Source of the DNA: a virus
Taxonomy: Duplodnaviria > Caudoviricetes
Virus record (IMG/VR): IMGVR_UViG_3300031992_000019
DNA length: 64,000 bases
Strand: one strand, 5' to 3'
In this document: positions 1 to 64,000 of the stretch, piece by piece
Layout of the letters: each line of letters begins with the position of its first letter
How positions within the stretch are numbered: the stretch's first letter is position 1
The notes under the pieces: model-generated
Told to the model about the DNA's origin: nothing
The model's input: the letters and a program-made list of their open reading frames with translations, nothing else
Database searches by the model: none
Program-made: the position numbers and the translations under genes

Positions 1-3000
1 CTTCGAGCTGCTTGCCCGTCATCTTCGTAAGGTCGGAGATGTCCCCGATACCTATCGAGCGGTAGTATTCGGACAGTTCCTTGTTCATCCTCACCCCATA
101 GGAGTGTGACCCCATAGACGCGCCAGCACCAAGTCTTTCCCTCGCGAGTTCTGCTGCGGCTTTCTGCTGCTCCTTGACGAGGTTCATAGCCTCCTTGGAT
201 GCCTTCACCGCCTCATTGCCCCACGATTCGCTCAAATACTCCTTCTTCTTGTCTATGAGGGTGTCCCAGATGGATATCAGCTCTTGATACTCCGCTTTCG
301 CGTCCTCGTAGTCCGAATCGTCCTTGGTGAATCCCAAGAGGTCTGCTGCTGCCGTTGCCAACTGGATGGCTGCGGAGATGATAGCCAAGATAGCGGATGC
401 CTTCTCTATTGTTGATATAGAGTCGGATGCAAGCTGCGAAGCAGTCATCATCGCTCCTCCCACCGAAGATACCATAGTGCCGATACCCTTGATGTATTTG
501 GCGGTCTCTCCTCCGAACTGCTCAAGGTCGCCACCTACCTTGTTCACCGCACCACCCAGTTTCTCAAGGTTTTGCCCCGTCTGGTTGAGGGACTTCTTGA
601 CGCGGTTGCCAGTGTTGGCGACATTATCCTCGGCTTGCGCCTGTCTATTACGTGCATTGGTGAGGTCTTGCGTGGCCTTGAGGACTACGGTTGTCGCTTG
701 CCCCCTCTGCGCCCTCATCAAGTCCTCCTCTGCCGTATATACGTTCTGCGTGGCTTCGGCTAACCTGTTTTGAGCCTCGGCATAGAGTTCGGCATTATCT
801 ATCACCTCTTGGTTGGAGAGGTTCTCTTGTGCGTCTGCCTCTGCCCTACGTGCATCCTCTATCCTCCTACGATATTCCTCAATTTGCTCTTCGGAATAGG
901 TGAATACCCCGTTGTCCTCGCTCTCAAATAGCGAGTTGCGGTTGTTCTCCGCACTCCTTACGCTTTCTTGGCTTCGGACGAGTTCGTCTTGGGCGGCTTT
1001 GTAGTCCTTGAAGTTCCTTATCAGGGATTTCAACGGATTTCTTTTGATGAGTTCGTTCTCGATTCTCCCCATCTCCTGCGCAAAGACCTTGATGTCCTTG
1101 GGGTCGAGGTCTGCCATAGACTCCTTGGCGGCTTCGATGTTCTCCCTCAAGGTTTTAAGGGATTCCGTGGATGCCGCCTCTATGTCGTTGAAGGCTTGGA
1201 AGAATGTCGGGTCGGACTTTATCTGCTCGATAGCCAATGATGCTATCGCCTTCGTCTCCTGCCCACCCAAGGTGAGGAGTTCGCCCCTTAACCTTCTGTT
1301 TAGTTCGAGCGCGGTGTTCTTCTCTATCTCCGAAGAAGTCTGCGAGGCGATGACCTTCTCGTTCTTGGCTATATCCAGTTCTATGTCCCTCTTCTTCGTG
1401 GCATACTCCCTATCAATAGCCTCCCTACGTTTGTAGTATTCGAGATACTTGTTCTCGGACTCACCCTTGTAGGCATTGGCGATGGCTTCCTCCCTCTGAC
1501 GCTCGTAGAGCCGTTTTAACCACTCGTCTTGCGTACTTTCTATCTTGACCCTATAACTCTCCGTTATCTCGGTCAATCGCTGCTCCAGCGAACCGTATTT
1601 GGAAATGTAGTCGTGGAATGCCTTGTCAGCCTCAAACTCGATTTGTATTCTTCGCCCGTCAATGCCCGTGAGAATCCTTTGCAGGTCTTTTAGTTCCTCA
1701 AGGGCATCCCCGTCAATCTCTGGTGTGATGGTGATTATCCTGCCTAATTGTTCGGCGGTGAGTTCCTTGATTTCCTCTTGCCCTCTTTCCTTGAGAATCT
1801 TGTTGGCTTTCTCAACGGCTTTCCGTCTATCGGACTCGTTCTCCGCGAGGTTCTTCCTTCGGTCGGCTTCCTCTTTCGCGTACTTCTTGAGTAGTTCGGC
1901 TGACGAATCATATTTGAGGTTCGAGGACTTTATTTCGGACTGATAGGCTTTCTCGGCTGCGGCTGCAAGTTTCTGGTAGGTCTCCGACTTTTCAAGGATG
2001 GCTTTCTTGGAATTTTCAAACGCGGAATCCTTGGCTTCGGGATTGGCGGCTTTCCACTCGGCTTTCGCGGCTTCCTCGGCGGCTTTTTTCCTGTCCTTCT
2101 TCTGCTGCTCTATCCTCTGGAGTTCCTTCTTGTGGTCGAAGTCCCTTTGGGCGATGATTTTCTCCGAGCCGTCACGCATCGAATCAATCCTCGACTGCGT
2201 TTCCGCGTTGTCTGCCTCGCGCTGCTCCTTCTCGATTTTAAGTCGGTTGTCCTTCAATACCCTTCTTCGGTTCTCTGCCTCTTGCTCCAACTTGTCGGCG
2301 ATGTCACCGCCAGCATCCTTATACGCACCTTGCGCCTCTTGCATCTCCTGCCCCAGAAGGTTGTTGAACTCCTGCGCCTGCACTTGGGAAAGCTGACCAT
2401 TCTGTCCCTCAATCATTTCGAGGATTTTCTTCAGTTTCTCGTTAGACTTGAGGAGTTCCTTTTCCGCGTCATTGAAGACAAAGTTACCTTGGGCGAACTT
2501 CTTCTGGATGGTCTTGATGAGGTTCTCCCTTTTCTTGGCTTCCTTCCGTAATTCTTCGGTGGTACGGGTGTTGTTGAGTTCGGTTTCCGACTTCGTGGCT
2601 TGTTTCTCCGCGTCCTCGGCTTGCTTGCGTGCGTTGTCAACGGTGTTTTGCGCCTTCTCCGCAGCCAACCCCACCCACTTGGCTAATCTTCCGAGGATGG
2701 ATTCTTGGTCTTTGAGCGCAGTTATATCAAGTTCGATGGGCAACTGGACGGGCGAGGTCTTGATTTTCTCTATGTCCGCTTCGTTCAAGGCTTCGAGGAG
2801 TTTCTTCCTCAAAGTGTTCTCATCGAAGTTCACCCATTCGGACACCTCTATGCCCTTTTCTTGCGCTTGGGTGAGAAGGTCATCCGTACTCATCGTATAT
2901 CTGTCCTGCACATCCTTGGCGGCTTTGTAGATTTCAAACCTCTCCTTGGCTGCATCTGCCGCATCCCTCTCCAGCTTGACCCTCTCGCTTAAAGGTTTCT

Positions 3001-5440
3001 TGGCATACTCCTCCTCCTCGCGCATCTTCTCCATGCCCTTGATGGATGCTTCGTTGTTCTTATGGAAGTCCTCCATAAACTTGAGCATCTCGCTCATGGA
3101 CTGCTTGCCCTCTTCGGGGTTGAGGTCTTGGTAGAGGTCGGCAAGTCCTTGCGCGTTTTCCGTGCCTATCTGTTCTAATTCCTCGCGACGTTTCTTCATC
3201 TCATCGCTCATCTTGGCACTCGTTATGATGGTTCTATATTCGTAGGCTTGCTCTTGGGAAAGGAGTTTGCCACCGATATTCTCATAGTCGGTGTATCTTC
3301 CAGCCTCCTCGACCTGCTGCTTCCTATCGTCCTCGTCCTTTCTCCTCCTTACCCTCTGCGCATCCTTCTTGACCTTATCAAGTTGTTCGGGTGTCATCTG
3401 GGCAAGTTGGTAGGCGGTGTACTTCTCCGTCAATTCGGGGAGGATTTCCGAAAGTTTCTTGTATGCCTCATACCTTTCGAGTTCGGTTGAGTTCTCGTTG
3501 CTTATGATGTCAGCAAGGGATTCCTCTTCTTCCCTCCTCTTTTTTAGACCTTCAAGATACCTCTGGTTCTCATCGGCTACCTTTCGCGTGGCTCTCTCCT
3601 GCTCGGTTTCTGCGGTTACTCCGTAGTAGATTATCCCGACAAGCGCGGCAATGGCTGCTGCCATCAATACATAAGGATTGGAAAGCGCGGCTTTGGTGTT
3701 CTCTATCATAGAGGCGGTGAGCATCTTGAATGACCCAGCCAAAGTGAGATTGGAGGTTGTATGCGCCTTCTTTGCTATCGCCGACCTTATGTGACGTTTC
3801 TCCGAATTGCTTGCGGCTACGGCTTCGATGAGTTGTGCTTGTGAGGCATCCTTTGTTGCAACGGCTGCTATCAGTGATGCTTTGGCATCGGCATCCCTCG
3901 CTACCTTGTTGATAAGCATAGCCTTGGTCTGCGCATCCGTGGCCACTTTGTTGATGACCTTTGCCTTGGTGTCGGCATCCGTGGCAAGCGAAAGCGCGAT
4001 TGTAGCCAACCTCAACCCTGTCTGCCCTCCTTGTGCTGCCGTGTTTGTCGCCCTCATCAAAAGAAGTGCGGTTCTATAAGTACCGAAGGTAGCCACGGCA
4101 AACCCCATCCACTTGGCGATATCCTTCCAGTGCTCCACCATAGCACTACGCATCTTGAGGGACTTAATCTTCGCACCCTCAAACATCTGCCCCATCTCGT
4201 TATACATCGAGTGAAGGTTGTCTGCCAACTGACCTTCCTCTGCGGAGATGTTGTTGAGTTGCGCTGCCATGATGCCGTGGAACTGACCGCCCTCTTGTGT
4301 TAGGTGGTCTAACACTTGGTTGAGTTGCTCGAAGGTGATTTTGGTGGACGAGGAGGCAATACCCATCTCGTTCATAATGTCTTTTAGGACGATGCCTTGC
4401 GATGCCCACGACTGCTGCATCTGCCCGTTTACATAACCGATGGACTTCGCCCTGTTATACATGTCCACAAGCTGACCCAACGGCTTGTGTGTGGCGGTGG
4501 CTACCTCGGACAACTGATTAAGTCGGGGAATGATGGTTTCCACGGCTTGACCATAGGCGAGCATCTGCTTCGACCCCTCTACAAGGTCGGAGAACTCGAA
4601 CATATTGTAGTACGCGGCATCCTCCAACTCACCGACAAACTTCTGCGACTTGGACTTGTCCCCAAGAAACACATCCATCGTGCTCTGGATGTCCTGCATC
4701 TCCTCCCTTACCTTGAGGCTCTGGTCATACACACCCTTTAACTTGGAGTATGCTCCTTCCAAACCCATAGTGAAGAGATTGCCCACGGACACGCCCGTAG
4801 CCACACTCACTATGTCATTGAGGATATTCTTTACCTCGTTTCCCCCTTCCTGTAATCTCGCGAAAGCCTCGCCAAGTCCGTCATCTATCCTATCCGCAGC
4901 ATCGGCAGCACCCTCCGTAGCACCCTCCATGATATACTTGTAGATGCCATTCTCCTTGAGGTTGATGGCTCGCTCTGTATTGAGTTCGGAAAGGTCAAAG
5001 GCATATTCCCCCTCCTTTGTCTGCGCGTCTTGGAGTTCGGAATGTGCATCGGCAAGTTTCTTCCTCGCATCAGCCAGCTTCTGCACGTCACCAGTTCGGA
5101 AAGCCTCAAGGGAAGCCGCCTCAAGTTTTTCGATGTCCTTGATGAGCCTGCCTATCGTTGCCCTCTCCCCGTCAAGTGCCGACCTTACGTTGGAAATCTT
5201 CTGGGTGAGTTCCTTGTCCCTTATCGCGAAAGCCTCTTGCATCCTCGCCCCGTCCTTCGCGGCATCGGAAACGAGTTCCGCGAGCTTTCTTCGCGCATCT
5301 GCAAGATTGCCGTTGAGCTTGTCAAAGTTCTTCGTGCCGTAGTCGGCATTGTCGAGTGCCTTTTCCAGACTCTCTATCTCTTTTCTTAACCTCAAAGCCT
5401 CGGTGTAGTCGGCTTCGACATTGAATGCAAGTAATGCCAT
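1..5440 (-). CDS. Tape measure protein of phage A (3' end runs off the window, >1800 aa)
   Basis: ATG at 5440 (MALLAFNVEADY...); reads in the same frame at the window edge (...DLTKMTGKQLE); Ala/Lys/Glu-rich helical sequence following the tail chaperone; absent from the ORF track, consistent with no stop in the window. Confidence 0.88.
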   Translation of the reverse strand, partial: MALLAFNVEADYTEALRLRKEIESLEKALDNADYGTKNFDKLNGNLADARRKLAELVSDAAKDGARMQEAFAIRDKELTQKISNVRSALDGERATIGRLIKDIEKLEAASLEAFRTGDVQKLADARKKLADAHSELQDAQTKEGEYAFDLSELNTERAINLKENGIYKYIMEGATEGAADAADRIDDGLGEAFARLQEGGNEVKNILNDIVSVATGVSVGNLFTMGLEGAYSKLKGVYDQSLKVREEMQDIQSTMDVFLGDKSKSQKFVGELEDAAYYNMFEFSDLVEGSKQMLAYGQAVETIIPRLNQLSEVATATHKPLGQLVDMYNRAKSIGYVNGQMQQSWASQGIVLKDIMNEMGIASSSTKITFEQLNQVLDHLTQEGGQFHGIMAAQLNNISAEEGQLADNLHSMYNEMGQMFEGAKIKSLKMRSAMVEHWKDIAKWMGFAVATFGTYRTALLLMRATNTAAQGGQTGLRLATIALSLATDADTKAKVINKVATDAQTKAMLINKVARDADAKASLIAAVATKDASQAQLIEAVAASNSEKRHIRSAIAKKAHTTSNLTLAGSFKMLTASMIENTKAALSNPYVLMAAAIAALVGIIYYGVTAETEQERATRKVADENQRYLEGLKKRREEEESLADIISNENSTELERYEAYKKLSEILPELTEKYTAYQLAQMTPEQLDKVKKDAQRVRRRKDEDDRKQQVEEAGRYTDYENIGGKLLSQEQAYEYRTIITSAKMSDEMKKRREELEQIGTENAQGLADLYQDLNPEEGKQSMSEMLKFMEDFHKNNEASIKGMEKMREEEEYAKKPLSERVKLERDAADAAKERFEIYKAAKDVQDRYTMSTDDLLTQAQEKGIEVSEWVNFDENTLRKKLLEALNEADIEKIKTSPVQLPIELDITALKDQESILGRLAKWVGLAAEKAQNTVDNARKQAEDAEKQATKSETELNNTRTTEELRKEAKKRENLIKTIQKKFAQGNFVFNDAEKELLKSNEKLKKILEMIEGQNGQLSQVQAQEFNNLLGQEMQEAQGAYKDAGGDIADKLEQEAENRRRVLKDNRLKIEKEQREADNAETQSRIDSMRDGSEKIIAQRDFDHKKELQRIEQQKKDRKKAAEEAAKAEWKAANPEAKDSAFENSKKAILEKSETYQKLAAAAEKAYQSEIKSSNLKYDSSAELLKKYAKEEADRRKNLAENESDRRKAVEKANKILKERGQEEIKELTAEQLGRIITITPEIDGDALEELKDLQRILTGIDGRRIQIEFEADKAFHDYISKYGSLEQRLTEITESYRVKIESTQDEWLKRLYERQREEAIANAYKGESENKYLEYYKRREAIDREYATKKRDIELDIAKNEKVIASQTSSEIEKNTALELNRRLRGELLTLGGQETKAIASLAIEQIKSDPTFFQAFNDIEAASTESLKTLRENIEAAKESMADLDPKDIKVFAQEMGRIENELIKRNPLKSLIRNFKDYKAAQDELVRSQESVRSAENNRNSLFESEDNGVFTYSEEQIEEYRRRIEDARRAEADAQENLSNQEVIDNAELYAEAQNRLAEATQNVYTAEEDLMRAQRGQATTVVLKATQDLTNARNRQAQAEDNVANTGNRVKKSLNQTGQNLEKLGGAVNKVGGDLEQFGGETAKYIKGIGTMVSSVGGAMMTASQLASDSISTIEKASAILAIISAAIQLATAAADLLGFTKDDSDYEDAKAEYQELISIWDTLIDKKKEYLSESWGNEAVKASKEAMNLVKEQQKAAAELARERLGAGASMGSHSYGVRMNKELSEYYRSIGIGDISDLTKMTGKQLE

Positions 5441-5697
5441 TATTTCTGTTTTCGTCTTGCGGCCATTTCACGACCAGTTATCTTTTTAACCTTCGCACCC
5501 ATAACGGTGTGGAGTTTGTCCTTTTGCATAATAAGGAGATTGCGGTAAGGAATCTCATACACCACCTCTCGATAGGAAAGATGCAGCTCCTCCATGAACG
5601 TAGCAATCTGCCCGAGTAAAGTCGCGTTGCCCGCTACTTCGGTCTTGCTATCAGCATCGCCACGTTCTTGGTCAAAGCCGATAGCTTGAAGAAATTT
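5440..5697 (-). CDS. -1 frameshift extension of the tail assembly chaperone (gpGT-like C-terminus)
   Basis: Slippery A-AAT-TTC at 5697-5691; the -1 frame is open (FLQAIGFDQERGDADSKTEVAGNATLLGQIATFMEELHLSY...KQK*) to a TAA overlapping the TMP ATG. Confidence 0.75.
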   Translation of the reverse strand, partial: KFLQAIGFDQERGDADSKTEVAGNATLLGQIATFMEELHLSYREVVYEIPYRNLLIMQKDKLHTVMGAKVKKITGREMAARRKQK

Positions 5698-6017
5698 TCG
5701 GTGGAGATGAGGGAAAGACCCTTCTCTATCCCGTTGACTATCTCGTCAAAAGTACCCTTGGAGAGTTCCTCCGTCAGACTTTCGTCCCCAGTGATTAGGT
5801 AGCTCAATGCCTTGGCACACCCCTCCGCTCCGTATAGGGCGGTCTGCAATATCGTGCTTATGTCACGAGCCTCGCCCAGCTCACCCAAGGAATGACCGAC
5901 ACCAGCCAAGATATGTATCGTGGGCGGTTTTATCACATAGCATTTCCCGTTCACAAAGCACGTTGCGATATCATACCCCAACAGGGCACTTGATACTAAT
6001 TTACTCCCTTTGCTCAT
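5634..6017 (-). CDS. Tail assembly chaperone (gpG-like)
   Basis: Lies between major tail and TMP; likely start MSKGSK at 6017; contains the slippery site. Confidence 0.75.
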   Translation of the reverse strand: MSKGSKLVSSALLGYDIATCFVNGKCYVIKPPTIHILAGVGHSLGELGEARDISTILQTALYGAEGCAKALSYLITGDESLTEELSKGTFDEIVNGIEKGLSLISTENFFKLSALTKNVAMLIARPK

Positions 6018-6085
6018 AATATGAAAATCGGGATGCACGGGATTTTCTCCCACACATCCCGAAGAAATGAATATGAAGACCTTAT

Positions 6086-6649
6086 TTAGTCAACCTCGTC
6101 CTCGTCGAACCAAAGTTCTGGCGAAAGCAGCTCGTTCTGCGGCTCCATCGCAGTTGCGTTGCAAGCCAGACCGATAGCACCATCGGTGTTTGCTTCGCGG
6201 GTGTTGATGTTCGCGTAGGGAAGGACGATGTACTGCTTGTCCTCGGTACGGGCGACAATAATCTTCCTCAAGTCCACAGTGCCACGCGCACGCGCCCAGC
6301 CTACGGCATCACCGCCTTGGTTGGTGATAACCGTGCCGCCCAAGAGGTCAGCCTTGGTCTGGTAGTCATAGCGACCGATGGTGAAGTTAATCTGAACCTC
6401 TCCCATCGTCTTCGACCCCATTCGGTAAACCGAACCCGTGAGCTGGTTCTTGTAGGAGTCCTGCGAAGATTCGGTTTCCTCAATCTGCCAAGTGTCCTGA
6501 TGGACGTTCTTGATTTCCTTGGTGGTGTTGGCCTCAATGAGAGCCTTCACGTTAGCACCAGTGACCTGTGCATTGAGGGAATCCCACGCGGTGTAGTCCG
6601 CATACCAAATCTTCTCGACATCTACTCCCGATACTTGTTTGTTTGCCAT
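6086..6649 (-). CDS. Major tail (tube) protein
   Basis: 187 aa, beta-rich, between tail terminator and chaperone. Confidence 0.7.
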   Translation of the reverse strand: MANKQVSGVDVEKIWYADYTAWDSLNAQVTGANVKALIEANTTKEIKNVHQDTWQIEETESSQDSYKNQLTGSVYRMGSKTMGEVQINFTIGRYDYQTKADLLGGTVITNQGGDAVGWARARGTVDLRKIIVARTEDKQYIVLPYANINTREANTDGAIGLACNATAMEPQNELLSPELWFDEDEVD

Positions 6650-7039
6650 TTATTTTACATTTAGAATGTTAAACAATAGACGTAAATTCACGTAGTGACA
6701 ACGAAGTTGCCTGTCCTCCTCTGTGTTCGTTCCCGCCCACTTAATCCTGAATGTTGTCCCATCATACTCTCCAACGATGGACTCAAAGAGTTCCATTCCC
6801 GCCCTTTCAAGCTCTTGGAGGGTACGCCTGTCCGCTTCACCCTCTATGTCGGGTGCGGAGAGGTTCACCATAATAAAACACTTGTTCCAGTATGTCTCTG
6901 GGGTAAGTGTATCGGAGAATATCGTCACCCTCGGCTCTGTCACCTCACCCCTCGGGATGTTGCCCCTCTGATATACGGGGAATCCAAGGGATAGGGCATA
7001 GTTGTGGACGATATTTACCGCATCGGTGGTGGTTATCAT
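6650..7039 (-). CDS. Putative tail terminator/completion protein
   Basis: Position and size (129 aa). Confidence 0.5.
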   Translation of the reverse strand: MITTTDAVNIVHNYALSLGFPVYQRGNIPRGEVTEPRVTIFSDTLTPETYWNKCFIMVNLSAPDIEGEADRRTLQELERAGMELFESIVGEYDGTTFRIKWAGTNTEEDRQLRCHYVNLRLLFNILNVK

Positions 7040-7332
7040 TCAAAGACTTTTTTAAGTTGCTGCTCCGCGAAGAGTGCCGCCGCGCCTACCACCGTGAAGC
7101 CTTTCGACTCGACATAGGAGGCATATTCGGCGACATTCATTATGGTCAGTCCATTGGGTGTTACAAAGTATCGGTTCGAGGCACGCAGATGTCCAGTGTG
7201 GTCTTGGTAGTTGCCCGTGGCTTTCGCGTAGGACACCGCCTTTCTCCCCACCTTGTCCATCTCGTTCATCACCTCTTCTACCCCCTCCTTGAAGAATTTA
7301 TCTACATCGGAGAAGTCCTTCCTTACACCCAT
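7036..7332 (-). CDS. HK97 gp10-like neck/tail completion protein
   Basis: YQDHTGHLRAS and YASYVESKG motifs. Confidence 0.7.
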   Translation of the reverse strand: MGVRKDFSDVDKFFKEGVEEVMNEMDKVGRKAVSYAKATGNYQDHTGHLRASNRYFVTPNGLTIMNVAEYASYVESKGFTVVGAAALFAEQQLKKVFE

Positions 7333-7637
7333 ATCACGGAATAGTTTAGCTTGTTGGTTCGGATGACTCTGTTGACTTTCCCACGTCCCCTCACCTTCTC
7401 ACCGTCATAGGCTATAACCTCATCCCCCGCTTGGATTTCGGTCTTTCCCTCTATGACGATTTTGTAAGTTGAGCGATAGACTGTGCCGTTGTCGCTGATG
7501 AGGTCTTGCGTGGAATCGTCATCACATCGGCATCCTCCCCCGTCAAGCCATTCCCCCTCCGAAGATACGGGTCTTCCGTACTCGTCGCGCGACACTTGGG
7601 GTCGGCGGTAGGTTAGCGTATGAGGTTTGTAGAACAT
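7323..7637 (-). CDS. Putative head closure protein
   Basis: RDEYGRP motif; position. Confidence 0.55.
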   Translation of the reverse strand: MFYKPHTLTYRRPQVSRDEYGRPVSSEGEWLDGGGCRCDDDSTQDLISDNGTVYRSTYKIVIEGKTEIQAGDEVIAYDGEKVRGRGKVNRVIRTNKLNYSVIWV

Positions 7638-7638
7638 A

Positions 7639-7980
7639 TCACCACTTTCCAGTTCTATCGGTTATTACATTCATGTCGAGTGCAGCCGTGGCTTCTTCGT
7701 CAGGCTTTACTCCCCACTTCCGACACAACCATAGATAGAACTTGCCGAGGTTGGCATAATCCCACGTCTCCGAGAATCCGTTTTCCGAGATGCTTTTCAG
7801 CCTTGGCTGGAAAAGGATGCTTTCTATACCCGAACATAGGGCGCGACCCACTGCGGCTTGGTTCTCCGCAGTATAGTCATCCGTTTCCTCCATCCCCGAC
7901 TCCAAGAGGATGTCGAAGATGGTGGTCTCGTTCACCCCATACGGGTTCAACGTGGTTCTTATGTACTCTCCTATGGTCAT
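7639..7980 (-). CDS. Putative head-tail adaptor
   Basis: Position; SISENGFSETW motif resembles gp6/gp15-like adaptors. Confidence 0.55.
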   Translation of the reverse strand: MTIGEYIRTTLNPYGVNETTIFDILLESGMEETDDYTAENQAAVGRALCSGIESILFQPRLKSISENGFSETWDYANLGKFYLWLCRKWGVKPDEEATAALDMNVITDRTGKW

Positions 7981-8333
7981 TTCTTCTTCCTCTTACGCTT
8001 TGGTTCGGGGGTTTCTTCGGTGACATCCTTCCCCGTTTCATCGGATGTTTCCGACTCTTCGGTTTCGGGATTTTTGTCCAAGACCTTTTCCGTGTTATCG
8101 GATGTTTCCGACTCCGTGGTTTCGGTCACTTCCGAACTTTCGTCCGTTGTCTGGGTGTTTTCCTCACTACCCTCGGTAGGGGGAGTTTCGGGAATCTCCT
8201 TCCACTCCTCCACCAAGTGTAAGCTAATGAGGGTCTTGCCCCTTTCCTCATCCACCTCAAGGGTTTCCCCAATATGGTGAACAAGAGTGAACCTCGTCTT
8301 GTCACGGAACTCATTGAGAACAACAACCTTCAT
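7977..8333 (-). CDS. Small head-associated protein with acidic low-complexity tail
   Basis: N-terminal FRDK...GETLEVDEERG domain, Glu/Thr/Ser linker, basic C-terminus. Confidence 0.6.
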   Translation of the reverse strand: MKVVVLNEFRDKTRFTLVHHIGETLEVDEERGKTLISLHLVEEWKEIPETPPTEGSEENTQTTDESSEVTETTESETSDNTEKVLDKNPETEESETSDETGKDVTEETPEPKRKRKKK

Positions 8334-8345
8334 TGTCAGAACGTG

Positions 8346-9431
8346 TTATGCCTGCACCGTCTTCGAGTCGAGGGTGTAGATGCGGTCAACATTGTTGATT
8401 ACGGGGAGTACCATAGCCTGCGAAGCGGTGAACTCGCGCAGTGGGTCAACGAGAGAATACTTGGAAACCAAGATGTACTCGTCGGCGGTCTGGTAATCCA
8501 CGTTGGGAACACGGCGGGTTGCCTCGGCTACGTCACTCCAAACGAGGTCGCCAAGTTTGGTGTCGCAGGTGAAGACAACCATACCCTCCTGCCAAGGATT
8601 GTGGTTCTGCTTCTTGCCGTTGATTTCGGTCTTAATCTTCCTTGCCACGCGGTGGATGTTGACACCCCACTTGGTCTGGATGACCTGCGCAGCCTTGTCG
8701 AAGTCAAGGGTAGGAACGGTGTTGTTGTTGGTGGTAACGCCCATGTCGAAGGCATACTGACCGCGAACTTGTTTGTTCTTGTAGAGGCGGGTGAGCGCGA
8801 AGTCATCAAGCCAAATGTCGGTGATGGTGTTCTGGTCATCCACGGCCTTGTCGAAAATCTTCTGCATGTCGTCGATGGGGAGGGCATTCTCCACGTCATT
8901 CCACAGGGTTGCTACACCGAACTTGTGGGAGTCGAGATAACCCACGTCCACACGGACACCAGTGCCGTTGTTGGCATACGAAAGACCCACGCCAGTGGAA
9001 AGCTCCGAAAGGAAGATGTCCTCGATGCGCTCCCAGATGGCCTCGATGACACGGGGAGTGTCCTCGAAAATCTTGCGGGCAATCATCGGGAATGGACGCT
9101 GCTGTGCTACCATAGCGTCGATGTCCTTCATCTGCTTCTCCGAAAGGTACATCTTGAGACCCATCTTCGGAATCTCGCCCTGTGCGGTCGAGAGCGCGTC
9201 ACGGCTCTTGAGTGGGAGTTCGGAGTCAAGAGAAACCACATCGGCGGCTACGCGGGTGTACTCCGCAAGCACGCTTGCCCAGCGACCATCGGGCGAATAG
9301 GTGGTGTCAAGAAGGTCACGGAAGAAATAGGGAAGGGTCTGCTGCCTCTTCTCATTGAGCTTCTCCACAATCTCGGTGACGAGGGAGGGGAAGTTCTCGT
9401 GGACAAATTCAAAGTATAATGACTTGTTCAT
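8346..9431 (-). CDS. Major capsid protein (lambda gpE-like, HK97 fold)
   Basis: 361 aa after the decoration gene; AADVVSLDSELPLKSR...GEIPKMG and C-terminal LPVINNVDRIY segments. Confidence 0.85.
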   Translation of the reverse strand: MNKSLYFEFVHENFPSLVTEIVEKLNEKRQQTLPYFFRDLLDTTYSPDGRWASVLAEYTRVAADVVSLDSELPLKSRDALSTAQGEIPKMGLKMYLSEKQMKDIDAMVAQQRPFPMIARKIFEDTPRVIEAIWERIEDIFLSELSTGVGLSYANNGTGVRVDVGYLDSHKFGVATLWNDVENALPIDDMQKIFDKAVDDQNTITDIWLDDFALTRLYKNKQVRGQYAFDMGVTTNNNTVPTLDFDKAAQVIQTKWGVNIHRVARKIKTEINGKKQNHNPWQEGMVVFTCDTKLGDLVWSDVAEATRRVPNVDYQTADEYILVSKYSLVDPLREFTASQAMVLPVINNVDRIYTLDSKTVQA

Positions 9432-9442
9432 TTCTTATGGTT

Positions 9443-9988
9443 TTAGGCGTTATACACCGTCCCCACATTCTCGTCCTTCTGGAAGATGATGTGAGGCACT
9501 GCGGCAAGGAAGGCACTCTTGATGCTCTCGATGCTGACATACATACACTCTGGGTTCACCACGCCGTCATACATGATGGATGACTGGGGGTTGGTCTTCT
9601 CGATGGTGCGGTAGTTGATACCCACGTACTTTGCACCTTGTGGGAGCGACCCATAGACATAGGTCTGCTCGCCATCCTCGTTGAGGACAGGCTTGGTGAT
9701 GGCTACGGGGTTCTCCACACCTGCTGCGGTGGCTGCTGCCGAGGTCTCGTAGGTGGTGGTGGCATCGGCTGATGCTCCATATACGGTGGTAGTGGCGGCA
9801 CTTACGGGCATTGGAGAATATACACCTTCCTTCTCGATGATGACGTGACCCGCTGGAATTACCGAAAGGGGGAATCCTTCAACCTTCAAGGTACGACCCC
9901 CAGGGATGCCCGAGATGAACTTCTGGACTACAACCGAGTCCAAGCCGAAAAGAATCCCGCGCTTTCCGCGATTTGCATTTGCAATCAT
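9443..9988 (-). CDS. Head decoration protein (gpD-like)
   Basis: IPGGRTL...IPAGHVI motif; position upstream of the capsid gene. Confidence 0.6.
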   Translation of the reverse strand: MIANANRGKRGILFGLDSVVVQKFISGIPGGRTLKVEGFPLSVIPAGHVIIEKEGVYSPMPVSAATTTVYGASADATTTYETSAAATAAGVENPVAITKPVLNEDGEQTYVYGSLPQGAKYVGINYRTIEKTNPQSSIMYDGVVNPECMYVSIESIKSAFLAAVPHIIFQKDENVGTVYNA

Positions 9989-10006
9989 TGTCTTTGTTTT
10001 CTTGTT

Positions 10007-10882
10007 TTAGTGAATTAGACTTTCGGCGATTTTGCTAACCTCCTCCTTGGTCGGTTTGCCATCGCCCTTGGGATATGGTGTAGGACTTCCAGGCAGTTCG
10101 TGCTTGGTGATGTTGTTCGCGATGGAGGTGAGTTTCTCCTTGATGGCATCCTCCGTGGCATCGGCTGGAAGGACAAAACCCTCCTCGATGCGATAGTCGG
10201 GAATCTTGAGTTCCTTTGCCGTCTTGGTGATGAAGTCCTGTCTTGCACGTTGGGCACTCGCAGCCTTGGCAGCGTCAGCCTCGTCCTTCATGGCTTTGTA
10301 GCCTTTGGAGAGGTCATCGTTCTTCTTCTTCATCTCTTCGATGGTGGCGGCTTGTGCCTTGGTCTGCTCCTCGTGCTGCTTGCGGATTTCCTCGATGGTC
10401 TTCTGGTACTCCTCCTCGCGCTTCTTGCGGTCGTCTTCGGCCTGCTGCTGATAGAGCTTGAACCATTCTGGGATTTCCGTGTTCTTCTTCAACTCCTCCG
10501 CTTTGCGTGCCTCCTCCTCTGCCTTGGCTTTCGCCTTGGCTTCCTCATCGGCTTTCTTCTTTGCGGCTTCCTCCTCTGCGGCCTTCTTCTTGGCTGCTTC
10601 CTCTGCCGCTGCCTTTTTTGCCTCCTCTTCGGCGGCTTTCTTCTTGGCTGCTTCATCCTCCGCATCCTTCTTCGTCTTCGCAACCGCCTCATTGACACGC
10701 CTGTCATTCAGCTTTTGCAAATTCGCGAGATAGTCCGCTTGCTGTTCTACAACAAAACCGAGATTGTCATCTGTCACAAAACCGAGCTTCGCGAGGGCAT
10801 CGGCGTGCGAAGTGAGAATCTCATCACCCAACCCGAGGCTCGAATACCGCGTTTTGAGTGCCTGAAAAATCTTTTGTTTCAT
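10007..10882 (-). CDS. Capsid scaffold protein
   Basis: Coiled-coil with AAKKKAAEEE repeats; first gene of the head operon. Confidence 0.7.
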   Translation of the reverse strand: MKQKIFQALKTRYSSLGLGDEILTSHADALAKLGFVTDDNLGFVVEQQADYLANLQKLNDRRVNEAVAKTKKDAEDEAAKKKAAEEEAKKAAAEEAAKKKAAEEEAAKKKADEEAKAKAKAEEEARKAEELKKNTEIPEWFKLYQQQAEDDRKKREEEYQKTIEEIRKQHEEQTKAQAATIEEMKKKNDDLSKGYKAMKDEADAAKAASAQRARQDFITKTAKELKIPDYRIEEGFVLPADATEDAIKEKLTSIANNITKHELPGSPTPYPKGDGKPTKEEVSKIAESLIH

Positions 10883-10922
10883 TCTTTTTTATATATTGAT
10901 TTAAGTTTGTGTTTGTTTTTGG

Positions 10923-10932
10923 CGCAAAGATA
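10923..10932 (-). promoter_or_regulatory. Bacteroidota -7 promoter box upstream of the phage A head operon
   Basis: TATCTTTGCG on the - strand, ~40 bp upstream of the scaffold ATG. Confidence 0.55.
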
Positions 10933-11035
10933 TACCTTAATATCCTATTATTTGCATTTTAACGCGCCTTTCACGGCACTAAAAATTATTGTGCATAAAT
11001 CACACGTTTTAGGGGCAGAAAGTCCAGTAGAACGC

Positions 11036-11069
11036 AAAAAAAGAAGGCGCGTCTCACGACGAACCTTCT
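11036..11069 (-). terminator. Rho-independent terminator
   Basis: GAAGG-TTCGTC-GTGA-GACGCG-CCTTC followed by T7 on the - strand. Confidence 0.7.
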
Positions 11070-11285
11070 CAAAATATTTCTCTCTTAATACTAATGGTCG
11101 GACTCTACGAACCTCACGGCGGGTAGAGGGTCTTTTGCATTGACTTACTTGTCTGCAACGCAAAATGAAATGTAATCAACTCAAAATTCTTAAACCAATT
11201 AAATCCCGAAACACTACGAACCATCGCGGCGGGTAGTGCTGGTGTGCGCATTGACTTACTTGTGTGCAAAACGCACGGTTGTTAT
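11036..11285 (-). ncRNA. Candidate ~250-nt ncRNA containing two copies of a two-hairpin motif
   Basis: Copies at 11103-11165 and 11211-11276 share TGCA-nAC-AAGTAA-GTC-AA-TGC and CTAC-CCGCC-GYGA-(T)GGTTC-GTAG with compensatory stem changes; flanked by a promoter box and a terminator. Confidence 0.6.
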
Positions 11286-11291
11286 TGCCTA

Positions 11292-11301
11292 TGCAAAGAT
11301 A
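11292..11301 (-). promoter_or_regulatory. -7 promoter box for the candidate ncRNA
   Basis: TATCTTTGCA immediately upstream of the motif, with no convincing CDS before the terminator. Confidence 0.6.
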
Positions 11302-11386
11302 CTAATTCTCAAGCAAGTCACAACAACACGCACGGATGAAAAGCACTTTTGAAATCACTCTAATAACGTATGAAGATGAGATTTGT

Positions 11387-11935
11387 TTATAACCATACTA
11401 ACTTTTTTCGGACGTATGCCATCCATCGAAAGTTAGAGTAGTAGCAGCCATTGTAGTTCTCGAAGTTGCCGAACATTCTCACATTGCCCGTAGGTACGTG
11501 AAGAAAGGCGAACTTTGAACCGCCGATGATTGTCTGGACGGCTTCGGCTAATGCCTTTGACCCGAACCCGTATCGCTTGATGTAGGGCACGAAAACGGTC
11601 TTGAAGACATATTCGCTATCGGTAATATCGTTCTTCGGGTAGTAGGGCAGACACCCGTTGTGGGCGAAGAACACACCGCCGTCAGCCCCCGAAAAGAAGG
11701 GGTGGCAGTTGTCGAGGTTGACCGAGCCTTGGGTGGCAAACCTAAAATGGATGATGCAAGCCTCATTCTCTGGCACTTTGCCGAGCTGCTCTACGAACTC
11801 GCTAAACTTGAGGGTCTTGAATGAACGGCTCTTTGTGGCGAACCCCATGCCGTCTGGATTGGCTTGGTGACACGCGCGAAGGGTGGTTAACGAGGGCATC
11901 TTTGCGCCCGCTGGCTTTACGATGAGAATGCACAT
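11387..11935 (-). CDS. Class II (Ntn) glutamine amidotransferase
   Basis: N-terminal Met-Cys, NPDGMG, HFRFATQG, NCHPF, AHNG and TDSE motifs. Confidence 0.9.
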   Translation of the reverse strand: MCILIVKPAGAKMPSLTTLRACHQANPDGMGFATKSRSFKTLKFSEFVEQLGKVPENEACIIHFRFATQGSVNLDNCHPFFSGADGGVFFAHNGCLPYYPKNDITDSEYVFKTVFVPYIKRYGFGSKALAEAVQTIIGGSKFAFLHVPTGNVRMFGNFENYNGCYYSNFRWMAYVRKKLVWL

Positions 11936-12014
11936 ATTTTTGCTTGTATTGAATTTTCTTGATTGAGGTGATAACTTATGCGCCCGAAAGACGAAAGTCC
12001 GTTAGACGCGAAAT

Positions 12015-12047
12015 AAAAGGGGTAGGCGGGGCGGTTGCCCCAGCCTA
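12015..12047 (-). terminator. Terminator-like hairpin between amidoligase and GATase
   Basis: TAGGCTGGGGCAACCGCCCCGCCTACCCC-TTTT on the - strand. Confidence 0.45.
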
Positions 12048-12965
12048 TCACATATTCTCGATGCGGGTCTTGAAGTACCGCTTTTCGGCGGCGGTCAAGA
12101 AGGGGACATCGTTGATGTCGGTCACGTAGTGGTCGAGCACGTGGGTCTTCGACCAGCCTACGAGGGCGGCGCAGAACTTTACCCAATGTGAAATCTTGGC
12201 AAAGTTGGTAGTGCCGTGGTGCTGGCGAAACTCTACCGTGTGGTGAGATGACCAGCTCATCGGATTGAGCTTGTGGTAGCGGTCGTTACCCATGACGCGC
12301 TGAACATCTTCGGGGGTGGTACAGCGAGAGAAGTTGTAGTTGCGGATGGTGTGGCAGTAGGTGTTGGTGTCACCGCGACGCGAGGGTGCCATCCAAGTGT
12401 CGATAAGACCCTCGAGCTTCTGGTAGTTCTCAAAGCAGTTGCAGAACTGGTCATCGGTGAAGTCGGCGCAAGAGATATGTACGTGCAAACCGCAAGACTT
12501 GTTCACTTGTGCGCCAGTGGCATTCAATACACCACAAGCCTTCTCAAGTCGGCTCAAACCGCCTTCGCTCGAAAGTACGGGCGATACCATCTCGATAGGA
12601 TTGTTGCCGTAGGTGGTGTTGCGGTCAGGGCGAAGGCTGCTATCGGTCTTGAAGTCGAAGGTAGCATTGCCGTTGGTGTGGGCGTAGTAGCCGAGCCAGT
12701 TGTAAGACACGCCCGTTTCGGTGAGTCCGCGCTCAACTGAGCTACGATTGCAGAGGCACTCAATCTCAACACCAAAGGTGTAGGCGAAAGGTGCGATACG
12801 TGTGCGGATGGTCTGCGTGAGAACATCTACATATTGCTTTTTGATGTTCTCTATGTCCCAGCCAGTCAAGCCGAGAGCCTTCAGCTCGCGAACCTTGGTG
12901 TTGAGGGACTTGGTTGAGGTCATTACGTCGTTGATGGTCTGGTTGAGGGTCTTCATACGATTCAA
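12048..12965 (-). CDS. Putative amidoligase (COOH-NH2 ligase, glutamine synthetase-like fold)
   Basis: FGVEIE, DSSL, EMVSPVL, CGLHVH, RYHKLN and TVEFRQ motifs. Confidence 0.9.
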   Translation of the reverse strand: MNRMKTLNQTINDVMTSTKSLNTKVRELKALGLTGWDIENIKKQYVDVLTQTIRTRIAPFAYTFGVEIECLCNRSSVERGLTETGVSYNWLGYYAHTNGNATFDFKTDSSLRPDRNTTYGNNPIEMVSPVLSSEGGLSRLEKACGVLNATGAQVNKSCGLHVHISCADFTDDQFCNCFENYQKLEGLIDTWMAPSRRGDTNTYCHTIRNYNFSRCTTPEDVQRVMGNDRYHKLNPMSWSSHHTVEFRQHHGTTNFAKISHWVKFCAALVGWSKTHVLDHYVTDINDVPFLTAAEKRYFKTRIENM

Positions 12966-13027
12966 AAGTATTAAGAGGTGAATCGGGGTCGTTGCCCGTG
13001 CGGTCTTGGGTTTGTCCCTTTCGACAC

Positions 13028-13061
13028 CGCAAAGATAGGGGATTGTATTGGATTATCCAAA
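13028..13061 (-). promoter_or_regulatory. Bacteroidota sigma-A promoter for the amidoligase operon
   Basis: TTTG-N20-TATCTTTG. Confidence 0.7.
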
Positions 13062-13262
13062 TATTTTACGATAAATTTCCAATATTTTAACTCTTATTAA
13101 CGAATATCGTGCATATATTGGGTTTTCTAAACACATTTTAACACAAATATTGCACAAAAATAAGATTTTGAGGTAAAATCTGGCGATATGAAAACAAAAA
13201 TGCAGTAAGTCCTATTACATTATATAAATAAGATGGGGGCATCCAGAAGGACACCCCCTAAC

Positions 13263-13715
13263 TTAAAACGGCAAATCATCTTTTGGCATCGGGTATTCTT
13301 TCCCGTCGAGCCAAAATTTAAACCGCGCCTTGATATAATTCCACTCGCATTTAATCCTGTACCAGAGGGACGGCTTGCATTCCTCGCAGATGACATGCGT
13401 GCTTCCGTCGGTGACGATACATTTCACCTTCAAGTCATCTCCTACGGCTTGTTGCCATTTCACGTACCTCAAATATAGTACGACCTCATTGTATGTGGCT
13501 GGTCGGTAGTCCTCGCTCTCAAGTGCGTAGTCACTCCACCACAATCGTTCATAGACTCCGTTCTCGTCCTTCTTGCCCATTACATCCCTCTGGGTGTTGA
13601 TGGCGCAGTTGAAATATCCGTTTGGATAACACAAAGCTATTGCTCGCGTCTTGTCTTTGCTGGATTCCTCGTTCCACGACATGAAGGTGAGCTTGGTGTA
13701 TTTCTTAATCTTCAT
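13263..13715 (-). CDS. Hypothetical protein
   Basis: 150-aa ORF in a coupled - strand run, followed by a hairpin. Confidence 0.6.
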   Translation of the reverse strand: MKIKKYTKLTFMSWNEESSKDKTRAIALCYPNGYFNCAINTQRDVMGKKDENGVYERLWWSDYALESEDYRPATYNEVVLYLRYVKWQQAVGDDLKVKCIVTDGSTHVICEECKPSLWYRIKCEWNYIKARFKFWLDGKEYPMPKDDLPF

Positions 13716-13929
13716 AGATTCTAAATTTTAGATTATACTTCTTGGTTGCCTCTTGCAGGGCGGCTTCCGCGCGTTCCCTCTTCTTGAAGAGTTTCGGGGC
13801 AGACTCACTCACCTCTACCTTGGTGCAGACCACCCCGAACCTCCCCACGTAACTTCTAAACTTCGCGTTGGTGACAACCATCGAGCCGCTCCTTACGATA
13901 TACCTTCTCATTTGATATAGTCCTTCCAC
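13705..13929 (-). CDS. Hypothetical protein
   Basis: Overlapping, coupled small ORF. Confidence 0.5.
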   Translation of the reverse strand: MEGLYQMRRYIVRSGSMVVTNAKFRSYVGRFGVVCTKVEVSESAPKLFKKRERAEAALQEATKKYNLKFRIYED

Positions 13930-14195
13930 GGGTTGGAGGTGAACCGCCCGCTTGTGCCAGTGATTCTATCGGCTTCTCGCATCTCCTGCACCTTGGCATC
14001 CTCCCTCATCCTCTGGCGTTCCTTGCGCGATGGTTTGACCGTCTTCTCCTCGGCATAGACGCTGCATTCGGGGACATCGGTGCGGTTGTGCTTGCCCAGT
14101 CCGCAATATCCGTCCATCGGAGCGACGTGCTTGGGCACTTTCTTGGTGAAGGGGTGGAAATGAATACAATTTCCGCAGCATTTTTTAGTTTCCAT
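13908..14195 (-). CDS. Small Cys-rich hypothetical protein
   Basis: CCGNCIHF...GYC...C pattern common in phage early genes. Confidence 0.55.
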   Translation of the reverse strand: METKKCCGNCIHFHPFTKKVPKHVAPMDGYCGLGKHNRTDVPECSVYAEEKTVKPSRKERQRMREDAKVQEMREADRITGTSGRFTSNPWKDYIK

Positions 14196-15414
14196 CTTTT
14201 TTCAGTTTTGAGTTAAGTAATTCTTCCATCACGCCTATCCAGAAATAGGCGACATTGTTCAAGTCCATTCGTATTTGCGTCTTGCCCTCTATGGTGAGGT
14301 TGGTTTCCGCGCAGCTCCTTACCGTGTCCACGGAAATCATATTCTCGTCGGCGGCATCCTTGAGGGAAGGCCATATACCCTTGAAGGTGGCGCGTCCTCC
14401 GTTCATCTTGAGTCCGAAGACGAACTCCCCGTCAGGGTATATCTTGTAGAGGTCATTGAGGAACACCCTCGCGCTATGGTAGTCCATCTTGAGCATCGAC
14501 GTGGTGAAGGAGAACTGCTCATAGCACTCCATCGACCCGAAGTAGTATGGTGCGGAGAACATCTCGGAGAACCTCGGACTCTTGCCCTCGTCACCAGCCG
14601 CGATAATTAAATCTATGTTTTCATAGCGGAAGAGTGCCTTGATGCAGTCGAAGGCGGTCTTGTCCACATTGTAGGAGGTGAAGACACCCTTCACATCAAC
14701 AAGAAGTTGCTCGGCTACCTTGATGCCCTTGTACATCCTTCGCGTCTTGATTTTCTCCCAGAGTTCCCTCTCCTCTTTCGTGTAGAGGAATCGTATCGTC
14801 TTGCCGTTGACGTTCTTCAACTCAAGGGCATTGGCGAGAGATAGGATTTGTGTGTGTACCTTGAGGGAGCGGAAGGTGTCTATCTCTGCCAAGTCCTTGA
14901 ACGTGGAGCGGTAGTTGACGAACAACTGCGAGAAGAACATCAGTTTGAGGACATAAAGGCATAACGGTTTGTCCACTGGTGCGCACACCTTGAGGAGTTC
15001 CTTCTCTATGGCTTTACCGATGTTCTCCAGATGGGGGTCGATAATCTCCAAGGCTTTCTCCGTGGACAGACTCATACCCTCATACGCATCAGTATTGCCC
15101 ACGAAGTTCATCCTGTTGTTGAGTGAGTACATGAAGTCCGCGAGCTTGTCATAATACTTGTAGGAATTAGTGTATATGGTTTCGCAGAGCCTCAATACCT
15201 TCTCGTCAGTATATTCTTTCTTCGTGTGGAGCTTGTTCTTCACATTGCCCCTATCGAGGATTGCCCGTGAAAGTCCTATACACTTGTCGGTGACAATGGA
15301 GGCCATCGTGGTCATCGAATAGACTGGGATAGCTTCCAGTGCCCTCAATCTTGCAAGGAGTTCCGCGTTCTTGCTCGTATGTGTGGGTGGGGTGCGCGTC
15401 AAAGTGCCTGCCAT
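14185..15414 (-). CDS. Hypothetical protein with a possible C-terminal NUMOD1-like HTH
   Basis: 409-aa ORF; GIWPSLKDAADENMISVDTVRSC near the C-terminus. Confidence 0.6.
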   Translation of the reverse strand: MAGTLTRTPPTHTSKNAELLARLRALEAIPVYSMTTMASIVTDKCIGLSRAILDRGNVKNKLHTKKEYTDEKVLRLCETIYTNSYKYYDKLADFMYSLNNRMNFVGNTDAYEGMSLSTEKALEIIDPHLENIGKAIEKELLKVCAPVDKPLCLYVLKLMFFSQLFVNYRSTFKDLAEIDTFRSLKVHTQILSLANALELKNVNGKTIRFLYTKEERELWEKIKTRRMYKGIKVAEQLLVDVKGVFTSYNVDKTAFDCIKALFRYENIDLIIAAGDEGKSPRFSEMFSAPYYFGSMECYEQFSFTTSMLKMDYHSARVFLNDLYKIYPDGEFVFGLKMNGGRATFKGIWPSLKDAADENMISVDTVRSCAETNLTIEGKTQIRMDLNNVAYFWIGVMEELLNSKLKKDGN

Positions 15415-15608
15415 ACCAGACTCTCCAAATAGATGGACAACACGAAATGGCAGATTGTACCGAAGAGAATCCCGATTAGAGCGGATTGCTTCTCGTCTAT
15501 CTCATTACGGAAATACCAGAAGGCGATTCCAGAAAGTGTGACACCGAAAACCAGACTGAAGAAATACGCCATAAGTGACGTTCCAAAACATTTACCTAAT
15601 TTATACAT
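15399..15608 (-). CDS. Small two-TM membrane protein
   Basis: Two hydrophobic segments. Confidence 0.55.
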   Translation of the reverse strand: MYKLGKCFGTSLMAYFFSLVFGVTLSGIAFWYFRNEIDEKQSALIGILFGTICHFVLSIYLESLVWQAL

Positions 15609-15609
15609 A

Positions 15610-15972
15610 TCATTTGATTTTGCCTGACCACTTGCCCCTTGATAGAGGGGAAAGGAGGTCTATTCTGTTTGTGAATCTCTTGTTCATAGTGTCTTGTATA
15701 ACGTATCTGCCGTTCAGCGAATGTCCCTTGGAGATGAATAGTTGTATCGTGTCGCCATAGGAATAGGTCTTCAGCAAGTCCCGACTTACCGCGCACCACC
15801 TCAATTCTTTTACCCTCTTCGGGTCTATCCTCTTGTTGGATGCCGTGATTAGCGGAGTATCGTCACATTGCCCTTGGGTCGGATTGTAAACGGTTATCGT
15901 CACCTCTCGCCAGCCTTTCGCATTTGCGCCATACACTACTATAACGCACAAGAAAAGAAAAAATTTACGCAT
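15610..15972 (-). CDS. Secreted 3D (Asp-Asp-Asp) domain protein
   Basis: Signal peptide; TVY...QCD.TP.ITAS, AVSRDL, QDTM and RIDLL motifs. Confidence 0.75.
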   Translation of the reverse strand: MRKFFLFLCVIVVYGANAKGWREVTITVYNPTQGQCDDTPLITASNKRIDPKRVKELRWCAVSRDLLKTYSYGDTIQLFISKGHSLNGRYVIQDTMNKRFTNRIDLLSPLSRGKWSGKIK

Positions 15973-15975
15973 TGC

Positions 15976-16212
15976 CTACAATTCTTCCAACTCTTTTGCC
16001 ACCTTGTCGCGTTCCTCTTGGATTATATCGAGCATCTTGTTGAAGATTTCCCTTTCGATTTTGCTTTCTCTTTCCGTTTCCGCATTGCTGTTCGCGCAGT
16101 CTATATGTATCTTCACCCAATAATATCTATCGGTCTTGCACGCCAGTAGCGCATCGTATCGCTTTATCTTTTCTTGTAGCTTGTTCGCCTTTTCAAGTAT
16201 TTCTAAATCCAT
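15976..16212 (-). CDS. Hypothetical protein
   Basis: 78-aa coiled-coil ORF. Confidence 0.6.
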   Translation of the reverse strand: MDLEILEKANKLQEKIKRYDALLACKTDRYYWVKIHIDCANSNAETERESKIEREIFNKMLDIIQEERDKVAKELEEL

Positions 16213-16223
16213 ACTTTTTAAGT

Positions 16224-17015
16224 TTATGTTTTATTCATTTTCTTTGTACCGCCATTGACCAGATGATTGACCTTCTCACGGACTTTCTTGATATACCCCT
16301 CCGTCATTTCGATAAAGTTGGCATCGGTGTAGGACAGGGAGTAAATCAGAAGTGGGTTGTGGATGGTCGCGATAATCTGCGTGTTCTCCTTGTGGAAGTC
16401 CAAAACCGACTTGATTTGCTCGATATTGTCCAAGGAGAGGTTGCGGTCTGGCTCGTCCATAAGGATTGTCCACTCATCACCGATAATCTTGTGTGATTGG
16501 GTGTATTCGTAATACTGCGGATAGTTCTCCTTAAACTGGGAGTAGTCATATTTAAGACTTGCCTTGCCACCGAAGATGAAGTTGAAGAGATAATTAAGAG
16601 CGATTGTCACCCCCTCGCCAGTAGATGCATTGTTCTGCTCGATAGCCGTGCCGAACTCCTCAAAGGAATTAAGTGCCTCGTTGTGCATCTTCTCGTTGGT
16701 GTGTGATAACCTAAACGTATTCCTTACATAGTCGGCATACACGTCAACTCCATCGTGGAAACTCTTCTTGCCGAATCCCATGAACAACTTGTTGATGCTG
16801 TTGTTGAACAGACCCTTGTTGCAGTCGGAGTATTCTACCATAAGATACCTCTCAATCAATTTGAGGAGCGTTGTCTTTCCGCAGCCGTTCTCGCCTACAA
16901 TAATGTTCACACCCTCCCTGAAAATGTACTCTTTCCCGTTCTTGAAGTTGGGAAGGTCTGGAAGATAATGAAGGGGAGTGTTGGTATTGTCTTTGATTAT
17001 TACTTTCTCTACCAT
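16224..17015 (-). CDS. Stand-alone ABC-superfamily ATPase
   Basis: Walker A GENGCGKTT, degenerate signature STGEG, Walker B LMDEPD, H-loop ATIHN. Confidence 0.85.
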   Translation of the reverse strand: MVEKVIIKDNTNTPLHYLPDLPNFKNGKEYIFREGVNIIVGENGCGKTTLLKLIERYLMVEYSDCNKGLFNNSINKLFMGFGKKSFHDGVDVYADYVRNTFRLSHTNEKMHNEALNSFEEFGTAIEQNNASTGEGVTIALNYLFNFIFGGKASLKYDYSQFKENYPQYYEYTQSHKIIGDEWTILMDEPDRNLSLDNIEQIKSVLDFHKENTQIIATIHNPLLIYSLSYTDANFIEMTEGYIKKVREKVNHLVNGGTKKMNKT

Positions 17016-17016
17016 T

Positions 17017-17409
17017 TCACAAGGGTTTGTTAAGATTTATCACCATCTCATACACCGCATCAATGAGGTTATCTGCCGTTGTGCCTATTCCCTCGCCCCA
17101 TCCTATGCACTCTCCGTCCTCGTCGATGTAGTCGCAATGGTAGGCATCATCATAATACCCCATCATCTTGCTATAATCTCCGATTGTTTTGGGTAAGGTG
17201 TCAAACAATGCCGCCAGAGACCAACAAGGAATAGTAAGACCTTTTCTGAACGAAAATAAATTGTGGGAAATTGAAAAGGATTCTCCGAAATGTGGAGAGT
17301 AATTTTCTCCACTTGGGTCATCCGCTTCCAAATACATATCCGCACTTTCAATAGGTAGGATTTCCATTAACTCGCGGCATTGTTCTATGTCAGTATATGC
17401 TTTTACCAT
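17017..17409 (-). CDS. Phage hypothetical protein
   Basis: 130-aa ORF with ESADM and PCWSLAAL segments. Confidence 0.65.
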   Translation of the reverse strand: MVKAYTDIEQCRELMEILPIESADMYLEADDPSGENYSPHFGESFSISHNLFSFRKGLTIPCWSLAALFDTLPKTIGDYSKMMGYYDDAYHCDYIDEDGECIGWGEGIGTTADNLIDAVYEMVINLNKPL

Positions 17410-17592
17410 TGTTGTTTTGTTTCGTCACTCATATTCATCTTTGATGTTTAATTTTTTAACACACATAGGACAATAATGGGTTAATCTTGACGTCCCCCTC
17501 CACCTATCAGGAAGGGGAGCATCAGGGTCAAGTATTTCGCTTAAAGTACCGCAGTTGTCGCAACTAAACTGCTTTAATTCGTATATCATATA

Positions 17593-17719
17593 GGGTTATA
17601 AAGCAGCCGTACTTTCGTATGGTTGGATAGATATGGGAAGTGGTGTTCCCATCGGTGGTTGAATTGAGTACATTGGCGGCATCTGAATCGCCCTACGAAC
17701 ATTTAACTCGGTTAGCCAC
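17593..17719 (+). repeat. Direct repeat copy 1 (at least 127 bp)
   Basis: Identical to 63874-64000. Confidence 0.97.
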
Positions 17720-17826
17720 TCTACAAGTTGGAGAAGTTCCTCCTTATATTGTGGGTTTTGGTCGGGAAAAGCCGCTTCTGCAACAAGTCTTTCTATTTCG
17801 GCATCTATGGTTATCTTGTCTATCAT
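17596..17826 (-). CDS. Hypothetical protein (3' part duplicated at the window end)
   Basis: 76-aa ORF. Confidence 0.65.
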   Translation of the reverse strand: MIDKITIDAEIERLVAEAAFPDQNPQYKEELLQLVEWLTELNVRRAIQMPPMYSIQPPMGTPLPISIQPYESTAAL

Positions 17827-17879
17827 AGCCGTAATTTTTTATTCGCGTTATTTAATACGGGTTATAGTTGTATTGTTAA

Positions 17880-18059
17880 TTATACTATTTCTCTAAAATA
17901 TCGGTCACTTCTTCCGCTTGCGTCCTCACAGGGCATAGGGTCGTTAATTCCAACTTTTTCACAGATTTTCTGCAATGCGCAATAATCGCAAGCGTCTGCA
18001 CCATGCTTATCTGTGGCGAATTCAACCCTCTTCCCAAAGATTTCAATTTCGTTTGCCAT
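17880..18059 (-). CDS. Small Cys-rich hypothetical protein (59 aa)
   Basis: Manual translation MANEIEIFGKRVEF...CDYCALQKIC... Confidence 0.5.
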   Translation of the reverse strand: MANEIEIFGKRVEFATDKHGADACDYCALQKICEKVGINDPMPCEDASGRSDRYFREIV

Positions 18060-18070
18060 AGTCGTATTGT

Positions 18071-18244
18071 TTATACTCGTTTTACATTGTTATCCTTAAT
18101 CCATTTTTCAAGGGATTCATTTGTTCTCTTTCTGCTTTTGTAATCTGGACAATAACTATACGGCTTTGTGAATTTCATAAGCATATAGCAATATCCGTCA
18201 AAATGCTGCCAAAAGCACCTTGTGCAATATCCGTGATTTGCCAT
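18071..18244 (-). CDS. Small Cys-rich hypothetical protein (57 aa)
   Basis: Manual translation MANHGYCTRCFW...YCPDY... Confidence 0.5.
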   Translation of the reverse strand: MANHGYCTRCFWQHFDGYCYMLMKFTKPYSYCPDYKSRKRTNESLEKWIKDNNVKRV

Positions 18245-18432
18245 AGCTTGCTGCTTTAGGGTGCATAACCTTTATATATCCATATAATATCACCGATTTT
18301 CCCAAAAAAACCCAAGTCTTGGTCAACGCGGAACTTCTTTTTTGACAATTTATCTAATGTTACTTTTGTTTTATTATCTTTTGCCATATTATATCACCTT
18401 TAGGGGTCAAATTATTTGGGGTTAGAATTGGT

Positions 18433-18642
18433 CTATGATTTTCGTATCAATGCTGCTGATGATGAAACTGTTTGTCCATCCTTGATAAGGGAGACAGATT
18501 CTATCTCTGGTGACATATTGTATGGGTTAGTTGAAGCATAGTGTTCTTTGTATATACCTATTGCCTCCACAACATCGCTTGCCACTACCAGCCTTCCATT
18601 TATTTGATATACCTTTGTTGTACCTATATTTGCCATAGTCAT
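18433..18642 (-). CDS. Hypothetical protein
   Basis: 69-aa ORF with an AT-rich leader. Confidence 0.55.
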   Translation of the reverse strand: MTMANIGTTKVYQINGRLVVASDVVEAIGIYKEHYASTNPYNMSPEIESVSLIKDGQTVSSSAALIRKS

Positions 18643-18647
18643 AATTG

Positions 18648-19061
18648 TTAAAGTGTGATTTCAATTTCCGAACCACATAGCCTTAATGCTGCTTGGAGTA
18701 TGTGGACATAATGTCTGCAAGGGCTTTGGAAGGTCACCTCTCCATTACTCCAGCCATTGTTCCATCGCTCAATAAGCATTGAATCCTTGAAGCGATATTC
18801 AAGCCATCCATAATTTTCGATGGCATAGGTTGCACTGCTTAAATCAATGATAAATCCGCTTGAACGCATTATATCTTCAGAGATACGAATTGGTTCATAG
18901 CAGTCAAGTCCGCGATATACATCTGATTCGTCGGTCTGCACATAATGCTGCCCATTCGTTGTCATTATGCCAGTCACGCGGTGTGGCTCTTTTAATATTC
19001 TGTTGCCTTCGTCTATCTTTAACAAGACCCAAGCACAAAAAAACAATTCTTGAATATCCAT
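18648..19061 (-). CDS. Phage hypothetical protein
   Basis: 137 aa; EPIRISEDIM and YVHILQAALRLCG segments. Confidence 0.65.
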   Translation of the reverse strand: MDIQELFFCAWVLLKIDEGNRILKEPHRVTGIMTTNGQHYVQTDESDVYRGLDCYEPIRISEDIMRSSGFIIDLSSATYAIENYGWLEYRFKDSMLIERWNNGWSNGEVTFQSPCRHYVHILQAALRLCGSEIEITL

Positions 19062-19094
19062 AGTTTTATTTGTTTTGGTTTCACCCTTGCTGCT

Positions 19095-19499
19095 TTAGGT
19101 AGCTAATTGGTCTGGAGAATCTTGGCTGGATCCGTCGGCCGGGATGGGGTTGATGTCCGCACAGCGCATGCCTTCGTTGAAAGCCTTCTTCGCGTGCTTG
19201 TGGGCGTGGTGAAGGGCGGACTTGATCTCGGTCTCACTGGAACCGGCTGCCGTCATGGCTTCTCTTATCGCCGTGCGAAGGCCTTCCAGGTATTTCTGTC
19301 TCCACTTGCGGCGGGCTCTCTTCGCCATGTCGGCCACTGAGGTCGGGTGGCTGCACGTGACGATCTGCTCCTGCTGGTCTTCTCTGAGGTGGTGCTTGCA
19401 TTCGTTACATACCCACGAACCAACCGTGCAGTCTTTGCCGAACGGACAGGGGGTCAGGAACTCGTTCCCTTCTTCTTTGTATTCGTACTTGATCTTCAT
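19095..19499 (-). CDS. Cys-rich hypothetical protein
   Basis: Likely start MKIKYEY; CPF...VGSWVCNEC. Confidence 0.6.
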   Translation of the reverse strand: MKIKYEYKEEGNEFLTPCPFGKDCTVGSWVCNECKHHLREDQQEQIVTCSHPTSVADMAKRARRKWRQKYLEGLRTAIREAMTAAGSSETEIKSALHHAHKHAKKAFNEGMRCADINPIPADGSSQDSPDQLAT

Positions 19500-19510
19500 G
19501 GCTGCGGGGG

Positions 19511-19864
19511 TTAGAATGGCTCGTTGTCTTCCTGTGTGGGATAAGGTGGCATCTCGGGAGAGGTGGACATCCAGAGCTCGATGAATCGGGGCTCCTCTTC
19601 CCATGTGGGAGGCTCCATCGCTGTGAGCATGAACTTGGGGACAAGAGCAACTTCGCTGCCGTCAGCTCCTTCCCATATTCCCAGCTCGTAGTTGCGGGAA
19701 GGTTTAAGGTCGTAGAGAAACACGTCGCCGTTGCGGTCGGTGGCGATGTAGCCGATGAAGACGGTGGTGGCACGGTTGACACGATGGGCGAGTAGGCCGA
19801 TAACGATGAGGAGGGCGAGTGCCAGGAGGGCGAGGCCGATCCAAAGAATTGCGGTGGGGACCAT
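19511..19864 (-). CDS. Membrane-anchored hypothetical protein
   Basis: N-terminal TM helix followed by a YIATDRNG..FLY...P domain. Confidence 0.6.
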   Translation of the reverse strand: MVPTAILWIGLALLALALLIVIGLLAHRVNRATTVFIGYIATDRNGDVFLYDLKPSRNYELGIWEGADGSEVALVPKFMLTAMEPPTWEEEPRFIELWMSTSPEMPPYPTQEDNEPF

Positions 19865-19918
19865 AGTTTTTTTTGATGTTAAAGGGTTATTATTTGGGTT
19901 TGTTAATAAGTTATGTCG

Positions 19919-22900
19919 TTAGAAGGGGGTCCCGCTGTCGGGGTCGTGATATCCATCGTCGGGTGGCAGGATCGTCTCTGGAGGGAGCGGTGGCATCATG
20001 CCAACCATGGAGGAGTCGGTGAAGCTGCCGCCATCGGTGGGAGACTGAGGAACCTGGAGGGGCGCTGTGCCCTGGATCTCCTCGGGTTCCGGTGCATCGT
20101 CGGCGACACGTTGGCGCTTCTGCTCGAAGTACTGGATGAGGGCGTCGCGGTCGTTGACCAGGATGACCACCTCGACCACTCCGTCGTAGCCTTCCATGCG
20201 GGCGTTGCGGACGTTGTTGAAGCGGACGTTGGGCGATGTCTTTCGGTTGCAGAGTTCCTTGGGGTTGAAGTCGAGGTCGTAGTAGTTGGCGAAGTGACGG
20301 AGCTTCTGCATGAAGGTCTGAGAGCTGAGCGTCTCGCATCCGCGCACCTGACGGGCGAGTTCCTGGATATCGCGGCGGACGACTTCGCAGTTGAGGTGTG
20401 GAGGGATGGCAGGCTGCTCCGGAACCTGCCCGTGGGCTGGAATCTTCTCACGTCCGAAGAAGTAGTCCTTGGCCCAGTCGTGGAAGGGCTTGCCCATGGC
20501 ATCGAGGTCGGCACGCTTCATGATGTTCTGCATCGGTGGCGTGAACTTCGGGCCGAAGATCTCGGAGAGCCGGAGGTAGTCCTGGCAGCAGTCGATGGCG
20601 AAGTTGAAGTCGGCATTCCAGTCGGCCTCGGTGTACTCCTCATCGTGCAGCTCCATGTCGAAGTCGTCGTGGATGTTCCAGCGCTCCTCCCCTGTCTCGG
20701 GCTGTTCGCCGTGGTAGTAGTCGCTCTGGATCTCCGGAAGGATACGCTCCATGGTGGATGGCGAGAAGTCGGGCATGACGTAGTTGGACGAAAGCATGAA
20801 CTTGGGGGTCTCGGATGCGGTCAGCTCGAACGACTCCTTGTTCTTTCGGTTTACGGTCATCGTGCCGGTGATCTGCGAGTAGAGGGAGGTCAGCTTGAAG
20901 TCCTTGCCACAGTCGTCGAAGTAGCAGATGTCGGTGTCGCGGGTCACTCGCTCCCACTGGAACGAGCCGAAGAGGTTCTTCACGTCGCGGCCGTCGAAGC
21001 GGACCACCTTGCGCCCGCATTGGGTGATGAAGTTCGAGATGAACGACTTGCCGGAGCGTCCGTTGCATCGCCCCTCCTCGTCGATCTTGTTGTCGAGGAA
21101 CATCATGGCGACGCTACGGCTGGCCACCTTGCGGCGGTAGAGCATGTAGCCGGTGCCGAAGACCTTGGCGACGTAGGTGTCGATCTGCTCCTGACGCTCG
21201 TGCTCGAAGAGGGCGGGTCCCTGCACGGTGAAGCGGTTGGCGGCTCGGTAGGCCTTGGCACCTTCGGGGTCGTTGTCCCATCGTGTCTGCAGCTCTTCAC
21301 GCCAGTAGAGGCGGGACGAGTTGAGGTAGACGCCCTGGACGTTGCTCTGAGGCCATGGCTGGCCGTCGCGCTCCTTGTAATTAACCTGCAGGTTAACCTT
21401 GCGGTGGCCGTCGGGAGTGGTGACGACCTCGATGTCGTGCGAACGGCGAAGGCGACGGAAGGGGTGCTTGATGATCTTGTCGGCCCAGACGTAGTAGCCA
21501 GAGGGATGGCTGTCCAGGCCACGGACCTCGACCTTGTCCTTCGAGACCTCGACGAGGCAGTTCGAGAAGAAGAAGATCTGAGACGTGGGGGTGCAATCGA
21601 CCATGTTGAACTTCCGGATGGAGATGCCCTGCACGTCGGGGTCCTTGAGTCGCTTGACCTTGTTACGGATGGGCTTGGGGCAATAGTTGGCGGGATCCTG
21701 GCACCAGCGATTGAGGAAGGCAAGCATCTGGGTGGTGGAGCTCTCCTCGATGATGTAGCCGTGGACCTTGACCACCTGGTCGGGATCGACCGTGCCGTCG
21801 TCGAAGCGGCAGTAGCCGTTGAGTTCGAGGAAGTAGTGCAGCTGCTCCATGTCGAGCTCGTACTTGATACCCTTCTTCTCGTCTTCCTTCTCCTGCCAGA
21901 AGCGGGAGGGCAGCGCCTTGTCCAGGAGCCCCTCGAACCAGCCCCTGACAGGGTGCAGCTCCATGGCGTCGCGGAGGTCCTTCGACATCTTGTGGCGGTC
22001 GTTGATGCCTTCCATACGTCCCCAGTGGAGCCACGCGGTCTTCACCTTCGGGTACTGCAGGGCGAGAGCAGCACCGCGGTCGCGGCCTGTGCCGTCGATG
22101 TCGGGGATGGAGTAGATGGTCTCGGCGATGGCCTCCAGCTGCTTCATCTCGGACGGCTTGATGTCGATGGTCTCGCTGTTGAACCACACGGGGTGGTAGC
22201 CCATGTAGGCAGCCACGAGGGAGTCACGCTCGCCGCAGCAGATGAGCAGCTCGGGGAGCTTGACGGTGTCGGGCTCCACATCCTTGGAACATCCGCGACG
22301 CATGGCCTGGAGTGCATCCTTGGCTTCGTCGAGGCCGTTGATGTAGCTCTCCGGCTTGATGCCCGTGGGATAGTACTGGAACTTCGGCTCACGGGTCTCC
22401 TTCCCATCCTTTGTGACCCACGAGGCCGGCTGGGCCTTGTAGATCTTGACGAACGGCTGGCCTTCGGCCGTGCGGCATTCGCGGTAGAAGACCATGTAGT
22501 CGCGCGAACAGGGCGAAATGACGGTGGTACACGTTCCATCAGCCTTGGGGTGACCCGTTGTGGCTATGGATTCGCACGAATGCCAGTGCAGGGCCTTGAC
22601 CGTCTCCTGAGCCTTCTGGAGGCCGGCTGTGGTGTTGACCATGGGGCCGAAGAGGAACAGGAGCTCGTCGGTGGTCATCTCGGGCCGTGTGCCGAACTTG
22701 ATGGAGCCGGGGGCCTCGTCCTTCTGGGCGGGTCGGAACACCTTCTTCGGGCCGGTGTCGCGCGGGCCGTCGGCGATGATGTAGCCCATGTAGCGGCAGA
22801 GGGCCTTGAGGTTGTCGTAGTAGGTGTCGGTGCGGTCGCTTAGATTCTGCTCACGGATGAACAGCGCCCACCATGAGAGGCCGTTCTCGCCTCCGTGATC

Positions 22901-23098
22901 CTTGAAGTACCACTCACCGTTCTGCCCGCGGTAGAGGTAGCAGGAGGCGTTCTTGTCGTCGTAGAACGGCGAACGGAACGGCTTGGAGTTCTTGTGCGTC
23001 TGGCAGTAGGAGGCCACGTCCTGCGAGAGCCCGAGGAGCTTGACCAGAACGTCGAGGCCGTTGCCTGAGCGTTGGAGTATATCTTCTTTGGAGACCAT
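19919..23098 (-). CDS. DNA primase-helicase
   Basis: N-terminal SPFYDDKNAS...FKDHG region, TOPRIM-like CGERD/PDIDGTG, C-terminal P-loop NGRSGKS and FDD. Confidence 0.8.
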   Translation of the reverse strand: MVSKEDILQRSGNGLDVLVKLLGLSQDVASYCQTHKNSKPFRSPFYDDKNASCYLYRGQNGEWYFKDHGGENGLSWWALFIREQNLSDRTDTYYDNLKALCRYMGYIIADGPRDTGPKKVFRPAQKDEAPGSIKFGTRPEMTTDELLFLFGPMVNTTAGLQKAQETVKALHWHSCESIATTGHPKADGTCTTVISPCSRDYMVFYRECRTAEGQPFVKIYKAQPASWVTKDGKETREPKFQYYPTGIKPESYINGLDEAKDALQAMRRGCSKDVEPDTVKLPELLICCGERDSLVAAYMGYHPVWFNSETIDIKPSEMKQLEAIAETIYSIPDIDGTGRDRGAALALQYPKVKTAWLHWGRMEGINDRHKMSKDLRDAMELHPVRGWFEGLLDKALPSRFWQEKEDEKKGIKYELDMEQLHYFLELNGYCRFDDGTVDPDQVVKVHGYIIEESSTTQMLAFLNRWCQDPANYCPKPIRNKVKRLKDPDVQGISIRKFNMVDCTPTSQIFFFSNCLVEVSKDKVEVRGLDSHPSGYYVWADKIIKHPFRRLRRSHDIEVVTTPDGHRKVNLQVNYKERDGQPWPQSNVQGVYLNSSRLYWREELQTRWDNDPEGAKAYRAANRFTVQGPALFEHERQEQIDTYVAKVFGTGYMLYRRKVASRSVAMMFLDNKIDEEGRCNGRSGKSFISNFITQCGRKVVRFDGRDVKNLFGSFQWERVTRDTDICYFDDCGKDFKLTSLYSQITGTMTVNRKNKESFELTASETPKFMLSSNYVMPDFSPSTMERILPEIQSDYYHGEQPETGEERWNIHDDFDMELHDEEYTEADWNADFNFAIDCCQDYLRLSEIFGPKFTPPMQNIMKRADLDAMGKPFHDWAKDYFFGREKIPAHGQVPEQPAIPPHLNCEVVRRDIQELARQVRGCETLSSQTFMQKLRHFANYYDLDFNPKELCNRKTSPNVRFNNVRNARMEGYDGVVEVVILVNDRDALIQYFEQKRQRVADDAPEPEEIQGTAPLQVPQSPTDGGSFTDSSMVGMMPPLPPETILPPDDGYHDPDSGTPF

Positions 23099-23135
23099 TT
23101 CTTGCTGTAGGTAATGTTACGGATTTACGGGCGTG

Positions 23136-23741
23136 TCAGTTCCAGGGGAGGTCGTCGATGGGCCCCTGCTGATTGAGGCGTGAGACCATCGGGTTGCGCT
23201 TGCGTTCGCGGCCTCTCCACTCGTAGAACGAGGTGATGAAGGCATCGGCAGCGTGGTGGGCGCATGGCATGTAGATGGCATCGTCGAGGCGCTCCATGCT
23301 CCCGGTCTGGAACTGGCAGAACCCGAGCGACTCGCTCAGCTCGACCACGGCGATGCCCTGGGCCTTGGCGAAGGCCACCTCGGCCAGACAGCCGCGCGAC
23401 GACTCCCATCCGTCGAGAACCACGACGAGGTTGGCCTGGCTGATGACGTGCAGATCTTCGAGCAGGTAATCGACATCGGAGAGGCGGCGGGGCGTGGCGT
23501 AGGCGGGGTTGAACATCGCGGCACGCCTGGCCTCGGCCTTGACAGCTTCATTGAGACGGATGGCAGCGTCGAGCGGAGACATGACGTTGATGGCACAGTT
23601 GCCGCCACCGTATTGCTCGGCCCATAGCTTGCGGAAGCCTGCGTTGAGCACTTCCTGGATGTAGTTCTTGGCACGTTCGGCGCGGTCGCGGGTGTCGGCC
23701 TCAGAGTGGCCGTGCATCGGGAGGGATATGTAGATGATCAT
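23136..23741 (-). CDS. DUF4406-like (nucleoside deoxyribosyltransferase-like fold) protein
   Basis: IYISLPMHG and LDGWESSRGCLAE motifs; likely start 23741. Confidence 0.7.
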   Translation of the reverse strand: MIIYISLPMHGHSEADTRDRAERAKNYIQEVLNAGFRKLWAEQYGGGNCAINVMSPLDAAIRLNEAVKAEARRAAMFNPAYATPRRLSDVDYLLEDLHVISQANLVVVLDGWESSRGCLAEVAFAKAQGIAVVELSESLGFCQFQTGSMERLDDAIYMPCAHHAADAFITSFYEWRGRERKRNPMVSRLNQQGPIDDLPWN

Positions 23742-23780
23742 GATGAAAGTCGGGTGTTTGGGTGTCTGCGGATGAAGATC

Positions 23781-23946
23781 GACGAGGCGAGGAGCGGAGC
23801 GAGGGTTTTGAAACCCCTGGATTTGCAATTTTTGAAAAATGAGCTTTGCGTAAAAAAAATGATTTCTATATGTATTTATATAGGTACAAAACAATGGCAA
23901 ATGTTTGTGCCTTGATTCACGATTTCGCTCCGCTCCTCCAATCGTC
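23781..23946. repeat. 14-bp perfect inverted repeat (extendable to ~22 bp) enclosing an AT-rich core
   Basis: GAGGAGCGGAGCGA at 23789-23802 / TCGCTCCGCTCCTC at 23925-23938. Confidence 0.85.
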
Positions 23947-24096
23947 CCTGTCATTTCTTCATGGGCAAACGGGTGTTAAAGGGTTAAACAATAGGGTTAA
24001 CTATTCGCTCAAATAAAACACTTAGGGTCGGGATAAAAGCCGCCGCCTGGCTCACGCCTGTCGGCGGTGAAATACTTTATAATGATTCAGGATATG

Positions 24097-24603
24097 CTAT
24101 GTGTTGAACGAGCCGCTACGACCACGCTCGAAGAAGTCGATGATATCCTTGTAGGGCTCGAGGTGCATGCGGCGCTGCACGACGTTGATGATGCCAAGCT
24201 CCTCGAGGTGGATGGTGCTGTTGTCGATGCCGTTGGCGTCGCGGGCTTCGATGAACGAGCTGACCGACATCCTGGAGAGCTGCTCGGTGAACATGTCGCG
24301 GATGAAGGTGAGCTGGTCGTCGGAGAAGAGCTGCTCGGTGTCGTACTCGAGGGAGATGTGGTACTGGATGACAGCGTGGCCACCGTCGAACTCGTCGTCG
24401 GCCTGCATCTCCTTGCGGAACGACTTGAGGCTTGGCTCGTCGATGGTCTGACGCCATCCGCGGGCGAGGTGGCCGTTCTTCTCGGGGTTGAACCACTCCC
24501 AGAGCTGGGCGAGGTTCTCGAAGGTCTTGACGTCGGCAGCCTCGACGATGGGCTTGCCCACGTTGGGCACCAGGCGCTTGATGCGGAAAACAAAAAGATT
24601 CAT
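24097..24603 (-). CDS. Hypothetical protein
   Basis: Likely start MNLFVF; codon usage fits phage B. Confidence 0.6.
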   Translation of the reverse strand: MNLFVFRIKRLVPNVGKPIVEAADVKTFENLAQLWEWFNPEKNGHLARGWRQTIDEPSLKSFRKEMQADDEFDGGHAVIQYHISLEYDTEQLFSDDQLTFIRDMFTEQLSRMSVSSFIEARDANGIDNSTIHLEELGIINVVQRRMHLEPYKDIIDFFERGRSGSFNT

Positions 24604-24818
24604 GGGGTTGATGGTTTTGTGTACTTGGTGTGGTATTCCCTGGTTAAAAATACATAAGTGTCCGGACGATAGCGGAAGTGAGTGCAGCAGCTCTTCTTCG
24701 GCATTGTTTGAAAATGTAGCGTGCAATACACCACGCCATGGCCGGACGTCGGGGCCGAATGCTTGCAGTGCTGGCAGCGCATCCGTCGGATCCACTCGAA
24801 CTCATTGGCCGTCGGCAT
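24600..24818 (-). CDS. Small Cys/His-rich protein
   Basis: CQHCKH...YC...CC. Confidence 0.5.
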   Translation of the reverse strand: MPTANEFEWIRRMRCQHCKHSAPTSGHGVVYCTLHFQTMPKKSCCTHFRYRPDTYVFLTREYHTKYTKPSTP

Positions 24819-25212
24819 TGGGGGACATCTCCTTCTCCTTGGCCAGGATGCGGCGCTTCGTGGCAAGCTCCTGCATGAAGCCCTCGATCATGTCCATGTA
24901 CTGCTGTTCACTCTCGGGGCCGAAGATTTCCTCGATCCAGTGGCCGACGGAGGCGATCATCATCGAGCAGACCTCCTTGTTGCGTGTCATTATTCCGGCG
25001 ATCATCTGGATGACCTGGCCAACTTTCTCATGGTCGGGACAGGAACAGGCCACGCTGACGGCCTTGCCATCCTGTGGAGGCTCTGAACCGAAGAGGACCA
25101 GCAGGTGGTCGGGGTAGCATTCATCGGTGGTCTCAGCGAACTGACGGCAGGCCGTGATGAAGAACGACGGCTCAGTCGGCTTTGCCTTCTCGGCTTTCTT
25201 CTTTCTACTCAT
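24802..25212 (-). CDS. Hypothetical protein
   Basis: Likely start MSRKKK, coupled to the upstream ORF. Confidence 0.6.
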   Translation of the reverse strand: MSRKKKAEKAKPTEPSFFITACRQFAETTDECYPDHLLVLFGSEPPQDGKAVSVACSCPDHEKVGQVIQMIAGIMTRNKEVCSMMIASVGHWIEEIFGPESEQQYMDMIEGFMQELATKRRILAKEKEMSPNADGQ

Positions 25213-25502
25213 AGTCTTTGCATTTTGAATGTTATGGGTTCTTGTTGTAGTCCGTGGTGGATGCAGTAGTGGCGGTAGGAGTTGGCCAGCCGGATGACGA
25301 GGGGCCGCTCGTCGCATCGGCACTGCCACCAGGGGTAGGATAGGATCTCGTCGGCCGACATCTCACAGCCCCACCATTGGGAGCGATGGGCCTTGAGGAA
25401 GTCGAGCAGCTCGGATCGGTGGCGGGCGATGGCCGGGCGGTCGCTCCATCGGACGATGTAGGTCTCAACATACGCCTTGAGAGTTATGTCCACCGTTTTC
25501 AT
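25209..25502 (-). CDS. Hypothetical protein
   Basis: 97-aa ORF. Confidence 0.55.
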   Translation of the reverse strand: MKTVDITLKAYVETYIVRWSDRPAIARHRSELLDFLKAHRSQWWGCEMSADEILSYPWWQCRCDERPLVIRLANSYRHYCIHHGLQQEPITFKMQRL

Positions 25503-25629
25503 AGTGTTTATGGCCTACGACGATACAGAGGGCGAGGGAACCGAGGCCAAGCCAGAACGTGGCGTTCCAGCAGAGGGCCACGAGCGAGGCGACGAGCCAG
25601 GCGAGGAGGAGGAAGGGTGTGCGGTTCAT
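25465..25629 (-). CDS. Small two-TM membrane protein (54 aa)
   Basis: Manual translation MNRTPFLLLAWLVASLVALCWNATFWLGLGSLALCIVVG... Confidence 0.5.
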   Translation of the reverse strand: MNRTPFLLLAWLVASLVALCWNATFWLGLGSLALCIVVGHKHYENGGHNSQGVC

Positions 25630-25757
25630 AGCAGGTAGTCGTCGCCTTCGTACATGTTTCCGAGTTCGCTGGTCGGGTCAATCCACACTGCAATGTGAAG
25701 GAGACCGAGGACTATGATAAGCAGTCCCAGGCAGAGCCATTCTCTAATTTTTTTCAT
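25626..25757 (-). CDS. Small single-TM protein (43 aa)
   Basis: Manual translation MKKIREWLCLGLLIIVLGLLHIAVW...; ATGA-coupled to the next ORF. Confidence 0.5.
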   Translation of the reverse strand: MKKIREWLCLGLLIIVLGLLHIAVWIDPTSELGNMYEGDDYLL

Positions 25758-25981
25758 AGATCTAAATTTTTTTTAAGGGTTGATATTTGGGTTTGTTTAG
25801 TTTCACCTTAATCCCGACAGGCCTCGGTCCTCCCCGCAATTTTGCAAAATAACCAAAATTCGACGATTGCGTGTTAATAATAGGGGTTAACTTGGGAGGG
25901 CCTTGCCCGTCTCCGTCTTACTTCATAGGCCGTGGGGTTTTGGGTTGATAATTTTGGGTTAAAACACTATTTGGCACCAAG

Positions 25982-26128
25982 TGGTGCAGCCGTGGCGTGA
26001 GATTGTCCTGCTTGTGACCGTCTGGTGCAGCCGTGGCGTGAGATTGTCCTGCTTCGTACCGAGGAGAGCAGCACCCATCGTGAGATCGTACTACTTCGTA
26101 CCGAGTGGAGCAATCTTGCCGCAAGATT
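25982..26128. repeat. Degenerate ~41-bp tandem repeat array
   Basis: TGGTGCAGCCGTGGCGTGAGATTGTCCTGCTT exact at 25982 and 26023, followed by diverged units. Confidence 0.8.
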
Positions 26129-26595
26129 CAGGCACTCGAACGCTGGGAACCGAAGCACAGCGTGAGGAAGGCCTCCGAGAACCGGGTGGCAGCATATCGG
26201 GCCGTGTCTGCGTCGCGGAAGGCGAGGGCGATGGGATATTGTCCCTGCATCAGACCTTGGCCATCTACGAGGGGCGAACGGTCGGGATAGACGCGGACGA
26301 TGGCGTGATGATAGATTCGCCCACACTGGCACTCGATGGGCCAGTTGGCCTTGTCGTGAGGTGCGAGGTGGCCGTACTCGGTGTCGCTCAGCACATCGAA
26401 CCACACAAACCAGCGGATCTCCTGGGTGGCGTGGCTTGGCTTCCATCCGTCGTTCAGCGCCTCGACTATGTAGCGGAGGGCGATGAAGGCGCGGACATCA
26501 TCGGGCAGGCCTTGCGTCTGGGCCTTGTACTGGTCGATGGTCACTCCACAGATGCGGAGGGCATCGTCGAGGGTACGGATATCTTCCTTTTTCAT
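26128..26595 (-). CDS. Bacteroidota-phage-type hypothetical protein
   Basis: IRTLDDAL...EALNDGWKP...WF...LAF...A.YAATRF pattern. Confidence 0.7.
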   Translation of the reverse strand: MKKEDIRTLDDALRICGVTIDQYKAQTQGLPDDVRAFIALRYIVEALNDGWKPSHATQEIRWFVWFDVLSDTEYGHLAPHDKANWPIECQCGRIYHHAIVRVYPDRSPLVDGQGLMQGQYPIALAFRDADTARYAATRFSEAFLTLCFGSQRSSA

Positions 26596-26924
26596 AGCTC
26601 GTCGAAATTGATCTTTGTCTGCGATGGCGGGTCGATGACCTCCTCACGTGCTCCGAACTTCGCCTCCTCTCCCATCTCGTTGATGTACTCGTCGGGGGTG
26701 AGGATTCGGCCGTCGGTGGTGAGGATGTCCTGCATGTCGTCATCGACTTCGGTGGCTGTGGTCTCACAGCTGTCCACCTCTGGACCGTCGAAGTCGGAGT
26801 CGTCGATCAGGAAGTCGTAGATGTGCTTGTTGGCAAGCTCCAAGGCCTGCTCAGGGCTGTCGGCCTCGACGTGGATGTAAGCGGTCTTTATTACCGACAC
26901 TTCGTAGATGTTGTTTGTTCTCAT
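26592..26924 (-). CDS. Acidic hypothetical protein
   Basis: VEADSPEQALELA motif. Confidence 0.65.
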   Translation of the reverse strand: MRTNNIYEVSVIKTAYIHVEADSPEQALELANKHIYDFLIDDSDFDGPEVDSCETTATEVDDDMQDILTTDGRILTPDEYINEMGEEAKFGAREEVIDPPSQTKINFDEL

Positions 26925-27051
26925 ATATTGGGGGAATTTAAGTCTTGTAAAAACCCCTTTCTGTCTCCCGACTGTAAGGGGAAAAATGTCTGCTTATGAA
27001 ATTACATTTCTTATATGGATTACAGCATTGAAATGGATTTGTCAAAGAAAA

Positions 27052-27181
27052 GCCGTGGAGGTCGCCAAGTTTTGCGAGAGTCGCGGACAGGTGTGGCCTG
27101 CCTATCCGGCCGTCTATCGTTCACTTCTTGTGTGCCGAAAGGTTCCGTCCTGAGCTGCCTGGGAGCACACCCCTCCACGGC
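27052..27181 (-). ncRNA. Candidate closed multi-stem RNA just downstream of cro
   Basis: 10-bp terminal pairing GCCGTGGAGG/CCTCCACGGC; internal stems GTGTGC/GCACAC, GGCC/GGCC, GCGA/TCGC. Confidence 0.4.
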
Positions 27182-27186
27182 GTGGG

Positions 27187-27372
27187 TTATGTTGACAACT
27201 CGACCAGCTGGCCACCGAACTGGGTGAGGGCGACGTGGCGGATCCTCTTCGCAAGGTCGGAGTCGCGGTTGTAGTTCAGAGCGTTTGCAACCATGCCCTG
27301 GGTACACCCGAAGACCTCGGCCAACTTGGCCTGCTGCCCGTGTTTAATTATTATTTTCTCTTTTTTGCTCAT
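27187..27372 (-). CDS. Cro-like HTH regulator
   Basis: QAKLAEVFGCTQGMVANAL HTH; divergent from the repressor. Confidence 0.75.
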   Translation of the reverse strand: MSKKEKIIIKHGQQAKLAEVFGCTQGMVANALNYNRDSDLAKRIRHVALTQFGGQLVELST

Positions 27373-27430
27373 TTTTTTGGATGTTTGAGGGAAAATCCTT
27401 ATATTTGGGGCGTGAATAATTATTTCACGG

Positions 27431-27464
27431 TGCAAAGATAAGATTTTATAAGATACGCACCAAA
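27431..27464 (-). promoter_or_regulatory. Early lytic promoter
   Basis: TTTG-N20-TATCTTTGCA. Confidence 0.7.
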
Positions 27465-27561
27465 TTTTGTGGCGGAATCTTACACGAATTAAATATATTT
27501 TAACATATAACCTATGAATTATATGCTGTAAAACACATTATTCACCTTAAAAGTTTAAGTT

Positions 27562-27957
27562 ATGACTACCATCAAAGAAAGAATTTATCGGATTGTCGAA
27601 GCTGAGCACCTAACTCCTCACGCTTTTGAGGTGCGCTGCAACCTCACAAATGGGTATATTAAGAACATCCGAGAGGAGATAGGTTCCAAAAAGTTGGAAC
27701 TTATCTTAAAGAGTTTCCCACAAGTCTCCCCAGCCTGGTTACTCCTGGGAGAGGGCGAAATGCTGCGAAAAGATGACAACTGCAACTGTCAGACAGCCCA
27801 CGGCGTGGACATCTCCCAGACGATGATCAACCAGCCCCCGGACATCGCCACCCTCATCGAGCAGCTCAGAGCGAAGGACGAGCAGATCCGCCACCTGCAG
27901 AACCAGGCAGCATCCCTCACCGAGATGCTCCACCACGTCATGTGCAGCCCTAAATAG
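27562..27957 (+). CDS. Phage repressor (XRE-type HTH)
   Basis: IKERI...F...C.L.NGY...VSPAWLLLGEGEML plus a C-terminal coiled coil. Confidence 0.85.
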   Translation: MTTIKERIYRIVEAEHLTPHAFEVRCNLTNGYIKNIREEIGSKKLELILKSFPQVSPAWLLLGEGEMLRKDDNCNCQTAHGVDISQTMINQPPDIATLIEQLRAKDEQIRHLQNQAASLTEMLHHVMCSPK

Positions 27958-28066
27958 TGGAAACTCTTCGCCAAAAATCGCCAAAAAGGGTGGAAACTCT
28001 TCGCCAAAAAATCGCCAAAAAGGGTGGAAACTCTTCGCCAAAAAGCTCGCCAAATTCTCGCCAAAA
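27957..28066 (+). repeat. Three 33-34-bp tandem repeats rich in TCGCCAAA
   Basis: GTGGAAACTCTTCGCCAAAAA starts at 27957, 27990 and 28024. Confidence 0.9.
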
Positions 28067-28279
28067 TCCCATCACCAACCAATCCCCCACCCCATCCCTA
28101 TGACCTCCAAACCCACATCAAAGAAGGGGCCCTCGACTTGCGAGACCCCCTCCAGCTCCACCATCGTGGCAGATAATGCCACGAATGACAGAGAGTTACA
28201 AGAAGGGCGAGAAAAAAATCTCGCCAAAAGTTCGACAACATCTTTCCCGAATTTTTCTGAGATTCGGGAAAGAAAAAAA

Positions 28280-29470
28280 ATGACCCAATTCCAACCATCA
28301 CACGTGCCGGCTGTTCTGAGGTGTAACAGCTCTTGGTACATCGAGTATTACTACACTAACAGTCACGGCGACCTGGTGAGGGTTCGCCATAACCTTAACC
28401 GAATACTTAAGCGTTTCCGGAAAGTGGCCGACAGGAAGGCCTACGCACAGCAGGAGGTGGCGCGGATCAATCTGAAACTCTCTCAGGGGTGGACGCCTGA
28501 AGCTGAGGAGCGGATGGCCGCGAACAGCCTGGCAGGCACGCCATGGGCCGACGTGAAGGCGCACTATCTGGAATACCTGGGGAAACAGGAAAAGCCGTAC
28601 AAGATGTCGCACTCTACGGCCTTGACTTATCGTTCGACGTTCGGGATCTTCTGCTCATTTGTTGAGACGGTCCCCACATTATTATATATATATATGATAG
28701 ACGCGGACGTGGTGAGGCGGTTCCTGGACTGGTCGATGGCCGTTAGGAAGGTGAGCGAAACGACGCGCGACAACTACAGGAGATGGCTGCACTCGTTCTG
28801 CTCGTGGCTGGTGGACTGCGGATATCTGCAGGAGAACCCGGTGGAAAAGGTGAAGCCCCTCACGGGTGGCCACCACACGAAGCAGCAGGGGCGGGACGCG
28901 ATGAAGTCGAAGTACATCTCGGAGAGGGACAGGGTGAGGATGTTCCGATGGATGGATGAGAATGACCCGTGGCTGAAGCTGGCCGTCCTGCTGTGCCATG
29001 AGTGCTTCCTCCGGACGAAGGAGGTGGCACAGCTTCGGGTGGAAAATATCCGGCTGCACGACTCGCTGATATTCGTGCCAGCGGCCATCTCGAAGAACAA
29101 GACGGACGCATTCGTGACGCTGACGGATGAGGTGGCGCGGCTCATGATCGACCTGGGCGTGCTCGAAAAGCCCGGGCACTGGTATCTGTTCTCACGGGAT
29201 CTGCGCCCGGCGGAGAGGGAAAAGCCGACGAGAGGTGACGAGATACGGGAGCGATGGAGGGCGATGTGTGACGCGCTGGGGATGCCGAAGACCACCTGGT
29301 ACTACCACATGAAGCACACGGGCATCACGGACATGGCCGCGTCGATAACGCCCAGACAGGTGCAGCTTCAGGCAAGACACCACTCGATCGAGATGACGGA
29401 GCGGTACATGCAGAAGACGGAGCCGAAGGCGAACGAGGACATCAGGAGATGGAAGGGGGCGAAGAGGTAG
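28280..29470 (+). CDS. int: Tyrosine recombinase / integrase
   Basis: FLRTKE (R), SKNK (K), YHMKHT, ARHHS (H), TERY (Y); ORF open from 28100, but the ATG at 28280 after an A-run is preferred. Confidence 0.9.
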   Translation: MTQFQPSHVPAVLRCNSSWYIEYYYTNSHGDLVRVRHNLNRILKRFRKVADRKAYAQQEVARINLKLSQGWTPEAEERMAANSLAGTPWADVKAHYLEYLGKQEKPYKMSHSTALTYRSTFGIFCSFVETVPTLLYIYMIDADVVRRFLDWSMAVRKVSETTRDNYRRWLHSFCSWLVDCGYLQENPVEKVKPLTGGHHTKQQGRDAMKSKYISERDRVRMFRWMDENDPWLKLAVLLCHECFLRTKEVAQLRVENIRLHDSLIFVPAAISKNKTDAFVTLTDEVARLMIDLGVLEKPGHWYLFSRDLRPAEREKPTRGDEIRERWRAMCDALGMPKTTWYYHMKHTGITDMAASITPRQVQLQARHHSIEMTERYMQKTEPKANEDIRRWKGAKR

Positions 29471-29503
29471 GCCGCGACGGTGACACTTTGGCAGCGGACG
29501 GAC

Positions 29504-29540
29504 AAAAAGAGAGAGCCAGGGCGTTATGCCTTGGCTCTCT
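29504..29540. terminator. Hairpin terminator between convergent units
   Basis: AGAGAGCCAGGGC/GCCTTGGCTCTCT with a flanking A-run. Confidence 0.65.
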
Positions 29541-29694
29541 TGATTAGTTGGTCGATGTAGGCGGACTTGTTGGCGACTCGGTCGAGCAGCGCGGCCGCTT
29601 CGGGCGTCAGACGGATGGAGAGACGGACGGAACGTCCGGAGGTTTCGGGGCGCCCGGCTCCTTCACGGGCGCCTCCGTGGGTGTTGGTCGGCAT
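29524..29694 (-). CDS. Small DNA-binding protein (GGAR.GAGRP motif plus RHH-like region, 56 aa)
   Basis: Manual translation MPTNTHGGAREGAGRPETSGRSVRLSIRLTPEAAALLDRVANKSAYIDQLI... Confidence 0.7.
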   Translation of the reverse strand: MPTNTHGGAREGAGRPETSGRSVRLSIRLTPEAAALLDRVANKSAYIDQLIKRAKA

Positions 29695-29704
29695 AGTTAG
29701 ATGG

Positions 29705-30154
29705 TTATTTTACGGCATCTTCAAAAATGGTGTCTTCGGTCTCGTTGCAAATCACTCGGACTGTGCCTCCCTTGTACGACTTGAAATAGCCGTCTGCCTG
29801 GCTCCATCCGTTGTTCATCTCAACATAGTCGAGAGCAGCCTGTCGGCCCAGATGGTAGCCTTCGTTGTCGCTCATGGTGGCGGTATCGAATACGACATCA
29901 TAGGTGTATTCGTCGCCATCCATCGAGAACAGACAGCCTCCTGCTCTGTACACGATACGCTCGCTGTCTTCGGGGAGGTCGAGCTTGCGGAGAGCGATGG
30001 CCCTCTCTTCGGTGTCGGTAATCATAGTGCAACCGGAGGATTCAATCTCAGCCAGGATCTCCTGTGCCAGTTCTTCGTCTTCTACGCAATAGGGGTCGGC
30101 ATTGAATGTTGCAACTGCATACATGAGATCGTCGGTGTTAAAAGTCTTTTTCAT
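29705..30154 (-). CDS. Acidic hypothetical protein
   Basis: 149-aa ORF in an accessory operon. Confidence 0.65.
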   Translation of the reverse strand: MKKTFNTDDLMYAVATFNADPYCVEDEELAQEILAEIESSGCTMITDTEERAIALRKLDLPEDSERIVYRAGGCLFSMDGDEYTYDVVFDTATMSDNEGYHLGRQAALDYVEMNNGWSQADGYFKSYKGGTVRVICNETEDTIFEDAVK

Positions 30155-30187
30155 AATGGTAGGGGTTTTATTTGTAAAAAAAATGGG

Positions 30188-30445
30188 TTAATAATTCGCG
30201 GGGTTGAAGGAGTCGAAGCTCATGATATAACCGTTGAAGGTGTTGGCCTGCTCGGTCTTGTGGACGAACCAGTCGGCCACGTCAGCGCTACGGCCTTCGA
30301 CAGACTTGACAACAGACTTGGGGAACCATATCTCCTTCATGCGGGTGCTGCCGTTGCCCCAGGTGACCGGGCAGAGGAGCAGGATGGCCTTGGCTGTCTC
30401 TTTCACTACGCTCTCGATGTTGATTGTGATGCTGTTCGTTTTCAT
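30188..30445 (-). CDS. Hypothetical protein
   Basis: KETAKAILL...WFPKS motif; start MKTNS. Confidence 0.65.
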   Translation of the reverse strand: MKTNSITINIESVVKETAKAILLLCPVTWGNGSTRMKEIWFPKSVVKSVEGRSADVADWFVHKTEQANTFNGYIMSFDSFNPANY

Positions 30446-30487
30446 ATCTGTAGGGGTTTTAATTGTTGTTTTGTTCTCTTTTTCTAC

Positions 30488-30521
30488 TGCAAAGATAAGG
30501 CTTTTATTTTGATTTTGCAAG
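30488..30521 (-). promoter_or_regulatory. Promoter of the three-gene accessory operon
   Basis: CTTG-N20-TATCTTTGCA. Confidence 0.6.
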
Positions 30522-30615
30522 ACATTTTCAAAATATTTTTTGTTTTGGCTTGATTTTGTCGTGCATTTTCAAGTTATTGACATCTTCGGGTGTCAATTTT
30601 TGAGCGTAAGACGAT

Positions 30616-30656
30616 AAAAAAGCGTCCCCTTCGGGCTGATGAAGCGGAAGGGGACG
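30616..30656 (-). terminator. Terminator at the end of the tail operon
   Basis: CGTCCCCTTC/GAAGGGGACG stem with T6. Confidence 0.65.
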
Positions 30657-30702
30657 GGGATTGCAGCCAAAAACGGCTGCGGCGGGGACACGGGGGAGCG
30701 GG

Positions 30703-31854
30703 TCAGGATGGGAGGATGGGAGTGGGAGCAGATGAAGGGTCAACCATGAGTTCCTGCTGGAGTTCCTTGATCTGAGCGGCTGTGATGCCGACGACCTCGG
30801 TGAGGAACCGGTAGCACTGGGTGTAGTAGTCGGAGCCGAACTTCTTCTCGATGGCCTTGTCGAACTGACGGAAGTCGTCTTCACCTCCGATATCGTCCCA
30901 CATCTTGGTATTTAACCAATACAAGAGGGACGTGAGCTCGTAGTATCCCTGGGCGATGCGCTTGGGGACACCACAGATGCCCTGCAGGATGTAGCAGAAT
31001 GTCCCGGTGCGGTCGGCTCCTGCGTAGCAATTAAACGCGACACGGTGGCCTGCCTTGAGTTCGGTGATGAGCTTTGTGATTGCGGTTTTCCATCCGGTGG
31101 GCTTGGTGAGGCATGACGTGTAGTCGTTGATGGTGCAGTCGATTCCGGCAGGGAACAGGTCGGGACGCCATGGCTTCTCGGTGTTGGAAGATGTGCTCGG
31201 CTTGCGGAGGTTGAGTTGATAGTCGATGCCAAGGGACTGGATGAGTTTGTAGTCATTACTTCCAACCTCCACGTAATCCGGGTTGGCTCCTCGGAATACG
31301 CGGTCCATCTTCATAATTGGGCCGTAGGCGATATCCCTCACGTTTGGCCACGTAGGGATATTGATGAGCCTGATGAAGCCTATGGTCTTGAAGTCGCCCT
31401 CCTTGATGATGGTGGTTCCATTCATGACGGTCCAGTGGTACACCTTGCCGGGCAGCAGCTGGTAGCACGCATAGACGTTATTTTCGGGGAGGATGGTCTG
31501 AGACGGGAGGCCTTCGGACTCGAGCAGCAGGGAGTCGCCGCCGCTGCAGAACACGAGGAAGGGGTTGGACCGGTCTGCCATGTTCTTCTTGCTGGACTCG
31601 CTGACGTACTTGGTGAAGTACCACATACGGGAGACGTCGGAGTACTTATACCCGAGCGTTGGGAGCAGCTTGAAGTAGTAATCGACGATGGGGTTGACGA
31701 TGTTGTGGATGGGGATCTCGTCGGAGACGAACTGCTCCCACCCGGCCGAAGCCTCGGCAGCGGCGGATTTGACCGCCGTGCCGATAGTCCGGTCGATGAG
31801 CTTGCGGACGCCCGAGAAGATGGCGCCCAGAGAAGAGAGAGTCAGGAGCTTCAT
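30703..31854 (-). CDS. Protein with a Cys-based tyrosine/dual-specificity phosphatase domain
   Basis: NVRDI, VFRG, NLR and CX5R P-loop NCYAGADRTG. Confidence 0.8.
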   Translation of the reverse strand: MKLLTLSSLGAIFSGVRKLIDRTIGTAVKSAAAEASAGWEQFVSDEIPIHNIVNPIVDYYFKLLPTLGYKYSDVSRMWYFTKYVSESSKKNMADRSNPFLVFCSGGDSLLLESEGLPSQTILPENNVYACYQLLPGKVYHWTVMNGTTIIKEGDFKTIGFIRLINIPTWPNVRDIAYGPIMKMDRVFRGANPDYVEVGSNDYKLIQSLGIDYQLNLRKPSTSSNTEKPWRPDLFPAGIDCTINDYTSCLTKPTGWKTAITKLITELKAGHRVAFNCYAGADRTGTFCYILQGICGVPKRIAQGYYELTSLLYWLNTKMWDDIGGEDDFRQFDKAIEKKFGSDYYTQCYRFLTEVVGITAAQIKELQQELMVDPSSAPTPILPS

Positions 31855-32102
31855 TGCTTGGCGTTGAGGATAGCGTCGATGGCCTCTTCGACCTCGGTGT
31901 CGGTGGCGAACTCGTCATTAGAGGCGGGCTTGGCCTGCTCGACCCAGCCTGCATCCTTGCGGACGTATGCCTTGCCGTCCTTGGGGGCTTCGCCTACCTT
32001 GGCGGCAATGACCTTGTCCTGCTCGGTGAACATGGTGGCGATTGCATTCATGATCTTCGCAACGACCTTGACCAGTTGTGAGAGGGAGATTTTTTTGTCC
32101 AT
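31851..32102 (-). CDS. Foldon-containing small protein (83 aa)
   Basis: VGEAPKDGKAYVRKDAGWV resembles the T4 fibritin foldon. Confidence 0.75.
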   Translation of the reverse strand: MDKKISLSQLVKVVAKIMNAIATMFTEQDKVIAAKVGEAPKDGKAYVRKDAGWVEQAKPASNDEFATDTEVEEAIDAILNAKQ

Positions 32103-32124
32103 AATGCTGAACGGGATTAAAGGG

Positions 32125-32277
32125 TTAGACATTGAGAATCTTGTCGAGACTCTCGGAAACTTCGGAATCGGTGGCGAAGGTATCGACTTCGACCCATTCG
32201 CCATTCTTGCGGACGTAGGGACGTCCATCCTTGGGGGCCTCGGGAACGAGACCGAGCCATCGGTAGATGCGGTTCAT
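32125..32277 (-). CDS. Foldon mini-protein (50 aa)
   Basis: Manual translation MNRIYRWLGLVPEAPKDGRPYVRKNGEWVEVDTFATDSEVSESLDKILNV. Confidence 0.75.
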   Translation of the reverse strand: MNRIYRWLGLVPEAPKDGRPYVRKNGEWVEVDTFATDSEVSESLDKILNV

Positions 32278-32278
32278 A

Positions 32279-32377
32279 TCAGTCGGATATTTGAGACAGG
32301 ATGATGACCAGGGCGGTGGCCAACAGGATGAGCCAGCCGAGGATCTTGGGGAGGGGGTTCTTGATCTGTAGTTGCAT
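32279..32377 (-). CDS. Small single-TM peptide (32 aa)
   Basis: MQLQIKNPLPKILGWLILLATALVIILSQISD. Confidence 0.4.
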   Translation of the reverse strand: MQLQIKNPLPKILGWLILLATALVIILSQISD

Positions 32378-32621
32378 GGTGGTGGGGTGTTATGGCGAAG
32401 GCAGAGCCTGCGCTTGCTGAAAAAAAACGGGAGGGATCCCGCGCATCCTACGCGATGTGGGCTACGGTCCGGACGTAGCCGTTCAGATGAGAAGGACCCC
32501 TGCCCGAGGAGGGTGCCAGGGGTGCGATTTGGGCTTCAGGAGGGAGGCCTGCACCCGGGGCTTGCGCCACGTCTGGCGCCGTTGTGGGGGGTGGACGCTT
32601 TAGGGCTCTAATCGGGTGAGG

Positions 32622-35255
32622 TCAATCGCTCCAAGGCCAGTTGATGCCATAGCCGTTCTCTGGCACATTGTACCATTTCGCCAAGTCAGTACCTGCTGGG
32701 TCAATGAAAGCGTCAGCATCATCCACCCTTTCGCCTTCAACCATGCCCAAGTCCACCATCTTGTTCCAAATCTGCACAGCCTCTATGTAAGCACAGATTG
32801 GGAACTGATGGACACCTTGCTGGTCAAGGAACTCTTCTTCCCAATCGCTTGGCTCCAGAGTATCGTCAGACAACAGTCCCCACCTTAACGCATCATATAT
32901 GCCATTCCCTGCAAGATACCCCCTTATGTTGAGATATTTTGCTCCGAACATTGTGGTCGCGGCTCTCACTATGGCATCGGTGCAGTTGCTTGTGTGAGTG
33001 GTTACGACAAGGAAATTCTCACCGAAATTACGTGCGGCCGCATTGGTCATGGCTGCATATTGGTCTGCGTCATTCTCAAAGCCTCCATTCTGTCCGCTGA
33101 ACCAAATATGCGGCAACCCTCTATCGGTAATCATCCTGCCGTCAAAGCATGTTGTCCCCACACCCACCTTGATGGAGTCGCCGCTTGCATCGCGTGTGAA
33201 GGTGTAAGCATCAGGGGTAGCACATCCGTCAAAATAGAGTGATGTCGAAGATACTGAAATATAGTCGGAGTGCAGATAATCGGCATCTGATACAAGTGCG
33301 TCATGCTCGTTAATGTATCCGCTGATGGTGCATATTTCATCAATATCCAATGCGCTGCCTCCAACAGTTACATGAGGCTCACCGCTTGTTGCAACCGCGT
33401 TGATGTTGATGCGGATATACTTGGCAGAAGAACTCATCATCTTGTTGCCGCCATCCGTGTATGTACCTAACAATGTCTTGCTGTTGTCATAGACAAGGAT
33501 AGCCACCATCTCCAACTTTACAAGCCTGCCCAAGATACCCTTAATCCAAAACGCTTGGCCACCAGATTGCGACCAATTGTAGGGTGTTTCGGCATATTGA
33601 CCATTGGAGTACATCCACGCGCTGCTCAATGCAACATTCACCGAGCCACTTGCAGGCATCACGAACTCCTGCTTCACCCTCGCCATCAATCCTCCTGCCC
33701 TTGTGAGGTTGCCGATGATGTTCTCGCCACCCCTTGTCCTGTTGAGCAGTTCATAGCCTTGATTGTGGCAAATACGCATGAGTTGCACACCCAACTGATT
33801 GCAGAGGCTATCACCATTCAATACAATCTTCTTTGATACTTTCGGCTCCTCTTCTCTTGAAATACCATATTTGGTTGCCTTGACTATGACATCTTCAAAT
33901 GCTGGGTAATTCGCTTGAACCTGCGAACCATTGATTTTTAGTTTCAAGGACTCATACTCTTTATATTCTGTCAAATCAATTTCGCCCTCGTTGTCTGGAT
34001 GAGCATCGTTTCCCTGTAGATTGCCTTTAATCGTTAGCAGCAAGGTATCATCATCGCCAATAAGATAACCAACATTAACATAATCCTTTGCACTCATCGC
34101 ATTTGCAAAACTTATCTTGTCATAATTGGTCACGTCAAACTCCGCTGCCTTACCTGACGCCCAAGCAATGGCCACGTTGTACCCTCGAATCTCGGAAGTC
34201 AAGGGATTGTCGTTCATGTCATACCTTCCATTGGTCCATTGAACATCATTAGTTATATCCTTGTCCTCAAATCCCAATAGGGATGCCATTCCAGATTCAA
34301 GGGTGGTCACCCTCTCGATTGATGGCACCTCGCTCTTGTCGGCCTTGCCGCTTTCCAGGCTGCTCAACCGAGCTTTCATTAAGGAAATTTCGCCAGCCTT
34401 GTAGTATAATGTTGCCGTGAAAGCTGCATTGTTCTGTTGCCCAGTGGAGTTAGATGTGTCCCATCCGCAAAACATGATATAGGCAGCGTTGGGATAATCT
34501 TCAATGTCAATGTCGAAATCGCCATCACTTGAATCAATGGATACGGCCGAGAGGAATTCCTTGCTTGAATCATACAACGCGGCAGGACAAAATGTGTTGG
34601 TATTGTTTTGACATCTATAGGCAGTTACCCTTTCAACCTTGTCAAGACTGATGTAGTCAGACCTCAAGTATGATGTGTATCTTGATGTGTAGCTTGTACC
34701 AGGTCCAGTAGGGCTTCCATCCTTTCGCACGGCTCCTGTTTTCGATAAGGCGGTTGACGTGAGTACAAGTGTACCTCCTTCCGACGTAAGGTCGTCCACT
34801 TTGGGGCCTAAAGCGTCCACCTCGGCCTCGAGGAGGCCCTGCTTGGCGGCGAGGGTCTGGATGGATCCTTCGGTGGAAGTGGGGTCGAGGGCGTCGATGG
34901 CGGCCTTGATGGTGTTGAACTTCTGGAGGGCAGCAGCGGCATCGTCGGCAGCGGACTGAGCGGAGGAGGCGGCGGCCTGGGCGGCAGCTGTGGCATCGCG
35001 GACGAGTTCGGCCTTCTGCTCGGCAGTGAGGTCGGCATAGGTGAAGGCGTCGCCCTTCTCGCCCCTGAAGACGAACTTGAACCAGTAGGCGGTGTTGGTG
35101 ACGGGAATGCCGGTGCATGGCTGCAGGCAGACATAGCCGTTGCCTCCGGACTCGACGAAGTTCAGGAACTTGTAGTCGGCGGCCTCGTCATATGCTCCAC
35201 GCGGGAACAGGGTCCCGGGGATTCGTAGTACTTCTATTGTCGTTTGGATTGCCAT
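32622..35255 (-). CDS. Tail fibre/spike protein with an SGNH/GDSL esterase domain
   Basis: N-terminal virion-anchor-like region; VLNGDSL, GQNGG and a terminal His (QQGVH). Confidence 0.75.
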   Translation of the reverse strand: MAIQTTIEVLRIPGTLFPRGAYDEAADYKFLNFVESGGNGYVCLQPCTGIPVTNTAYWFKFVFRGEKGDAFTYADLTAEQKAELVRDATAAAQAAASSAQSAADDAAAALQKFNTIKAAIDALDPTSTEGSIQTLAAKQGLLEAEVDALGPKVDDLTSEGGTLVLTSTALSKTGAVRKDGSPTGPGTSYTSRYTSYLRSDYISLDKVERVTAYRCQNNTNTFCPAALYDSSKEFLSAVSIDSSDGDFDIDIEDYPNAAYIMFCGWDTSNSTGQQNNAAFTATLYYKAGEISLMKARLSSLESGKADKSEVPSIERVTTLESGMASLLGFEDKDITNDVQWTNGRYDMNDNPLTSEIRGYNVAIAWASGKAAEFDVTNYDKISFANAMSAKDYVNVGYLIGDDDTLLLTIKGNLQGNDAHPDNEGEIDLTEYKEYESLKLKINGSQVQANYPAFEDVIVKATKYGISREEEPKVSKKIVLNGDSLCNQLGVQLMRICHNQGYELLNRTRGGENIIGNLTRAGGLMARVKQEFVMPASGSVNVALSSAWMYSNGQYAETPYNWSQSGGQAFWIKGILGRLVKLEMVAILVYDNSKTLLGTYTDGGNKMMSSSAKYIRININAVATSGEPHVTVGGSALDIDEICTISGYINEHDALVSDADYLHSDYISVSSTSLYFDGCATPDAYTFTRDASGDSIKVGVGTTCFDGRMITDRGLPHIWFSGQNGGFENDADQYAAMTNAAARNFGENFLVVTTHTSNCTDAIVRAATTMFGAKYLNIRGYLAGNGIYDALRWGLLSDDTLEPSDWEEEFLDQQGVHQFPICAYIEAVQIWNKMVDLGMVEGERVDDADAFIDPAGTDLAKWYNVPENGYGINWPWSD

Positions 35256-35256
35256 T

Positions 35257-35835
35257 TTAGTTGGTTGGTTTTAAGTAATAGATTTCGCCGGTGGTGGTAT
35301 CGTAGTGAGGGACGAGGTAGGCGGGCTGGCCTGTGTCCGTGTCGCCGTTGTACCAGTTGCCGTTGTCGCCCACGTGAGGCGTGATGCCTTCGGCCTGGAC
35401 TCCGAGGTTGCGGCCGTCGATGTACCAGTAGCCGTTCTGGATATAGGGGGAACCTGCGAGGATGGCGAGCTCGGAATCCTCGAGGTCGAGATCCACGGAG
35501 ATCTCGAGATTGTCGGGGTCGAGGGGCGTGGCCTGGTGGGTGTGCTGCACAAGCTCGAAGGCAGCCTTGTCGAGACGTGCCTGGCCCAAGAGGCCGCGAC
35601 GCTCGTAGAGCTCGATCATGTAGATGCCCGTGTGCTTCTGCAGGTAGCCCTGATAGATGAAGGTGATGACGTTGCCGTTGACGGTGAAGTCCATCTGATG
35701 GGTGAACTCCTTCGGGTCGATAAGGACCAGCTGGAGGTCGAGGCCTTCGAGGGATTCCTGCCCGTTGGCCTTGACTCGCCATCGGACTGCGAGGGTGTTG
35801 CCCTTGGGGATGCGGCGGGGAGTTAGTTTTGTCAT
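35257..35835 (-). CDS. Baseplate/fibre adaptor-like protein
   Basis: Ig-like N-terminus; PYIQNGYWYIDG...PHVGDNGNW repeats. Confidence 0.55.
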   Translation of the reverse strand: MTKLTPRRIPKGNTLAVRWRVKANGQESLEGLDLQLVLIDPKEFTHQMDFTVNGNVITFIYQGYLQKHTGIYMIELYERRGLLGQARLDKAAFELVQHTHQATPLDPDNLEISVDLDLEDSELAILAGSPYIQNGYWYIDGRNLGVQAEGITPHVGDNGNWYNGDTDTGQPAYLVPHYDTTTGEIYYLKPTN

Positions 35836-35847
35836 GTTGTTTGGGTT

Positions 35848-36162
35848 TTACGTTTTTTCGTAAACAATCTCGCCCGTCGTTGTGTCGTAGCGGACGCTGT
35901 CGAAGGGAAGGGCTGCGGCGATGAGCTCATCGACCTGGGCCTTGGTGTAGGTGTCGCCGCTGTCGGAGGCTCCCTGCTGGGTGCCCATAACTCGGACGAT
36001 CTTGACGGTGCCGTCACGCTGGCGTACCTGATAGGTGTTGCCTCGGGAGGTCTCGGAGGTCTGGACCGTGGTGACTTCGGCCACATCGGCGGCTGGGGCT
36101 ATCGGGATATCGCCTACGACGAGGGTGCCGTCTTGGACGGTGGGGGATATTTGGCGGGACAT
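35848..36162 (-). CDS. Small tail-associated protein
   Basis: YTKAQVDELI motif; shares C-terminal YDTTTGEI with its neighbour. Confidence 0.55.
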   Translation of the reverse strand: MSRQISPTVQDGTLVVGDIPIAPAADVAEVTTVQTSETSRGNTYQVRQRDGTVKIVRVMGTQQGASDSGDTYTKAQVDELIAAALPFDSVRYDTTTGEIVYEKT

Positions 36163-36174
36163 GGGGAGGAGGTG

Positions 36175-38895
36175 TTAATAGCCGAGATGGGATATCCTGT
36201 CGGCGACATATCGGGCGAAGTACTCGTTGGTGGACGTCTTCAGGTGGACAGCCTGGTTGCCCTCGAAGAGCTGCAGCGGCGGATATCCGGCTGACATGGA
36301 TGCCTTGTCGGCAGACGTGAGGGTCAGGCCCATCTCCTTCCAGCAGTAGTCCTTCAACCAGAGGCGGGCGTTGATGAAGCGCTCACCGAACTCGTGCTCG
36401 CACAAGCTCTCATACTTCTCATAGAAGGCCTTGGTGTAGTATGTCGGGAGGTCGCCACAGAAGAAGCCGATCACAATCATCTCGCCTGCCATGTAGGAGA
36501 ACATGCGCTTCATGACGTCGAACAGGTTCGCGGCACGCTGTTCATCCGTCTGGTCGCCTCTGAGGTCGTTGTCGGCCACGTAGTTGGCGTTATAGTTGAG
36601 ATATCCGCCGTTGGTACCCATGAGGCAGACGAGAAGGCTGCTTCTCACGCGCTGCACCTTCTGAGGAACTATCTCGGTCGGTTCCTTCAACGTGACGGCC
36701 GAACCTGCAGAAGAGCGGAGGAAGTAGGTCTTGTCGTCGTCCGTTGACGTGTAGAGGTCGCCCTCGATGCCTGCGATGGAGCAGTAGAAGTGGTTGGTCT
36801 GCACGAACATCGGGCAGGTGTACTGGTTCTGAGGAGCCGGAGAAGATGGCACGCCGTCGGAACCGTAGCCCTGCTTGAACAGGATCCTGGGCGTGACCTG
36901 TACCTCGACAGCCGTGGCCGTGGCCGGGATGGTGACTGGCATGGCCAGACAGGGGATGGCTCCCATTCGGGCAGCAGTGGCGAAGACGTTCTCGGAACCG
37001 ACACCCATGCGGAAGATGCGACGGGGTGTCTTCAGCATGGAGCCTTCGAGAGACTCACCCAAGCCCTGGGCGGTGGAATCTCCACAAAGGACGATGGCCT
37101 TGGTGCCGAGATTGCCGTCGAGTTCGGAGTCGCTGAGACAGTACAGCTCACAGTTCTCATCGTCGATGGTGCGGAAATTGTTGACCCAAAGCGTGCCATC
37201 CTGCTGGACCTCGATGAAGGAATCGGCGAAGACGGTGTTGGTCTGTTCCTGTCGGGAGCTCTGCTGCACGGCTGTGCCATTTGCGAAGATGGCCCAAGCC
37301 AGGCCACTGTACCCGCCGGTGGATGCGTGACGAAGCATGAACTTCTCGCCCTTGTGGACTGCGAGGTGGAAGCAGCGGAAGTAGCTGTTGCCGATAGTGG
37401 TGTCGAGAATCAGCACGTCGTTGACATATCGGAGGACCTTGGGGGCGTCGAAGCCGTCGAACTCGACGAGCTGACGGAACAGCACCTTGTCGGCTGCTGT
37501 GATGGCTGCATCGTGGCGAAGGATGGCTGCACCCGAGTCGGCGAGGGCTTCGATGACCGGGCGGGGGTATTCCTCGGCAACTTCATCGTGATAGCCGAAG
37601 CCCAGATAGAGGATGCAGTCGGAGTCGGCGATGAGCTCGAAGGGCGTGCCCGGCTGACGGTAGTCGATGTTGCCTGACCACTTGAGCAGAACCCCATCGC
37701 CATCGGTGAGCGCCCAGGACATGAAGCTGAAGGCAGAGCTGCTCGCGCCTGAGACCTTCACGTAGGCGCCCTTGTCCAGTGCCTTGACCATGTAGCCGTT
37801 GTTGGTGTTGCCTCCCGTCGGGAAGGACAGGACACCATCCTCGACGGTGAGATACTTGCCGGTGACGATGGAGTCGGGGTCGATGGTCTGGTGCAGTGAC
37901 CTGGCATTGATAAGCGAGAGGGAAGCAGTTACACCCTGGCTCCTTGCATTAAGATCTGCGGCTCGGTAGAATGACGGCTTCGGACGGGTGTCGGACTGCG
38001 AGTTGTAGTAGCCGAAGGATGCGTAGAGCGTGCCAGTGGCCTGGCAGATGACCACGGTGTCGGCCAGCAGGGAATTGGTGGAGCCCGATCCGCGCTGGAC
38101 GATGCCTTCGCTGTTCAGAATCGTCCAGTAGGCATTGCCAAATCCTCCGAGGCAGGCGTTGACGATCTTGATGACGTCTCCCCTGTTGACAGGGATGGAG
38201 CAGACTCCGTTGTTGGTGTTGCCGCCGCTGTATATGGCATCCTCGATGTGGCCTTTCTCGAGACCCTTGTTGTCGATATACACGCCCGTCTGGACGATGG
38301 CCACTTCGGGGACCTCGGAGAAGGTGGTGGTGGTCTTGATGGCGGTGTCCGTCTTGTCGAGCGTGACGTTCTGGGACGTGGCCTTTGTGACGACAGGGAT
38401 GTCGGCATTGTACTGCATATAGACGTACAGCGTGCCATCGGCCTCGACATCTATGCGATAGGTGGGAGTTGCACCCGACTGCACATTCTCGTCGGCGTGC
38501 TGAAGTACCTGGTTATTGCTCCCGAGGATAGCCCATGGGAGGGATTCGTAGGAGCCGATATTGTAGGAGGAGACGTAGATCACGTCGCCGGCAGACACGG
38601 GGATAGTGCCGCACACATTGTTGGAGTTGCCTCCGGACACCCACGTCACGTCCCCATCCACGAGGCGCATGATGTGGGAGGGCTTGGCCGTGGAAGAGAA
38701 CCCGACGGTCTTCACGCCAACCTGAGCAGCGACGGCAGCAACTTCGGAGGCTGTCTTCTCAAGTAGTTGGCCCTTCATAATCTCACGGACCAGTACGAAC
38801 GTCTCGCCCACGAGCTGGGGGCTGACGGATTCGGCCTGTTCGGCTTCGCTGATCTGGAGGATCTTCGCCTGCAGCAGTTCGTCTTTTGTTGCCAT
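36175..38895 (-). CDS. Tail protein with four repeated beta domains and a C-terminal SGNH esterase
   Basis: Repeated GGNxNN...GDVI...W units; LCGDSTAQG, MGTNGG, AVHL. Confidence 0.75.
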   Translation of the reverse strand: MATKDELLQAKILQISEAEQAESVSPQLVGETFVLVREIMKGQLLEKTASEVAAVAAQVGVKTVGFSSTAKPSHIMRLVDGDVTWVSGGNSNNVCGTIPVSAGDVIYVSSYNIGSYESLPWAILGSNNQVLQHADENVQSGATPTYRIDVEADGTLYVYMQYNADIPVVTKATSQNVTLDKTDTAIKTTTTFSEVPEVAIVQTGVYIDNKGLEKGHIEDAIYSGGNTNNGVCSIPVNRGDVIKIVNACLGGFGNAYWTILNSEGIVQRGSGSTNSLLADTVVICQATGTLYASFGYYNSQSDTRPKPSFYRAADLNARSQGVTASLSLINARSLHQTIDPDSIVTGKYLTVEDGVLSFPTGGNTNNGYMVKALDKGAYVKVSGASSSAFSFMSWALTDGDGVLLKWSGNIDYRQPGTPFELIADSDCILYLGFGYHDEVAEEYPRPVIEALADSGAAILRHDAAITAADKVLFRQLVEFDGFDAPKVLRYVNDVLILDTTIGNSYFRCFHLAVHKGEKFMLRHASTGGYSGLAWAIFANGTAVQQSSRQEQTNTVFADSFIEVQQDGTLWVNNFRTIDDENCELYCLSDSELDGNLGTKAIVLCGDSTAQGLGESLEGSMLKTPRRIFRMGVGSENVFATAARMGAIPCLAMPVTIPATATAVEVQVTPRILFKQGYGSDGVPSSPAPQNQYTCPMFVQTNHFYCSIAGIEGDLYTSTDDDKTYFLRSSAGSAVTLKEPTEIVPQKVQRVRSSLLVCLMGTNGGYLNYNANYVADNDLRGDQTDEQRAANLFDVMKRMFSYMAGEMIVIGFFCGDLPTYYTKAFYEKYESLCEHEFGERFINARLWLKDYCWKEMGLTLTSADKASMSAGYPPLQLFEGNQAVHLKTSTNEYFARYVADRISHLGY

Positions 38896-38896
38896 A

Positions 38897-40081
38897 TTAC
38901 ATAAATTGTTCGGTGAATTGTTCGGTGAAAATGCGCGGCTTCACGAATGCGCCGTCGATGAAGCAGAAGCCGGTGAGGGATTCGCCCTCGACCATGCGGA
39001 GGGTGATGTCGTAGGACTGGGGCTCGGTGGGGAGGAGCGGGACGTTGAGCTCCTCACAGGATGGGATGACGCGCCACTCCTCGTCATCGACCACGAGACG
39101 GACATCATCGGAGGCGAGCATGTCGCGGAGCATGAGGATCTCTGGGATTCGCTTGATGCCGGAGGGGACGGTGATGGACTCGACCACAGACTGACGTTCG
39201 CGGATGTTGACGTAGGAGTCGGTGAGCGGGTCGTACTGGAGGGAGACGGTGGACTCCTCGGTGTCGGTCTCCGGGTCGGCTGTCATTACTGCACGGCCTG
39301 CCAGCTCGATGCACTCGTAGAACCCGAGGGATGAGCGGAAGCGGATGAGATATCGCTCGGGGGACGGGACAGCCTGCTCGATGGCGATGCAGGAGGCGAG
39401 GGTGAGCGAAGGGCCAGCGACTTCGGTGTAGATGCGGAAGCAGTTGCAGATGGTGCCGTATTCTTCGATGAAGTATTCGCGGATGGCCTTGATGTCGAGT
39501 CCGTAGAGGTTGCCAGGCGTGCCGGAGAGCGTGATCCGCTTGGAGTGGTCGTCGAAGGCGTGGACGTCGATGTTGCCCGTGCCTCCGGATGGCATGAAGA
39601 ACATCAGAGGCGTGTCGAGCTCGGTCTCCTTGATGGAGATGCGCCATCCGTTGGAGCGGACTGTGTAGAAGAAATTGCCGTTTGTGACGTCCTTCTTGGC
39701 GAAAAACGTGGTGCCTTCCTCCTCCATGGAGCGGAAGAGGCGCTTGGTGATACCTCCACGGACGGCCGTGAACTGCTTGGACCAGGTGGTGCCGTCGGAG
39801 TCGGCGACGGTGACCAGGCATGGCAGGATGTGGTCTGTGGTACGGTAGGGCGTGAGCAGGTAGGGATAGCCGGTAGCAGACGAGACCCACGTGTTGAAAT
39901 CGGTGAACCTGCCACGAAGGACCTCTGAGAGGTTGACCGTGAACGACCCGGACGATATTCCCCGGAAGGCCACATAACCGTTGCACACCACCTGATAGGT
40001 GGCGTGGTCGGCGGCATAGACCTCGAGCTGGATGGGATTGTCGGCGAAGGCTTTCGAGCCGACAGATAGGCTGCATGTCAT
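38897..40081 (-). CDS. Tail tip/distal tail protein
   Basis: FRSSLGFYE...LASDDV motifs; C-terminal IFTEQFTEQF. Confidence 0.55.
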   Translation of the reverse strand: MTCSLSVGSKAFADNPIQLEVYAADHATYQVVCNGYVAFRGISSGSFTVNLSEVLRGRFTDFNTWVSSATGYPYLLTPYRTTDHILPCLVTVADSDGTTWSKQFTAVRGGITKRLFRSMEEEGTTFFAKKDVTNGNFFYTVRSNGWRISIKETELDTPLMFFMPSGGTGNIDVHAFDDHSKRITLSGTPGNLYGLDIKAIREYFIEEYGTICNCFRIYTEVAGPSLTLASCIAIEQAVPSPERYLIRFRSSLGFYECIELAGRAVMTADPETDTEESTVSLQYDPLTDSYVNIRERQSVVESITVPSGIKRIPEILMLRDMLASDDVRLVVDDEEWRVIPSCEELNVPLLPTEPQSYDITLRMVEGESLTGFCFIDGAFVKPRIFTEQFTEQFM

Positions 40082-40085
40082 ATCG

Positions 40086-40286
40086 TCAGGAATACGTGGG
40101 GATACAGAATGGGCCGTCGAACGTCAGTTCGCTGCTACGGCTTCGCAACCAGCGGAGACGGTCGGCAGATGGGGTGGTCATGAACTGGGCGAAGGTTCCG
40201 GTATAGCCCGGGAACATTGCAGCCCATTCGGCCTCGATGGCGGGCGTGACCTCGGTCTGTGGGGCGGTGATGATGTTCTGTGCCAT
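40086..40286 (-). CDS. Small hypothetical protein with its own promoter
   Basis: 66 aa, directly after the promoter at 40297-40337. Confidence 0.6.
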   Translation of the reverse strand: MAQNIITAPQTEVTPAIEAEWAAMFPGYTGTFAQFMTTPSADRLRWLRSRSSELTFDGPFCIPTYS

Positions 40287-40296
40287 GATGTTTTTT

Positions 40297-40337
40297 CGAT
40301 GCAAAGATATACATTATATGTATATGGGAAAAGTACA
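40297..40337 (-). promoter_or_regulatory. Phage B late-type promoter
   Basis: TGTACTTT-N20-TATCTTTGCATCG. Confidence 0.7.
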
Positions 40338-40401
40338 AATCCGGAGGCGAAGGCTGAGCCGACGGAGGGCGAAGGTGGAACCTTCGCTTGCGGGGAAGGG
40401 G

Positions 40402-43008
40402 TCAGGAGTCGATCTCGGCGGTGAGGTAGATGTCGATGCGGTCGGCGGGGAAGGAACCGGCGAAGTCGAAGGTGTCGAGACCCGTGGACTCGTAGGCCGT
40501 GAGGTTGGCGATGGTCTTGCCTCGAAGGACGAAGCGCTTGGTGTCGGTGGCCGTGGCTGGCGGGAGGAGCGTGGCCATGTACTCGTCGAGCGTCTGGCCG
40601 ACATATTCGAGGCGGTAGGAGTTGAGGACGGTGGTGACACCGGAGATCTGCTCCCATTCGGCACGGATGGCCTCGGCACGGGTTGCCTGGTCCCAGTTGG
40701 GGGTGATGGCAGATGCCACCCACCGGTAGGTGTTGCCTTCGGCCTGCTGGAGGTTGGGGATGGACTGCTCGACATCGAGGTCGTATGGGCCGACGAGGCG
40801 GAGGGTGCGGAACGTGAGATCGACGGGGAGACGGGAGCCGCTGGGGAGCGAATAGGACATCTTATCGACGAGCATCGGCTGACCCTGGAAGAGGGCAGGC
40901 TTCATGATGTCGAACTGCATGACATCGGCGGGCGTGGATGCGACAGTCACCTCGACCTGGTTGTTGGCGTGTCGAAGCATAGCATCGTATTCACGCCAAT
41001 AGTGGGCGAAGAGACCGGTGTCGAACTGCCAGAGGAGAGTGTGCTCGGCGTACTGGTTGGCAGATGCGAGACCGACGGCCGACGTGTCGCCCGACGAAGG
41101 TACACAGATGACGAGCATGGCTGCACCTTCGGGCATTGTGACGACTGCGCCCACATCTGATCGCCCGTTGGCCGGACTGGGGTCGGAAGCCGAAGCGATG
41201 AGGGCGGCGCGTAGGGCTTGGTCGGTGGCGGCGTTCTCGGCCAATGTGATGACTTCATCATATACGGCCCAGCACAACGAGGCGTTGACGGAATTGCTCA
41301 TGAGTCCGGACATCCTCACGATGTCGCCTTCCTGCACTGCGAAGGCGAGCAGCGTGTTGGTGCCGTCGCCGACGAGGACGTTGCCGCTCAGTCCTGGTGT
41401 GGCATCGCCGAAGATTCGGGCAGAGGGGAGCGTCTGGATGGCTTCGTCCTTGATGTCGTGGTAGGCCTGCAGCTTCACACGTTCGCCCCATGGGGTGTGG
41501 ACCAGGGTAGAGCCGAAGGTGTAGCAGTTGCGCGGACGGATGTAGGCGAGGCAGAATGAGAGGGGTGTCTCGTTGATGGCCTCGTTCTCCTCAGAGACAT
41601 CGACGTCGCTGGACTTGATCTCGGTGTAGCGGTGGACGTAGCCAGTGAGGAACAGCGGATTGAGGATGCCGTTGAGGGCGAAGTCCATGGGCAGCATCTC
41701 GTCGGTGGCGCTGACCTCTTCGGTGGCCACGCCGTCGGATTCGCGGTCCCAGTCGAAGTTGGCGCTTCCTACATAGGCCTGCAGACCTGACACCTCGTCG
41801 TACTTCCAGATCTTGCCGGTGCATCGCTCGAACATGATCCAGGCGGGCTGAGCCATGTCGGAGCGGACACGGGCGACGCTCTTGATCTGCCCGCTGCTGT
41901 AGCGGATGAAGGACTCGAAGCGGTCGTTGGGAGGGGCAGCGCCTTCGAGGCTCTTGTTGGAGGATAGACGGACCTGTCGCGGCTCCTCGTAGGTGATGAA
42001 GGGCTCACGGATGCGGGAGTTGGTGAGGTCGATGTCGGGCTGATCAACGGGCTTGGCGAGGTCGCGTAGGAAGAACAGACGGGCCTCGGCCGTGTTGGAG
42101 TCGGTGACATAGACGAGCCCGAACTTGGCACGAAGGGCCTGCATGAAATCCTCGATGGTGCAGTCGGGCATCAGATCGGAGTAGTGGAGCGTCCCGGTGC
42201 AGCAACAGTCAGCGGCATTGTTCAGGATGACCAGGCGACGGAGGGTGTCGTCTTCGCGGAAGGGGTTGCTCCTGAGCGTGTAGCCGTAGGCATCGAAGAT
42301 GAGCTCGATGACCTTCCAGACGTAGAGGAACGGGGTGACGCCGTAGCCTGCAGGGAGGCTGACCTGTACCTCCTCACCGTTGACGAGGATGGTGTTGGTT
42401 CGGGCCTGCCACACCAGAGACTGGGGGACCTGCGTCCAGTCGCCGGCATCGGTGTCGGGGTCGGTGACGGTCATCTCGTTGAGGTACTCGTTGATCTTGG
42501 TGACCATCTCGATGCCTACGGATTCGGTCGTTGACTTCTCGACGATGTTGGTGGTGATCTGGAAGACTGCGAAGTCGGGGTCGGCTTCGAGGCCGTTCAT
42601 TACGTTCTCCATCCGCTGACAGAGGTCGGCGACGGATGCGGCCTCGTAGGTGGGGAGGTTGAGCGAAGAAAGGCGCATTGCACGCCACGCCTGGTAGGCC
42701 GTGGACGTATCGAGCCCGACGTTGAACTCGTAGCCCTCGGAACGACCTGCAGATACCAGGTGTATCTTGCCGCGACGGAGATATACGCCATCGGAGATGG
42801 TGCAGGAGTCGTCATCGCTGAGCGGACGTGCAGCCATGTCCACACGGTGCGCCTGCCCGAAGATCTTGGCATTCTGCGGCGTGCAGGGGACTGTGACGGG
42901 GATGGACTGCGAGCCTCGGTCGTTGGTGGCGGGGTTGGTCTCCTCGAGGGCGAGGCGGAACTGACTGGAGAGGTCGAGATATCCGCGTGAGGTCTCAATC
43001 TTGGTCAT
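40402..43008 (-). CDS. Tail hub/baseplate protein
   Basis: Follows the TMP; GSQSIPVTVPCTPQNAKIFG N-terminal motif. Confidence 0.65.
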   Translation of the reverse strand: MTKIETSRGYLDLSSQFRLALEETNPATNDRGSQSIPVTVPCTPQNAKIFGQAHRVDMAARPLSDDDSCTISDGVYLRRGKIHLVSAGRSEGYEFNVGLDTSTAYQAWRAMRLSSLNLPTYEAASVADLCQRMENVMNGLEADPDFAVFQITTNIVEKSTTESVGIEMVTKINEYLNEMTVTDPDTDAGDWTQVPQSLVWQARTNTILVNGEEVQVSLPAGYGVTPFLYVWKVIELIFDAYGYTLRSNPFREDDTLRRLVILNNAADCCCTGTLHYSDLMPDCTIEDFMQALRAKFGLVYVTDSNTAEARLFFLRDLAKPVDQPDIDLTNSRIREPFITYEEPRQVRLSSNKSLEGAAPPNDRFESFIRYSSGQIKSVARVRSDMAQPAWIMFERCTGKIWKYDEVSGLQAYVGSANFDWDRESDGVATEEVSATDEMLPMDFALNGILNPLFLTGYVHRYTEIKSSDVDVSEENEAINETPLSFCLAYIRPRNCYTFGSTLVHTPWGERVKLQAYHDIKDEAIQTLPSARIFGDATPGLSGNVLVGDGTNTLLAFAVQEGDIVRMSGLMSNSVNASLCWAVYDEVITLAENAATDQALRAALIASASDPSPANGRSDVGAVVTMPEGAAMLVICVPSSGDTSAVGLASANQYAEHTLLWQFDTGLFAHYWREYDAMLRHANNQVEVTVASTPADVMQFDIMKPALFQGQPMLVDKMSYSLPSGSRLPVDLTFRTLRLVGPYDLDVEQSIPNLQQAEGNTYRWVASAITPNWDQATRAEAIRAEWEQISGVTTVLNSYRLEYVGQTLDEYMATLLPPATATDTKRFVLRGKTIANLTAYESTGLDTFDFAGSFPADRIDIYLTAEIDS

Positions 43009-46000
43009 CGGCGGGTGAAGTAATTACGGGCATTGTCTAAGGTGCGCTGCTTATCCTCGAGGTCGGTGAGCACGACGTAGGCACGGATCTTCTCGATGGA
43101 GCGTGCAGCCTGTGCGAGGTCGCGGGTGGCCTGGGAGAGGGCAGCCAGAGAAGGCTGGGACTGGAATGAGGGCGAAGGCGAAACCTCCGCTTGCTGAGAA
43201 GTGGGGCCTCCCTTGGCATAGCCGTGGAGGTGCTGCTGACGAAGGGCCTCGATGTTGCCGATAGCGTCGAGGACGAAGGCATCCTGCATGAGGAACTGAG
43301 GCACGACGTACTCGTTGCGGTGAACCACGCCTGCCACTTCGAGCGTGCCACCACTGCCTGTGGGACCACCCTGAGAGAATCCGTTCTTCAGGGCGCGGGT
43401 AGCGGTTGCAGGACTCGAAGATGACGAGGACGAGGAACTGACCGATTCGGGGAGGGACTTGATGCGCTGGTACTCCTTCCAGGCTGTGGCCTGCTGCATG
43501 AGGCCTGTGGCTCCGATCATGGCGGCGGCAATGTTGCCGGCAATGGGACCGAGTTGGGCGTAGGCCAGCATGATGGCGACAGCCGTGTCGGCAATGATCT
43601 GAGAGGTCTTCACAAGAAATTCAGAGAGGGCGTACTTCTTCTGAATCTTCAGCTTGGCGTTGGCCTTCTCGGTCTCGAGCTGTTCGGTCTCTCGGCCTTC
43701 GTTCTGTGCCTGCTGGATGAGGACATCGTACTTGGCATCGGATTGGGCGATCTCGTAGTTGGAGATGGACGACACGAGGTCGGTCATCAGCTGGGAGTAG
43801 TACTGGGCATACTGGGCAGCATACTGCACCTGCAGCTGCTTCTTCTTTCGCTGGTACTGCTGCTCGGTGATGAGTTCCTGACGCTTGAGATGCTTGAGCT
43901 GGAGGAGTTCGTTGTCGAACTGCTGCTGCCACGTTACGCCCACCTGCTGCTGGAGCTGGAAGAGCTTCTGGAGATAGTCGTAGTTGAGCTGCTCGAGTTC
44001 CTGGTTCTCCTGACGCTTGAGGTTGGTGGCGTCGAGCTTGTTCTGCTCAGCGAGGGTGATGATGGCATCGTAGGCGGCCTTGACCTCCTGGATCTGTCGC
44101 TCGTAACGAGCCTGCAGGCCTTCGAGGCCTGTCTTCTCGTCGGCCATGCGTGAGAGCTGGGCCGTGAGCTTGAGACGTTCGGCTGCAAGATGGCGGGACT
44201 CGGTGAGGATCTGAGCGGATGCCTCCTTGACAGCCTTGACACGGGCTTCGTCGGTCTTCCACTCGGCGGCCTCGATGTTGTCGAGGTTCTCACGGGCGAG
44301 ACGGACACGTTCCTGAGCCACGGCGGTCTCGACTGCCTGCATCTCGACCTGCTTGGCCACCTGCGAAGCTGAGGAGCGACGGATGATATCGGCCTGACGG
44401 TCGGCAGCGTCTTCGGCCATCTTGAGGCGTTCGTCGTAGCCCTTCTTCAGTTCGTGGGTGAGTTCGCGGTCGGACTCCTTGGCGGCTCGTTCGGCTTCGC
44501 GGGCTTCGGCCTTGGCATCCCTCATCGCCTGAGTGGTTCCACCTGTGAGCAGGCGAAGACGTTCGGTCGCCTCCTGGATCTGCGCGTTGAACCGTGCCAA
44601 CTTGGTGGAATCGGTCTCAGCGTCGCGGAGCTTCTTGAGTTCCTTGATGTGCTTCTTGAGCTGCTCGATGTTCATCATCTCGATGTCGAGCTGCTCGTTG
44701 GCTGCGTTGGCGGCATTGGTGCCGGATGTTCCTGCCTGCTCGACTGCATCCTTGATGTCCTTGAGCTTGCCTTCGAGGTCAGCGATGGCGGCATTGGTGG
44801 CATCGACGGCCTCCTGCGCCTTCCTCAGATCCTCGGCGGCGGTGTTGACCGGAGTATAGGCAGCGTTGCCGCCACCTGATATGATGACGCGGCCGGGCGT
44901 GTATGCCTTGGCACGGGAGCGGGCCTCGTTGACTGCTCGCTCCTGTTCGAGGCGCTTGTCGTAGAGCTTGTCGAGTTCCTGCTGGGTGGCTTCGAGGTCG
45001 ATGCCGCGTGCCTTGGCTGCCAGGTATTCGTTGAGAGCCTTGGTGGATGCCTTGGTGAGACGGCCTTCGCGGTCGAGTTCGATGTTATAGAGACCCGTGA
45101 GCCTGCGAAGCTCGTCAATCGGGGTCAGGCCGTTGTTGACTTCTCGGATGAGCTGTCGGATGGGGTTGATGGTGTCCTTTGTGGCTGCGGCAACCCTTTC
45201 CTGGACAGCGGCCTCGGCTGCGAGTGTGGCCTTGACCTTCTCGGTAACTCCTACGAGGTTGCCCAACCACTTGACGAAAGCTGTGAGCGTGTCGATGACG
45301 CCCTTCATGATGCCTCGGCTGTTGTAGAAGTTGAGCATCAGACCCTCCCACGCGGACGAGAGGGACTTGAGCGAGCCGGAGACGTTGTTGGCCATTTCGT
45401 CGGCCATCGCGTTGAAGGCATCTTCGGCACCGGTGACTGAGCGGTTGAGTTCGAGGATGGTCTTGCCACCTTTCAGGAAGGTGTTGAAGGCTGCGACGGA
45501 GCGCTTGTCGGTGAGTTCGAGCGTCTTCGCCAGGTCGATGCCTTCCTCGTTGAGCTTCTGCAATCCATCTACCAGCTCGTAGATATCGGTGACGGGCTTG
45601 CCAAGAGCCTGGGCGAGTTTGCCGTTGGCGTTAGCCAAATTGAGGAGGATGTTGCGGGTGGCGGTGGCTGCACTGCTTGCCTCAAAGCCTGCATTCGACA
45701 GGGCACCGAGGAGGGAAACCGTTTCTTCCAGGGAAAAGCCGAAAGCGTTGGCGACAGGGCCGACGGTGGACATTGCCGACTGGAGGTAGGAGAACGAGAG
45801 GGCCGACTTGGTGCAACCTACAGCAGCGGAAGCGAGGGCGCGTTCTGCCTGGTTGGCATCCATCTCGAAGATGCGGAGGGTGGAACCGGCAAAAGCTGCA
45901 GCACTGGCCAGATCTGTGCCGACGGCCGTGGCGAACTTCAGTACAGATGGCGTCATCTCCTTGATGGCCTGCTTGCCGAAGCCCAGCTTGGCGAGTTCGA

Positions 46001-46694
46001 TCTGCAGGGAGGTGACTTGTGAGGCGGTGTAGGCGGTGGTGGCTCCGAGTCGGCGGGCTTCGGCCGTGAGGTCTGCGATGCCGTCCTTGGTGGTTCCGAG
46101 GATGGCTGCGAGGACGGAGTTGGCCTTCTCGAACTCGATGATCTTGTCGATGGCCTGGCGGAAGGCTCCGACGAGAGCAGCACCAGCAGCTACAGCGAGG
46201 CCACCGAAGAATCCCGTCACGGCCGTCCTGAGACCTCCTATCTTCTGGAGTGCTCCGGCAAAGAGGCCAGTCGAACCGGATGCACCGTGCATGGCCTGCT
46301 CGGTACGCTTGATTTCGGCCGTTAACGCCTTCCATCGTTCGGGTTCGGTGGCTCGGGATGTGTCCTTGAGTTCCTTCTTGAGCGTCTTGAGGCGCTTCTC
46401 GAGCTGGCCCGCCGTCATCTCGTTGAGGTTCATCCTCTGGGTGAGGGCCTCCATCTTCTGACGGTTGGTCTCGAGCTCCTTTCGGTTCTCCTTCAGGGCG
46501 GTGTCCAGGCGTTTCCACTCCTCAGACCCCTTTCGGCCTTGGGCTGCGAGGTCGGTCATGGACTTGCGTAGGGCGTCCTGCTGCTTCTTCAGCTCCTTGG
46601 AGGAGTCCTGCAGGTTGCGCATCTCCTTCTGCGCGTCGGAGCCGTTGATTTTGAGTGACCAGGTAATGACGTCGGGGGTCAGTTTTTTTGCCAT
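43005..46694 (-). CDS. Tape measure protein of phage B (TP901-like core)
   Basis: FEKANS.LAAILG...LGATTAYTASQV...LAKLGF; C-terminal GF..GG.TG...AGVVHRNEYV. Confidence 0.9.
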   Translation of the reverse strand: MAKKLTPDVITWSLKINGSDAQKEMRNLQDSSKELKKQQDALRKSMTDLAAQGRKGSEEWKRLDTALKENRKELETNRQKMEALTQRMNLNEMTAGQLEKRLKTLKKELKDTSRATEPERWKALTAEIKRTEQAMHGASGSTGLFAGALQKIGGLRTAVTGFFGGLAVAAGAALVGAFRQAIDKIIEFEKANSVLAAILGTTKDGIADLTAEARRLGATTAYTASQVTSLQIELAKLGFGKQAIKEMTPSVLKFATAVGTDLASAAAFAGSTLRIFEMDANQAERALASAAVGCTKSALSFSYLQSAMSTVGPVANAFGFSLEETVSLLGALSNAGFEASSAATATRNILLNLANANGKLAQALGKPVTDIYELVDGLQKLNEEGIDLAKTLELTDKRSVAAFNTFLKGGKTILELNRSVTGAEDAFNAMADEMANNVSGSLKSLSSAWEGLMLNFYNSRGIMKGVIDTLTAFVKWLGNLVGVTEKVKATLAAEAAVQERVAAATKDTINPIRQLIREVNNGLTPIDELRRLTGLYNIELDREGRLTKASTKALNEYLAAKARGIDLEATQQELDKLYDKRLEQERAVNEARSRAKAYTPGRVIISGGGNAAYTPVNTAAEDLRKAQEAVDATNAAIADLEGKLKDIKDAVEQAGTSGTNAANAANEQLDIEMMNIEQLKKHIKELKKLRDAETDSTKLARFNAQIQEATERLRLLTGGTTQAMRDAKAEAREAERAAKESDRELTHELKKGYDERLKMAEDAADRQADIIRRSSASQVAKQVEMQAVETAVAQERVRLARENLDNIEAAEWKTDEARVKAVKEASAQILTESRHLAAERLKLTAQLSRMADEKTGLEGLQARYERQIQEVKAAYDAIITLAEQNKLDATNLKRQENQELEQLNYDYLQKLFQLQQQVGVTWQQQFDNELLQLKHLKRQELITEQQYQRKKKQLQVQYAAQYAQYYSQLMTDLVSSISNYEIAQSDAKYDVLIQQAQNEGRETEQLETEKANAKLKIQKKYALSEFLVKTSQIIADTAVAIMLAYAQLGPIAGNIAAAMIGATGLMQQATAWKEYQRIKSLPESVSSSSSSSSSPATATRALKNGFSQGGPTGSGGTLEVAGVVHRNEYVVPQFLMQDAFVLDAIGNIEALRQQHLHGYAKGGPTSQQAEVSPSPSFQSQPSLAALSQATRDLAQAARSIEKIRAYVVLTDLEDKQRTLDNARNYFTRR

Positions 46695-46706
46695 TTGGTT
46701 TTATTT

Positions 46707-47171
46707 TTAATATCGGGAGGCGGTAGAATAGACGGAGAGGTAGGCATCGTCGGCAGCCTTCTGAGCGTCGTCAATATTGAAGGCACGGCCAAGCTGGAGG
46801 CGCATCTGGAAGATGATGTAGGAGCGATATTTCTGACTGAGGTCGGAGAATACATCGCGGTAGAGCATACCCCACACCTGCTTGTTGTAGATTTCCCAGT
46901 TGCCGTAGCGCTTCATATCGACGAATCGCATGACGAGGGGGATCTGCGAGATGACCTCGGCCGTGGAACCTTGCACCTGCAGCTGGGACAGACGCTGACG
47001 GAGGGTGCCGATGATGTGCTCGCCCGCGCCGACGTAGTAGCGGCGATGTTGAAGGCGGCGCTCCATGCCTCGTTGGGTGGCAATCTCGAGCTGTCGGTCG
47101 TAGATCTTGCGGATGCCGTAGTCGAGAACCTGTTGGAGGAAACCTTGCACCTGCAGTTCGTTCTGGTCCAT
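46707..47171 (-). CDS. Putative neck/tail protein
   Basis: 154 aa in the virion operon. Confidence 0.5.
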   Translation of the reverse strand: MDQNELQVQGFLQQVLDYGIRKIYDRQLEIATQRGMERRLQHRRYYVGAGEHIIGTLRQRLSQLQVQGSTAEVISQIPLVMRFVDMKRYGNWEIYNKQVWGMLYRDVFSDLSQKYRSYIIFQMRLQLGRAFNIDDAQKAADDAYLSVYSTASRY

Positions 47172-47196
47172 GGTCGGGTGTTACAGTGTTACGTGG

Positions 47197-47694
47197 TTAC
47201 ATATCGGGAGGGCAATCGACCGTCTCGAACGAGAACCCGAGGGACCATCCGGCGAGGTTGCCATATACTCCCGTTTCGGGCATCGTAGAGAAGCTGCGAA
47301 GGTCGAGGCGGTTGAGGAGGTGACATCCGGCAGCCTTGTCGTTTATCATCGTGTACTTGATGGCCTCGATGAGCGGCTGGGTCTCCACGCACACCCTGAC
47401 TGCATCTCTTCCATGACGCTGGGGGTCGAACTTGTCGAGCAGTACGATGACCACCGTGGTCCGTTCGGTCACGTCATCGACATCATCAGAGGTGGAGACA
47501 GCCGACGGGAGGAGCAGACCGAGGACGGGGAGGTCGTCTTTGGTGAGCGCCTGGTACTTCTTGCCGGCATCGGCATCGACCGTATCAACGACGAAGCCGT
47601 GGATGCCTTTGATGCGCCCATCTTCGAGGTGGTGTCTTGACCTGTTGCCGGCCAGATCCTGGAAGTAGCTGATGAGATCCTTGAGATTTACCAT
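47197..47694 (-). CDS. Putative tail terminator-like protein
   Basis: 165 aa; C-terminal LAGWSLGFSF. Confidence 0.5.
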   Translation of the reverse strand: MVNLKDLISYFQDLAGNRSRHHLEDGRIKGIHGFVVDTVDADAGKKYQALTKDDLPVLGLLLPSAVSTSDDVDDVTERTTVVIVLLDKFDPQRHGRDAVRVCVETQPLIEAIKYTMINDKAAGCHLLNRLDLRSFSTMPETGVYGNLAGWSLGFSFETVDCPPDM

Positions 47695-47697
47695 TGA

Positions 47698-47823
47698 TCA
47701 TTTTTGTTTTTCGCGCCATTCGGAGTGGTTTTCGCATTTCGGGTGCTCACTGTGGGAGCAGTAGGAACGGCCGAAAGCGAAGGCCCAAAAGGCACAGTTT
47801 TCGCATCGTTTATTTCTTGGCAT
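47698..47823 (-). CDS. Small Cys/His-rich peptide (41 aa)
   Basis: MPRNKRCENCAFW...YCSHSEHPKCENH... Confidence 0.4.
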   Translation of the reverse strand: MPRNKRCENCAFWAFAFGRSYCSHSEHPKCENHSEWREKQK

Positions 47824-48394
47824 AGTATTCGTAGGCTTTCTTTAGCTTCTCATCGTATCGGTTGATTTTATAGCCCGAGCCATTGTAGAGGCGGGCGAAG
47901 GTCTGCCAATCCTTTTGGACGAGTGCAGCCTTCATTCGGGAATTGTTGCGGATGAATACAGCCGTGAGGATGAGCTGCTCTTCCTCAGAGGTGGACATCT
48001 TCGAGACGAAGGAACGGACCGACGATTCGCCGCATGCCTGGTGGTTGAAGCCCATGACCTGGAACATGCCCCAAGATGCGCTGCAGAGCGCTGCTTCCTC
48101 GTGGATGGCCTTGGCACGTTCGAGACGTTCCCATTCGCCTGCGCCTCCCTTATACCAGGCTTTTGTCCACTTCGGGTAGAGGATATCCTCATTGGCCGGG
48201 AGGTACTTGTTGGGGTCGATGCCTCGTTTCTTGAGTTGTTGCCAAAAGATGTGGCCCTCGAAGAGGATGGTGGGCTTGCCACACACGAGGAACCCGCCAC
48301 GGCCACCTGTCTCGACCTTCTGCACGGCCTGAAGGGCTGCAGGTTCACATCCGAGGATGCGGGCTGTACGAATGAAGTCTTCCTTTTTAAGCAT
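47810..48394 (-). CDS. Endolysin, N-acetylmuramidase (DUF3380-type)
   Basis: AVQKVETGG, ILFEGHIF, SWGMFQVMGFN and FARLYNG motifs. Confidence 0.9.
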   Translation of the reverse strand: MLKKEDFIRTARILGCEPAALQAVQKVETGGRGGFLVCGKPTILFEGHIFWQQLKKRGIDPNKYLPANEDILYPKWTKAWYKGGAGEWERLERAKAIHEEAALCSASWGMFQVMGFNHQACGESSVRSFVSKMSTSEEEQLILTAVFIRNNSRMKAALVQKDWQTFARLYNGSGYKINRYDEKLKKAYEYYAKK

Positions 48395-49166
48395 GGGGTT
48401 TGGGCTTTTTGGAGTGAAGATACTCGAACTTGACCTTGTAGATGTAGATCAGCACGTCCCAGAAGTCGGACTCGTTGACCTGATTGAGAGGACCGAAGGG
48501 TCCATCCTTGGCCACTTCCATGGCGACACCTATCCATCCGGTGTGGTCGTCGAGGTGGGCGATGGCGTTGTCGGCCGACTTGAAGATGATCGAGAAGTCG
48601 ATGTCGCTGCCTCCGATATTGATGGGCTGCGTCATGATGGCGTGCCACACCGAGGCGAAATAGTTGATGCAGTGGGTGACGAGCATCATCGGAGGGTCGG
48701 CCAGGTTCTTGCCTTCGCGGTGGTAGAGTGCCCTGGTCACTTCGATGAACAATCGTTCGCGCTCATCTTCGTCGAGGCCATCCTTGACAGCCTGGCAAAA
48801 TGCCGTGTAGGCCGTGAGCCAAGCGCCGAAGGTCAGACCGTTGAACATATCGCCCGGGCCTTTCCATCCGTGGAACTCGGGCATCAGGTTGCGACAGGTC
48901 TCCAGCTTGAGCGTCGCGCCTTCGAGGATGCCCGATATCTTGTCCTTCTGTGCCATGACCTCCTCGATGATGGGGACCTTGTATGCCATGACCGAAGTCA
49001 CGCCCAGGAGGGCAGACATCACTTCGTCCAGGAGTGTGTCTTCGTCGATGGCTGCGAGGCTGAGCTCACAGCTGGCACGAAGCAGGCGGCGGTACTGCTC
49101 GGGCGTGCATTCGTCGGTGATGCTTGGCACCTGACGGGGTTTGCCCTTGAAGATGATCTCTACCAT
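48387..49166 (-). CDS. Phage hypothetical protein
   Basis: 259-aa coupled ORF in the virion operon. Confidence 0.65.
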   Translation of the reverse strand: MVEIIFKGKPRQVPSITDECTPEQYRRLLRASCELSLAAIDEDTLLDEVMSALLGVTSVMAYKVPIIEEVMAQKDKISGILEGATLKLETCRNLMPEFHGWKGPGDMFNGLTFGAWLTAYTAFCQAVKDGLDEDERERLFIEVTRALYHREGKNLADPPMMLVTHCINYFASVWHAIMTQPINIGGSDIDFSIIFKSADNAIAHLDDHTGWIGVAMEVAKDGPFGPLNQVNESDFWDVLIYIYKVKFEYLHSKKPKPHA

Positions 49167-49172
49167 GGTGCG

Positions 49173-50138
49173 TCAGAATGATATGCCGGTCTTCTGGACT
49201 GTGGCCTGTGGGACGTAGTAGTCGGGCTCGTCGATGAGCTTGGCTTCGGCATCAATCGTCTGGATGGCGTTGGTGAGGATGTTCAGGAACTCCTCGGCAT
49301 CCTTGCTCAGATTCTGGGCTACGCTGTTGCGTGCCTGCTGTTCGGCCTTCATGCGGTCGCGGACCATGCCAACCTGCTGCACCTGGACGATGCCATCGGG
49401 CAGCACTTCGATGGGGAGACGCTCGACTGCACGCTTCATGGCGAGGAGGGCGAGGGGACGCTGCACCATGGGGAGGATATTGGCGGGGAGGTCGGAGGTG
49501 CCATCGAGGAGGGCCGACATCCTCTGATATCCCAAGATGGGGACGAGGTAGGCATCCTGCACTTCGCGGATCATCGGGATGAGCGTCAGGAACAGACGAT
49601 GCGAACCAATCACGAAGAACTCGTCGAAGGTGTCCTTGTCGCGGATGAGCAGCGTCTGCAGCTGCTGGTGTTTCTTCGAGGTGGTCCACCACGAGAAGGC
49701 CTGCTCTTCCATTTCGGCTACCAGCGCATCGACTGCCTGGTATGCCATGGAGCGGATGTTCTCTTCATCCTTGAACTCCTGGACGGCCGTCATTCCGTGC
49801 TCGTTTTCGCCCAGGTGCTTGCCTCGACCGGCGGTTGAGTGCTGGGCGTCGAGCGTCGGGATCACCTTGATCCAGGCAAACATGGCAATGGCCTGCTGTG
49901 CGAGTCGTAGGGCTTCGTCCCAGTCCTTGTCTGCATCGGCCTGCGTCTTCGTGTCTTCACGATAGTAGGCATCGAGGGCTGTGACAGGTTCGGGGCCGAT
50001 AATCGAGACGAGCTCCTTGGTGGCGAGTGGGAGGATAGGTTCCCACTTGGTAAATTCGAGGTCGCGGTCTATCAGGCCGAGGACGTTGACCAGTTCCTGA
50101 TCACCGAGGCCGTCGCGGTTGAATAGTTTGGTAATCAT
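49173..50138 (-). CDS. Putative head-tail connector (DUF6712-like)
   Basis: 321-aa helical protein directly after the portal. Confidence 0.55.
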   Translation of the reverse strand: MITKLFNRDGLGDQELVNVLGLIDRDLEFTKWEPILPLATKELVSIIGPEPVTALDAYYREDTKTQADADKDWDEALRLAQQAIAMFAWIKVIPTLDAQHSTAGRGKHLGENEHGMTAVQEFKDEENIRSMAYQAVDALVAEMEEQAFSWWTTSKKHQQLQTLLIRDKDTFDEFFVIGSHRLFLTLIPMIREVQDAYLVPILGYQRMSALLDGTSDLPANILPMVQRPLALLAMKRAVERLPIEVLPDGIVQVQQVGMVRDRMKAEQQARNSVAQNLSKDAEEFLNILTNAIQTIDAEAKLIDEPDYYVPQATVQKTGISF

Positions 50139-51511
50139 TGCTCGTTGGTGTTTCTGACCCGATTCTCGGGCGTTATGTTCTGTTCGCTGTCAATGGAGGG
50201 GCGGTAGAAGCCGACGCGGGTCTTGGTTCCCGGATGGTTGGCCATGATGTAGTACGTCAGAGGTCGGCAGATGATCATGTCGGGGATGGATGTCTCGGTG
50301 GCGAGGTGCACCTTCATCGAGTAGAGCTTCTCGCTGCCTGAGCTGAGCTTGTTCTCCATGATGAGATTCGCAAGAGCAGGGTCGAGACCGAAACCGGATG
50401 TCGCGGCAGCGTCGGCCTTGTTGGCGATTTGGATCTGCGATTCCACGTAGTCCTTCAGCTTCTTGTCGACTGGGGTGATGGTCCAGCCCGTGAAGGCATC
50501 GGCTTCTGCGTCGAACTCCTTCGTGGTGTGGAGATACTTGCCCGCGTTGTCGGCTCCGGAAATGTTCTCGGCGAACTTCTTCATCTGTGCATCCTTGAAA
50601 TCCTCGAGCATTCGTGGCGAGTAGGTCTTGCCTTCGCGGGCACATTTCTCCTTGATGCGTTCTTCGGCCTTGTCCCAATATGATTGAGGGCTTTCGATGT
50701 GGAGCGATATCGACGAGGCGTTGGTGTTGTAGTTCTGAAGGATATCGGCGAGACCTCCGGCAAGTTCCAGCCACTTCCAGGCTCCCAAGAATTTCGGCAT
50801 CGCATAGAAGTCCTGCCCGAAGGTGTACTCTGAGCAGTAGAGCATCGAGATGGGATGGCGGAATGGGTCTGAAGGGTTGAACATCGGATAGACGCCGACG
50901 TAGTTCGGGTCAACGAACGGGAAGTCGGCAACCATCACACCGGGGCAGACGTCTGAGCCTTCGTGAGGATAGAGGAGCCTGCACTTCTTCAGAGGCACAT
51001 GTTCGAGCTTCATCAGCCGGCCGGGGCCACCTACACGAGGGGCACGGTTGCGGTAGATCTTGACGAAGAAGCCGCGCATGTGGTTGTAGTCTTCGGCGCA
51101 CGCCTTCAGGAACTGCTGCCAGTCAGGGGTGTTGGTCCAGCCCTGCAGGTCGGCCATCACTTCCTGGTCTTCCTTCCATCGACGGACGAACCGGTTCGCC
51201 TGCATGTCGATGTCGTCTTCGTACAGGTGAGGGCCTTGACCCCATTGCAGGCCGGTGATCTTCGAGAGGATGCCTTCGGCTGCGTAGAATCGGTGCAGCA
51301 GGTGGCACACGGCCTCGGGCATGTCATTGTGTGGACCCCATGGCACGATGTCGTGACCTGCCACCTTCATCTTGGGAATGCCTCGGGCTCCATTGCCCCA
51401 CAGCAGCAGGCTGCTCGGCACGAACGACTTGCCCATCGTGAACTCCACGAGGCCGTTCACTCCAGGAACTCCGTCTATGATGCCGGTATTGCCGGCTCTG
51501 TAGTACTTCAT
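50135..51511 (-). CDS. Portal protein
   Basis: VPWGPHNDMP, GADNAGK and SSGSE motifs; 458 aa. Confidence 0.75.
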   Translation of the reverse strand: MKYYRAGNTGIIDGVPGVNGLVEFTMGKSFVPSSLLLWGNGARGIPKMKVAGHDIVPWGPHNDMPEAVCHLLHRFYAAEGILSKITGLQWGQGPHLYEDDIDMQANRFVRRWKEDQEVMADLQGWTNTPDWQQFLKACAEDYNHMRGFFVKIYRNRAPRVGGPGRLMKLEHVPLKKCRLLYPHEGSDVCPGVMVADFPFVDPNYVGVYPMFNPSDPFRHPISMLYCSEYTFGQDFYAMPKFLGAWKWLELAGGLADILQNYNTNASSISLHIESPQSYWDKAEERIKEKCAREGKTYSPRMLEDFKDAQMKKFAENISGADNAGKYLHTTKEFDAEADAFTGWTITPVDKKLKDYVESQIQIANKADAAATSGFGLDPALANLIMENKLSSGSEKLYSMKVHLATETSIPDMIICRPLTYYIMANHPGTKTRVGFYRPSIDSEQNITPENRVRNTNEQ

Positions 51512-51530
51512 GATGATGGTAGTTTATGAG

Positions 51531-51812
51531 TTAATCGAGGTTGCAGCTCTCTCCGTTGAACTCTACGATGAGAGGTTGCCAGCATGTCATCGACTGCTGA
51601 CGGTCGAGGTCGGTGAAGAACAGCTTGTGGTCGGCGTTGGCCACGCTCTCGTTGGCTGCTGCAGCCCTGCATCTTGCCCGTGGCACGTAGCAGAGGTCTC
51701 CACCTGTCCCCTTCTGTCGGTTCCACTTGCGGAACTTGATCGAGAAGGTTGCCTCCGTGTCCTTAGTTGCCCTTGCTTGGGCTACCGCGAGGAAAACATT
51801 GATTTTAGACAT
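51531..51812 (-). CDS. Hypothetical protein
   Basis: Start MSKINV; FSIKF...LIVEFNG. Confidence 0.6.
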   Translation of the reverse strand: MSKINVFLAVAQARATKDTEATFSIKFRKWNRQKGTGGDLCYVPRARCRAAAANESVANADHKLFFTDLDRQQSMTCWQPLIVEFNGESCNLD

Positions 51813-52315
51813 TTGATCAATCCGATTTTGTGCGCCAATATCACCAGGGCAGCGAGTAAGATGAGTCGAACCACGATCCCCACATAGGGGCGAAGTCCCA
51901 CGACGCGAGTCTCTCGCACATGAGCCACTGTCTCCACCTCTCGATCTGTTCCTCCGACATGGGTGGAAAAGGTGGCCGTGTCTCTGATGACGTGCATGGA
52001 GACGTCGTTTTGCCACGTTTTGCCGCTTGAAACGCCCGTCCGCTCTCGATGGATCCTGATGACCGTGGGCTTTCCGGCTTCGTTGTAATCGACATCGACT
52101 CGCACGTCTTCGACCTCTCTGAGGCTGTCTCGCTCTTCGTGGATCTGCTCGACTCTGAGCGTGTCGGCGTGCAATCGCCCTGCATGTTTGGTCGTGTCAG
52201 CTGTGACAGTATGAACCACTTCTCGACTATCGACCGTAGAAACGCGCTTAGTCCTGCAAGAGCTGCAACCAAGCAGCACAACAAGAAGAACCCAGCCATA
52301 GATCCACGCTTTCAT
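51782..52315 (-). CDS. Lipoprotein with a C-terminal TM helix (unimolecular spanin-like)
   Basis: Signal peptide and lipobox LLGC/SSC; C-terminal hydrophobic helix. Confidence 0.6.
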   Translation of the reverse strand: MKAWIYGWVLLVVLLGCSSCRTKRVSTVDSREVVHTVTADTTKHAGRLHADTLRVEQIHEERDSLREVEDVRVDVDYNEAGKPTVIRIHRERTGVSSGKTWQNDVSMHVIRDTATFSTHVGGTDREVETVAHVRETRVVGLRPYVGIVVRLILLAALVILAHKIGLIKCLKSMFSSR

Positions 52316-52316
52316 G

Positions 52317-52640
52317 CTATCCGGTGTATTTCCGAGAGCGACGTGCTCTCAGGTTCTTCCACTGCTGGCCAGTCTGCTGCAGACGGATGCCATAGTACTT
52401 CGGCGGCAGTCCGCTCTCATGGGCGAGGAATCCAGGCACAAACGGGAGGCCGTTCTGGACAGCCTGCTGCTGACGTACCACTACCCGCTGCTCTGGGGCG
52501 TTGCGGTTCTGGTTGGGTGCAGTCCGTTGTCCTTGCTGCTGGCTGATACCAGGTGTGTTGTTGATTACTTCTGGAGCAGTTGTCGAAGCAGCTCCAAGCA
52601 TTGCAGCCAACAGGGCTGCGACGGTTGTCGTTTTCTTCAT
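52317..52640 (-). CDS. Hypothetical protein with a signal-like N-terminus
   Basis: MKKTTTVAALLAAMLGAA...PPKYYG. Confidence 0.55.
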   Translation of the reverse strand: MKKTTTVAALLAAMLGAASTTAPEVINNTPGISQQQGQRTAPNQNRNAPEQRVVVRQQQAVQNGLPFVPGFLAHESGLPPKYYGIRLQQTGQQWKNLRARRSRKYTG

Positions 52641-52644
52641 AGGT

Positions 52645-53097
52645 TTATGAGTTAGGGGTTGATGAATCTTCGTCTTCTGGAACTTCGGGAACTTCCGGGG
52701 TTTCCTGCGAGTTCCACCACAGCTGCTGCTCGGTGAGCTTCCGTTTCGTTTCACATGTTGGAGCAGCCGAACAGGTGAGCGGCAGCACCTCGTTGAGTTT
52801 CCGATTGACGAGCTGCACCTGGTTCTGCAGGGTGTTCGACCGTTGATCCAATCGCTTGACCTGTCTCTGTGTCTCGGTGAGTTCGCCTCGTAGCTGGTCC
52901 TTCTCTTCTATCAGTCGGCCCCTGTCGGAGTTCAGGTCTGTGATGAGAGCCTGGTATATTTCCTGCGATGTCTTCGTCGCGTTCGCCTCTTCCTGCTTCC
53001 GGGTATAGCGAATCGTGAAGATCCAACTGATTCCGCCGCCGGCAAATAGTGAGGCGATGCAGGGGATGATGATGTTAACCAGTTCGATGTTGTCCAT
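52645..53097 (-). CDS. Membrane-anchored coiled-coil protein (holin/lysis-associated candidate)
   Basis: N-terminal TM with GGGISW, then a coiled coil and CxxxxxC. Confidence 0.55.
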   Translation of the reverse strand: MDNIELVNIIIPCIASLFAGGGISWIFTIRYTRKQEEANATKTSQEIYQALITDLNSDRGRLIEEKDQLRGELTETQRQVKRLDQRSNTLQNQVQLVNRKLNEVLPLTCSAAPTCETKRKLTEQQLWWNSQETPEVPEVPEDEDSSTPNS

Positions 53098-53116
53098 GTC
53101 GGTGTTATTTTTTTTA

Positions 53117-53157
53117 CGATGCAAAGATACGCGATTGCATTTTAAATTGAAAGTACA
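53117..53157 (-). promoter_or_regulatory. Phage B late-type promoter
   Basis: TGTACTTT-N20-TATCTTTGCATCG. Confidence 0.7.
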
Positions 53158-53351
53158 GAATCGGCGGGCGATTGCTCGAAATTTCGGATTTTTTGGTCAT
53201 ATTTCACCCTTTTAGGGTGAAGGCGAGCGCGAGGCGGCTTCTGGGCGGCTCGGCAACAGAAACGCGAAAAAAGGGGTTCGGATGAATGGCGAATGTTTGT
53301 CCGCTGATTCTCAATATGTACGCGCGCGCGAGGGCAAAATAACACGTAAAA

Positions 53352-53403
53352 TTACAACCCTTTTCCGTTTTGTTACAACCCCATTTTCGAGTTGTTACAA
53401 CCC
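53352..53403 (+). repeat. Three phased TTACAACCC repeats
   Basis: Starts at 53352, 53373 and 53395. Confidence 0.75.
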
Positions 53404-53569
53404 TATTTTGTCGAAATGTCGCCGATTTTCGGGCGTTTGCGTTCGGGAAATTGGTGTTTTGTGCCAATTTGTTGACGTTAAACGCCAATTTATTGAACTT
53501 TCGGGACGATTTTGGCCAAATTTCGGGGGATTTTTGGATAATTCTCGCCAATTTTTCGGCAAAACTTCC

Positions 53570-55321
53570 TCAGAGGCCGGACGATGGGTCGGACTGGGAG
53601 GTGAGGGAGTCGAACCACTGGTCAACAGCTCCGGAGGAGGAGCTTCCAGAGGTGGAGACAGTGCGATGAGCGACACTGAGCCAATCCTTTCGCATGAGGA
53701 GGTACTTGAAGGCGTCCGAGAAGTTGGTCGAGAGCATCGGGAGTTTCTTGAGATCAAGTTTCTCTGTCTTCTTCACTTTCCGGACTATCTTGGAGTCGCC
53801 CTGATAGGTGACTTCGGCCTTGGCCAGCTCGATGGACGATATCATCTCCCGGCAGTTGAGTGCATCGACCTGCAGGGCGGGGAGTGCCGGGCAGGTCCCT
53901 CCGAGGAGGGTGATCATGAAGGTGTACTCGGCATTTTGCCGGATGATGCCTTGTTTCCTCGACTTCAGATTGACGATCCATCCGGTGCGGTGGCCGTCGG
54001 CATCCTTCTCGACGGCATCCTTGAACTCGGAAGCCTGGTCTTTTTTCTGCTTGGCGTAATTATTACCGGCTCGGTCGTAGTAGAAGTCGAGCACCTTGTT
54101 GCCGTGACCTGCGAAGAACAGGAGGAACTGGTCGGCCAGCTGTCGGATGGACTGGGGTGCCAGCACGTACATCGACTTGTGGATGCGGTAGAGCGACGGG
54201 TTGTCGTACTGGCCGATAACCAGGGAGGTCTGATTGCCGAAGTCCATGCCGGCTTCGATCGGTCGATGCTGGTGGAGGTAGCGCAACTGGGACGAATTGG
54301 TAGCTGCCACACCATCGGCCGTGCCGTCGTAGTACTTGTGGGTCTCTGACCACAGCGTGTAGAAGCGAAGCTCTCGCTTCAGGCCCGGGCGCATACCGAA
54401 GACCGACTTCATTGCCTCGTGCATCTCGAGCGTACCTGAGAGGAGGCGACGGATGTACTCGACCGTCAGGATCTGGACGTTGACCAGGGAGGAGGCATTG
54501 AAGAAGAACGTCTGCCCCTTGCGCATCTTCCAGAGGCCTGCCTGCAGTCGGTCGATGCGTTCCTGCTGGCGACGGATGCGAAGCTGTGAAGAGTTGGCGC
54601 GTCGCTTTATGGACTCCATCTCGAGCAGTTCCTCGTTGAGGGCACAGGCCACGCGGGCGATGTTGTAGATGCGGTCGGCATCCATCTCGTCGGCATAACG
54701 GAAGAACCAGTCGAACTCTCCCTCGGTGATATCAGGCATGTCGGTGGTGATGGTGATCCCGAGGAACAGCACCGAGTTGCCGTAGGCCAGCGCATCGCCT
54801 CGAAGGATGGGGAAGGCACGGTTGACCTTTTGCTCCTTGTCGTACTTGGCCTCGTCCATGAAGAGGTGGACCACAGACTTGCCTGCGAGGAGCGAGGGAT
54901 TGTCCAGGGAACCGAGGAAGATGACGCAGCCGTTGGGGAACGATATCGCGTTGCGGTAGTCATCGACGATGACCGAGCAGCGACGGCGCCATGACTCGGG
55001 AGGGCGCTTGTACTTGATATAGTCGCGGCCCTCTGCCCAACCGAGGAGACCCCAGCCCTTCTGGACGGCCGGCATGATGTTGTCCTGAAGGTTGACGTAG
55101 GTGTTCGAGACGAAGGCGAAGGCTGCACCCGGCATGTCATAGACACAGCGGTAGGAACGTAGGGCCTGGATGACCGTTGACTTGGCCAGACCACGGCCAC
55201 CTATGACGACCATGACCGTCGTGCCTATCCAGTCGGTGAGGACCTGCAGGATGTGGCAGTAGCGGACATCCGTCTCGGGCGTTTTAGCTGCCCTCTTGAT
55301 CGCCGAAGTTCTTCTGGTCAT
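53570..55321 (-). CDS. terL: Terminase large subunit
   Basis: Walker A variant GGRGLAKS, Walker B LFMDE, nuclease AGMDFG. Confidence 0.85.
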   Translation of the reverse strand: MTRRTSAIKRAAKTPETDVRYCHILQVLTDWIGTTVMVVIGGRGLAKSTVIQALRSYRCVYDMPGAAFAFVSNTYVNLQDNIMPAVQKGWGLLGWAEGRDYIKYKRPPESWRRRCSVIVDDYRNAISFPNGCVIFLGSLDNPSLLAGKSVVHLFMDEAKYDKEQKVNRAFPILRGDALAYGNSVLFLGITITTDMPDITEGEFDWFFRYADEMDADRIYNIARVACALNEELLEMESIKRRANSSQLRIRRQQERIDRLQAGLWKMRKGQTFFFNASSLVNVQILTVEYIRRLLSGTLEMHEAMKSVFGMRPGLKRELRFYTLWSETHKYYDGTADGVAATNSSQLRYLHQHRPIEAGMDFGNQTSLVIGQYDNPSLYRIHKSMYVLAPQSIRQLADQFLLFFAGHGNKVLDFYYDRAGNNYAKQKKDQASEFKDAVEKDADGHRTGWIVNLKSRKQGIIRQNAEYTFMITLLGGTCPALPALQVDALNCREMISSIELAKAEVTYQGDSKIVRKVKKTEKLDLKKLPMLSTNFSDAFKYLLMRKDWLSVAHRTVSTSGSSSSGAVDQWFDSLTSQSDPSSGL

Positions 55322-55958
55322 ATAGGAGTCGCTTCTTGAGGTCCATCTTCGCCACGCCTGCGTCTTCCTTCAGGTTTTCGCGGACAACCTGCGGAATGTT
55401 AGGCACAGAGTCGATGATCTCGATGATCTCGGCCTCGTCGGGTTCGGGCAGACCGAGGTCAGAGGCCTTCGTGGTGTAGATAACGGTCGATGGTGGCGGG
55501 AGTTCGTCGGCTGCTTCGGCATCAAGTTCGGCAGCCTTGTCGGCACCTCTGAGGTGTGCAGCCTTCTCCATGATGGAGACGGCCAGCTTGAGGTTGCCGA
55601 TAGCGACAGCGGCCTCGGCCAGCTTGTCGAGCTTCTCGGCGTAGAGATTCGCCCACGCCTTGGGCGTGACGTTATCGACAGCGTAAAAGAAATTGATGGA
55701 GTCGTTGAAGATCTGACGGGCTGTCCAGTCGGTGACACCGTACTGGTTCTTGAGCAGCTTGATGATGCCGGCCTTGGTGATGGGTTTCCCTTCGGGTGTC
55801 ATGTGCCGGAGATTCAGACCACGCACGATGTCCATGAGCTCGTAGTATCGCTGCTCCTCTGGTGAGAGCATCGAGATGGAGCCCGTGGTCAATACCTGAT
55901 TGATGCGGGTCAGGTCTATCGATCGAAAATCTATCTTAGACACCGATTGTGAACTCAT
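55284..55958 (-). CDS. Putative terminase small subunit
   Basis: HTH-like helical protein directly upstream of terL. Confidence 0.5.
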   Translation of the reverse strand: MSSQSVSKIDFRSIDLTRINQVLTTGSISMLSPEEQRYYELMDIVRGLNLRHMTPEGKPITKAGIIKLLKNQYGVTDWTARQIFNDSINFFYAVDNVTPKAWANLYAEKLDKLAEAAVAIGNLKLAVSIMEKAAHLRGADKAAELDAEAADELPPPSTVIYTTKASDLGLPEPDEAEIIEIIDSVPNIPQVVRENLKEDAGVAKMDLKKRLLYDQKNFGDQEGS

Positions 55959-56274
55959 CGTCGTCGATTGCTTCTATGATGGCGTAATAGTGGTTGCGGT
56001 TGCAGATCTTCTGATAGGCTTCGATGGCGTCGGGGTCGCCACTTTCGGCAGCCTTGAGCACTACCCTATCGACGTGGCTCGACTCCTGTGCCGAACGAAT
56101 GATCTCGTAGAGACGGGTGCCTGAGACCTTCGCCTCGAGGACGAAGGCGCGGGCGTCCTCGGGGTTGAGACCGAGCACCTGGGCGATGCGCTTGGGCGAA
56201 TAACCCAGCGACACGAGGTCGTACACGGTGTCGGCCTGCAGTGGTGTGAGGGACTTGCCTATCTGGTCGGGCAT
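55936..56274 (-). CDS. HTH protein of the packaging region
   Basis: LGYSPKRIAQVLGL. Confidence 0.55.
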   Translation of the reverse strand: MPDQIGKSLTPLQADTVYDLVSLGYSPKRIAQVLGLNPEDARAFVLEAKVSGTRLYEIIRSAQESSHVDRVVLKAAESGDPDAIEAYQKICNRNHYYAIIEAIDDDEFTIGV

Positions 56275-56413
56275 GGTGGTAGGGATTTAAGCTGCTTCTT
56301 TATAACGTCGATGCGGGCGGTGAGCCGGCACAGCTGGAACCGTGCCTCTCCCCTATCGCATGGATGACGTGGAGGATGTGAGAGCAGTCGGTTGCGCTGC
56401 TCTGTGAGTCGTG

Positions 56414-57244
56414 TCAGTTCGAGTTCGAGCGACGCTCTATCTCGGCCTGTATCGCTTCTTTGCGGGCTGTCCATTTGGCGAGTCGGGCTTTGTTCTCCTC
56501 TACCTTGTCGGGGTTCCTCTGGATGGCGAGGCTGGCCTTCGAGACGTTGCTCATGGCGTTCTTCATAGCCTTGGCCAGCTCGAAGTCTGACATGGAGGAG
56601 ATCTCGTCGGTCTTGCCCTGGGCTGCCACCTTGGGATGCTTGCCCAGTAGCTGGCCGTTGTCGCGGTAGTATTCGAGCTCGGCCATGATGGCGCGGTCTT
56701 CCAGGAAGTTGTCGAGGACGGTCTCGGTGAGTTCGGGTGCCATCTTGTCGGCGGGGACCTCGGTGAGCTGCTGATGAGCGTCGCGCATCTTGCCGTAAGC
56801 CGTGAACATATCGGCCACGAGCACCTTGAGGACGTCGGGACACTTCGGGTCGTTGAGGAACGGGAAACGCTTCCGGAAGTTGATCATCTTCTGGAGAGTG
56901 TCGGAGACGGGCTTGGCGGCGGGTTCTTGGGACGAAGGCGAAGCCTCCTCTTTCGGAGAATCGTAGTGAGCCTCGTCGAAGTAGATGGTGACGTGGGAGC
57001 CGTTGGCCTTGGTCTCTTCTTCAGGCGGGCGCTTGGCGTATCGCTTCATGTGGGCGAAGGCGAAGGGCGTGAGGCCTGCCATCTTGCGAAGCTCCTCGAA
57101 GACTGCACCGGCGTAGGGTGTGTCCTGACGACGGCGCTGGAGGGTTCGGATGAGGGGGACGTTGCGGGAATGGGCGAGTACCAGGGCGATGCCTTCAGCG
57201 AGGTTGCGAGGGCCTTCGAGGTAGGTGATGATCTTCTGTTTCAC
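56414..57244 (-). CDS. Phage hypothetical protein
   Basis: Likely GTG start VKQKII; RFPFLNDPKCPDVLK, YYRDNGQLLGKHP. Confidence 0.65.
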   Translation of the reverse strand: MKQKIITYLEGPRNLAEGIALVLAHSRNVPLIRTLQRRRQDTPYAGAVFEELRKMAGLTPFAFAHMKRYAKRPPEEETKANGSHVTIYFDEAHYDSPKEEASPSSQEPAAKPVSDTLQKMINFRKRFPFLNDPKCPDVLKVLVADMFTAYGKMRDAHQQLTEVPADKMAPELTETVLDNFLEDRAIMAELEYYRDNGQLLGKHPKVAAQGKTDEISSMSDFELAKAMKNAMSNVSKASLAIQRNPDKVEENKARLAKWTARKEAIQAEIERRSNSN

Positions 57245-57363
57245 GGGTAGGTGGGGATTTGGCACGGGGAAGGGAGAAACCAGCGCCTGCATCACTGTAG
57301 GCGCTGGCCCCTAACACGTGAAAACTATGAATTAACGGACACGGCTCGAGGCCGGTCGGAATG

Positions 57364-57897
57364 TCATGAGTCGGTATCGAGAGCCGGGAGGGCTGCTGCG
57401 TAGAGAGCGAAGTCGAGACCCTTCACGGCCTGGGCGAAGGTCAACTGGTTGCGGTTGCTGGTGCCGTTGCCTGTATAGTTGACTTGCAGCTTCATGGGGT
57501 TGCAGGGCGAACCTGCGAGCCATACCTTGTCGCTGTCGCAGAACTTGAGGATGGCCACGGCGTTGCGGGAGAGCCAGTTGGTCTTGAAGAGCATGACAGC
57601 CTCCTCGTTGCCGGGGTGGTTGAACTGGATGGTGGGGGTGAAGCCCTGCTCATCGGGATCGCCCTCGGAATTGCTCGTGACCTCGGTAGTACCAGGAGTC
57701 ATGTAGATGGCGATGGCTGTGGCTCCGGTCTTGAGGGTGATGGCGTTGGACGATGAGATGTTCACGCCATCGGCCTCACGCTCGGGGAACGATGCGATAT
57801 CGTCCACGTCGATGAGGATGAGCTGGTCCATCGGGTGAAGGCCTGCTCCGGGCATGCCGGAGGGACGGGCTACAGATGCTTTGGAATATCCTGCCAT
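57364..57897 (-). CDS. Putative major tail tube protein
   Basis: 177 aa, beta-rich, following the capsid gene. Confidence 0.5.
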   Translation of the reverse strand: MAGYSKASVARPSGMPGAGLHPMDQLILIDVDDIASFPEREADGVNISSSNAITLKTGATAIAIYMTPGTTEVTSNSEGDPDEQGFTPTIQFNHPGNEEAVMLFKTNWLSRNAVAILKFCDSDKVWLAGSPCNPMKLQVNYTGNGTSNRNQLTFAQAVKGLDFALYAAALPALDTDS

Positions 57898-57967
57898 TTT
57901 TGTCGATGTTTGATGGTTGGGGAAAATGGAACAGGGCCGAAGCCCTGCTCCGTTACAGAGTCACGAA

Positions 57968-60178
57968 TCAGCCGCGGTCAATTTCGGCGAACTTGCCGTT
58001 GTCGATGGCCATGAGCTTGATCCACTTGCCTTCGCTCAGGGTAGCGGCGGCGGTGAGGACGAAGTTGCCGCTGTTGGCGATGGTCGAAGCGTAGGTCGAG
58101 CCTGCACCGTAGATGGTGTAGATGGTGCCCACGGTTGCATCGTCGAGCTTGGTGATGGCAGTGGCCTGGGTGTTGGCTCCGATGACGAACTCGGTGCCAT
58201 CTTCTACGGAAGGCGTGGTATCGTCGGCGGTGAAGGTGAGGGCAGCGGCAGCGGCGGTGGTGCGGGCCACCTCGAAGAACTTGCCGTCGGAGCGCTTGAC
58301 GAGGGTGATGGTGTCACCTACGGCAGGCTCCCAGTCGGCAGAGAGGAGCGAGAACTTGCCGGTGTTGTCGATGGTCACGCCGTAGTTGGTGGAGCCGCAC
58401 TTGAGGGTTACGGGCACGCCTACCTTGGCATCCTCGATGTCGGTGATCTCGAAGAGGGCCGAGTTCTGGGCGGTGAGGATGGAGGTGTGAGCAGCAGCCG
58501 AAGGATTGACGTCGGCACCAGCCTGGACGAAGTAGTCGGCGGGGAGGTCGTACTCGTTGACGAAGATCATCTGCTGGTCGTAGCGGGTGTTGGCAGCGCT
58601 CGACTGCTTGCGGCCCACCATGGTAGCGCTGACGCCTTCCTTCCAGTTCGACCAAACCTTGAGCTTCCAGTCCTCCTGCTCGAGGCTGAAGTCGGTCATC
58701 TCACCAGCCTTCTGGCAGTAGGTCTTGAAGTTGCCGTCGAGAGTCCAGACGAGACGACGGTGAGCGTCGGCGTTCTTGATCTCGCGGATGGCGACAGACG
58801 GGTACTCGATGACGTGGTTGAGGGCGTTCTGGCCGTTCTCGCCACCACGGTAGTCGGTGATGAGACCGTTCTTCGATACGCGCCAGTCGGCGTACCAGCT
58901 GATGAGCAGCGAAGGCAGATAGAGGACGCATGCACCCGAGTCACGGATGACAGCAGGAACCATCTCGGTGCCGGCCTTGATGACGTCGCCGATATTCTCA
59001 CGGGTGATGGTGCCAAGCTCGAAGGGCTTGATCTGATAGATGGTGTTGCCGGTGATGTAGTCACGGTAACCCTCTACACGCTTGCGGATGTACTCATAGA
59101 AGCCATCGGCAGCGTTGATGGCGAGACCTGGCTGGTTCTTGGTGGGTTCCTTGCGGACACCGTTGACGTAGCGGTTCTCGCGCTCGTTGTGCAGCACCCT
59201 GACGGTCTCGGTGAGGAGGAACTCGATGAGGGACATCTTGAGGGGGTTGCTGGCCTCACGGTTGAGGTAGCCGATCCAGGTCTTCTCGATGACCTTCAGG
59301 TTCGAGAACGTGTGGGCGAACATGACGGGGTACACCTTGAGCGTCTCGGGCTCGAACGTGTACTTGCCTTTGACCACTTCGGCGAAGTCTGACTCGTAGC
59401 TGTTGTCAGCCTGCGAGAACTCGCCCAGGAAGACGTTGACCAGAGTCTCGAGGTCCTGATAGCCGGACTCCTCGGGCATGATGCTGTGGATGGAAGGCAG
59501 CGTCATGAGGAACGACTGGAGGCGGTCCTGATAGCGCTGGTTGTAGTACTCACCGAGGTCGGCCTGGAGGGTCGAGAAGTCGGTCGATGCAGCCTTGGGC
59601 ACGATCATGCCGGTGTAGCCATGGAGCTCCATGGCAGCGGCGCGGGCACGCTGGTTGTACTTGCGGTCGAGGCCGAATCGTTCGCCGGTGAGACCGAAGA
59701 GCTGCTTGTCGTTCATGTAGTCGAGGCCTGGGGTGTTGCCAGCAGCGCCATGGAACTGGCTGCCTGCCTGTGGATCCTGCTCGGCGGCGGCAGAGAGGAT
59801 CTTGATCTGCTCCTGCAGGTTGGCCACCTTGGTATTGAGGCTCTCGATGGTGGTCTGCGAAGCCTTGCCAGCCTCTACGGTAGCATCGAGGCTCGACTGT
59901 GCGTCGGCCAGCTTCTGCGAGGTGATCTTGAGAGCCATCTTGAGACCTGCCACTACGGGACTGTCTTCGGTAGCCTGGCCACCATTCTCGGCAAAGTTGG
60001 TAGCGAGAGCGGCCTTGAACTCATTGAGGAAGGTGTCGGAGAATCCGGCCTCCTTCATCTTGGCCACCTGGTCGTCGAGGAGGACCTGGCAGCCCTTGTC
60101 ATCCTTCGCCCAGCTGGTGATGCCGAGAACGGCCAGAATAGGAGCGGCGAAGGCTTTCAGTTCTTTAATCTTGAACAT
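57968..60178 (-). CDS. Major capsid protein with an N-terminal scaffold region and two C-terminal accessory domains
   Basis: Follows the S49 protease; coiled-coil N-terminus; duplicated ~85-aa C-terminal domain; likely start MFKIKE. Confidence 0.75.
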   Translation of the reverse strand: MFKIKELKAFAAPILAVLGITSWAKDDKGCQVLLDDQVAKMKEAGFSDTFLNEFKAALATNFAENGGQATEDSPVVAGLKMALKITSQKLADAQSSLDATVEAGKASQTTIESLNTKVANLQEQIKILSAAAEQDPQAGSQFHGAAGNTPGLDYMNDKQLFGLTGERFGLDRKYNQRARAAAMELHGYTGMIVPKAASTDFSTLQADLGEYYNQRYQDRLQSFLMTLPSIHSIMPEESGYQDLETLVNVFLGEFSQADNSYESDFAEVVKGKYTFEPETLKVYPVMFAHTFSNLKVIEKTWIGYLNREASNPLKMSLIEFLLTETVRVLHNERENRYVNGVRKEPTKNQPGLAINAADGFYEYIRKRVEGYRDYITGNTIYQIKPFELGTITRENIGDVIKAGTEMVPAVIRDSGACVLYLPSLLISWYADWRVSKNGLITDYRGGENGQNALNHVIEYPSVAIREIKNADAHRRLVWTLDGNFKTYCQKAGEMTDFSLEQEDWKLKVWSNWKEGVSATMVGRKQSSAANTRYDQQMIFVNEYDLPADYFVQAGADVNPSAAAHTSILTAQNSALFEITDIEDAKVGVPVTLKCGSTNYGVTIDNTGKFSLLSADWEPAVGDTITLVKRSDGKFFEVARTTAAAAALTFTADDTTPSVEDGTEFVIGANTQATAITKLDDATVGTIYTIYGAGSTYASTIANSGNFVLTAAATLSEGKWIKLMAIDNGKFAEIDRG

Positions 60179-60270
60179 TAATTTTGAGGATTTTGGGGTG
60201 AATAATAGAAAATAGTCAAACCGTAGCAACTGTCCCATGGTTGCACTTGTAGTCAGCGATTAGCTGGGGA

Positions 60271-61134
60271 TCATCGGCGGGTCTGCTGGGCGATGCCTCG
60301 GGCGAAGACCCAGAGGATGGCATCGTCGAGCGTGCCGTACTGGTCAACATAGCCAAGGTCGATTGCCTCCTGGCCCGAAAATAGCTTTCCGCGATAAAGC
60401 TCTAAATCGGGGTCGTAAGGCACGCCTATCTGCTGTGCCACATCTTGGGCGAACATCAGATGCACCTGTTGCAGTGATGCCTTGATGGGTGCATCGTCGC
60501 CCTGTTCCAGCTGACGGGAGAGGTAGTTCTTGAGGTCAGCTGAGTCGGGATAGATGTCGCGGGCGACGATTCCGAGTTTCTCGAAGAGCCCGGCGAGGCT
60601 CAGATATCTCGTCATCACGCCCACACTGCCCACTTCGCACAGAGGCGATGCCAGGAAGATGTGCTGCGCAGCTGTACCCAACCAGAAGTGGGCCGAAGCC
60701 ATCGTGCCAGCGACGTAGGTGGCGATGGGCTTGGGGTACTCACGGATGGCACGGGCAGCGAGATCGACGTGAGCAATCATGCCGCCGGGGCCATTGATCC
60801 AGAGAACCACGCCCACGATGCGGGGATTGTCGGCAGCCAGACGGAGGAAACGCTCGAGGGCGTAGGTGTCCCACGAATAGAGCGGACCCTCTGAGGCGAT
60901 GACTGCGACGCTGTTGGACGGGAGGTTGACGTCTTCGAGATCCCAACGGGTGACGACGTTCGGCCCTGCCCCTTGCGTGACAGCGTAGGCCATCACCTTG
61001 CTCGCATCCAGTTGACGCTCCACGGCCTCCAGATTGCCGGCCTTGAGAGCAGGCAAGATAGAGAGCAGCAGCGAGGCGTAATCCGCATCGTTGATGCTCC
61101 ATCGTTCGGTGAGGATGGATTGAATCTTGTTCAT
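60271..61134 (-). CDS. S49 (SppA/ClpP-fold) prohead protease
   Basis: INGPGG, MASAHFWLG and VGSVGV motifs. Confidence 0.9.
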   Translation of the reverse strand: MNKIQSILTERWSINDADYASLLLSILPALKAGNLEAVERQLDASKVMAYAVTQGAGPNVVTRWDLEDVNLPSNSVAVIASEGPLYSWDTYALERFLRLAADNPRIVGVVLWINGPGGMIAHVDLAARAIREYPKPIATYVAGTMASAHFWLGTAAQHIFLASPLCEVGSVGVMTRYLSLAGLFEKLGIVARDIYPDSADLKNYLSRQLEQGDDAPIKASLQQVHLMFAQDVAQQIGVPYDPDLELYRGKLFSGQEAIDLGYVDQYGTLDDAILWVFARGIAQQTRR

Positions 61135-61154
61135 GGCGTGGACAATAAATTTTT

Positions 61155-61195
61155 CGATGCAAAGATGAGCCTTTTGCGCACGCGAACAAAGTACA
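61155..61195 (-). promoter_or_regulatory. Phage B late-type promoter (head operon)
   Basis: TGTACTTT-N20-CATCTTTGCATCG. Confidence 0.65.
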
Positions 61196-61196
61196 T

Positions 61197-61229
61197 AAAA
61201 AAAAGGCCCTCGTCGTCATGACGAAGGCC
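61197..61229 (-). terminator. Rho-independent terminator
   Basis: GGCCTTCGTCATGACGACGAGGGCC-T8. Confidence 0.6.
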
Positions 61230-61275
61230 CCACTTGAGCACGGGTAGGGCGAGAATGCCCTCAAAAAAAATTAGA

Positions 61276-61698
61276 TCATTCGGGAATCACGGCGAACAGG
61301 TCCATCGAAGGGGACTTGCCCGCGAGGGTGCAGGTGTAGGTTCCACCTGATGGCTGGGCGGAGAGCGTGAGCGGATAGAGAGGCTCGCCGCTGACCTTCT
61401 GGCGCCCCTTCTCGTCGAGATAGAGGGCAACGAGCGGAGTGTGGGCCAGTTCCTGCAGCTGCTGTTGCTGGGGAAGACCAGAGGAGGGGACACGGAACGT
61501 GTGGCGCTTCTGATAGACGACCGAGCCTTCGGTTGGCTGGTCGGAGATCTTGAAGGTGCCGGGAGTGAGCGGGATGTCGATGACGTCGGCCGAGTAGAAC
61601 TCGATGCGGGCGTTCTGGTGGATCACGGCGTAGCGGACCACCTTGGCGGCTGGAATCAGCCGGAGCTGGCAGGGTGTTGAGATAGTTTTGGTGGACAT
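61276..61698 (-). CDS. Hypothetical protein
   Basis: Start MSTKTIS; beta-rich. Confidence 0.55.
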   Translation of the reverse strand: MSTKTISTPCQLRLIPAAKVVRYAVIHQNARIEFYSADVIDIPLTPGTFKISDQPTEGSVVYQKRHTFRVPSSGLPQQQQLQELAHTPLVALYLDEKGRQKVSGEPLYPLTLSAQPSGGTYTCTLAGKSPSMDLFAVIPE

Positions 61699-61797
61699 AA
61701 ACGGGAAATTTTGGTTAAAAAATGCAGTCGGAAGATATTCGGAGGATTTCGGACAAAACGGGGGTTTTGTTGCAGTGAATTTTTGCAAAAAAAATGC

Positions 61798-62316
61798 CTA
61801 TTTCTTGAAGGTTCGCTTCAGTTGTCGGCGCTGCTTTACATAATCGCGTGTTTTCTTAAGATGGCGGGAGCGGTCCTGCCAACGTGTGAAGGCCTTGCAC
61901 AAAGTGTCGGGAGAGACGGAGAGGCTGTAGATGTCGATGAAGTCCTCGACGGCATCCTGAAGGGGGAGGCCGTAGTATCGGTAGCGATACCAGTAGTCAC
62001 CAAGATCGGTGAGCAGCTCATCCTCCATCGTCCGCTCGATGCCCGGGCGCTTGTGGCCACCCGACACCTTCTCTGGAGGAATCCAGTTCCAGGCATTGGT
62101 GTCGCGCTTCTCAGGGAAGTCGGTGGAGCAGGGAACCAGGAACTCGAAGTTGCCCTTATCGACAGGCACGTTGGACGGCCGACGACGGAGAGAGTTGAGG
62201 ATCTTGACGCGGACGAACGTCGAGAGAGGGAAGCGAACGGTCTGGAGTTCTTCACTCCAATATTTGCGCCGGAAATACTCGGCAATGTGGTCTTTTATCT
62301 GTATTCTGGTGGTCAT
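61798..62316 (-). CDS. Putative transcription regulator (late-activator candidate)
   Basis: Basic, C-terminal HTH-like segment (AVEDFIDIYSL...TLCKAFTRW); upstream of the late operon; function inferred. Confidence 0.45.
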   Translation of the reverse strand: MTTRIQIKDHIAEYFRRKYWSEELQTVRFPLSTFVRVKILNSLRRRPSNVPVDKGNFEFLVPCSTDFPEKRDTNAWNWIPPEKVSGGHKRPGIERTMEDELLTDLGDYWYRYRYYGLPLQDAVEDFIDIYSLSVSPDTLCKAFTRWQDRSRHLKKTRDYVKQRRQLKRTFKK

Positions 62317-62340
62317 GGCAGCCTAATTTGGTTTGAACGA

Positions 62341-62390
62341 TGCAAAGATACGAAATTTTGTGCAACAAAACAAATTTTTGTGCAACAAAA
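62341..62390 (-). promoter_or_regulatory. Promoter overlapped by two palindromic operator-like repeats
   Basis: TTTG-N20-TATCTTTGCA; TTTTGTGCAACAAAA at 62356 and 62376. Confidence 0.65.
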
Positions 62391-62820
62391 TGCGAAAAAT
62401 CGGCCGTTTTTCGGGTATCCTGGCACCGATTGCAATTTTAAACAAAAAATTTTTGTGTGAGTTGAGTCTATTTTTGAAAAAAAATTGTAACATACCCACT
62501 TAAAAAAATAACATGCTAAAACATAATAACTTAATAACTAAAATCGGCCTTTTCCGGGGACTTTCTGCCGAAGTCGAATTGTAACACCTCCCCTTCTTGT
62601 TATTCTTTTTCTTTAAATGTTATTTTTAAAAATAACAAAAAAAAACTCTTATATATAGAGAGTTAGACGCTCAAATCCTGCCATGTTACAAAGTTATTGC
62701 GTTTTTACACTATTATATAAAAAAAATGGGGGAGGGAAAAACGAGCGGAACCTGGCGGTTCGGAGGCCGTTTGCGCAACCGAATTTGTTAACATTGGATT
62801 ATGTTAAGTTGATAGGGCAC

Positions 62821-62868
62821 AAAAAAATCCGCTCAGACGGGCGAAAGTTCGCGGATCTGAGCGGATTT
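62821..62868 (-). terminator. Terminator at the end of the early operon
   Basis: AAATCCGCTCAGA/TCTGAGCGGATTT stem with a T-run. Confidence 0.65.
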
Positions 62869-62903
62869 GAGGCAGCCAAGCTCGACTGCGGCTGGGGCGA
62901 TGG

Positions 62904-63848
62904 TCAGTACTTCAGATTGGTCGGCACACGGGCGTCCTTGTTATACAGCTTTGCCAGGATCTCACAGGTGGCCTTGACGCTGCCGAGGGGATAGATGTAG
63001 ACCGGATAGGTCATGGCCTTGCGGAAGAGGCGGGCAGGATCGAAGGTGTCGGGGTTCTTCTGTACGAGAGTGAGCCAGGCTCGGCACCATGCGGGCGAAC
63101 GAAGGATATCCTTCGAGGGGTCGATAGCGTTGGGAATCTTCGCCCAGTCCATCAGGCGGTCGAGCGTCTTGGTGCAGCCCTCGAAGTCGATGGCCTCAAG
63201 CTGGCCACGGGCGATGGTCTTGATGTTTGCACGACCTGCGACACCTCCGAAGGCACACTGGTCGATGATAGCCTTGGAGAGGCATGGATAGTTGACGTAG
63301 AGCTGCTGCAGGAGTTCGTAGGGTTCACGGCCTTCGGTGCTGTACGACTGGATGAAGTCGGCCTTGGTCCAGTTCTTGGAGTCATTGTTGTAGAGTCGCA
63401 TCTCTGTGGGGCCGTAGTGGGGCTTCTCGATGTAGAGGATGGGGAGGCCGAGGTAGCGTCTGGCAAAGAACCGGTTCTGGCCGTCGACGATCTCCATGGC
63501 CTCGTTGACGATGATGGGCGACATCAGGTCGGCCTGTGCCATGGATTCCACCAGACGCTTCCAGTGGTCCACGTCACGGTTCAATCCGGGGACGAGTCGG
63601 AAGGCGTTGTAGTCGTAGGTCTGCCAGACGACATCGACATTGATGGCGTTCCATTTGGCCGGTTTTGAGTGATCAATCTCGTCCCATGGCGTTCCATCAG
63701 CGTGCTCGAGACAGTTCTGCAGCTGTTGTTCGGTCATTCGTCCGGATTCGACGGCCTCCTGGAAGAGGCGACGGACAGTGGTCTGATGCGCCATGACGGC
63801 GGGTGACAGTTCGGGCGTTTTAGCCTGGTTTGTTTTCTTCGTGCTCAT
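62904..63848 (-). CDS. ParB/Srx-domain protein
   Basis: NR.VD...SPIIVNEAMEIVDGQNRF motif. Confidence 0.75.
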   Translation of the reverse strand: MSTKKTNQAKTPELSPAVMAHQTTVRRLFQEAVESGRMTEQQLQNCLEHADGTPWDEIDHSKPAKWNAINVDVVWQTYDYNAFRLVPGLNRDVDHWKRLVESMAQADLMSPIIVNEAMEIVDGQNRFFARRYLGLPILYIEKPHYGPTEMRLYNNDSKNWTKADFIQSYSTEGREPYELLQQLYVNYPCLSKAIIDQCAFGGVAGRANIKTIARGQLEAIDFEGCTKTLDRLMDWAKIPNAIDPSKDILRSPAWCRAWLTLVQKNPDTFDPARLFRKAMTYPVYIYPLGSVKATCEILAKLYNKDARVPTNLKY

Positions 63849-63873
63849 TGTTGTTGGGGTTTATGAAGTTATT

Positions 63874-64000
63874 GGGTTATAAAGCAGCCGTACTTTCGTA
63901 TGGTTGGATAGATATGGGAAGTGGTGTTCCCATCGGTGGTTGAATTGAGTACATTGGCGGCATCTGAATCGCCCTACGAACATTTAACTCGGTTAGCCAC
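63874..64000 (+). repeat. Direct repeat copy 2 (runs off the window); encodes the 3' end of a second copy of the 17596-17826 gene
   Basis: Identical to 17593-17719; stop codon at 63877-63879. Confidence 0.97.

Follow-up and report, generated by a model that had tools for sequence, protein, structure and literature searches.

A candidate regulatory RNA with two tandem hairpin units at the 3' side of an amidoligase-GATase operon in a large Bacteroidota phage

The locus belongs to a large Bacteroidota phage and was analysed within a window of 64 kb, the whole stretch of DNA at hand. On its minus strand, downstream of an early operon encoding an amidoligase and a GATase, a Bacteroidota-type promoter is followed by two units of ~65 nt (A and B) and a strong terminator, beyond which a separate promoter serves the head genes (Table 1). 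Each unit is composed of a hairpin H1 followed by a hairpin H2; the repeat period is ~110 nt and the spacer between the units measures 44 nt. This arrangement agrees with the original prediction, made from the sequence alone, of a minus-strand promoter, two repeated units with covarying stems, and a terminator. The predicted promoter box TATCTTTG matches the Bacteroidota -7 box as well as other promoters of the window. The predicted terminator, a GC-rich hairpin with the U-tract (U7) directly after it, is kept in the relatives L041, L051 and L052, and L051 shows one compensatory A-U to U-A change (AAGG/CCUU to AUGG/CCAU).

Table 1. Features of the RNA locus and its surroundings (positions in the window)
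Feature	Position	Strand	Remarks
Amidoligase-GATase operon promoter, -7 box	13030-13037	-	Same box type as the RNA promoter
Candidate target CUCUUAAUACU in the operon leader	12967-12977	-	10 nt before the conserved ATG at 12956
Amidoligase gene	12048-12965		
GATase gene	11387-11935		
Promoter-carrying 57-nt block	11270-11326	-	By alignment, shared by the window and L040; L041-L050 and L052 lack it
RNA promoter, -7 box TATCTTTG, Bacteroidota-type	11294-11301	-	TTG ~19 nt upstream at 11323-11321; same box at 62350, 40309, 30497, 27440 and 13037
Unit A H1, lower stem GUGCGU/GCGCAC, conserved top UUG-C-AC-ACAAGUAA-GU-CAA	11244-11276	-	Predicted folds; lower stem covaries with unit B and L051
Unit A H2, AGCACUAC-CC-GCC-GCGAU-GGU-UC-GUAGUGUU, then UUC	11210-11240	-	Model R1, 40.7 bits, E 2e-10
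Spacer between units, AU-rich, unconserved	11166-11209	-	5-nt indel in L041, largely deleted in L051
Unit B H1, lower stem UUUUGC/GCAAAA, top as in unit A	11133-11165	-	Predicted folds; UCUGC/GCAGA in L051, a compensatory U-A to C-G change
Unit B H2, CUCUAC-CC-GCC-GUGA-GGU-UC-GUAGAG, without U-tail	11103-11128	-	Model R1, 41.0 bits, E 1.6e-10
Candidate antisense seed, largely unpaired 11-mer AGUAUUAAGAG	11082-11092	-	Between unit B and terminator; complements 12977-12967 perfectly
Intrinsic terminator, hairpin with GUGA loop (11069-11042), then U7	11036-11069	-	-17.4 kcal/mol, z -2.15
Separate head-gene promoter	10925-10994	-	GCAC-N11-GTGC box 10994-10976, -7 box TATCTTTG 10932-10925; conserved in L041, L051 and L052

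A window-wide search found the two sequence blocks that had been described as common to the units exactly twice each, on the minus strand. The block ACAAGTAAGTCAATGC lies at 11263-11248 and 11152-11137, with 0.26 matches expected by chance even if three mismatches are permitted, and CTACCCGCCGYGA(N)GGTTCGTAG lies at 11236-11214 and 11126-11105, with none expected. The outer stems have diverged as predicted with their pairing kept: GUGCGU/GCGCAC in H1 of unit A corresponds to UUUUGC/GCAAAA in unit B, and AGCACUAC/GUAGUGUU in H2 to CUCUAC/GUAGAG. Furthermore, the minus strand folded better than its shuffles (z -2.45 and -3.43) whereas the plus strand did not (z +0.26 and -0.94). These values, together with an invariant G.U pair of H2 that fits the minus strand only, uphold the strand first assigned to the RNA. 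Between lineages, the small open reading frames across the locus are disrupted by indels of 5 nt and, in a loop, of 1 nt, and by a deletion of ~27 nt. The region is thus a real, non-coding RNA locus of roughly 250 nt, presumably transcribed.

The RNA belongs to no catalogued family, as had been proposed. The covariance models of Rfam 15, including ribozymes, riboswitches and small RNAs, gave no match at the gathering score in the window, and at E values up to 10 the units were overlapped by chance-level matches only. Apart from tRNAs, the same models gave no gathering-score match at 12 other loci carrying H2. ARAGORN detected no tRNA or tmRNA gene in the window, and the 5' and 3' ends of the units do not pair with each other as would be expected of a tRNA or tmRNA. 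A blastn search of the GenBank phages with the RNA found nothing, a literature search for the core sequence found nothing, and the RNA is absent from MT835576, the closest relative by capsid protein.

The 57-nt block that carries the promoter is bounded by the direct repeat CCGTGCGT (11335-11328 and 11278-11271), and its boundaries are therefore ambiguous by the length of the repeat. By its distribution in the alignments, it is a recent gain directly before H1, in this lineage only. In the sister lineages, the amidoligase-GATase operon has the RNA sequence as its 3' UTR. Hence the description of the RNA as self-contained holds for the lineage of the window, which has the dedicated promoter, but not for L041 and L052, which lack the block. 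The block has a weak likeness to the CRISPR-DR49 family of Rfam, a type II-C Bacteroidota repeat (30.6 bits for a gathering score of 41; E 0.006 over 801 nt and 0.5 window-wide), and the part concerned is located mostly upstream of the predicted transcription start; it had no counterpart in a sample of 401 Bacteroidota genomes. Racr RNAs and solitary CRISPR repeat units are likewise tandem hairpin units carried by phages. However, no CRISPR repeat model matches H1 or H2, the score of the DR49-like part falls short of the threshold, and H2 was not found in the bacterial genomes searched; the suggested anti-CRISPR function is left with no repeat to mimic.

The two hairpins differ in their history. 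The 20-nt top of H1 is identical in units A and B. The inner pairing nAC/GUC first drawn for it is unsupported because it is broken in L041 and L051, and a better model consists of a 10-bp stem (six covarying pairs and the conserved GUUG/CAAU), a bulge, an AC/GU pair and an 8-nt loop. Scans of viral contigs with the exact 16-mer and 20-mer of the H1 core gave only chance matches, lacking both the stems and H2. H1 therefore appears to be specific to the lineage of the window's phage, and H2 is independent and widespread; the single "two-hairpin motif" of the original prediction does not stand.

H2 was defined by a variable stem of 5-11 bp, a closing C-G pair, an internal loop with CC on the 5' side and UC on the 3' side, a helix of G.U, C-G and C-G pairs, and a GNRA loop. 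Both copies of the window have all these elements, and their scores fall in the range of the class with model R1 (30-49 bits). We collected 52 distinct copies from viral contigs, with heavy covariation, and ~70 more from rumen and human-gut metagenomes, with 39 distinct stem sequences. In the 52 copies, 87% of the cells are paired as compared to 65% in shuffles, and the covariation score of 0.59 contrasts with 0.15 for shuffles and 0.06-0.13 if the partners are slid. The inner helix covaries as well: C-G is replaced by U-A four times, and G.U by U-A, A-U or G-C. An unbiased scan of the viral contigs was bimodal: ~40 matches lie in AT-rich intergenic DNA with flanks pairing over 5-10 bp, while those in GC-rich coding DNA pair over only 1-2 bp. 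Five near-complete viral records (87-100% complete) contain one to three copies each, mostly in tandem at one locus.

No true copy was detected in bacterial or archaeal genomes (one genome per species, scanned for the core plus a U-run), and 151 Bacteroidota genomes gave with R1 just two weak matches of 27 bits. Matches in Verrucomicrobia genomes have the same letters in a different fold, that of a plain terminator after a conserved gene, and were rejected. We also rejected an exact 22-nt match in a GC-rich lambda-like phage (L053), situated within the cos region, before the small terminase gene, where the stem has 4 bp and a longer hairpin competes; it is probably a chance match, ~0.1 being expected by our estimate. 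H2 with CUAC/GUAG stems had no matches in JGI metagenomes. As judged from these searches, H2 is a hairpin motif without a catalogue entry, spread widely among the Bacteroidota-associated phages and integrative elements present in gut and rumen.

The surroundings of H2 give indications of its role. A U-rich tail follows 22 of the 36 copies from the unbiased scan, and most copies have a U-tail and are located after small early genes. In L062, H2 closes the GATase operon ahead of a convergent gene. In L066, 32 nt separate it from a preceding HTH gene and 38 nt from the following recT, a spacing that leaves no room for a promoter, and at several loci the downstream genes are reachable by read-through only. 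The order in the largest group is an Xis-like gene, H2, then tRNA and replication genes, with a Bacteroidota-type integrase adjoining. A canonical TAnnTTTG box precedes H2 in 12 of 85 copies, mostly from one lineage, and no boxA-like conserved flank was seen beside it. No protein family is common to all H2 loci; the largest, an integrase and an Xis-like protein of 94 aa, cover about half of the loci and have no homologue in the window. Like intrinsic terminators and attenuators such as lambda tR1 after cro, H2 is GC-rich, mostly U-tailed, and found behind the first small early gene or at the end of an operon. Ordinary terminators, in contrast, have no conserved sequence, whereas the 16-nt top of H2 is invariant across about 40-50 different stems, at one to three copies per genome. 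Elsewhere than in the window, H2 thus fits a terminator or attenuator hairpin the invariant top of which would be read by a specific, putative protein.

Another analogy is boxB of lambda and P22, bound by N, which is likewise a small hairpin whose loop is of the GNRA type and whose top is sequence-specific, present in few copies per genome after the first early gene. BoxB differs from H2 in that it has neither the CC/UC internal loop nor a U-tail and comes with boxA; the two have no sequence likeness, and we identified no N-like protein for H2. We consider it rather improbable that H2 is the recognition site of an undescribed sequence-specific regulator of termination or antitermination, analogous to nut/boxB-N, with the window RNA combining a sponge for this regulator and pairing with the early-operon leader. 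In the window, the H2 of unit A is followed by UUUC and that of unit B has no U-tail, so that they conform only in part to a terminator; lacking a proper U-tail, these copies may not terminate alone.

The RNA is also connected to the operon upstream. Sequence complementarity exists between the 11-mer next to the terminator, the mean probability of which to be unpaired is 0.60 as compared to 0.41 for the whole RNA, and the operon leader, where the target occupies the loop of a predicted hairpin (mean probability unpaired 0.92). The local duplex amounts to -15.1 kcal/mol. Perfect complementarity over 11 nt was reached by 4 of 1000 shuffles of the RNA in a post hoc test, and window-wide a match of this length is at chance level (BLAST E 3.6). 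RNAduplex on the full-length RNAs was uninformative, 97 of 300 shuffles being equally good. Both the 11-mer and its target are kept in the window and L040, L041, L051 and L052, and in L051 the 11-mer is conserved though its flanks have diverged; no compensatory change of the pair was seen within a lineage. Apart from the leader target, no antisense match within the window was longer than 12 nt, and the 12-nt matches are promoter boxes. The other two early leaders of the window's phage are said to end in TCTTAATACT. Transcripts reading through the RNA region would arise upstream, from the operon promoter at 13037.

The independent, distant lineage L062, with a GATase 52% identical, has a different pair of 10 nt, UUCUAAGGGU located 4 nt before H2 and ACCCUUAGAA in the leader, which was reached by 5 of 500 shuffles (p about 0.01-0.02); its target is at -42 to -33 and not at the start codon as in the window. 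Leader/3'-region complementarity was not enriched at other H2 loci (2 of 50 at p<0.05, 2.5 expected). Among 38 loci with GATase homologues, H2 occurs only in the window's lineage and in L062/L063, i.e. in two of ~12 GATase lineages, and the RNA is therefore not a general partner of these enzymes; it is absent from the syntenic relatives L060 and L193. The link to the amidoligase-GATase unit that had been suggested is nevertheless borne out by the RNA forming the operon 3' UTR in sister lineages and by the conserved complementarity with the operon leader.

The explanation that we favour, tentatively and at somewhat less than an even chance, is that of a small RNA or 3'-UTR RNA with a regulatory function, bearing terminator-type hairpins recognised by a protein and an 11-mer that pairs with the operon leader. 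The RNA would be made from its own promoter in the window's lineage and from the early operon, as the 3' UTR, in the sister lineages. It would consist of two tandem modules, each joining a lineage-specific H1 to a copy of H2, and the invariant top of H2 (closing C-G, CC/UC loop, G.U/C-G/C-G helix and GNRA loop) would be read by a putative specific protein. The two H2 copies and the terminator would stop early transcription just ahead of the separately promoted head genes and would probably stabilise the RNA too. Finally, the unpaired 11-mer beside the terminator would pair with the leader loop, and amidoligase translation would be tuned or shut off. FinP/traJ, hok/sok and 3'-UTR sRNAs are comparable multi-hairpin RNAs with a terminator end and a short unpaired stretch complementing an mRNA-leader loop next to the start codon, and in the sister lineages, where the RNA is the 3' end of the mRNA with which it could pair, the arrangement resembles the 5'-3' fold-back of hok mRNA. 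Unlike FinP and Sok, the window RNA is not encoded antisense to its target, and the predicted pairing involves only 11 nt.

Alternatively, the region may be purely the 3' end and insulator of the early operon, with no function in trans and a fortuitous 11-mer complementarity. We regard this as unlikely, although it accounts for the U-tail and operon-end position of H2 at most other loci, for the location of the RNA between the early operon and the separately promoted head module, for the chance level of the 11-nt match window-wide, and for the lack of a general leader/3'-region complementarity at other H2 loci. On the other hand, a generic terminator needs neither the invariant top nor the restriction to one to three copies per genome, and the H2 tops of the window are exactly kept despite poor U-tails. 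Nor does it explain why a dedicated promoter was acquired before the RNA, why the H1 top is identical in both units, or why the 11-mer stands out as conserved amid diverged flanks in L051, with an analogous pair in L062.

A protein decoy, as proposed in the original prediction, in which the tandem H2 (and H1) would titrate an RNA-binding protein, either the H2 regulator of resident elements and rival phages or a host defence protein, appears distinctly improbable. One RNA, preceded by a promoter of its own, bears two exact copies of each conserved top, many elements of the same habitat that carry an integrase contain H2, and the H2 copies of the window are uncoupled from a U-tail, so that the top must matter apart from termination. 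Against a decoy, the binding protein is only putative, no host RNA or CRISPR repeat resembling H1 or H2 was seen in the genomes searched, the sister lineages lack the promoter, and PADLOC found no toxin or defence gene near the RNA. Type III antitoxins (ToxI, CptI, TenpI) share with the locus the order of promoter, tandem RNA repeats, terminator and open reading frame. Their repeats, however, are ~34-45 nt long and head-to-tail without spacers, as compared to ~65-nt units and an unconserved spacer here, and they adjoin an endoribonuclease toxin (ToxN/AbiQ/CptN/TenpN). The protein downstream of the RNA, of 291 aa, is not ToxN/AbiQ-like: it has no match in Pfam or PADLOC and only one in PHROG, of unknown function (phrog_5824), and L041, L051, L052 and L060 all keep it in synteny with a protein of 181 aa and the major capsid protein. 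The ToxI-like function once considered is thus deprived of its partner, the neighbour being a protein of the head module whose order relative to the capsid gene is conserved.

It is very unlikely that the units act in cis as an antitermination signal comparable to lambda nut or HK022 put, by which the polymerase, having passed them, would ignore the terminator and continue into the head genes. Rfam has no model of either signal. The order of promoter, structured RNA, terminator and late genes is that of lambda and HK022, the put RNAs of HK022 are two-hairpin units of about 65-70 nt, and in other elements H2 has a position like that of nutR/tR1, after the first early gene. However, a conserved promoter dedicated to the head genes, preceded by a GCAC-N11-GTGC box, lies beyond the terminator; the syntenic relatives L060 and L193 lack the RNA and yet express this head module; and H2 elsewhere itself has a U-tail. 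A role at the DNA level, as cruciforms, protein-binding sites or 11-bp inverted repeats flanking a mobile amidoligase-GATase cassette, is hardly credible: the 11-mer and its complement do bracket both genes and the units, and the promoter block is accompanied by a duplication like that of a target site, but the invariant G.U pair and the G.U pairs of many stems work only in an RNA from one of the two strands, the GNRA loop exists on the minus strand only, the U-tails follow on that same strand, and only this strand folds better than shuffles.

How Bacteroidota phages and mobile elements regulate their genes is, to our knowledge, almost unexplored. The Bacteroidota hosts are not known to have Hfq or ProQ, and we know of neither a phage antiterminator nor an RNA chaperone for these hosts. 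A 30-nt hairpin with an invariant top, present at about one to three copies per genome in numerous unrelated elements from gut and rumen and in none of the bacterial chromosomes searched, offers a handle for finding the factor that would read it. The window RNA, which has the H2 top without the U-tail, provides a natural separation of the role of the top from termination. Moreover, the complementarity between the leader and the 3' end of the operon suggests a feedback loop on the amidoligase-GATase pair, and such a loop would be a lead on this pair of enzymes.

The locus contains one representative of a phage hairpin motif that is widespread, well supported and uncatalogued; with it go a hairpin specific to this lineage and a candidate antisense seed. 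The feature is real: the original prediction of a promoter, two related units and a terminator on the − strand was borne out by repeat counts and strand-specific folding. Each of the two blocks conserved between units A and B occurs exactly twice in the 64-kb window, for 0.26 and 0.00 occurrences expected by chance. Folding on the − strand was more stable than in shuffles for both units (z −2.45 and −3.43), an advantage absent from the + strand (z +0.26 and −0.94). ARAGORN called no tRNA or tmRNA in the window. As had been claimed, no catalogued RNA family was matched at the gathering score of Rfam 15; at E up to 10, only chance-level matches fell over the units.

Coordinates of the RNA locus, its gene neighbourhood and the tRNA-like sequences
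Feature	Contig	Position	Strand	Remark
Leader site CUCUUAAUACU	window	12977-12967	−	10 nt before conserved ATG of amidoligase gene
Amidoligase	window	12048-12965	−	first in − strand gene order
Class-II GATase	window	11387-11935	−	after amidoligase, before RNA
Promoter −7 box TATCTTTG	window	11301-11294	−
Unit A	window	11276-11210	−
Unit B	window	11165-11103	−
11-mer AGUAUUAAGAG	window	11092-11082	−	between unit B and terminator
Hairpin + U7 tail	window	11069-11036	−
Head-gene −7 box	window	10932-10925	−	conserved, separate from RNA promoter
291-aa protein	window		−	downstream of RNA; no Pfam family
181-aa protein	window		−	after 291-aa protein
Major capsid protein	window		−	after 181-aa protein
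tRNA-like sequence	L098	11060-11200	+
tRNA-like sequence	L073	~7480-7540	−
tRNA-like sequence	L138	~2700-2800	−
tRNA-like sequences	L065/L113/L173			just after H2

Close relatives, taken as contigs with GATase proteins >90% identical, form four lineages: the window with contig L040, L041-L050, L052 and the more distant L051. Their RNA regions differ by a 5-nt indel, a spacer deletion and a 1-nt loop indel and are therefore non-coding; a small ORF was rejected since these indels break its frames. Each unit consists of two hairpins, H1 and H2. The lower stem of H1 covaries (GUGCGU/GCGCAC, UUUUGC/GCAAAA, UCUGC/GCAGA, GGUGCG/CGCACC), as does the terminator stem (AAGG/CCUU to AUGG/CCAU), and in unit A of L051 the H1 loop has diverged with the stem kept. 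H1 is lineage-specific, and scans for its conserved top returned chance matches only.

The RNA's promoter lies inside a 57-nt block that has, in the window, a copy of the direct repeat CCGTGCGT on either side, a target-site-like duplication. The block is missing from L041 and L052, where the RNA is therefore part of the amidoligase-GATase operon as its structured 3′ UTR. That a promoter was acquired immediately ahead of H1 speaks for the RNA as the product under selection. The best Rfam match of the whole window falls on this block (11281-11324, −): CRISPR-DR49, sub-threshold at 30.6 bits versus 41. CRISPR-DR49 is a 47-nt Bacteroidota type II-C repeat with an internal promoter of the same kind as that of the block. 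None of the other promoters of this class in the window matches it, and 401 Bacteroidota genomes searched with a degenerate pattern of such a repeat gave nothing. Possibly the block is a solitary repeat that was captured and serves as a portable promoter. Contig L040 (JGI sample; 1932 nt in all), identical to the window, begins ~25 nt after the predicted transcription start of the operon and ends 3 nt past the 11-mer, ~12 nt short of the terminator stem. Both ends match those predicted for the amidoligase-GATase-RNA transcription unit, and the contig may derive from a transcript.

H2 is a motif in its own right. In the distant lineage L062/L063 (GATase 52% identical), GCGCCCGC-CCGCCGUGAGGUUC-GCGGGUGC-UUUU directly follows the GATase gene. 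Viral contigs were scanned with the 16-nt core CCCGCCGYGAGGTTCG, which is unbiased as to the flanks, and 118 stretches were found. Flank pairing was bimodal: 1-2 bp in GC-rich coding DNA, where the matches are chance, versus 5-10 bp in ~40 AT-rich intergenic sites, whose stems differ widely in sequence. A covariance model of H2 (R1) picked up core variants. Among 52 distinct copies, 87% of cells were paired versus 65% in shuffles, with a covariation score of 0.59 versus 0.15 in shuffles and 0.06-0.13 when partners were slid. The closing C-G, the 5′-CC/3′-UC internal loop, the G·U pair and the GNRA loop (GUGA, GCGA, GGGA or GUAA, sometimes with one additional base) vary little or not at all; within the inner three-pair helix, covariation replaces C-G by U-A four times and G·U by U-A, A-U or G-C. 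Because four stem positions are paired by the selection rule, independent support comes most strongly from the bimodality, from stem pairs five and six and from the inner helix. A metagenome scan (core plus U-run) gave 96 stretches with 39 distinct stems, mostly from human-gut assemblies and recurring JGI samples, which we take to be rumen from their ids.

The 11-mer between unit B and the terminator is a perfect complement of the site in the operon leader, each occurring once per lineage in 4/4 lineages; in L051 the RNA's copy is an island amid otherwise diverged sequence. In a post hoc test, 4/1000 shuffles of the RNA attained 11 nt against this leader. The target is predicted to lie in a hairpin loop (modelled probability unpaired 0.92), and the seed is predicted to be more accessible than the remaining RNA (0.60 versus 0.41). 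In a complementarity test fixed beforehand, L062 yielded a 10-nt pair of other sequence, with UUCUAAGGGU placed 4 nt ahead of H2 and ACCCUUAGAA in the operon leader, attained by 5/500 shuffles (11/500 for the twin locus L063). However, the window-wide E-value of the 11-nt match is 3.6, the L062 target lies away from the start codon, and such complementarity was not seen at other H2 loci. The pairing is a plausible candidate.

The window comes from a large phage: in the cluster to which its GATase protein belongs, the longest contig on record measures 165,745 nt. The closest relatives of the capsid are Bacteroidota phages of Cellulophaga, Riemerella and Porphyromonas and human-gut contigs, and the promoters are of Bacteroidota type (TTG-N19-21-TAnnTTTG). 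A general partnership with amidoligase-GATase enzymes was not sustained: H2 accompanies only 2 of ~12 GATase lineages, and the RNA is missing from the syntenic L060 and L193. Antitermination into the head genes is judged unlikely, these having their own promoter, with a GCAC-N11-GTGC box 43 nt upstream of its −7 box, and relatives managing without the RNA. The proposed analogies fell away: for ToxI, there is no toxin, the downstream gene belongs to the head module and PADLOC gave no matches; for Racr, no CRISPR repeat among those searched resembles H1 or H2. At one and the same position upstream of the amidoligase, L051 (1-232, +) encodes a 412-aa RRXRR+HNH protein and the window (14185-15414, −) a 409-aa ORF with no Pfam match, which looks like gene replacement between close relatives. 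A sub-threshold glutamine-II riboswitch aptamer match (31122-31165, +; 20 bits versus a gathering score of 33, E 1.5) is of interest solely since the phage encodes a glutamine amidotransferase.

H2 does not belong to the hosts: in a scan covering each bacterial and archaeal species with one genome, core plus U-run matched 12 times, never with the H2 fold, and R1 found only two weak 27-bit matches in 151 Bacteroidota genomes. The Verrucomicrobia matches were rejected as H2 since they form a different hairpin; in L183, L186, L187, L188 and L190 (including Akkermansia) a conserved terminator CCCCGCCGCGAGGUUCGCGGACGGGG-UUUU, sharing 16 letters with H2, follows the same conserved gene. In L053, a lambda-like phage rich in GC, the window's H2 core recurs as an exact 22-nt match flanked by CUAC/GUAG (13552-13585, −), within the cos region and upstream of the gene for the small terminase; a stronger alternative 11-bp hairpin overlaps this match, which is probably chance.

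Five viral records 87-100% complete each carry 1-3 copies, which mostly stand in tandem at a single locus, and H2 is therefore not a generic terminator of these genomes; the window has its two copies only. A tandem H2 pair in L121 lies ~1.5 kb downstream of a reverse transcriptase gene (4577-5842, +) with an integrase just downstream, possibly a diversity-generating retroelement neighbourhood. Sequences with clear tRNA 5′ or 3′ ends (for example GGAAGGATGGCCGAGTGGTCGAAGGC ... GGGTCCGAATCCC) occur 15-55 nt after H2 in some contigs; called by neither ARAGORN nor Rfam, they are possibly tRNAs that contain long insertions or introns. In L082, L103, L128, L161, L180, L218 and L261, the 100-200 nt after H2 are purine-rich, apparently structured and conserved between contigs (…GGGGAGAAAGGC…), with no Rfam family match.

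A U-rich tail follows 22 of 36 unbiased copies. In the largest context group, H2 stands between a Xis-like 94-aa gene and tRNA, DUF3127, AAA_25 and primase genes, adjacent to a Bacteroidota-type integrase. Elsewhere an HTH_17 gene precedes it by 32 nt and recT follows after 38 nt, leaving no space for a promoter; in L062 it lies at the end of the GATase operon opposite a convergent gene. One IMG/VR record (L292, L293, L129) has H2 after each of three paralogous 148-aa genes spaced 16-24 kb, in near-identical copies with a closing U-A in place of C-G, which looks like repeated related elements. No H2-reading factor was identified among the proteins neighbouring the H2 loci. The position after the first early gene is like that of lambda nutR/tR1, and H2 fits a putative terminator or attenuator whose invariant top would be read by a specific factor. 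The feature falls in with regulated terminator or small-RNA hairpins, and its mechanism is inferred.

Follow-up and report, generated by a model that had tools for sequence, protein, structure and literature searches.

Two phages and a shared segment at the end of one contig

The window, by which we mean the whole 64,000-nt stretch of viral DNA analysed here, holds DNA of two phages, A and B, together with a segment, R, that is common to both (Table 1). Proteins of both halves share a single JGI contig of 165,745 nt and, because the offset of a sibling window is 37,745 (165,745 - 128,000), the position of our 64-kb window is fixed relative to the end of the contig; it is in fact the final 64 kb of this contig, which stops exactly 127 nt into a second copy of R. 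The A portion of the window is part of a long arm, "A-left", which on the complete contig measures about 119.3 kb. The other side of phage A is probably a 39.6-kb arm, X, which ends in the 136-aa gene P0002, and X would be the native neighbour of A. In an A relative (L001) and in a contig of X5, R-like genes have P0002 on their upstream side and the AAA_23 gene on their downstream side, and because of this placement, and of the lack of GATC and CCGG, R appears to be at home in the A family. Distant P0002 loci (L004, L005 and L092) were rejected as a guide to the native order of A, since they have neither R nor homologues of the A early genes, and a native continuation of A into 18265 and beyond was rejected as it would lengthen the repeat. 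In GenBank phages, megablast gave no match to A or B.

Table 1. Features of the 64-kb window, with positions counted from its first base.
Feature	Position	Strand	Remarks
Phage A, right-hand 17.6 kb of long arm (A-left)	1..17592	-	PHROG and Pfam matches
A tape measure	2-5440	-	open at window start
A tail genes	within 1-17592	-	
A major capsid	8346-9431	-	
A GATase	11387-11935	-	
A amidoligase	12048-12965	-	
A AAA_23/AAA_21 ATPase	16224-17015	-	
A 130-aa gene	17017-17409	-	
A 54-aa zinc-ribbon-like gene	17425-17589	-	
R, full copy	17593..18264	-	exact in phages A and B; GC 0.40
R gene, 76 aa	17596-17826	-	
R gene, 59 aa	17880-18059	-	
R gene, 57 aa	18071-18244	-	
Remainder of AT-rich insert in variable slot of B	18265..19108	-	contiguous with B at depth 47
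Insert gene, 43 aa	18256-18387	-	recurs at 95% in A relative L001
Insert gene, 69 aa	18433-18642	-	
Insert gene, 137 aa	18648-19061	-	
Junction element AATTAGCTACCTAAAGCAGCAAG	19086-19108	-	opens the insert
Phage B core	19109..63873	-	PHROG matches
B primase-like gene	19919-23098	-	
34-nt direct repeats	27940-28063		
B tyrosine integrase	28100-29470	+	phrog_1 at 6e-34; Pfam Phage_integrase on identical gene
attP core CCCCTCCAGCTCCAC	28147..28161	+	same as 3' end of host tmRNA gene
B tail fibres	32622-38895	-	
B tape measure	43005-46694	-	
B endolysin	47810-48394	-	
B portal-like gene	50135-51511	-	
B large terminase	53570-55321	-	
B S49 protease	60271-61134	-	
B ParB-like gene	62904-63848	-	
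R, second copy, first 127 nt alone	63874..64000	-	cut by contig end

An earlier, sequence-only reading of this DNA had reported that positions 17593-17719 and 63874-64000 are identical over at least 127 nt, 46,281 nt apart, and that the repeat starts 3 nt beyond the stop codon of the gene 17596-17826, and the sequence bears this out, the gene being the minus-strand one of 76 aa and its stop codon 17596-17598. The terminal repeat measures 131 nt if one mismatch is allowed, and identity continues up to the final base of the window. The shared segment is longer than the visible 127 nt, as full R spans 672 bp and is exact in A and B throughout; its GC content agrees with the AT-rich early cassette that had been suspected. 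The borders of R are placed at 17593 and 18264 because of the arithmetic of the MEGAHIT contigs given below, and because two other contigs, L002 and L003, join 18264..17593 directly to 63873..63100. The three R genes have no family match in Pfam, PHROG or ESM Atlas, and outside R no match between A and B was seen by blastn or tblastx.

Both ends of R carry a 9-nt inverted motif, TAAAGCAGC, which is found again at the starts of other cassettes. The possibility that R is a transposon or a MITE was rejected on account of this recurrence and of the missing transposase, and a leader or junction element fits the motif better. Also rejected was the possibility of a widespread mobile element, as X3-X5 proved to hold relatives of the A-like or B-like kind, at about 95%. 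Many runs contain 7-18% of the query, and among X3-X5 pieces of R are present only in X5, in a rearranged C-type order. The exact patterns of R and X were not found in IMG/VR or GTDB genomes.

Between the two copies of R lies a complete second phage of higher GC content (0.57, against 0.50 for positions 1-17592), as the sequence-only reading had described and as the PHROG gene set confirms. When its core is joined to 17593-19108, phage B makes a circle of 46,281 bp. On both sides of its variable slot, the core shares 90-94% nucleotide identity with L006, L007 and L008. In all three, the primase and ParB sides are connected by an unrelated stretch of 1.1-2.5 kb, in which there is no A-type phage. 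Relatives of B exist as contigs of 45-48 kb or, in rumen Prevotellaceae, as a prophage at the tmRNA gene. The integrase of B is internal, as had been expected for an excised circle, and the core of attP, which is intact, either overlaps the start of the integrase ORF or lies immediately 5' of it; because both attP arms here are phage DNA, the permutation is indeed that of an excised circle. The 34-nt direct repeats nearby are probably integrase arm sites. In our alignment, the 15-nt core is common to the window, to L010 (an attL at the tmRNA gene), and to the empty attB of Prevotellaceae RUG465 (L012). In a Prevotellaceae contig, a 90%-identical relative of B is integrated next to the tmRNA gene as a prophage, and the host flank in this contig has 96-97% nucleotide identity to RUG465 and an identical MMPL protein, and the tmRNA site is empty in the RUG465 genome itself. 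B-type phages integrate via their own tyrosine integrase, and in rumen Prevotellaceae they do so at the tmRNA gene. A host shared by A and B, as previously proposed, is plausible, with the Prevotellaceae assignment applying to B-type phages.

The AT-rich insert of phage B and the probable direction of exchange

In phage B, R is continuous with a further stretch of AT-rich DNA, and the resulting block (17593-19108) has a GC content of 0.39 and is devoid of GATC and CCGG. Neither site occurs in window positions 1-19128, and 311 sites are found in 19129-63742; the chance of finding none in a 1.5-kb insert is about 7e-4. The compositional break is at about 19108-19129, not at 17593, and the point where the relatives of B part ways falls within 19085-19143 or at 19861. 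The point at which A and B merge is 18264|18265, because of the arithmetic of the B contig and of an unbroken 47x unitig covering 18395-26011. The slot itself, which runs from the primase operon to the ParB-like gene, is hypervariable among B-type phages, and the insert that fills it in B is a patchwork of A-family cassettes. Judging by composition and gene content, 17593-19108 reads as A-family-like DNA, and, since this 1.5-kb block sits in a hypervariable slot, B would have acquired it recently from A-type phages, so that the transfer probably ran from an A-type phage to B. The exchange is very recent, given that R is 100% identical and that donor-type and recipient phages are present in one sample.

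How the two phages came to share a contig

Depth was read from k=31 Logan unitigs of X1, the probable source run, and was 16-17 for A, 47.3-49.5 for B, and 70.9-93.6 for R. B is hence about 3-fold over A, and the depth of R is about that of A and B together (plus C), even though such sums are blind to pairing, as separate genomes and a cointegrate in every A would both predict R = A + B. The junction that closes B into a circle is present in X1 and in two other data sets, a loose end at 17589 in X1 matches B-left, and L003 shows B-left joined to R without A. Unequal depth and a B-B junction were among the signs that, according to the sequence-only reading, would speak for a chimera and against a cointegrate, and both were found; the joint A-left-R-B-right occurs in the 165,745-nt contig.

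The length of the JGI contig can be written as 165,745 = 119,337 + 672 + 45,609 + 127. The last of these terms is also the largest k-mer of the JGI metaSPAdes workflow, which uses 33, 55, 77, 99 and 127. No phage A DNA follows the second copy of R, where the contig ends, and P0002, the gene expected next if A resumed, is absent from the 165,745-nt contig, the longest contig with P0002 being one of 75,326 nt. A second assembly, ERZ27257202, has A, B and X as separate contigs that break at R. We read it as MEGAHIT k141, given that the sibling ENA assemblies ERZ27280724 and ERZ931843 name their contigs k141_ or k127_. The B contig there measures 45,891 nt, the sum of the 45,609 nt unique to B and 2x141, and the A contig, of 119,442 nt, carries the A genes found in the window and halts 141 nt into R. 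The X contig, of 39,649 nt, has P0002 as the final gene listed and appears to stop at the border of R, although the end itself is not in view. ERZ27257202 might be a reassembly of the same reads, in which case it represents an independent assembler and not an independent sample.

Overall, we consider it quite probable that the assembler joined two separate phages, the large A and the temperate B, by way of a recently exchanged cassette, so that the 165,745-nt contig would be a chimera. A and B would come from one sheep rumen or gut sample, each carrying the identical three-gene R, and in the de Bruijn graph R would be a single edge with X and B-right as entries and A-left and B-left as exits. 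The metaSPAdes path would then go from A-left into R and round the loop of B, and would end on meeting R again, leaving an overlap of 127 nt (that is, k) at the contig end. The link from A-left to B-right would thus presumably not correspond to a physical molecule. Where the sequence-only reading had left a choice between a cointegrate and an assembler looping through a repeat, depth, the stop at k = 127 and the second assembler all favor the loop over the nesting named in its title. That reading also suggested following the sequence past 64000 to see whether A resumes; the window end is the contig end, and A does not resume.

The coverage rule of metaSPAdes drops only those extensions that are at least 2-fold below the depth of the path itself. 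The program is expected to halt at an unresolved repeat, and the step from a 16x path to the 47x edge of B is left unexplained by this rule.

Because the coverage rule alone does not account for the extension, there may be read pairs that connect A-left with B-right, and the assembler might have followed genuine reads from a minority of real recombinants. These would arise by a single crossover at R between A and a circular or integrated B in the same Prevotellaceae cell, generating the joints A-left-R-B-right and X-R-B-left as intermediates and not as the packaged form of A. We regard this as unlikely. In its favor, recombinant joints across the 672-bp repeat are found in two short-read assemblies. 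The first is in the 165,745-nt contig, and the reciprocal junction of such a crossover, X-R-B-left, is in L002, a contig of 1,636 nt from another JGI assembly (sample 3300024342) that passes through all 672 bp with 100% identity to the R of our sample and one mismatch in 774 nt of B-left. R, being 100% identical in A and B, is a good substrate for recombination, and RecT is encoded by distant phages that have only the P0002 homologue (L004/L005) and by a C-like contig. Against a crossover, B is 3-fold more common than A, the contig stops on re-entering R so that A is never seen resuming, MEGAHIT left the four arms unjoined, and L002 is short, holds just 143 nt of X and ends in a 60-nt fold-back artefact, both joints being known from assembled contigs alone. 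It is likewise unlikely that A and B truly recombine at R and yield cointegrates, or reciprocal recombinants, in numbers sufficient to guide two independent assemblies of short reads. If they do, the sample would be a natural instance of homologous recombination between a large and a temperate phage, caught at the step from which mosaics arise.

Alternatively, L002 could derive from a B strain with a longer captured block of A-type DNA that includes P0002 upstream of R, in which case its joint would be native, L002 would be uninformative on a cointegrate, and the assembly-chimera explanation would be unaffected. The hypervariable slot and the patchwork of A-family cassettes already found in the insert of B are compatible with this idea. 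We nonetheless hold it to be very unlikely, as near-identity implies the same B strain, whose slot reads into 18265 and beyond at depth 47, and as so little of X is on L002.

Most improbable of all is a stable nested element, in which every A would carry a whole B by Campbell-type homologous recombination at R and a composite of ~205 kb would propagate. The contig path A-left-R-B suggests it, and R depth fits it no worse than it fits separate genomes. Against it, two thirds or more of the B copies would have to be free (B 47x, A 16x), the contig shows neither a second full R nor A DNA beyond B, relatives of B exist as 45-48-kb genomes or tmRNA prophages, and, given the packaging limits of phages, the capsid of A would probably not take an additional 46 kb (about 29%) on top of some 160 kb.

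Implications and comparison with known systems

Returning to the assembly chimera, it would be a mistake to regard the 165,745-nt contig as a single phage of 165 kb, since it is made of about 119 kb of phage A and of a complete, separate, 46.3-kb temperate phage B. Calls of genome size, gene content, host and lifestyle are all affected, as the integrase, the attP and the part rich in GATC and CCGG belong to B. The three-gene cassette, identical in two unrelated phages that occur together, is the mark of a very recent exchange, a modest but real finding, and through it phage A is tied to the host range of B-type phages, the Prevotellaceae; early-gene cassettes of the A type are in fact seen here filling the hypervariable accessory slot of B-type phages.

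Campbell-type cointegrates, such as that of an int-defective lambda at the homology of a cryptic lambdoid prophage, place a circular phage between direct repeats in another replicon, so that its integrase and attP lie inside the insert and are not used. In our contig, the first copy of R is full (672 bp) and the second is cut at 127 nt by the contig end, probably as an assembler overlap, the carrier does not resume, and the parts are 3-fold apart in depth (16x vs 47x), a difference that a minority cointegrate would allow. Repeat-induced chimeric contigs of de Bruijn-graph metagenome assembly, which arise at intergenomic repeats (metaSPAdes, PMC5411777), offer another comparison: as in such cases, there are genomes of unequal abundance with an exact repeat longer than the reads, a contig that crosses between them, an overlap of k = 127 at loop closure, and a second assembler that breaks there, with the difference that the metaSPAdes coverage rule does not explain the choice of the B edge.

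Compared to the temperate Bacteroidales phages that use the 3' end of tmRNA (ssrA), phage B likewise has a tyrosine integrase beside attP, the 15-nt core and an integrated relative, and is an ordinary member of this group save for the A-derived insert in its slot. The exchange itself resembles the mosaicism known for early or "moron" cassettes of phages, in that a block of whole genes in a hypervariable slot is common to unrelated phages, its composition is unlike that of its carrier B, and its borders lie at gene ends marked by the recurring TAAAGCAGC. What sets this case apart from the usual mosaicism is that identity is still 100% and that donor-type and recipient phages occur together.

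The repeat and the end of the contig

Sequence comparison within the window bears out two claims of the sequence-only reading: the 127 nt at 63874-64000 are an exact copy of 17593-17719 at a spacing of 46,281 nt (131 nt if one mismatch is tolerated), and between the copies lies a full second phage, the temperate phage B, with a complete gene set of its own (see table) and a GC content of 0.57, higher than the 0.50 of positions 1-17592, where the genes of the large phage A lie on the minus strand. The repeat starts 3 nt past the stop codon of P0001 (76 aa, 17596-17826, minus strand) and its identity extends up to the final base of the window; outside the repeat, neither blastn nor tblastx gave a hit between A and B. 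The full segment common to both phages, R, is 672 bp long (17593-18264), because this is the extent given by the contig borders in the ENA assembly ERZ27257202 and by two junction contigs, L002 (JGI sample 3300024342) and L003 (Logan SRR7634052), in which window 18264..17593 is fused directly to 63873..63100 with 0 and 3 mismatches within the repeat, respectively. The three genes of R had no family in Pfam, PHROGs or ESM Atlas. In A's context, the border of R falls inside the loop of an 8-bp inverted repeat that covers the start codon of a 54-aa zinc-ribbon-like gene (17425-17589) and may act as a translational control hairpin. The exact 54-aa protein is also encoded on a second JGI contig.

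Exact protein look-ups placed both halves (A capsid and ATPase, the R genes, and the ParB-like gene, primase and terminase of B) on one 165,745-nt JGI/IMG contig, and the offset of the sibling window, 37,745 nt, equals 165,745 - 128,000, as expected if our window is the last one and ends at the contig end. The JGI metagenome workflow runs metaSPAdes with k = 33, 55, 77, 99 and 127 (bioRxiv 10.1101/2020.09.30.320929), and the contig therefore halts exactly one k-mer into already-used sequence, the hallmark of a de Bruijn graph path that has looped back on itself. Its length of 165,745 nt is the sum of 119,337 nt (A-left, the long arm of A, about 119.3 kb), 672 nt (R), 45,609 nt (B-unique) and 127 nt, about 46 kb of it being the separate phage B. 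Any resumption of A past 64000, where the earlier reading would have looked for it, is not seen in the contig, which ends there, and the nested picture depends on one passage only, from A-left through R into B.

In ERZ27257202 the same genes are found on separate contigs (the sibling ENA assemblies obtained from the same look-ups, ERZ27280724 and ERZ931843, have contig names in k141_ or k127_). Its B contig measures 45,891 nt, that is, 45,609 nt (window 18265-63873) plus 2 x 141, with the ParB-like gene beginning at base 167, after 25 nt of B and 141 nt of repeat, while the ATPase gene on the 119,442-nt A contig begins at base 719, after 577 nt of A and 141 nt of repeat. The last gene listed on a third contig, of 39,649 nt, is P0002 (136 aa), whose C-terminus directly adjoins the other border of the repeat in L002, and this 39.6-kb contig may be the other arm of phage A. 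MEGAHIT joined none of the arms.

Features of the window, with unitig depth in the probable source run
Feature	Position	Strand	Unitig depth
A tape measure (open-ended)	2-5440	minus	
A tail genes	within 1-17592	minus	
A major capsid	8346-9431	minus	
A amidoligase and GATase	within 1-17592	minus	
A AAA_23/AAA_21 ATPase	16224-17015	minus	
A	9000-17622		16-17
Inverted repeat, 8 bp, CTGCTTTA-N21-TAAAGCAG	17565-17607	minus	
R, three small genes (57, 59 and 76 aa)	within 17593-18264	minus	
R	17593-17685		93.6
R	17656-18086		70.9
B	18395-27000		47.3-49.5
B ParB-like gene, S49 protease, large terminase, portal-like gene, endolysin, tape measure, tail fibres	between the repeat copies		
B tyrosine integrase, primase-like gene	between the repeat copies		
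B similar 43-nt stretches, CATAG..AAGGGTT.ATATTTGGGTTTGTT	19862-19904, 25755-25797		
B tandem duplication, 41 nt, 88% identity	25971-26052		
B 34-nt direct repeats (four, two identical)	27940-28063		
attP core, 15 nt, CCCCTCCAGCTCCAC	28147-28161		
9-mer TAAAGCAGC	17599-17607, 63880-63888	plus	
9-mer TAAAGCAGC	18250-18258, 19089-19097, 61830-61838	minus	

Read depth and the origin of the contig

The probable source is represented by two runs, both from one sheep gut metagenome, with all sampled words of 12593-22592. In one of them are the Logan contigs of 6,328 nt and 7,617 nt that the protein look-ups also gave for SRR9006730. When the depths of the two phages were compared there, as the sequence-only reading had proposed, B proved about 3-fold more abundant than A, and the majority of its copies are therefore certainly outside A. 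A loose end at 17589 corresponds to B-left, the 63873 side of B, and the circular B-B junction, which the same reading had associated with a chimera, is thus present in the source run. These depths mark the contig as heterogeneous and leave the pairing of the flanks unsettled, since an R depth equal to A plus B fits separate genomes and an all-A cointegrate alike.

In our opinion, the contig is quite probably an assembly chimera of two separate phages across R. In the assembly graph, R would be a single edge with two entries, the 39.6-kb arm (X) and B-right (the 18265 side of B), and two exits, A-left and B-left. Separate genomes would pair these as X-R-A-left, making A about 160 kb if the 39.6-kb arm belongs to it, and as B-right-R-B-left, the B circle; the contig path would instead have run from A-left through R to B-right and round B until R was met again, and stopped. 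A segment of 672 bp is not spannable by reads and ordinary inserts. Where read pairs fail, metaSPAdes crosses "long inter-species repeats" by a coverage rule that discards an extension only if its depth is 2-fold or more below that of the path itself (PMC5411777).

This rule alone leaves unexplained why a 16x path chose a 47x edge, and therefore some read pairs may truly link A-left to B-right. A real recombinant subpopulation, generated by a crossover at R between A and B, is a rather unlikely source of the contig, even though phages replicating in one cell could plausibly recombine at 672 bp of perfect identity, and L002, which runs from X through the full repeat to B-left, has the reciprocal junction of a single crossover. 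L002, however, spans no more than 1.6 kb and, as the product of a further short-read assembly, may itself be chimeric; its last 60 nt (1577-1636) repeat the 60 nt before them (window 63100-63159) in inverted orientation, a fold-back artefact that lowers trust in its path through R. That L002 represents a variant of B whose captured block is longer, which would be compatible with a chimeric contig, seems to us very improbable. Least probable of all is a stable composite in which A carries the whole of B, because free copies make up two thirds or more of B, the contig has no A DNA after B, and the capsid of A would be unlikely to take up another 46 kb. The nested phage that headed the sequence-only reading is most likely not a real feature.

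Phage B and its integration site

Relatives of B, 90-94% identical on both sides, were found as 45-48-kb contigs (L007, L008, L011) and as a prophage within a 187,673-nt bacterial contig (L006, L010). All of them have only 1.1-2.5 kb of unrelated small genes between the primase side and the ParB side, with homology to the window ending at 19143 or 19861 on the former and beginning at 63862-63864 on the latter. Judging from these genomes, the primase-ParB interval of B-type phages is a hypervariable accessory slot, and the native order is the one in which the B circle closes across R.

The B-type prophage directly adjoins a tmRNA gene, and its bacterial flank is 96-97% identical in nucleotide sequence to Prevotellaceae RUG465 (100% for the query MMPL protein) and up to 98.7% to sheep-omasum Bacteroidales MAGs; the integration site is empty in RUG465 and in the matching MAGs. 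The prophage host belongs to a Prevotellaceae or Bacteroidales lineage of the rumen. In L010 1-9884 (ERZ27280724 k141_219085), as compared with the RUG465 empty site (L012), the tmRNA gene lies on one side and an aryl-polyene-type lipid cluster (ketosynthase, ACP, ApeP-like, ApeI-like, MMPL, LolA) on the other. The core CCCCTCCAGCTCCAC, identical to the 3' end of the tmRNA gene, is common to attB, attL and the window, where attP is intact with phage DNA on each side. With a prophage at the tmRNA site and an intact attP, B-type phages therefore use their own integrase and the bacterial tmRNA site, and nothing suggests a phage genome as their target.

The integrase ORF crosses the attP core and encodes 456 aa in the window and 397 aa in the integrated relative; the 34-nt repeats just upstream of the core are probably arm-type binding sites for this integrase. 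Elsewhere, B has an internal tandem duplication and two similar 43-nt stretches at gene starts, perhaps a common promoter or leader.

A-type DNA in phage B

GATC and CCGG have no sites in window 1-19128 and 311 in 19129-63742. B proper has about 3.5 per kb of each, and in 17593-19108 about 7 would be expected where none is present (chance about 7e-4). The A-relative L001 likewise is without GATC and CCGG, and this absence points to strong avoidance of restriction sites by the A family. GC content is 0.40 in R and 0.39 in 18265-19142, compared to 0.44 in the adjacent early region of A and 0.57 in B. As for gene neighbors, L001 has homologues of both P0001 and the 43-aa gene 18256-18387, with an AAA ATPase (60% identical) downstream of them, and contigs of type C, a third phage, have P0002 upstream of R-like genes. 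Based on the missing sites, the low GC and these A-family neighbors, the 1.5-kb block of B at 17593-19108 is therefore A-family DNA in the variable slot of B; over its leftmost 672 bp it still matches the co-resident phage A exactly, which implies a very recent transfer, most simply one out of A-type phages into B.

A common element, (AATTAGC..)CCTAAAGCAGCAAG, stands at the two cassette starts, 18264 and 19108, and overlaps the TAA stop of the preceding gene. The 9-mer TAAAGCAGC, which marks both starts, occurs 5 times against 0.33 expected, with its inverse at the far end of R. Both fit candidate conserved junction or leader sequences where cassettes are swapped. Phage C, an A-relative also represented by L001 and by a 17.5-kb contig of run X5, has 18418 fused to 17593, an arrangement with a depth of 26.6 in the source run; with its small genes reordered, the early region is a shuffled cassette array. 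The order in C (L001 = Ga0247611_10000558, 47466-50285, and the X5 contig) is, on the minus strand, X, 18264..18052, 1.6 kb, 17743..17593 and 18418..18256, the 1.6-kb insert between 18052 and 17743 holding other genes, including one with a Sequestin domain.

These results delimit B as a complete 46,281-bp genome, call for correction of the 165-kb single-phage label of the contig, and provide a candidate host link to Prevotellaceae for phage A. The structure of the window matches that of repeat-induced chimeric contigs, and B is one of the standard tmRNA-integrating temperate Bacteroidales phages; the underlying biology amounts to ordinary phage mosaicism in which the exchange is unusually fresh.
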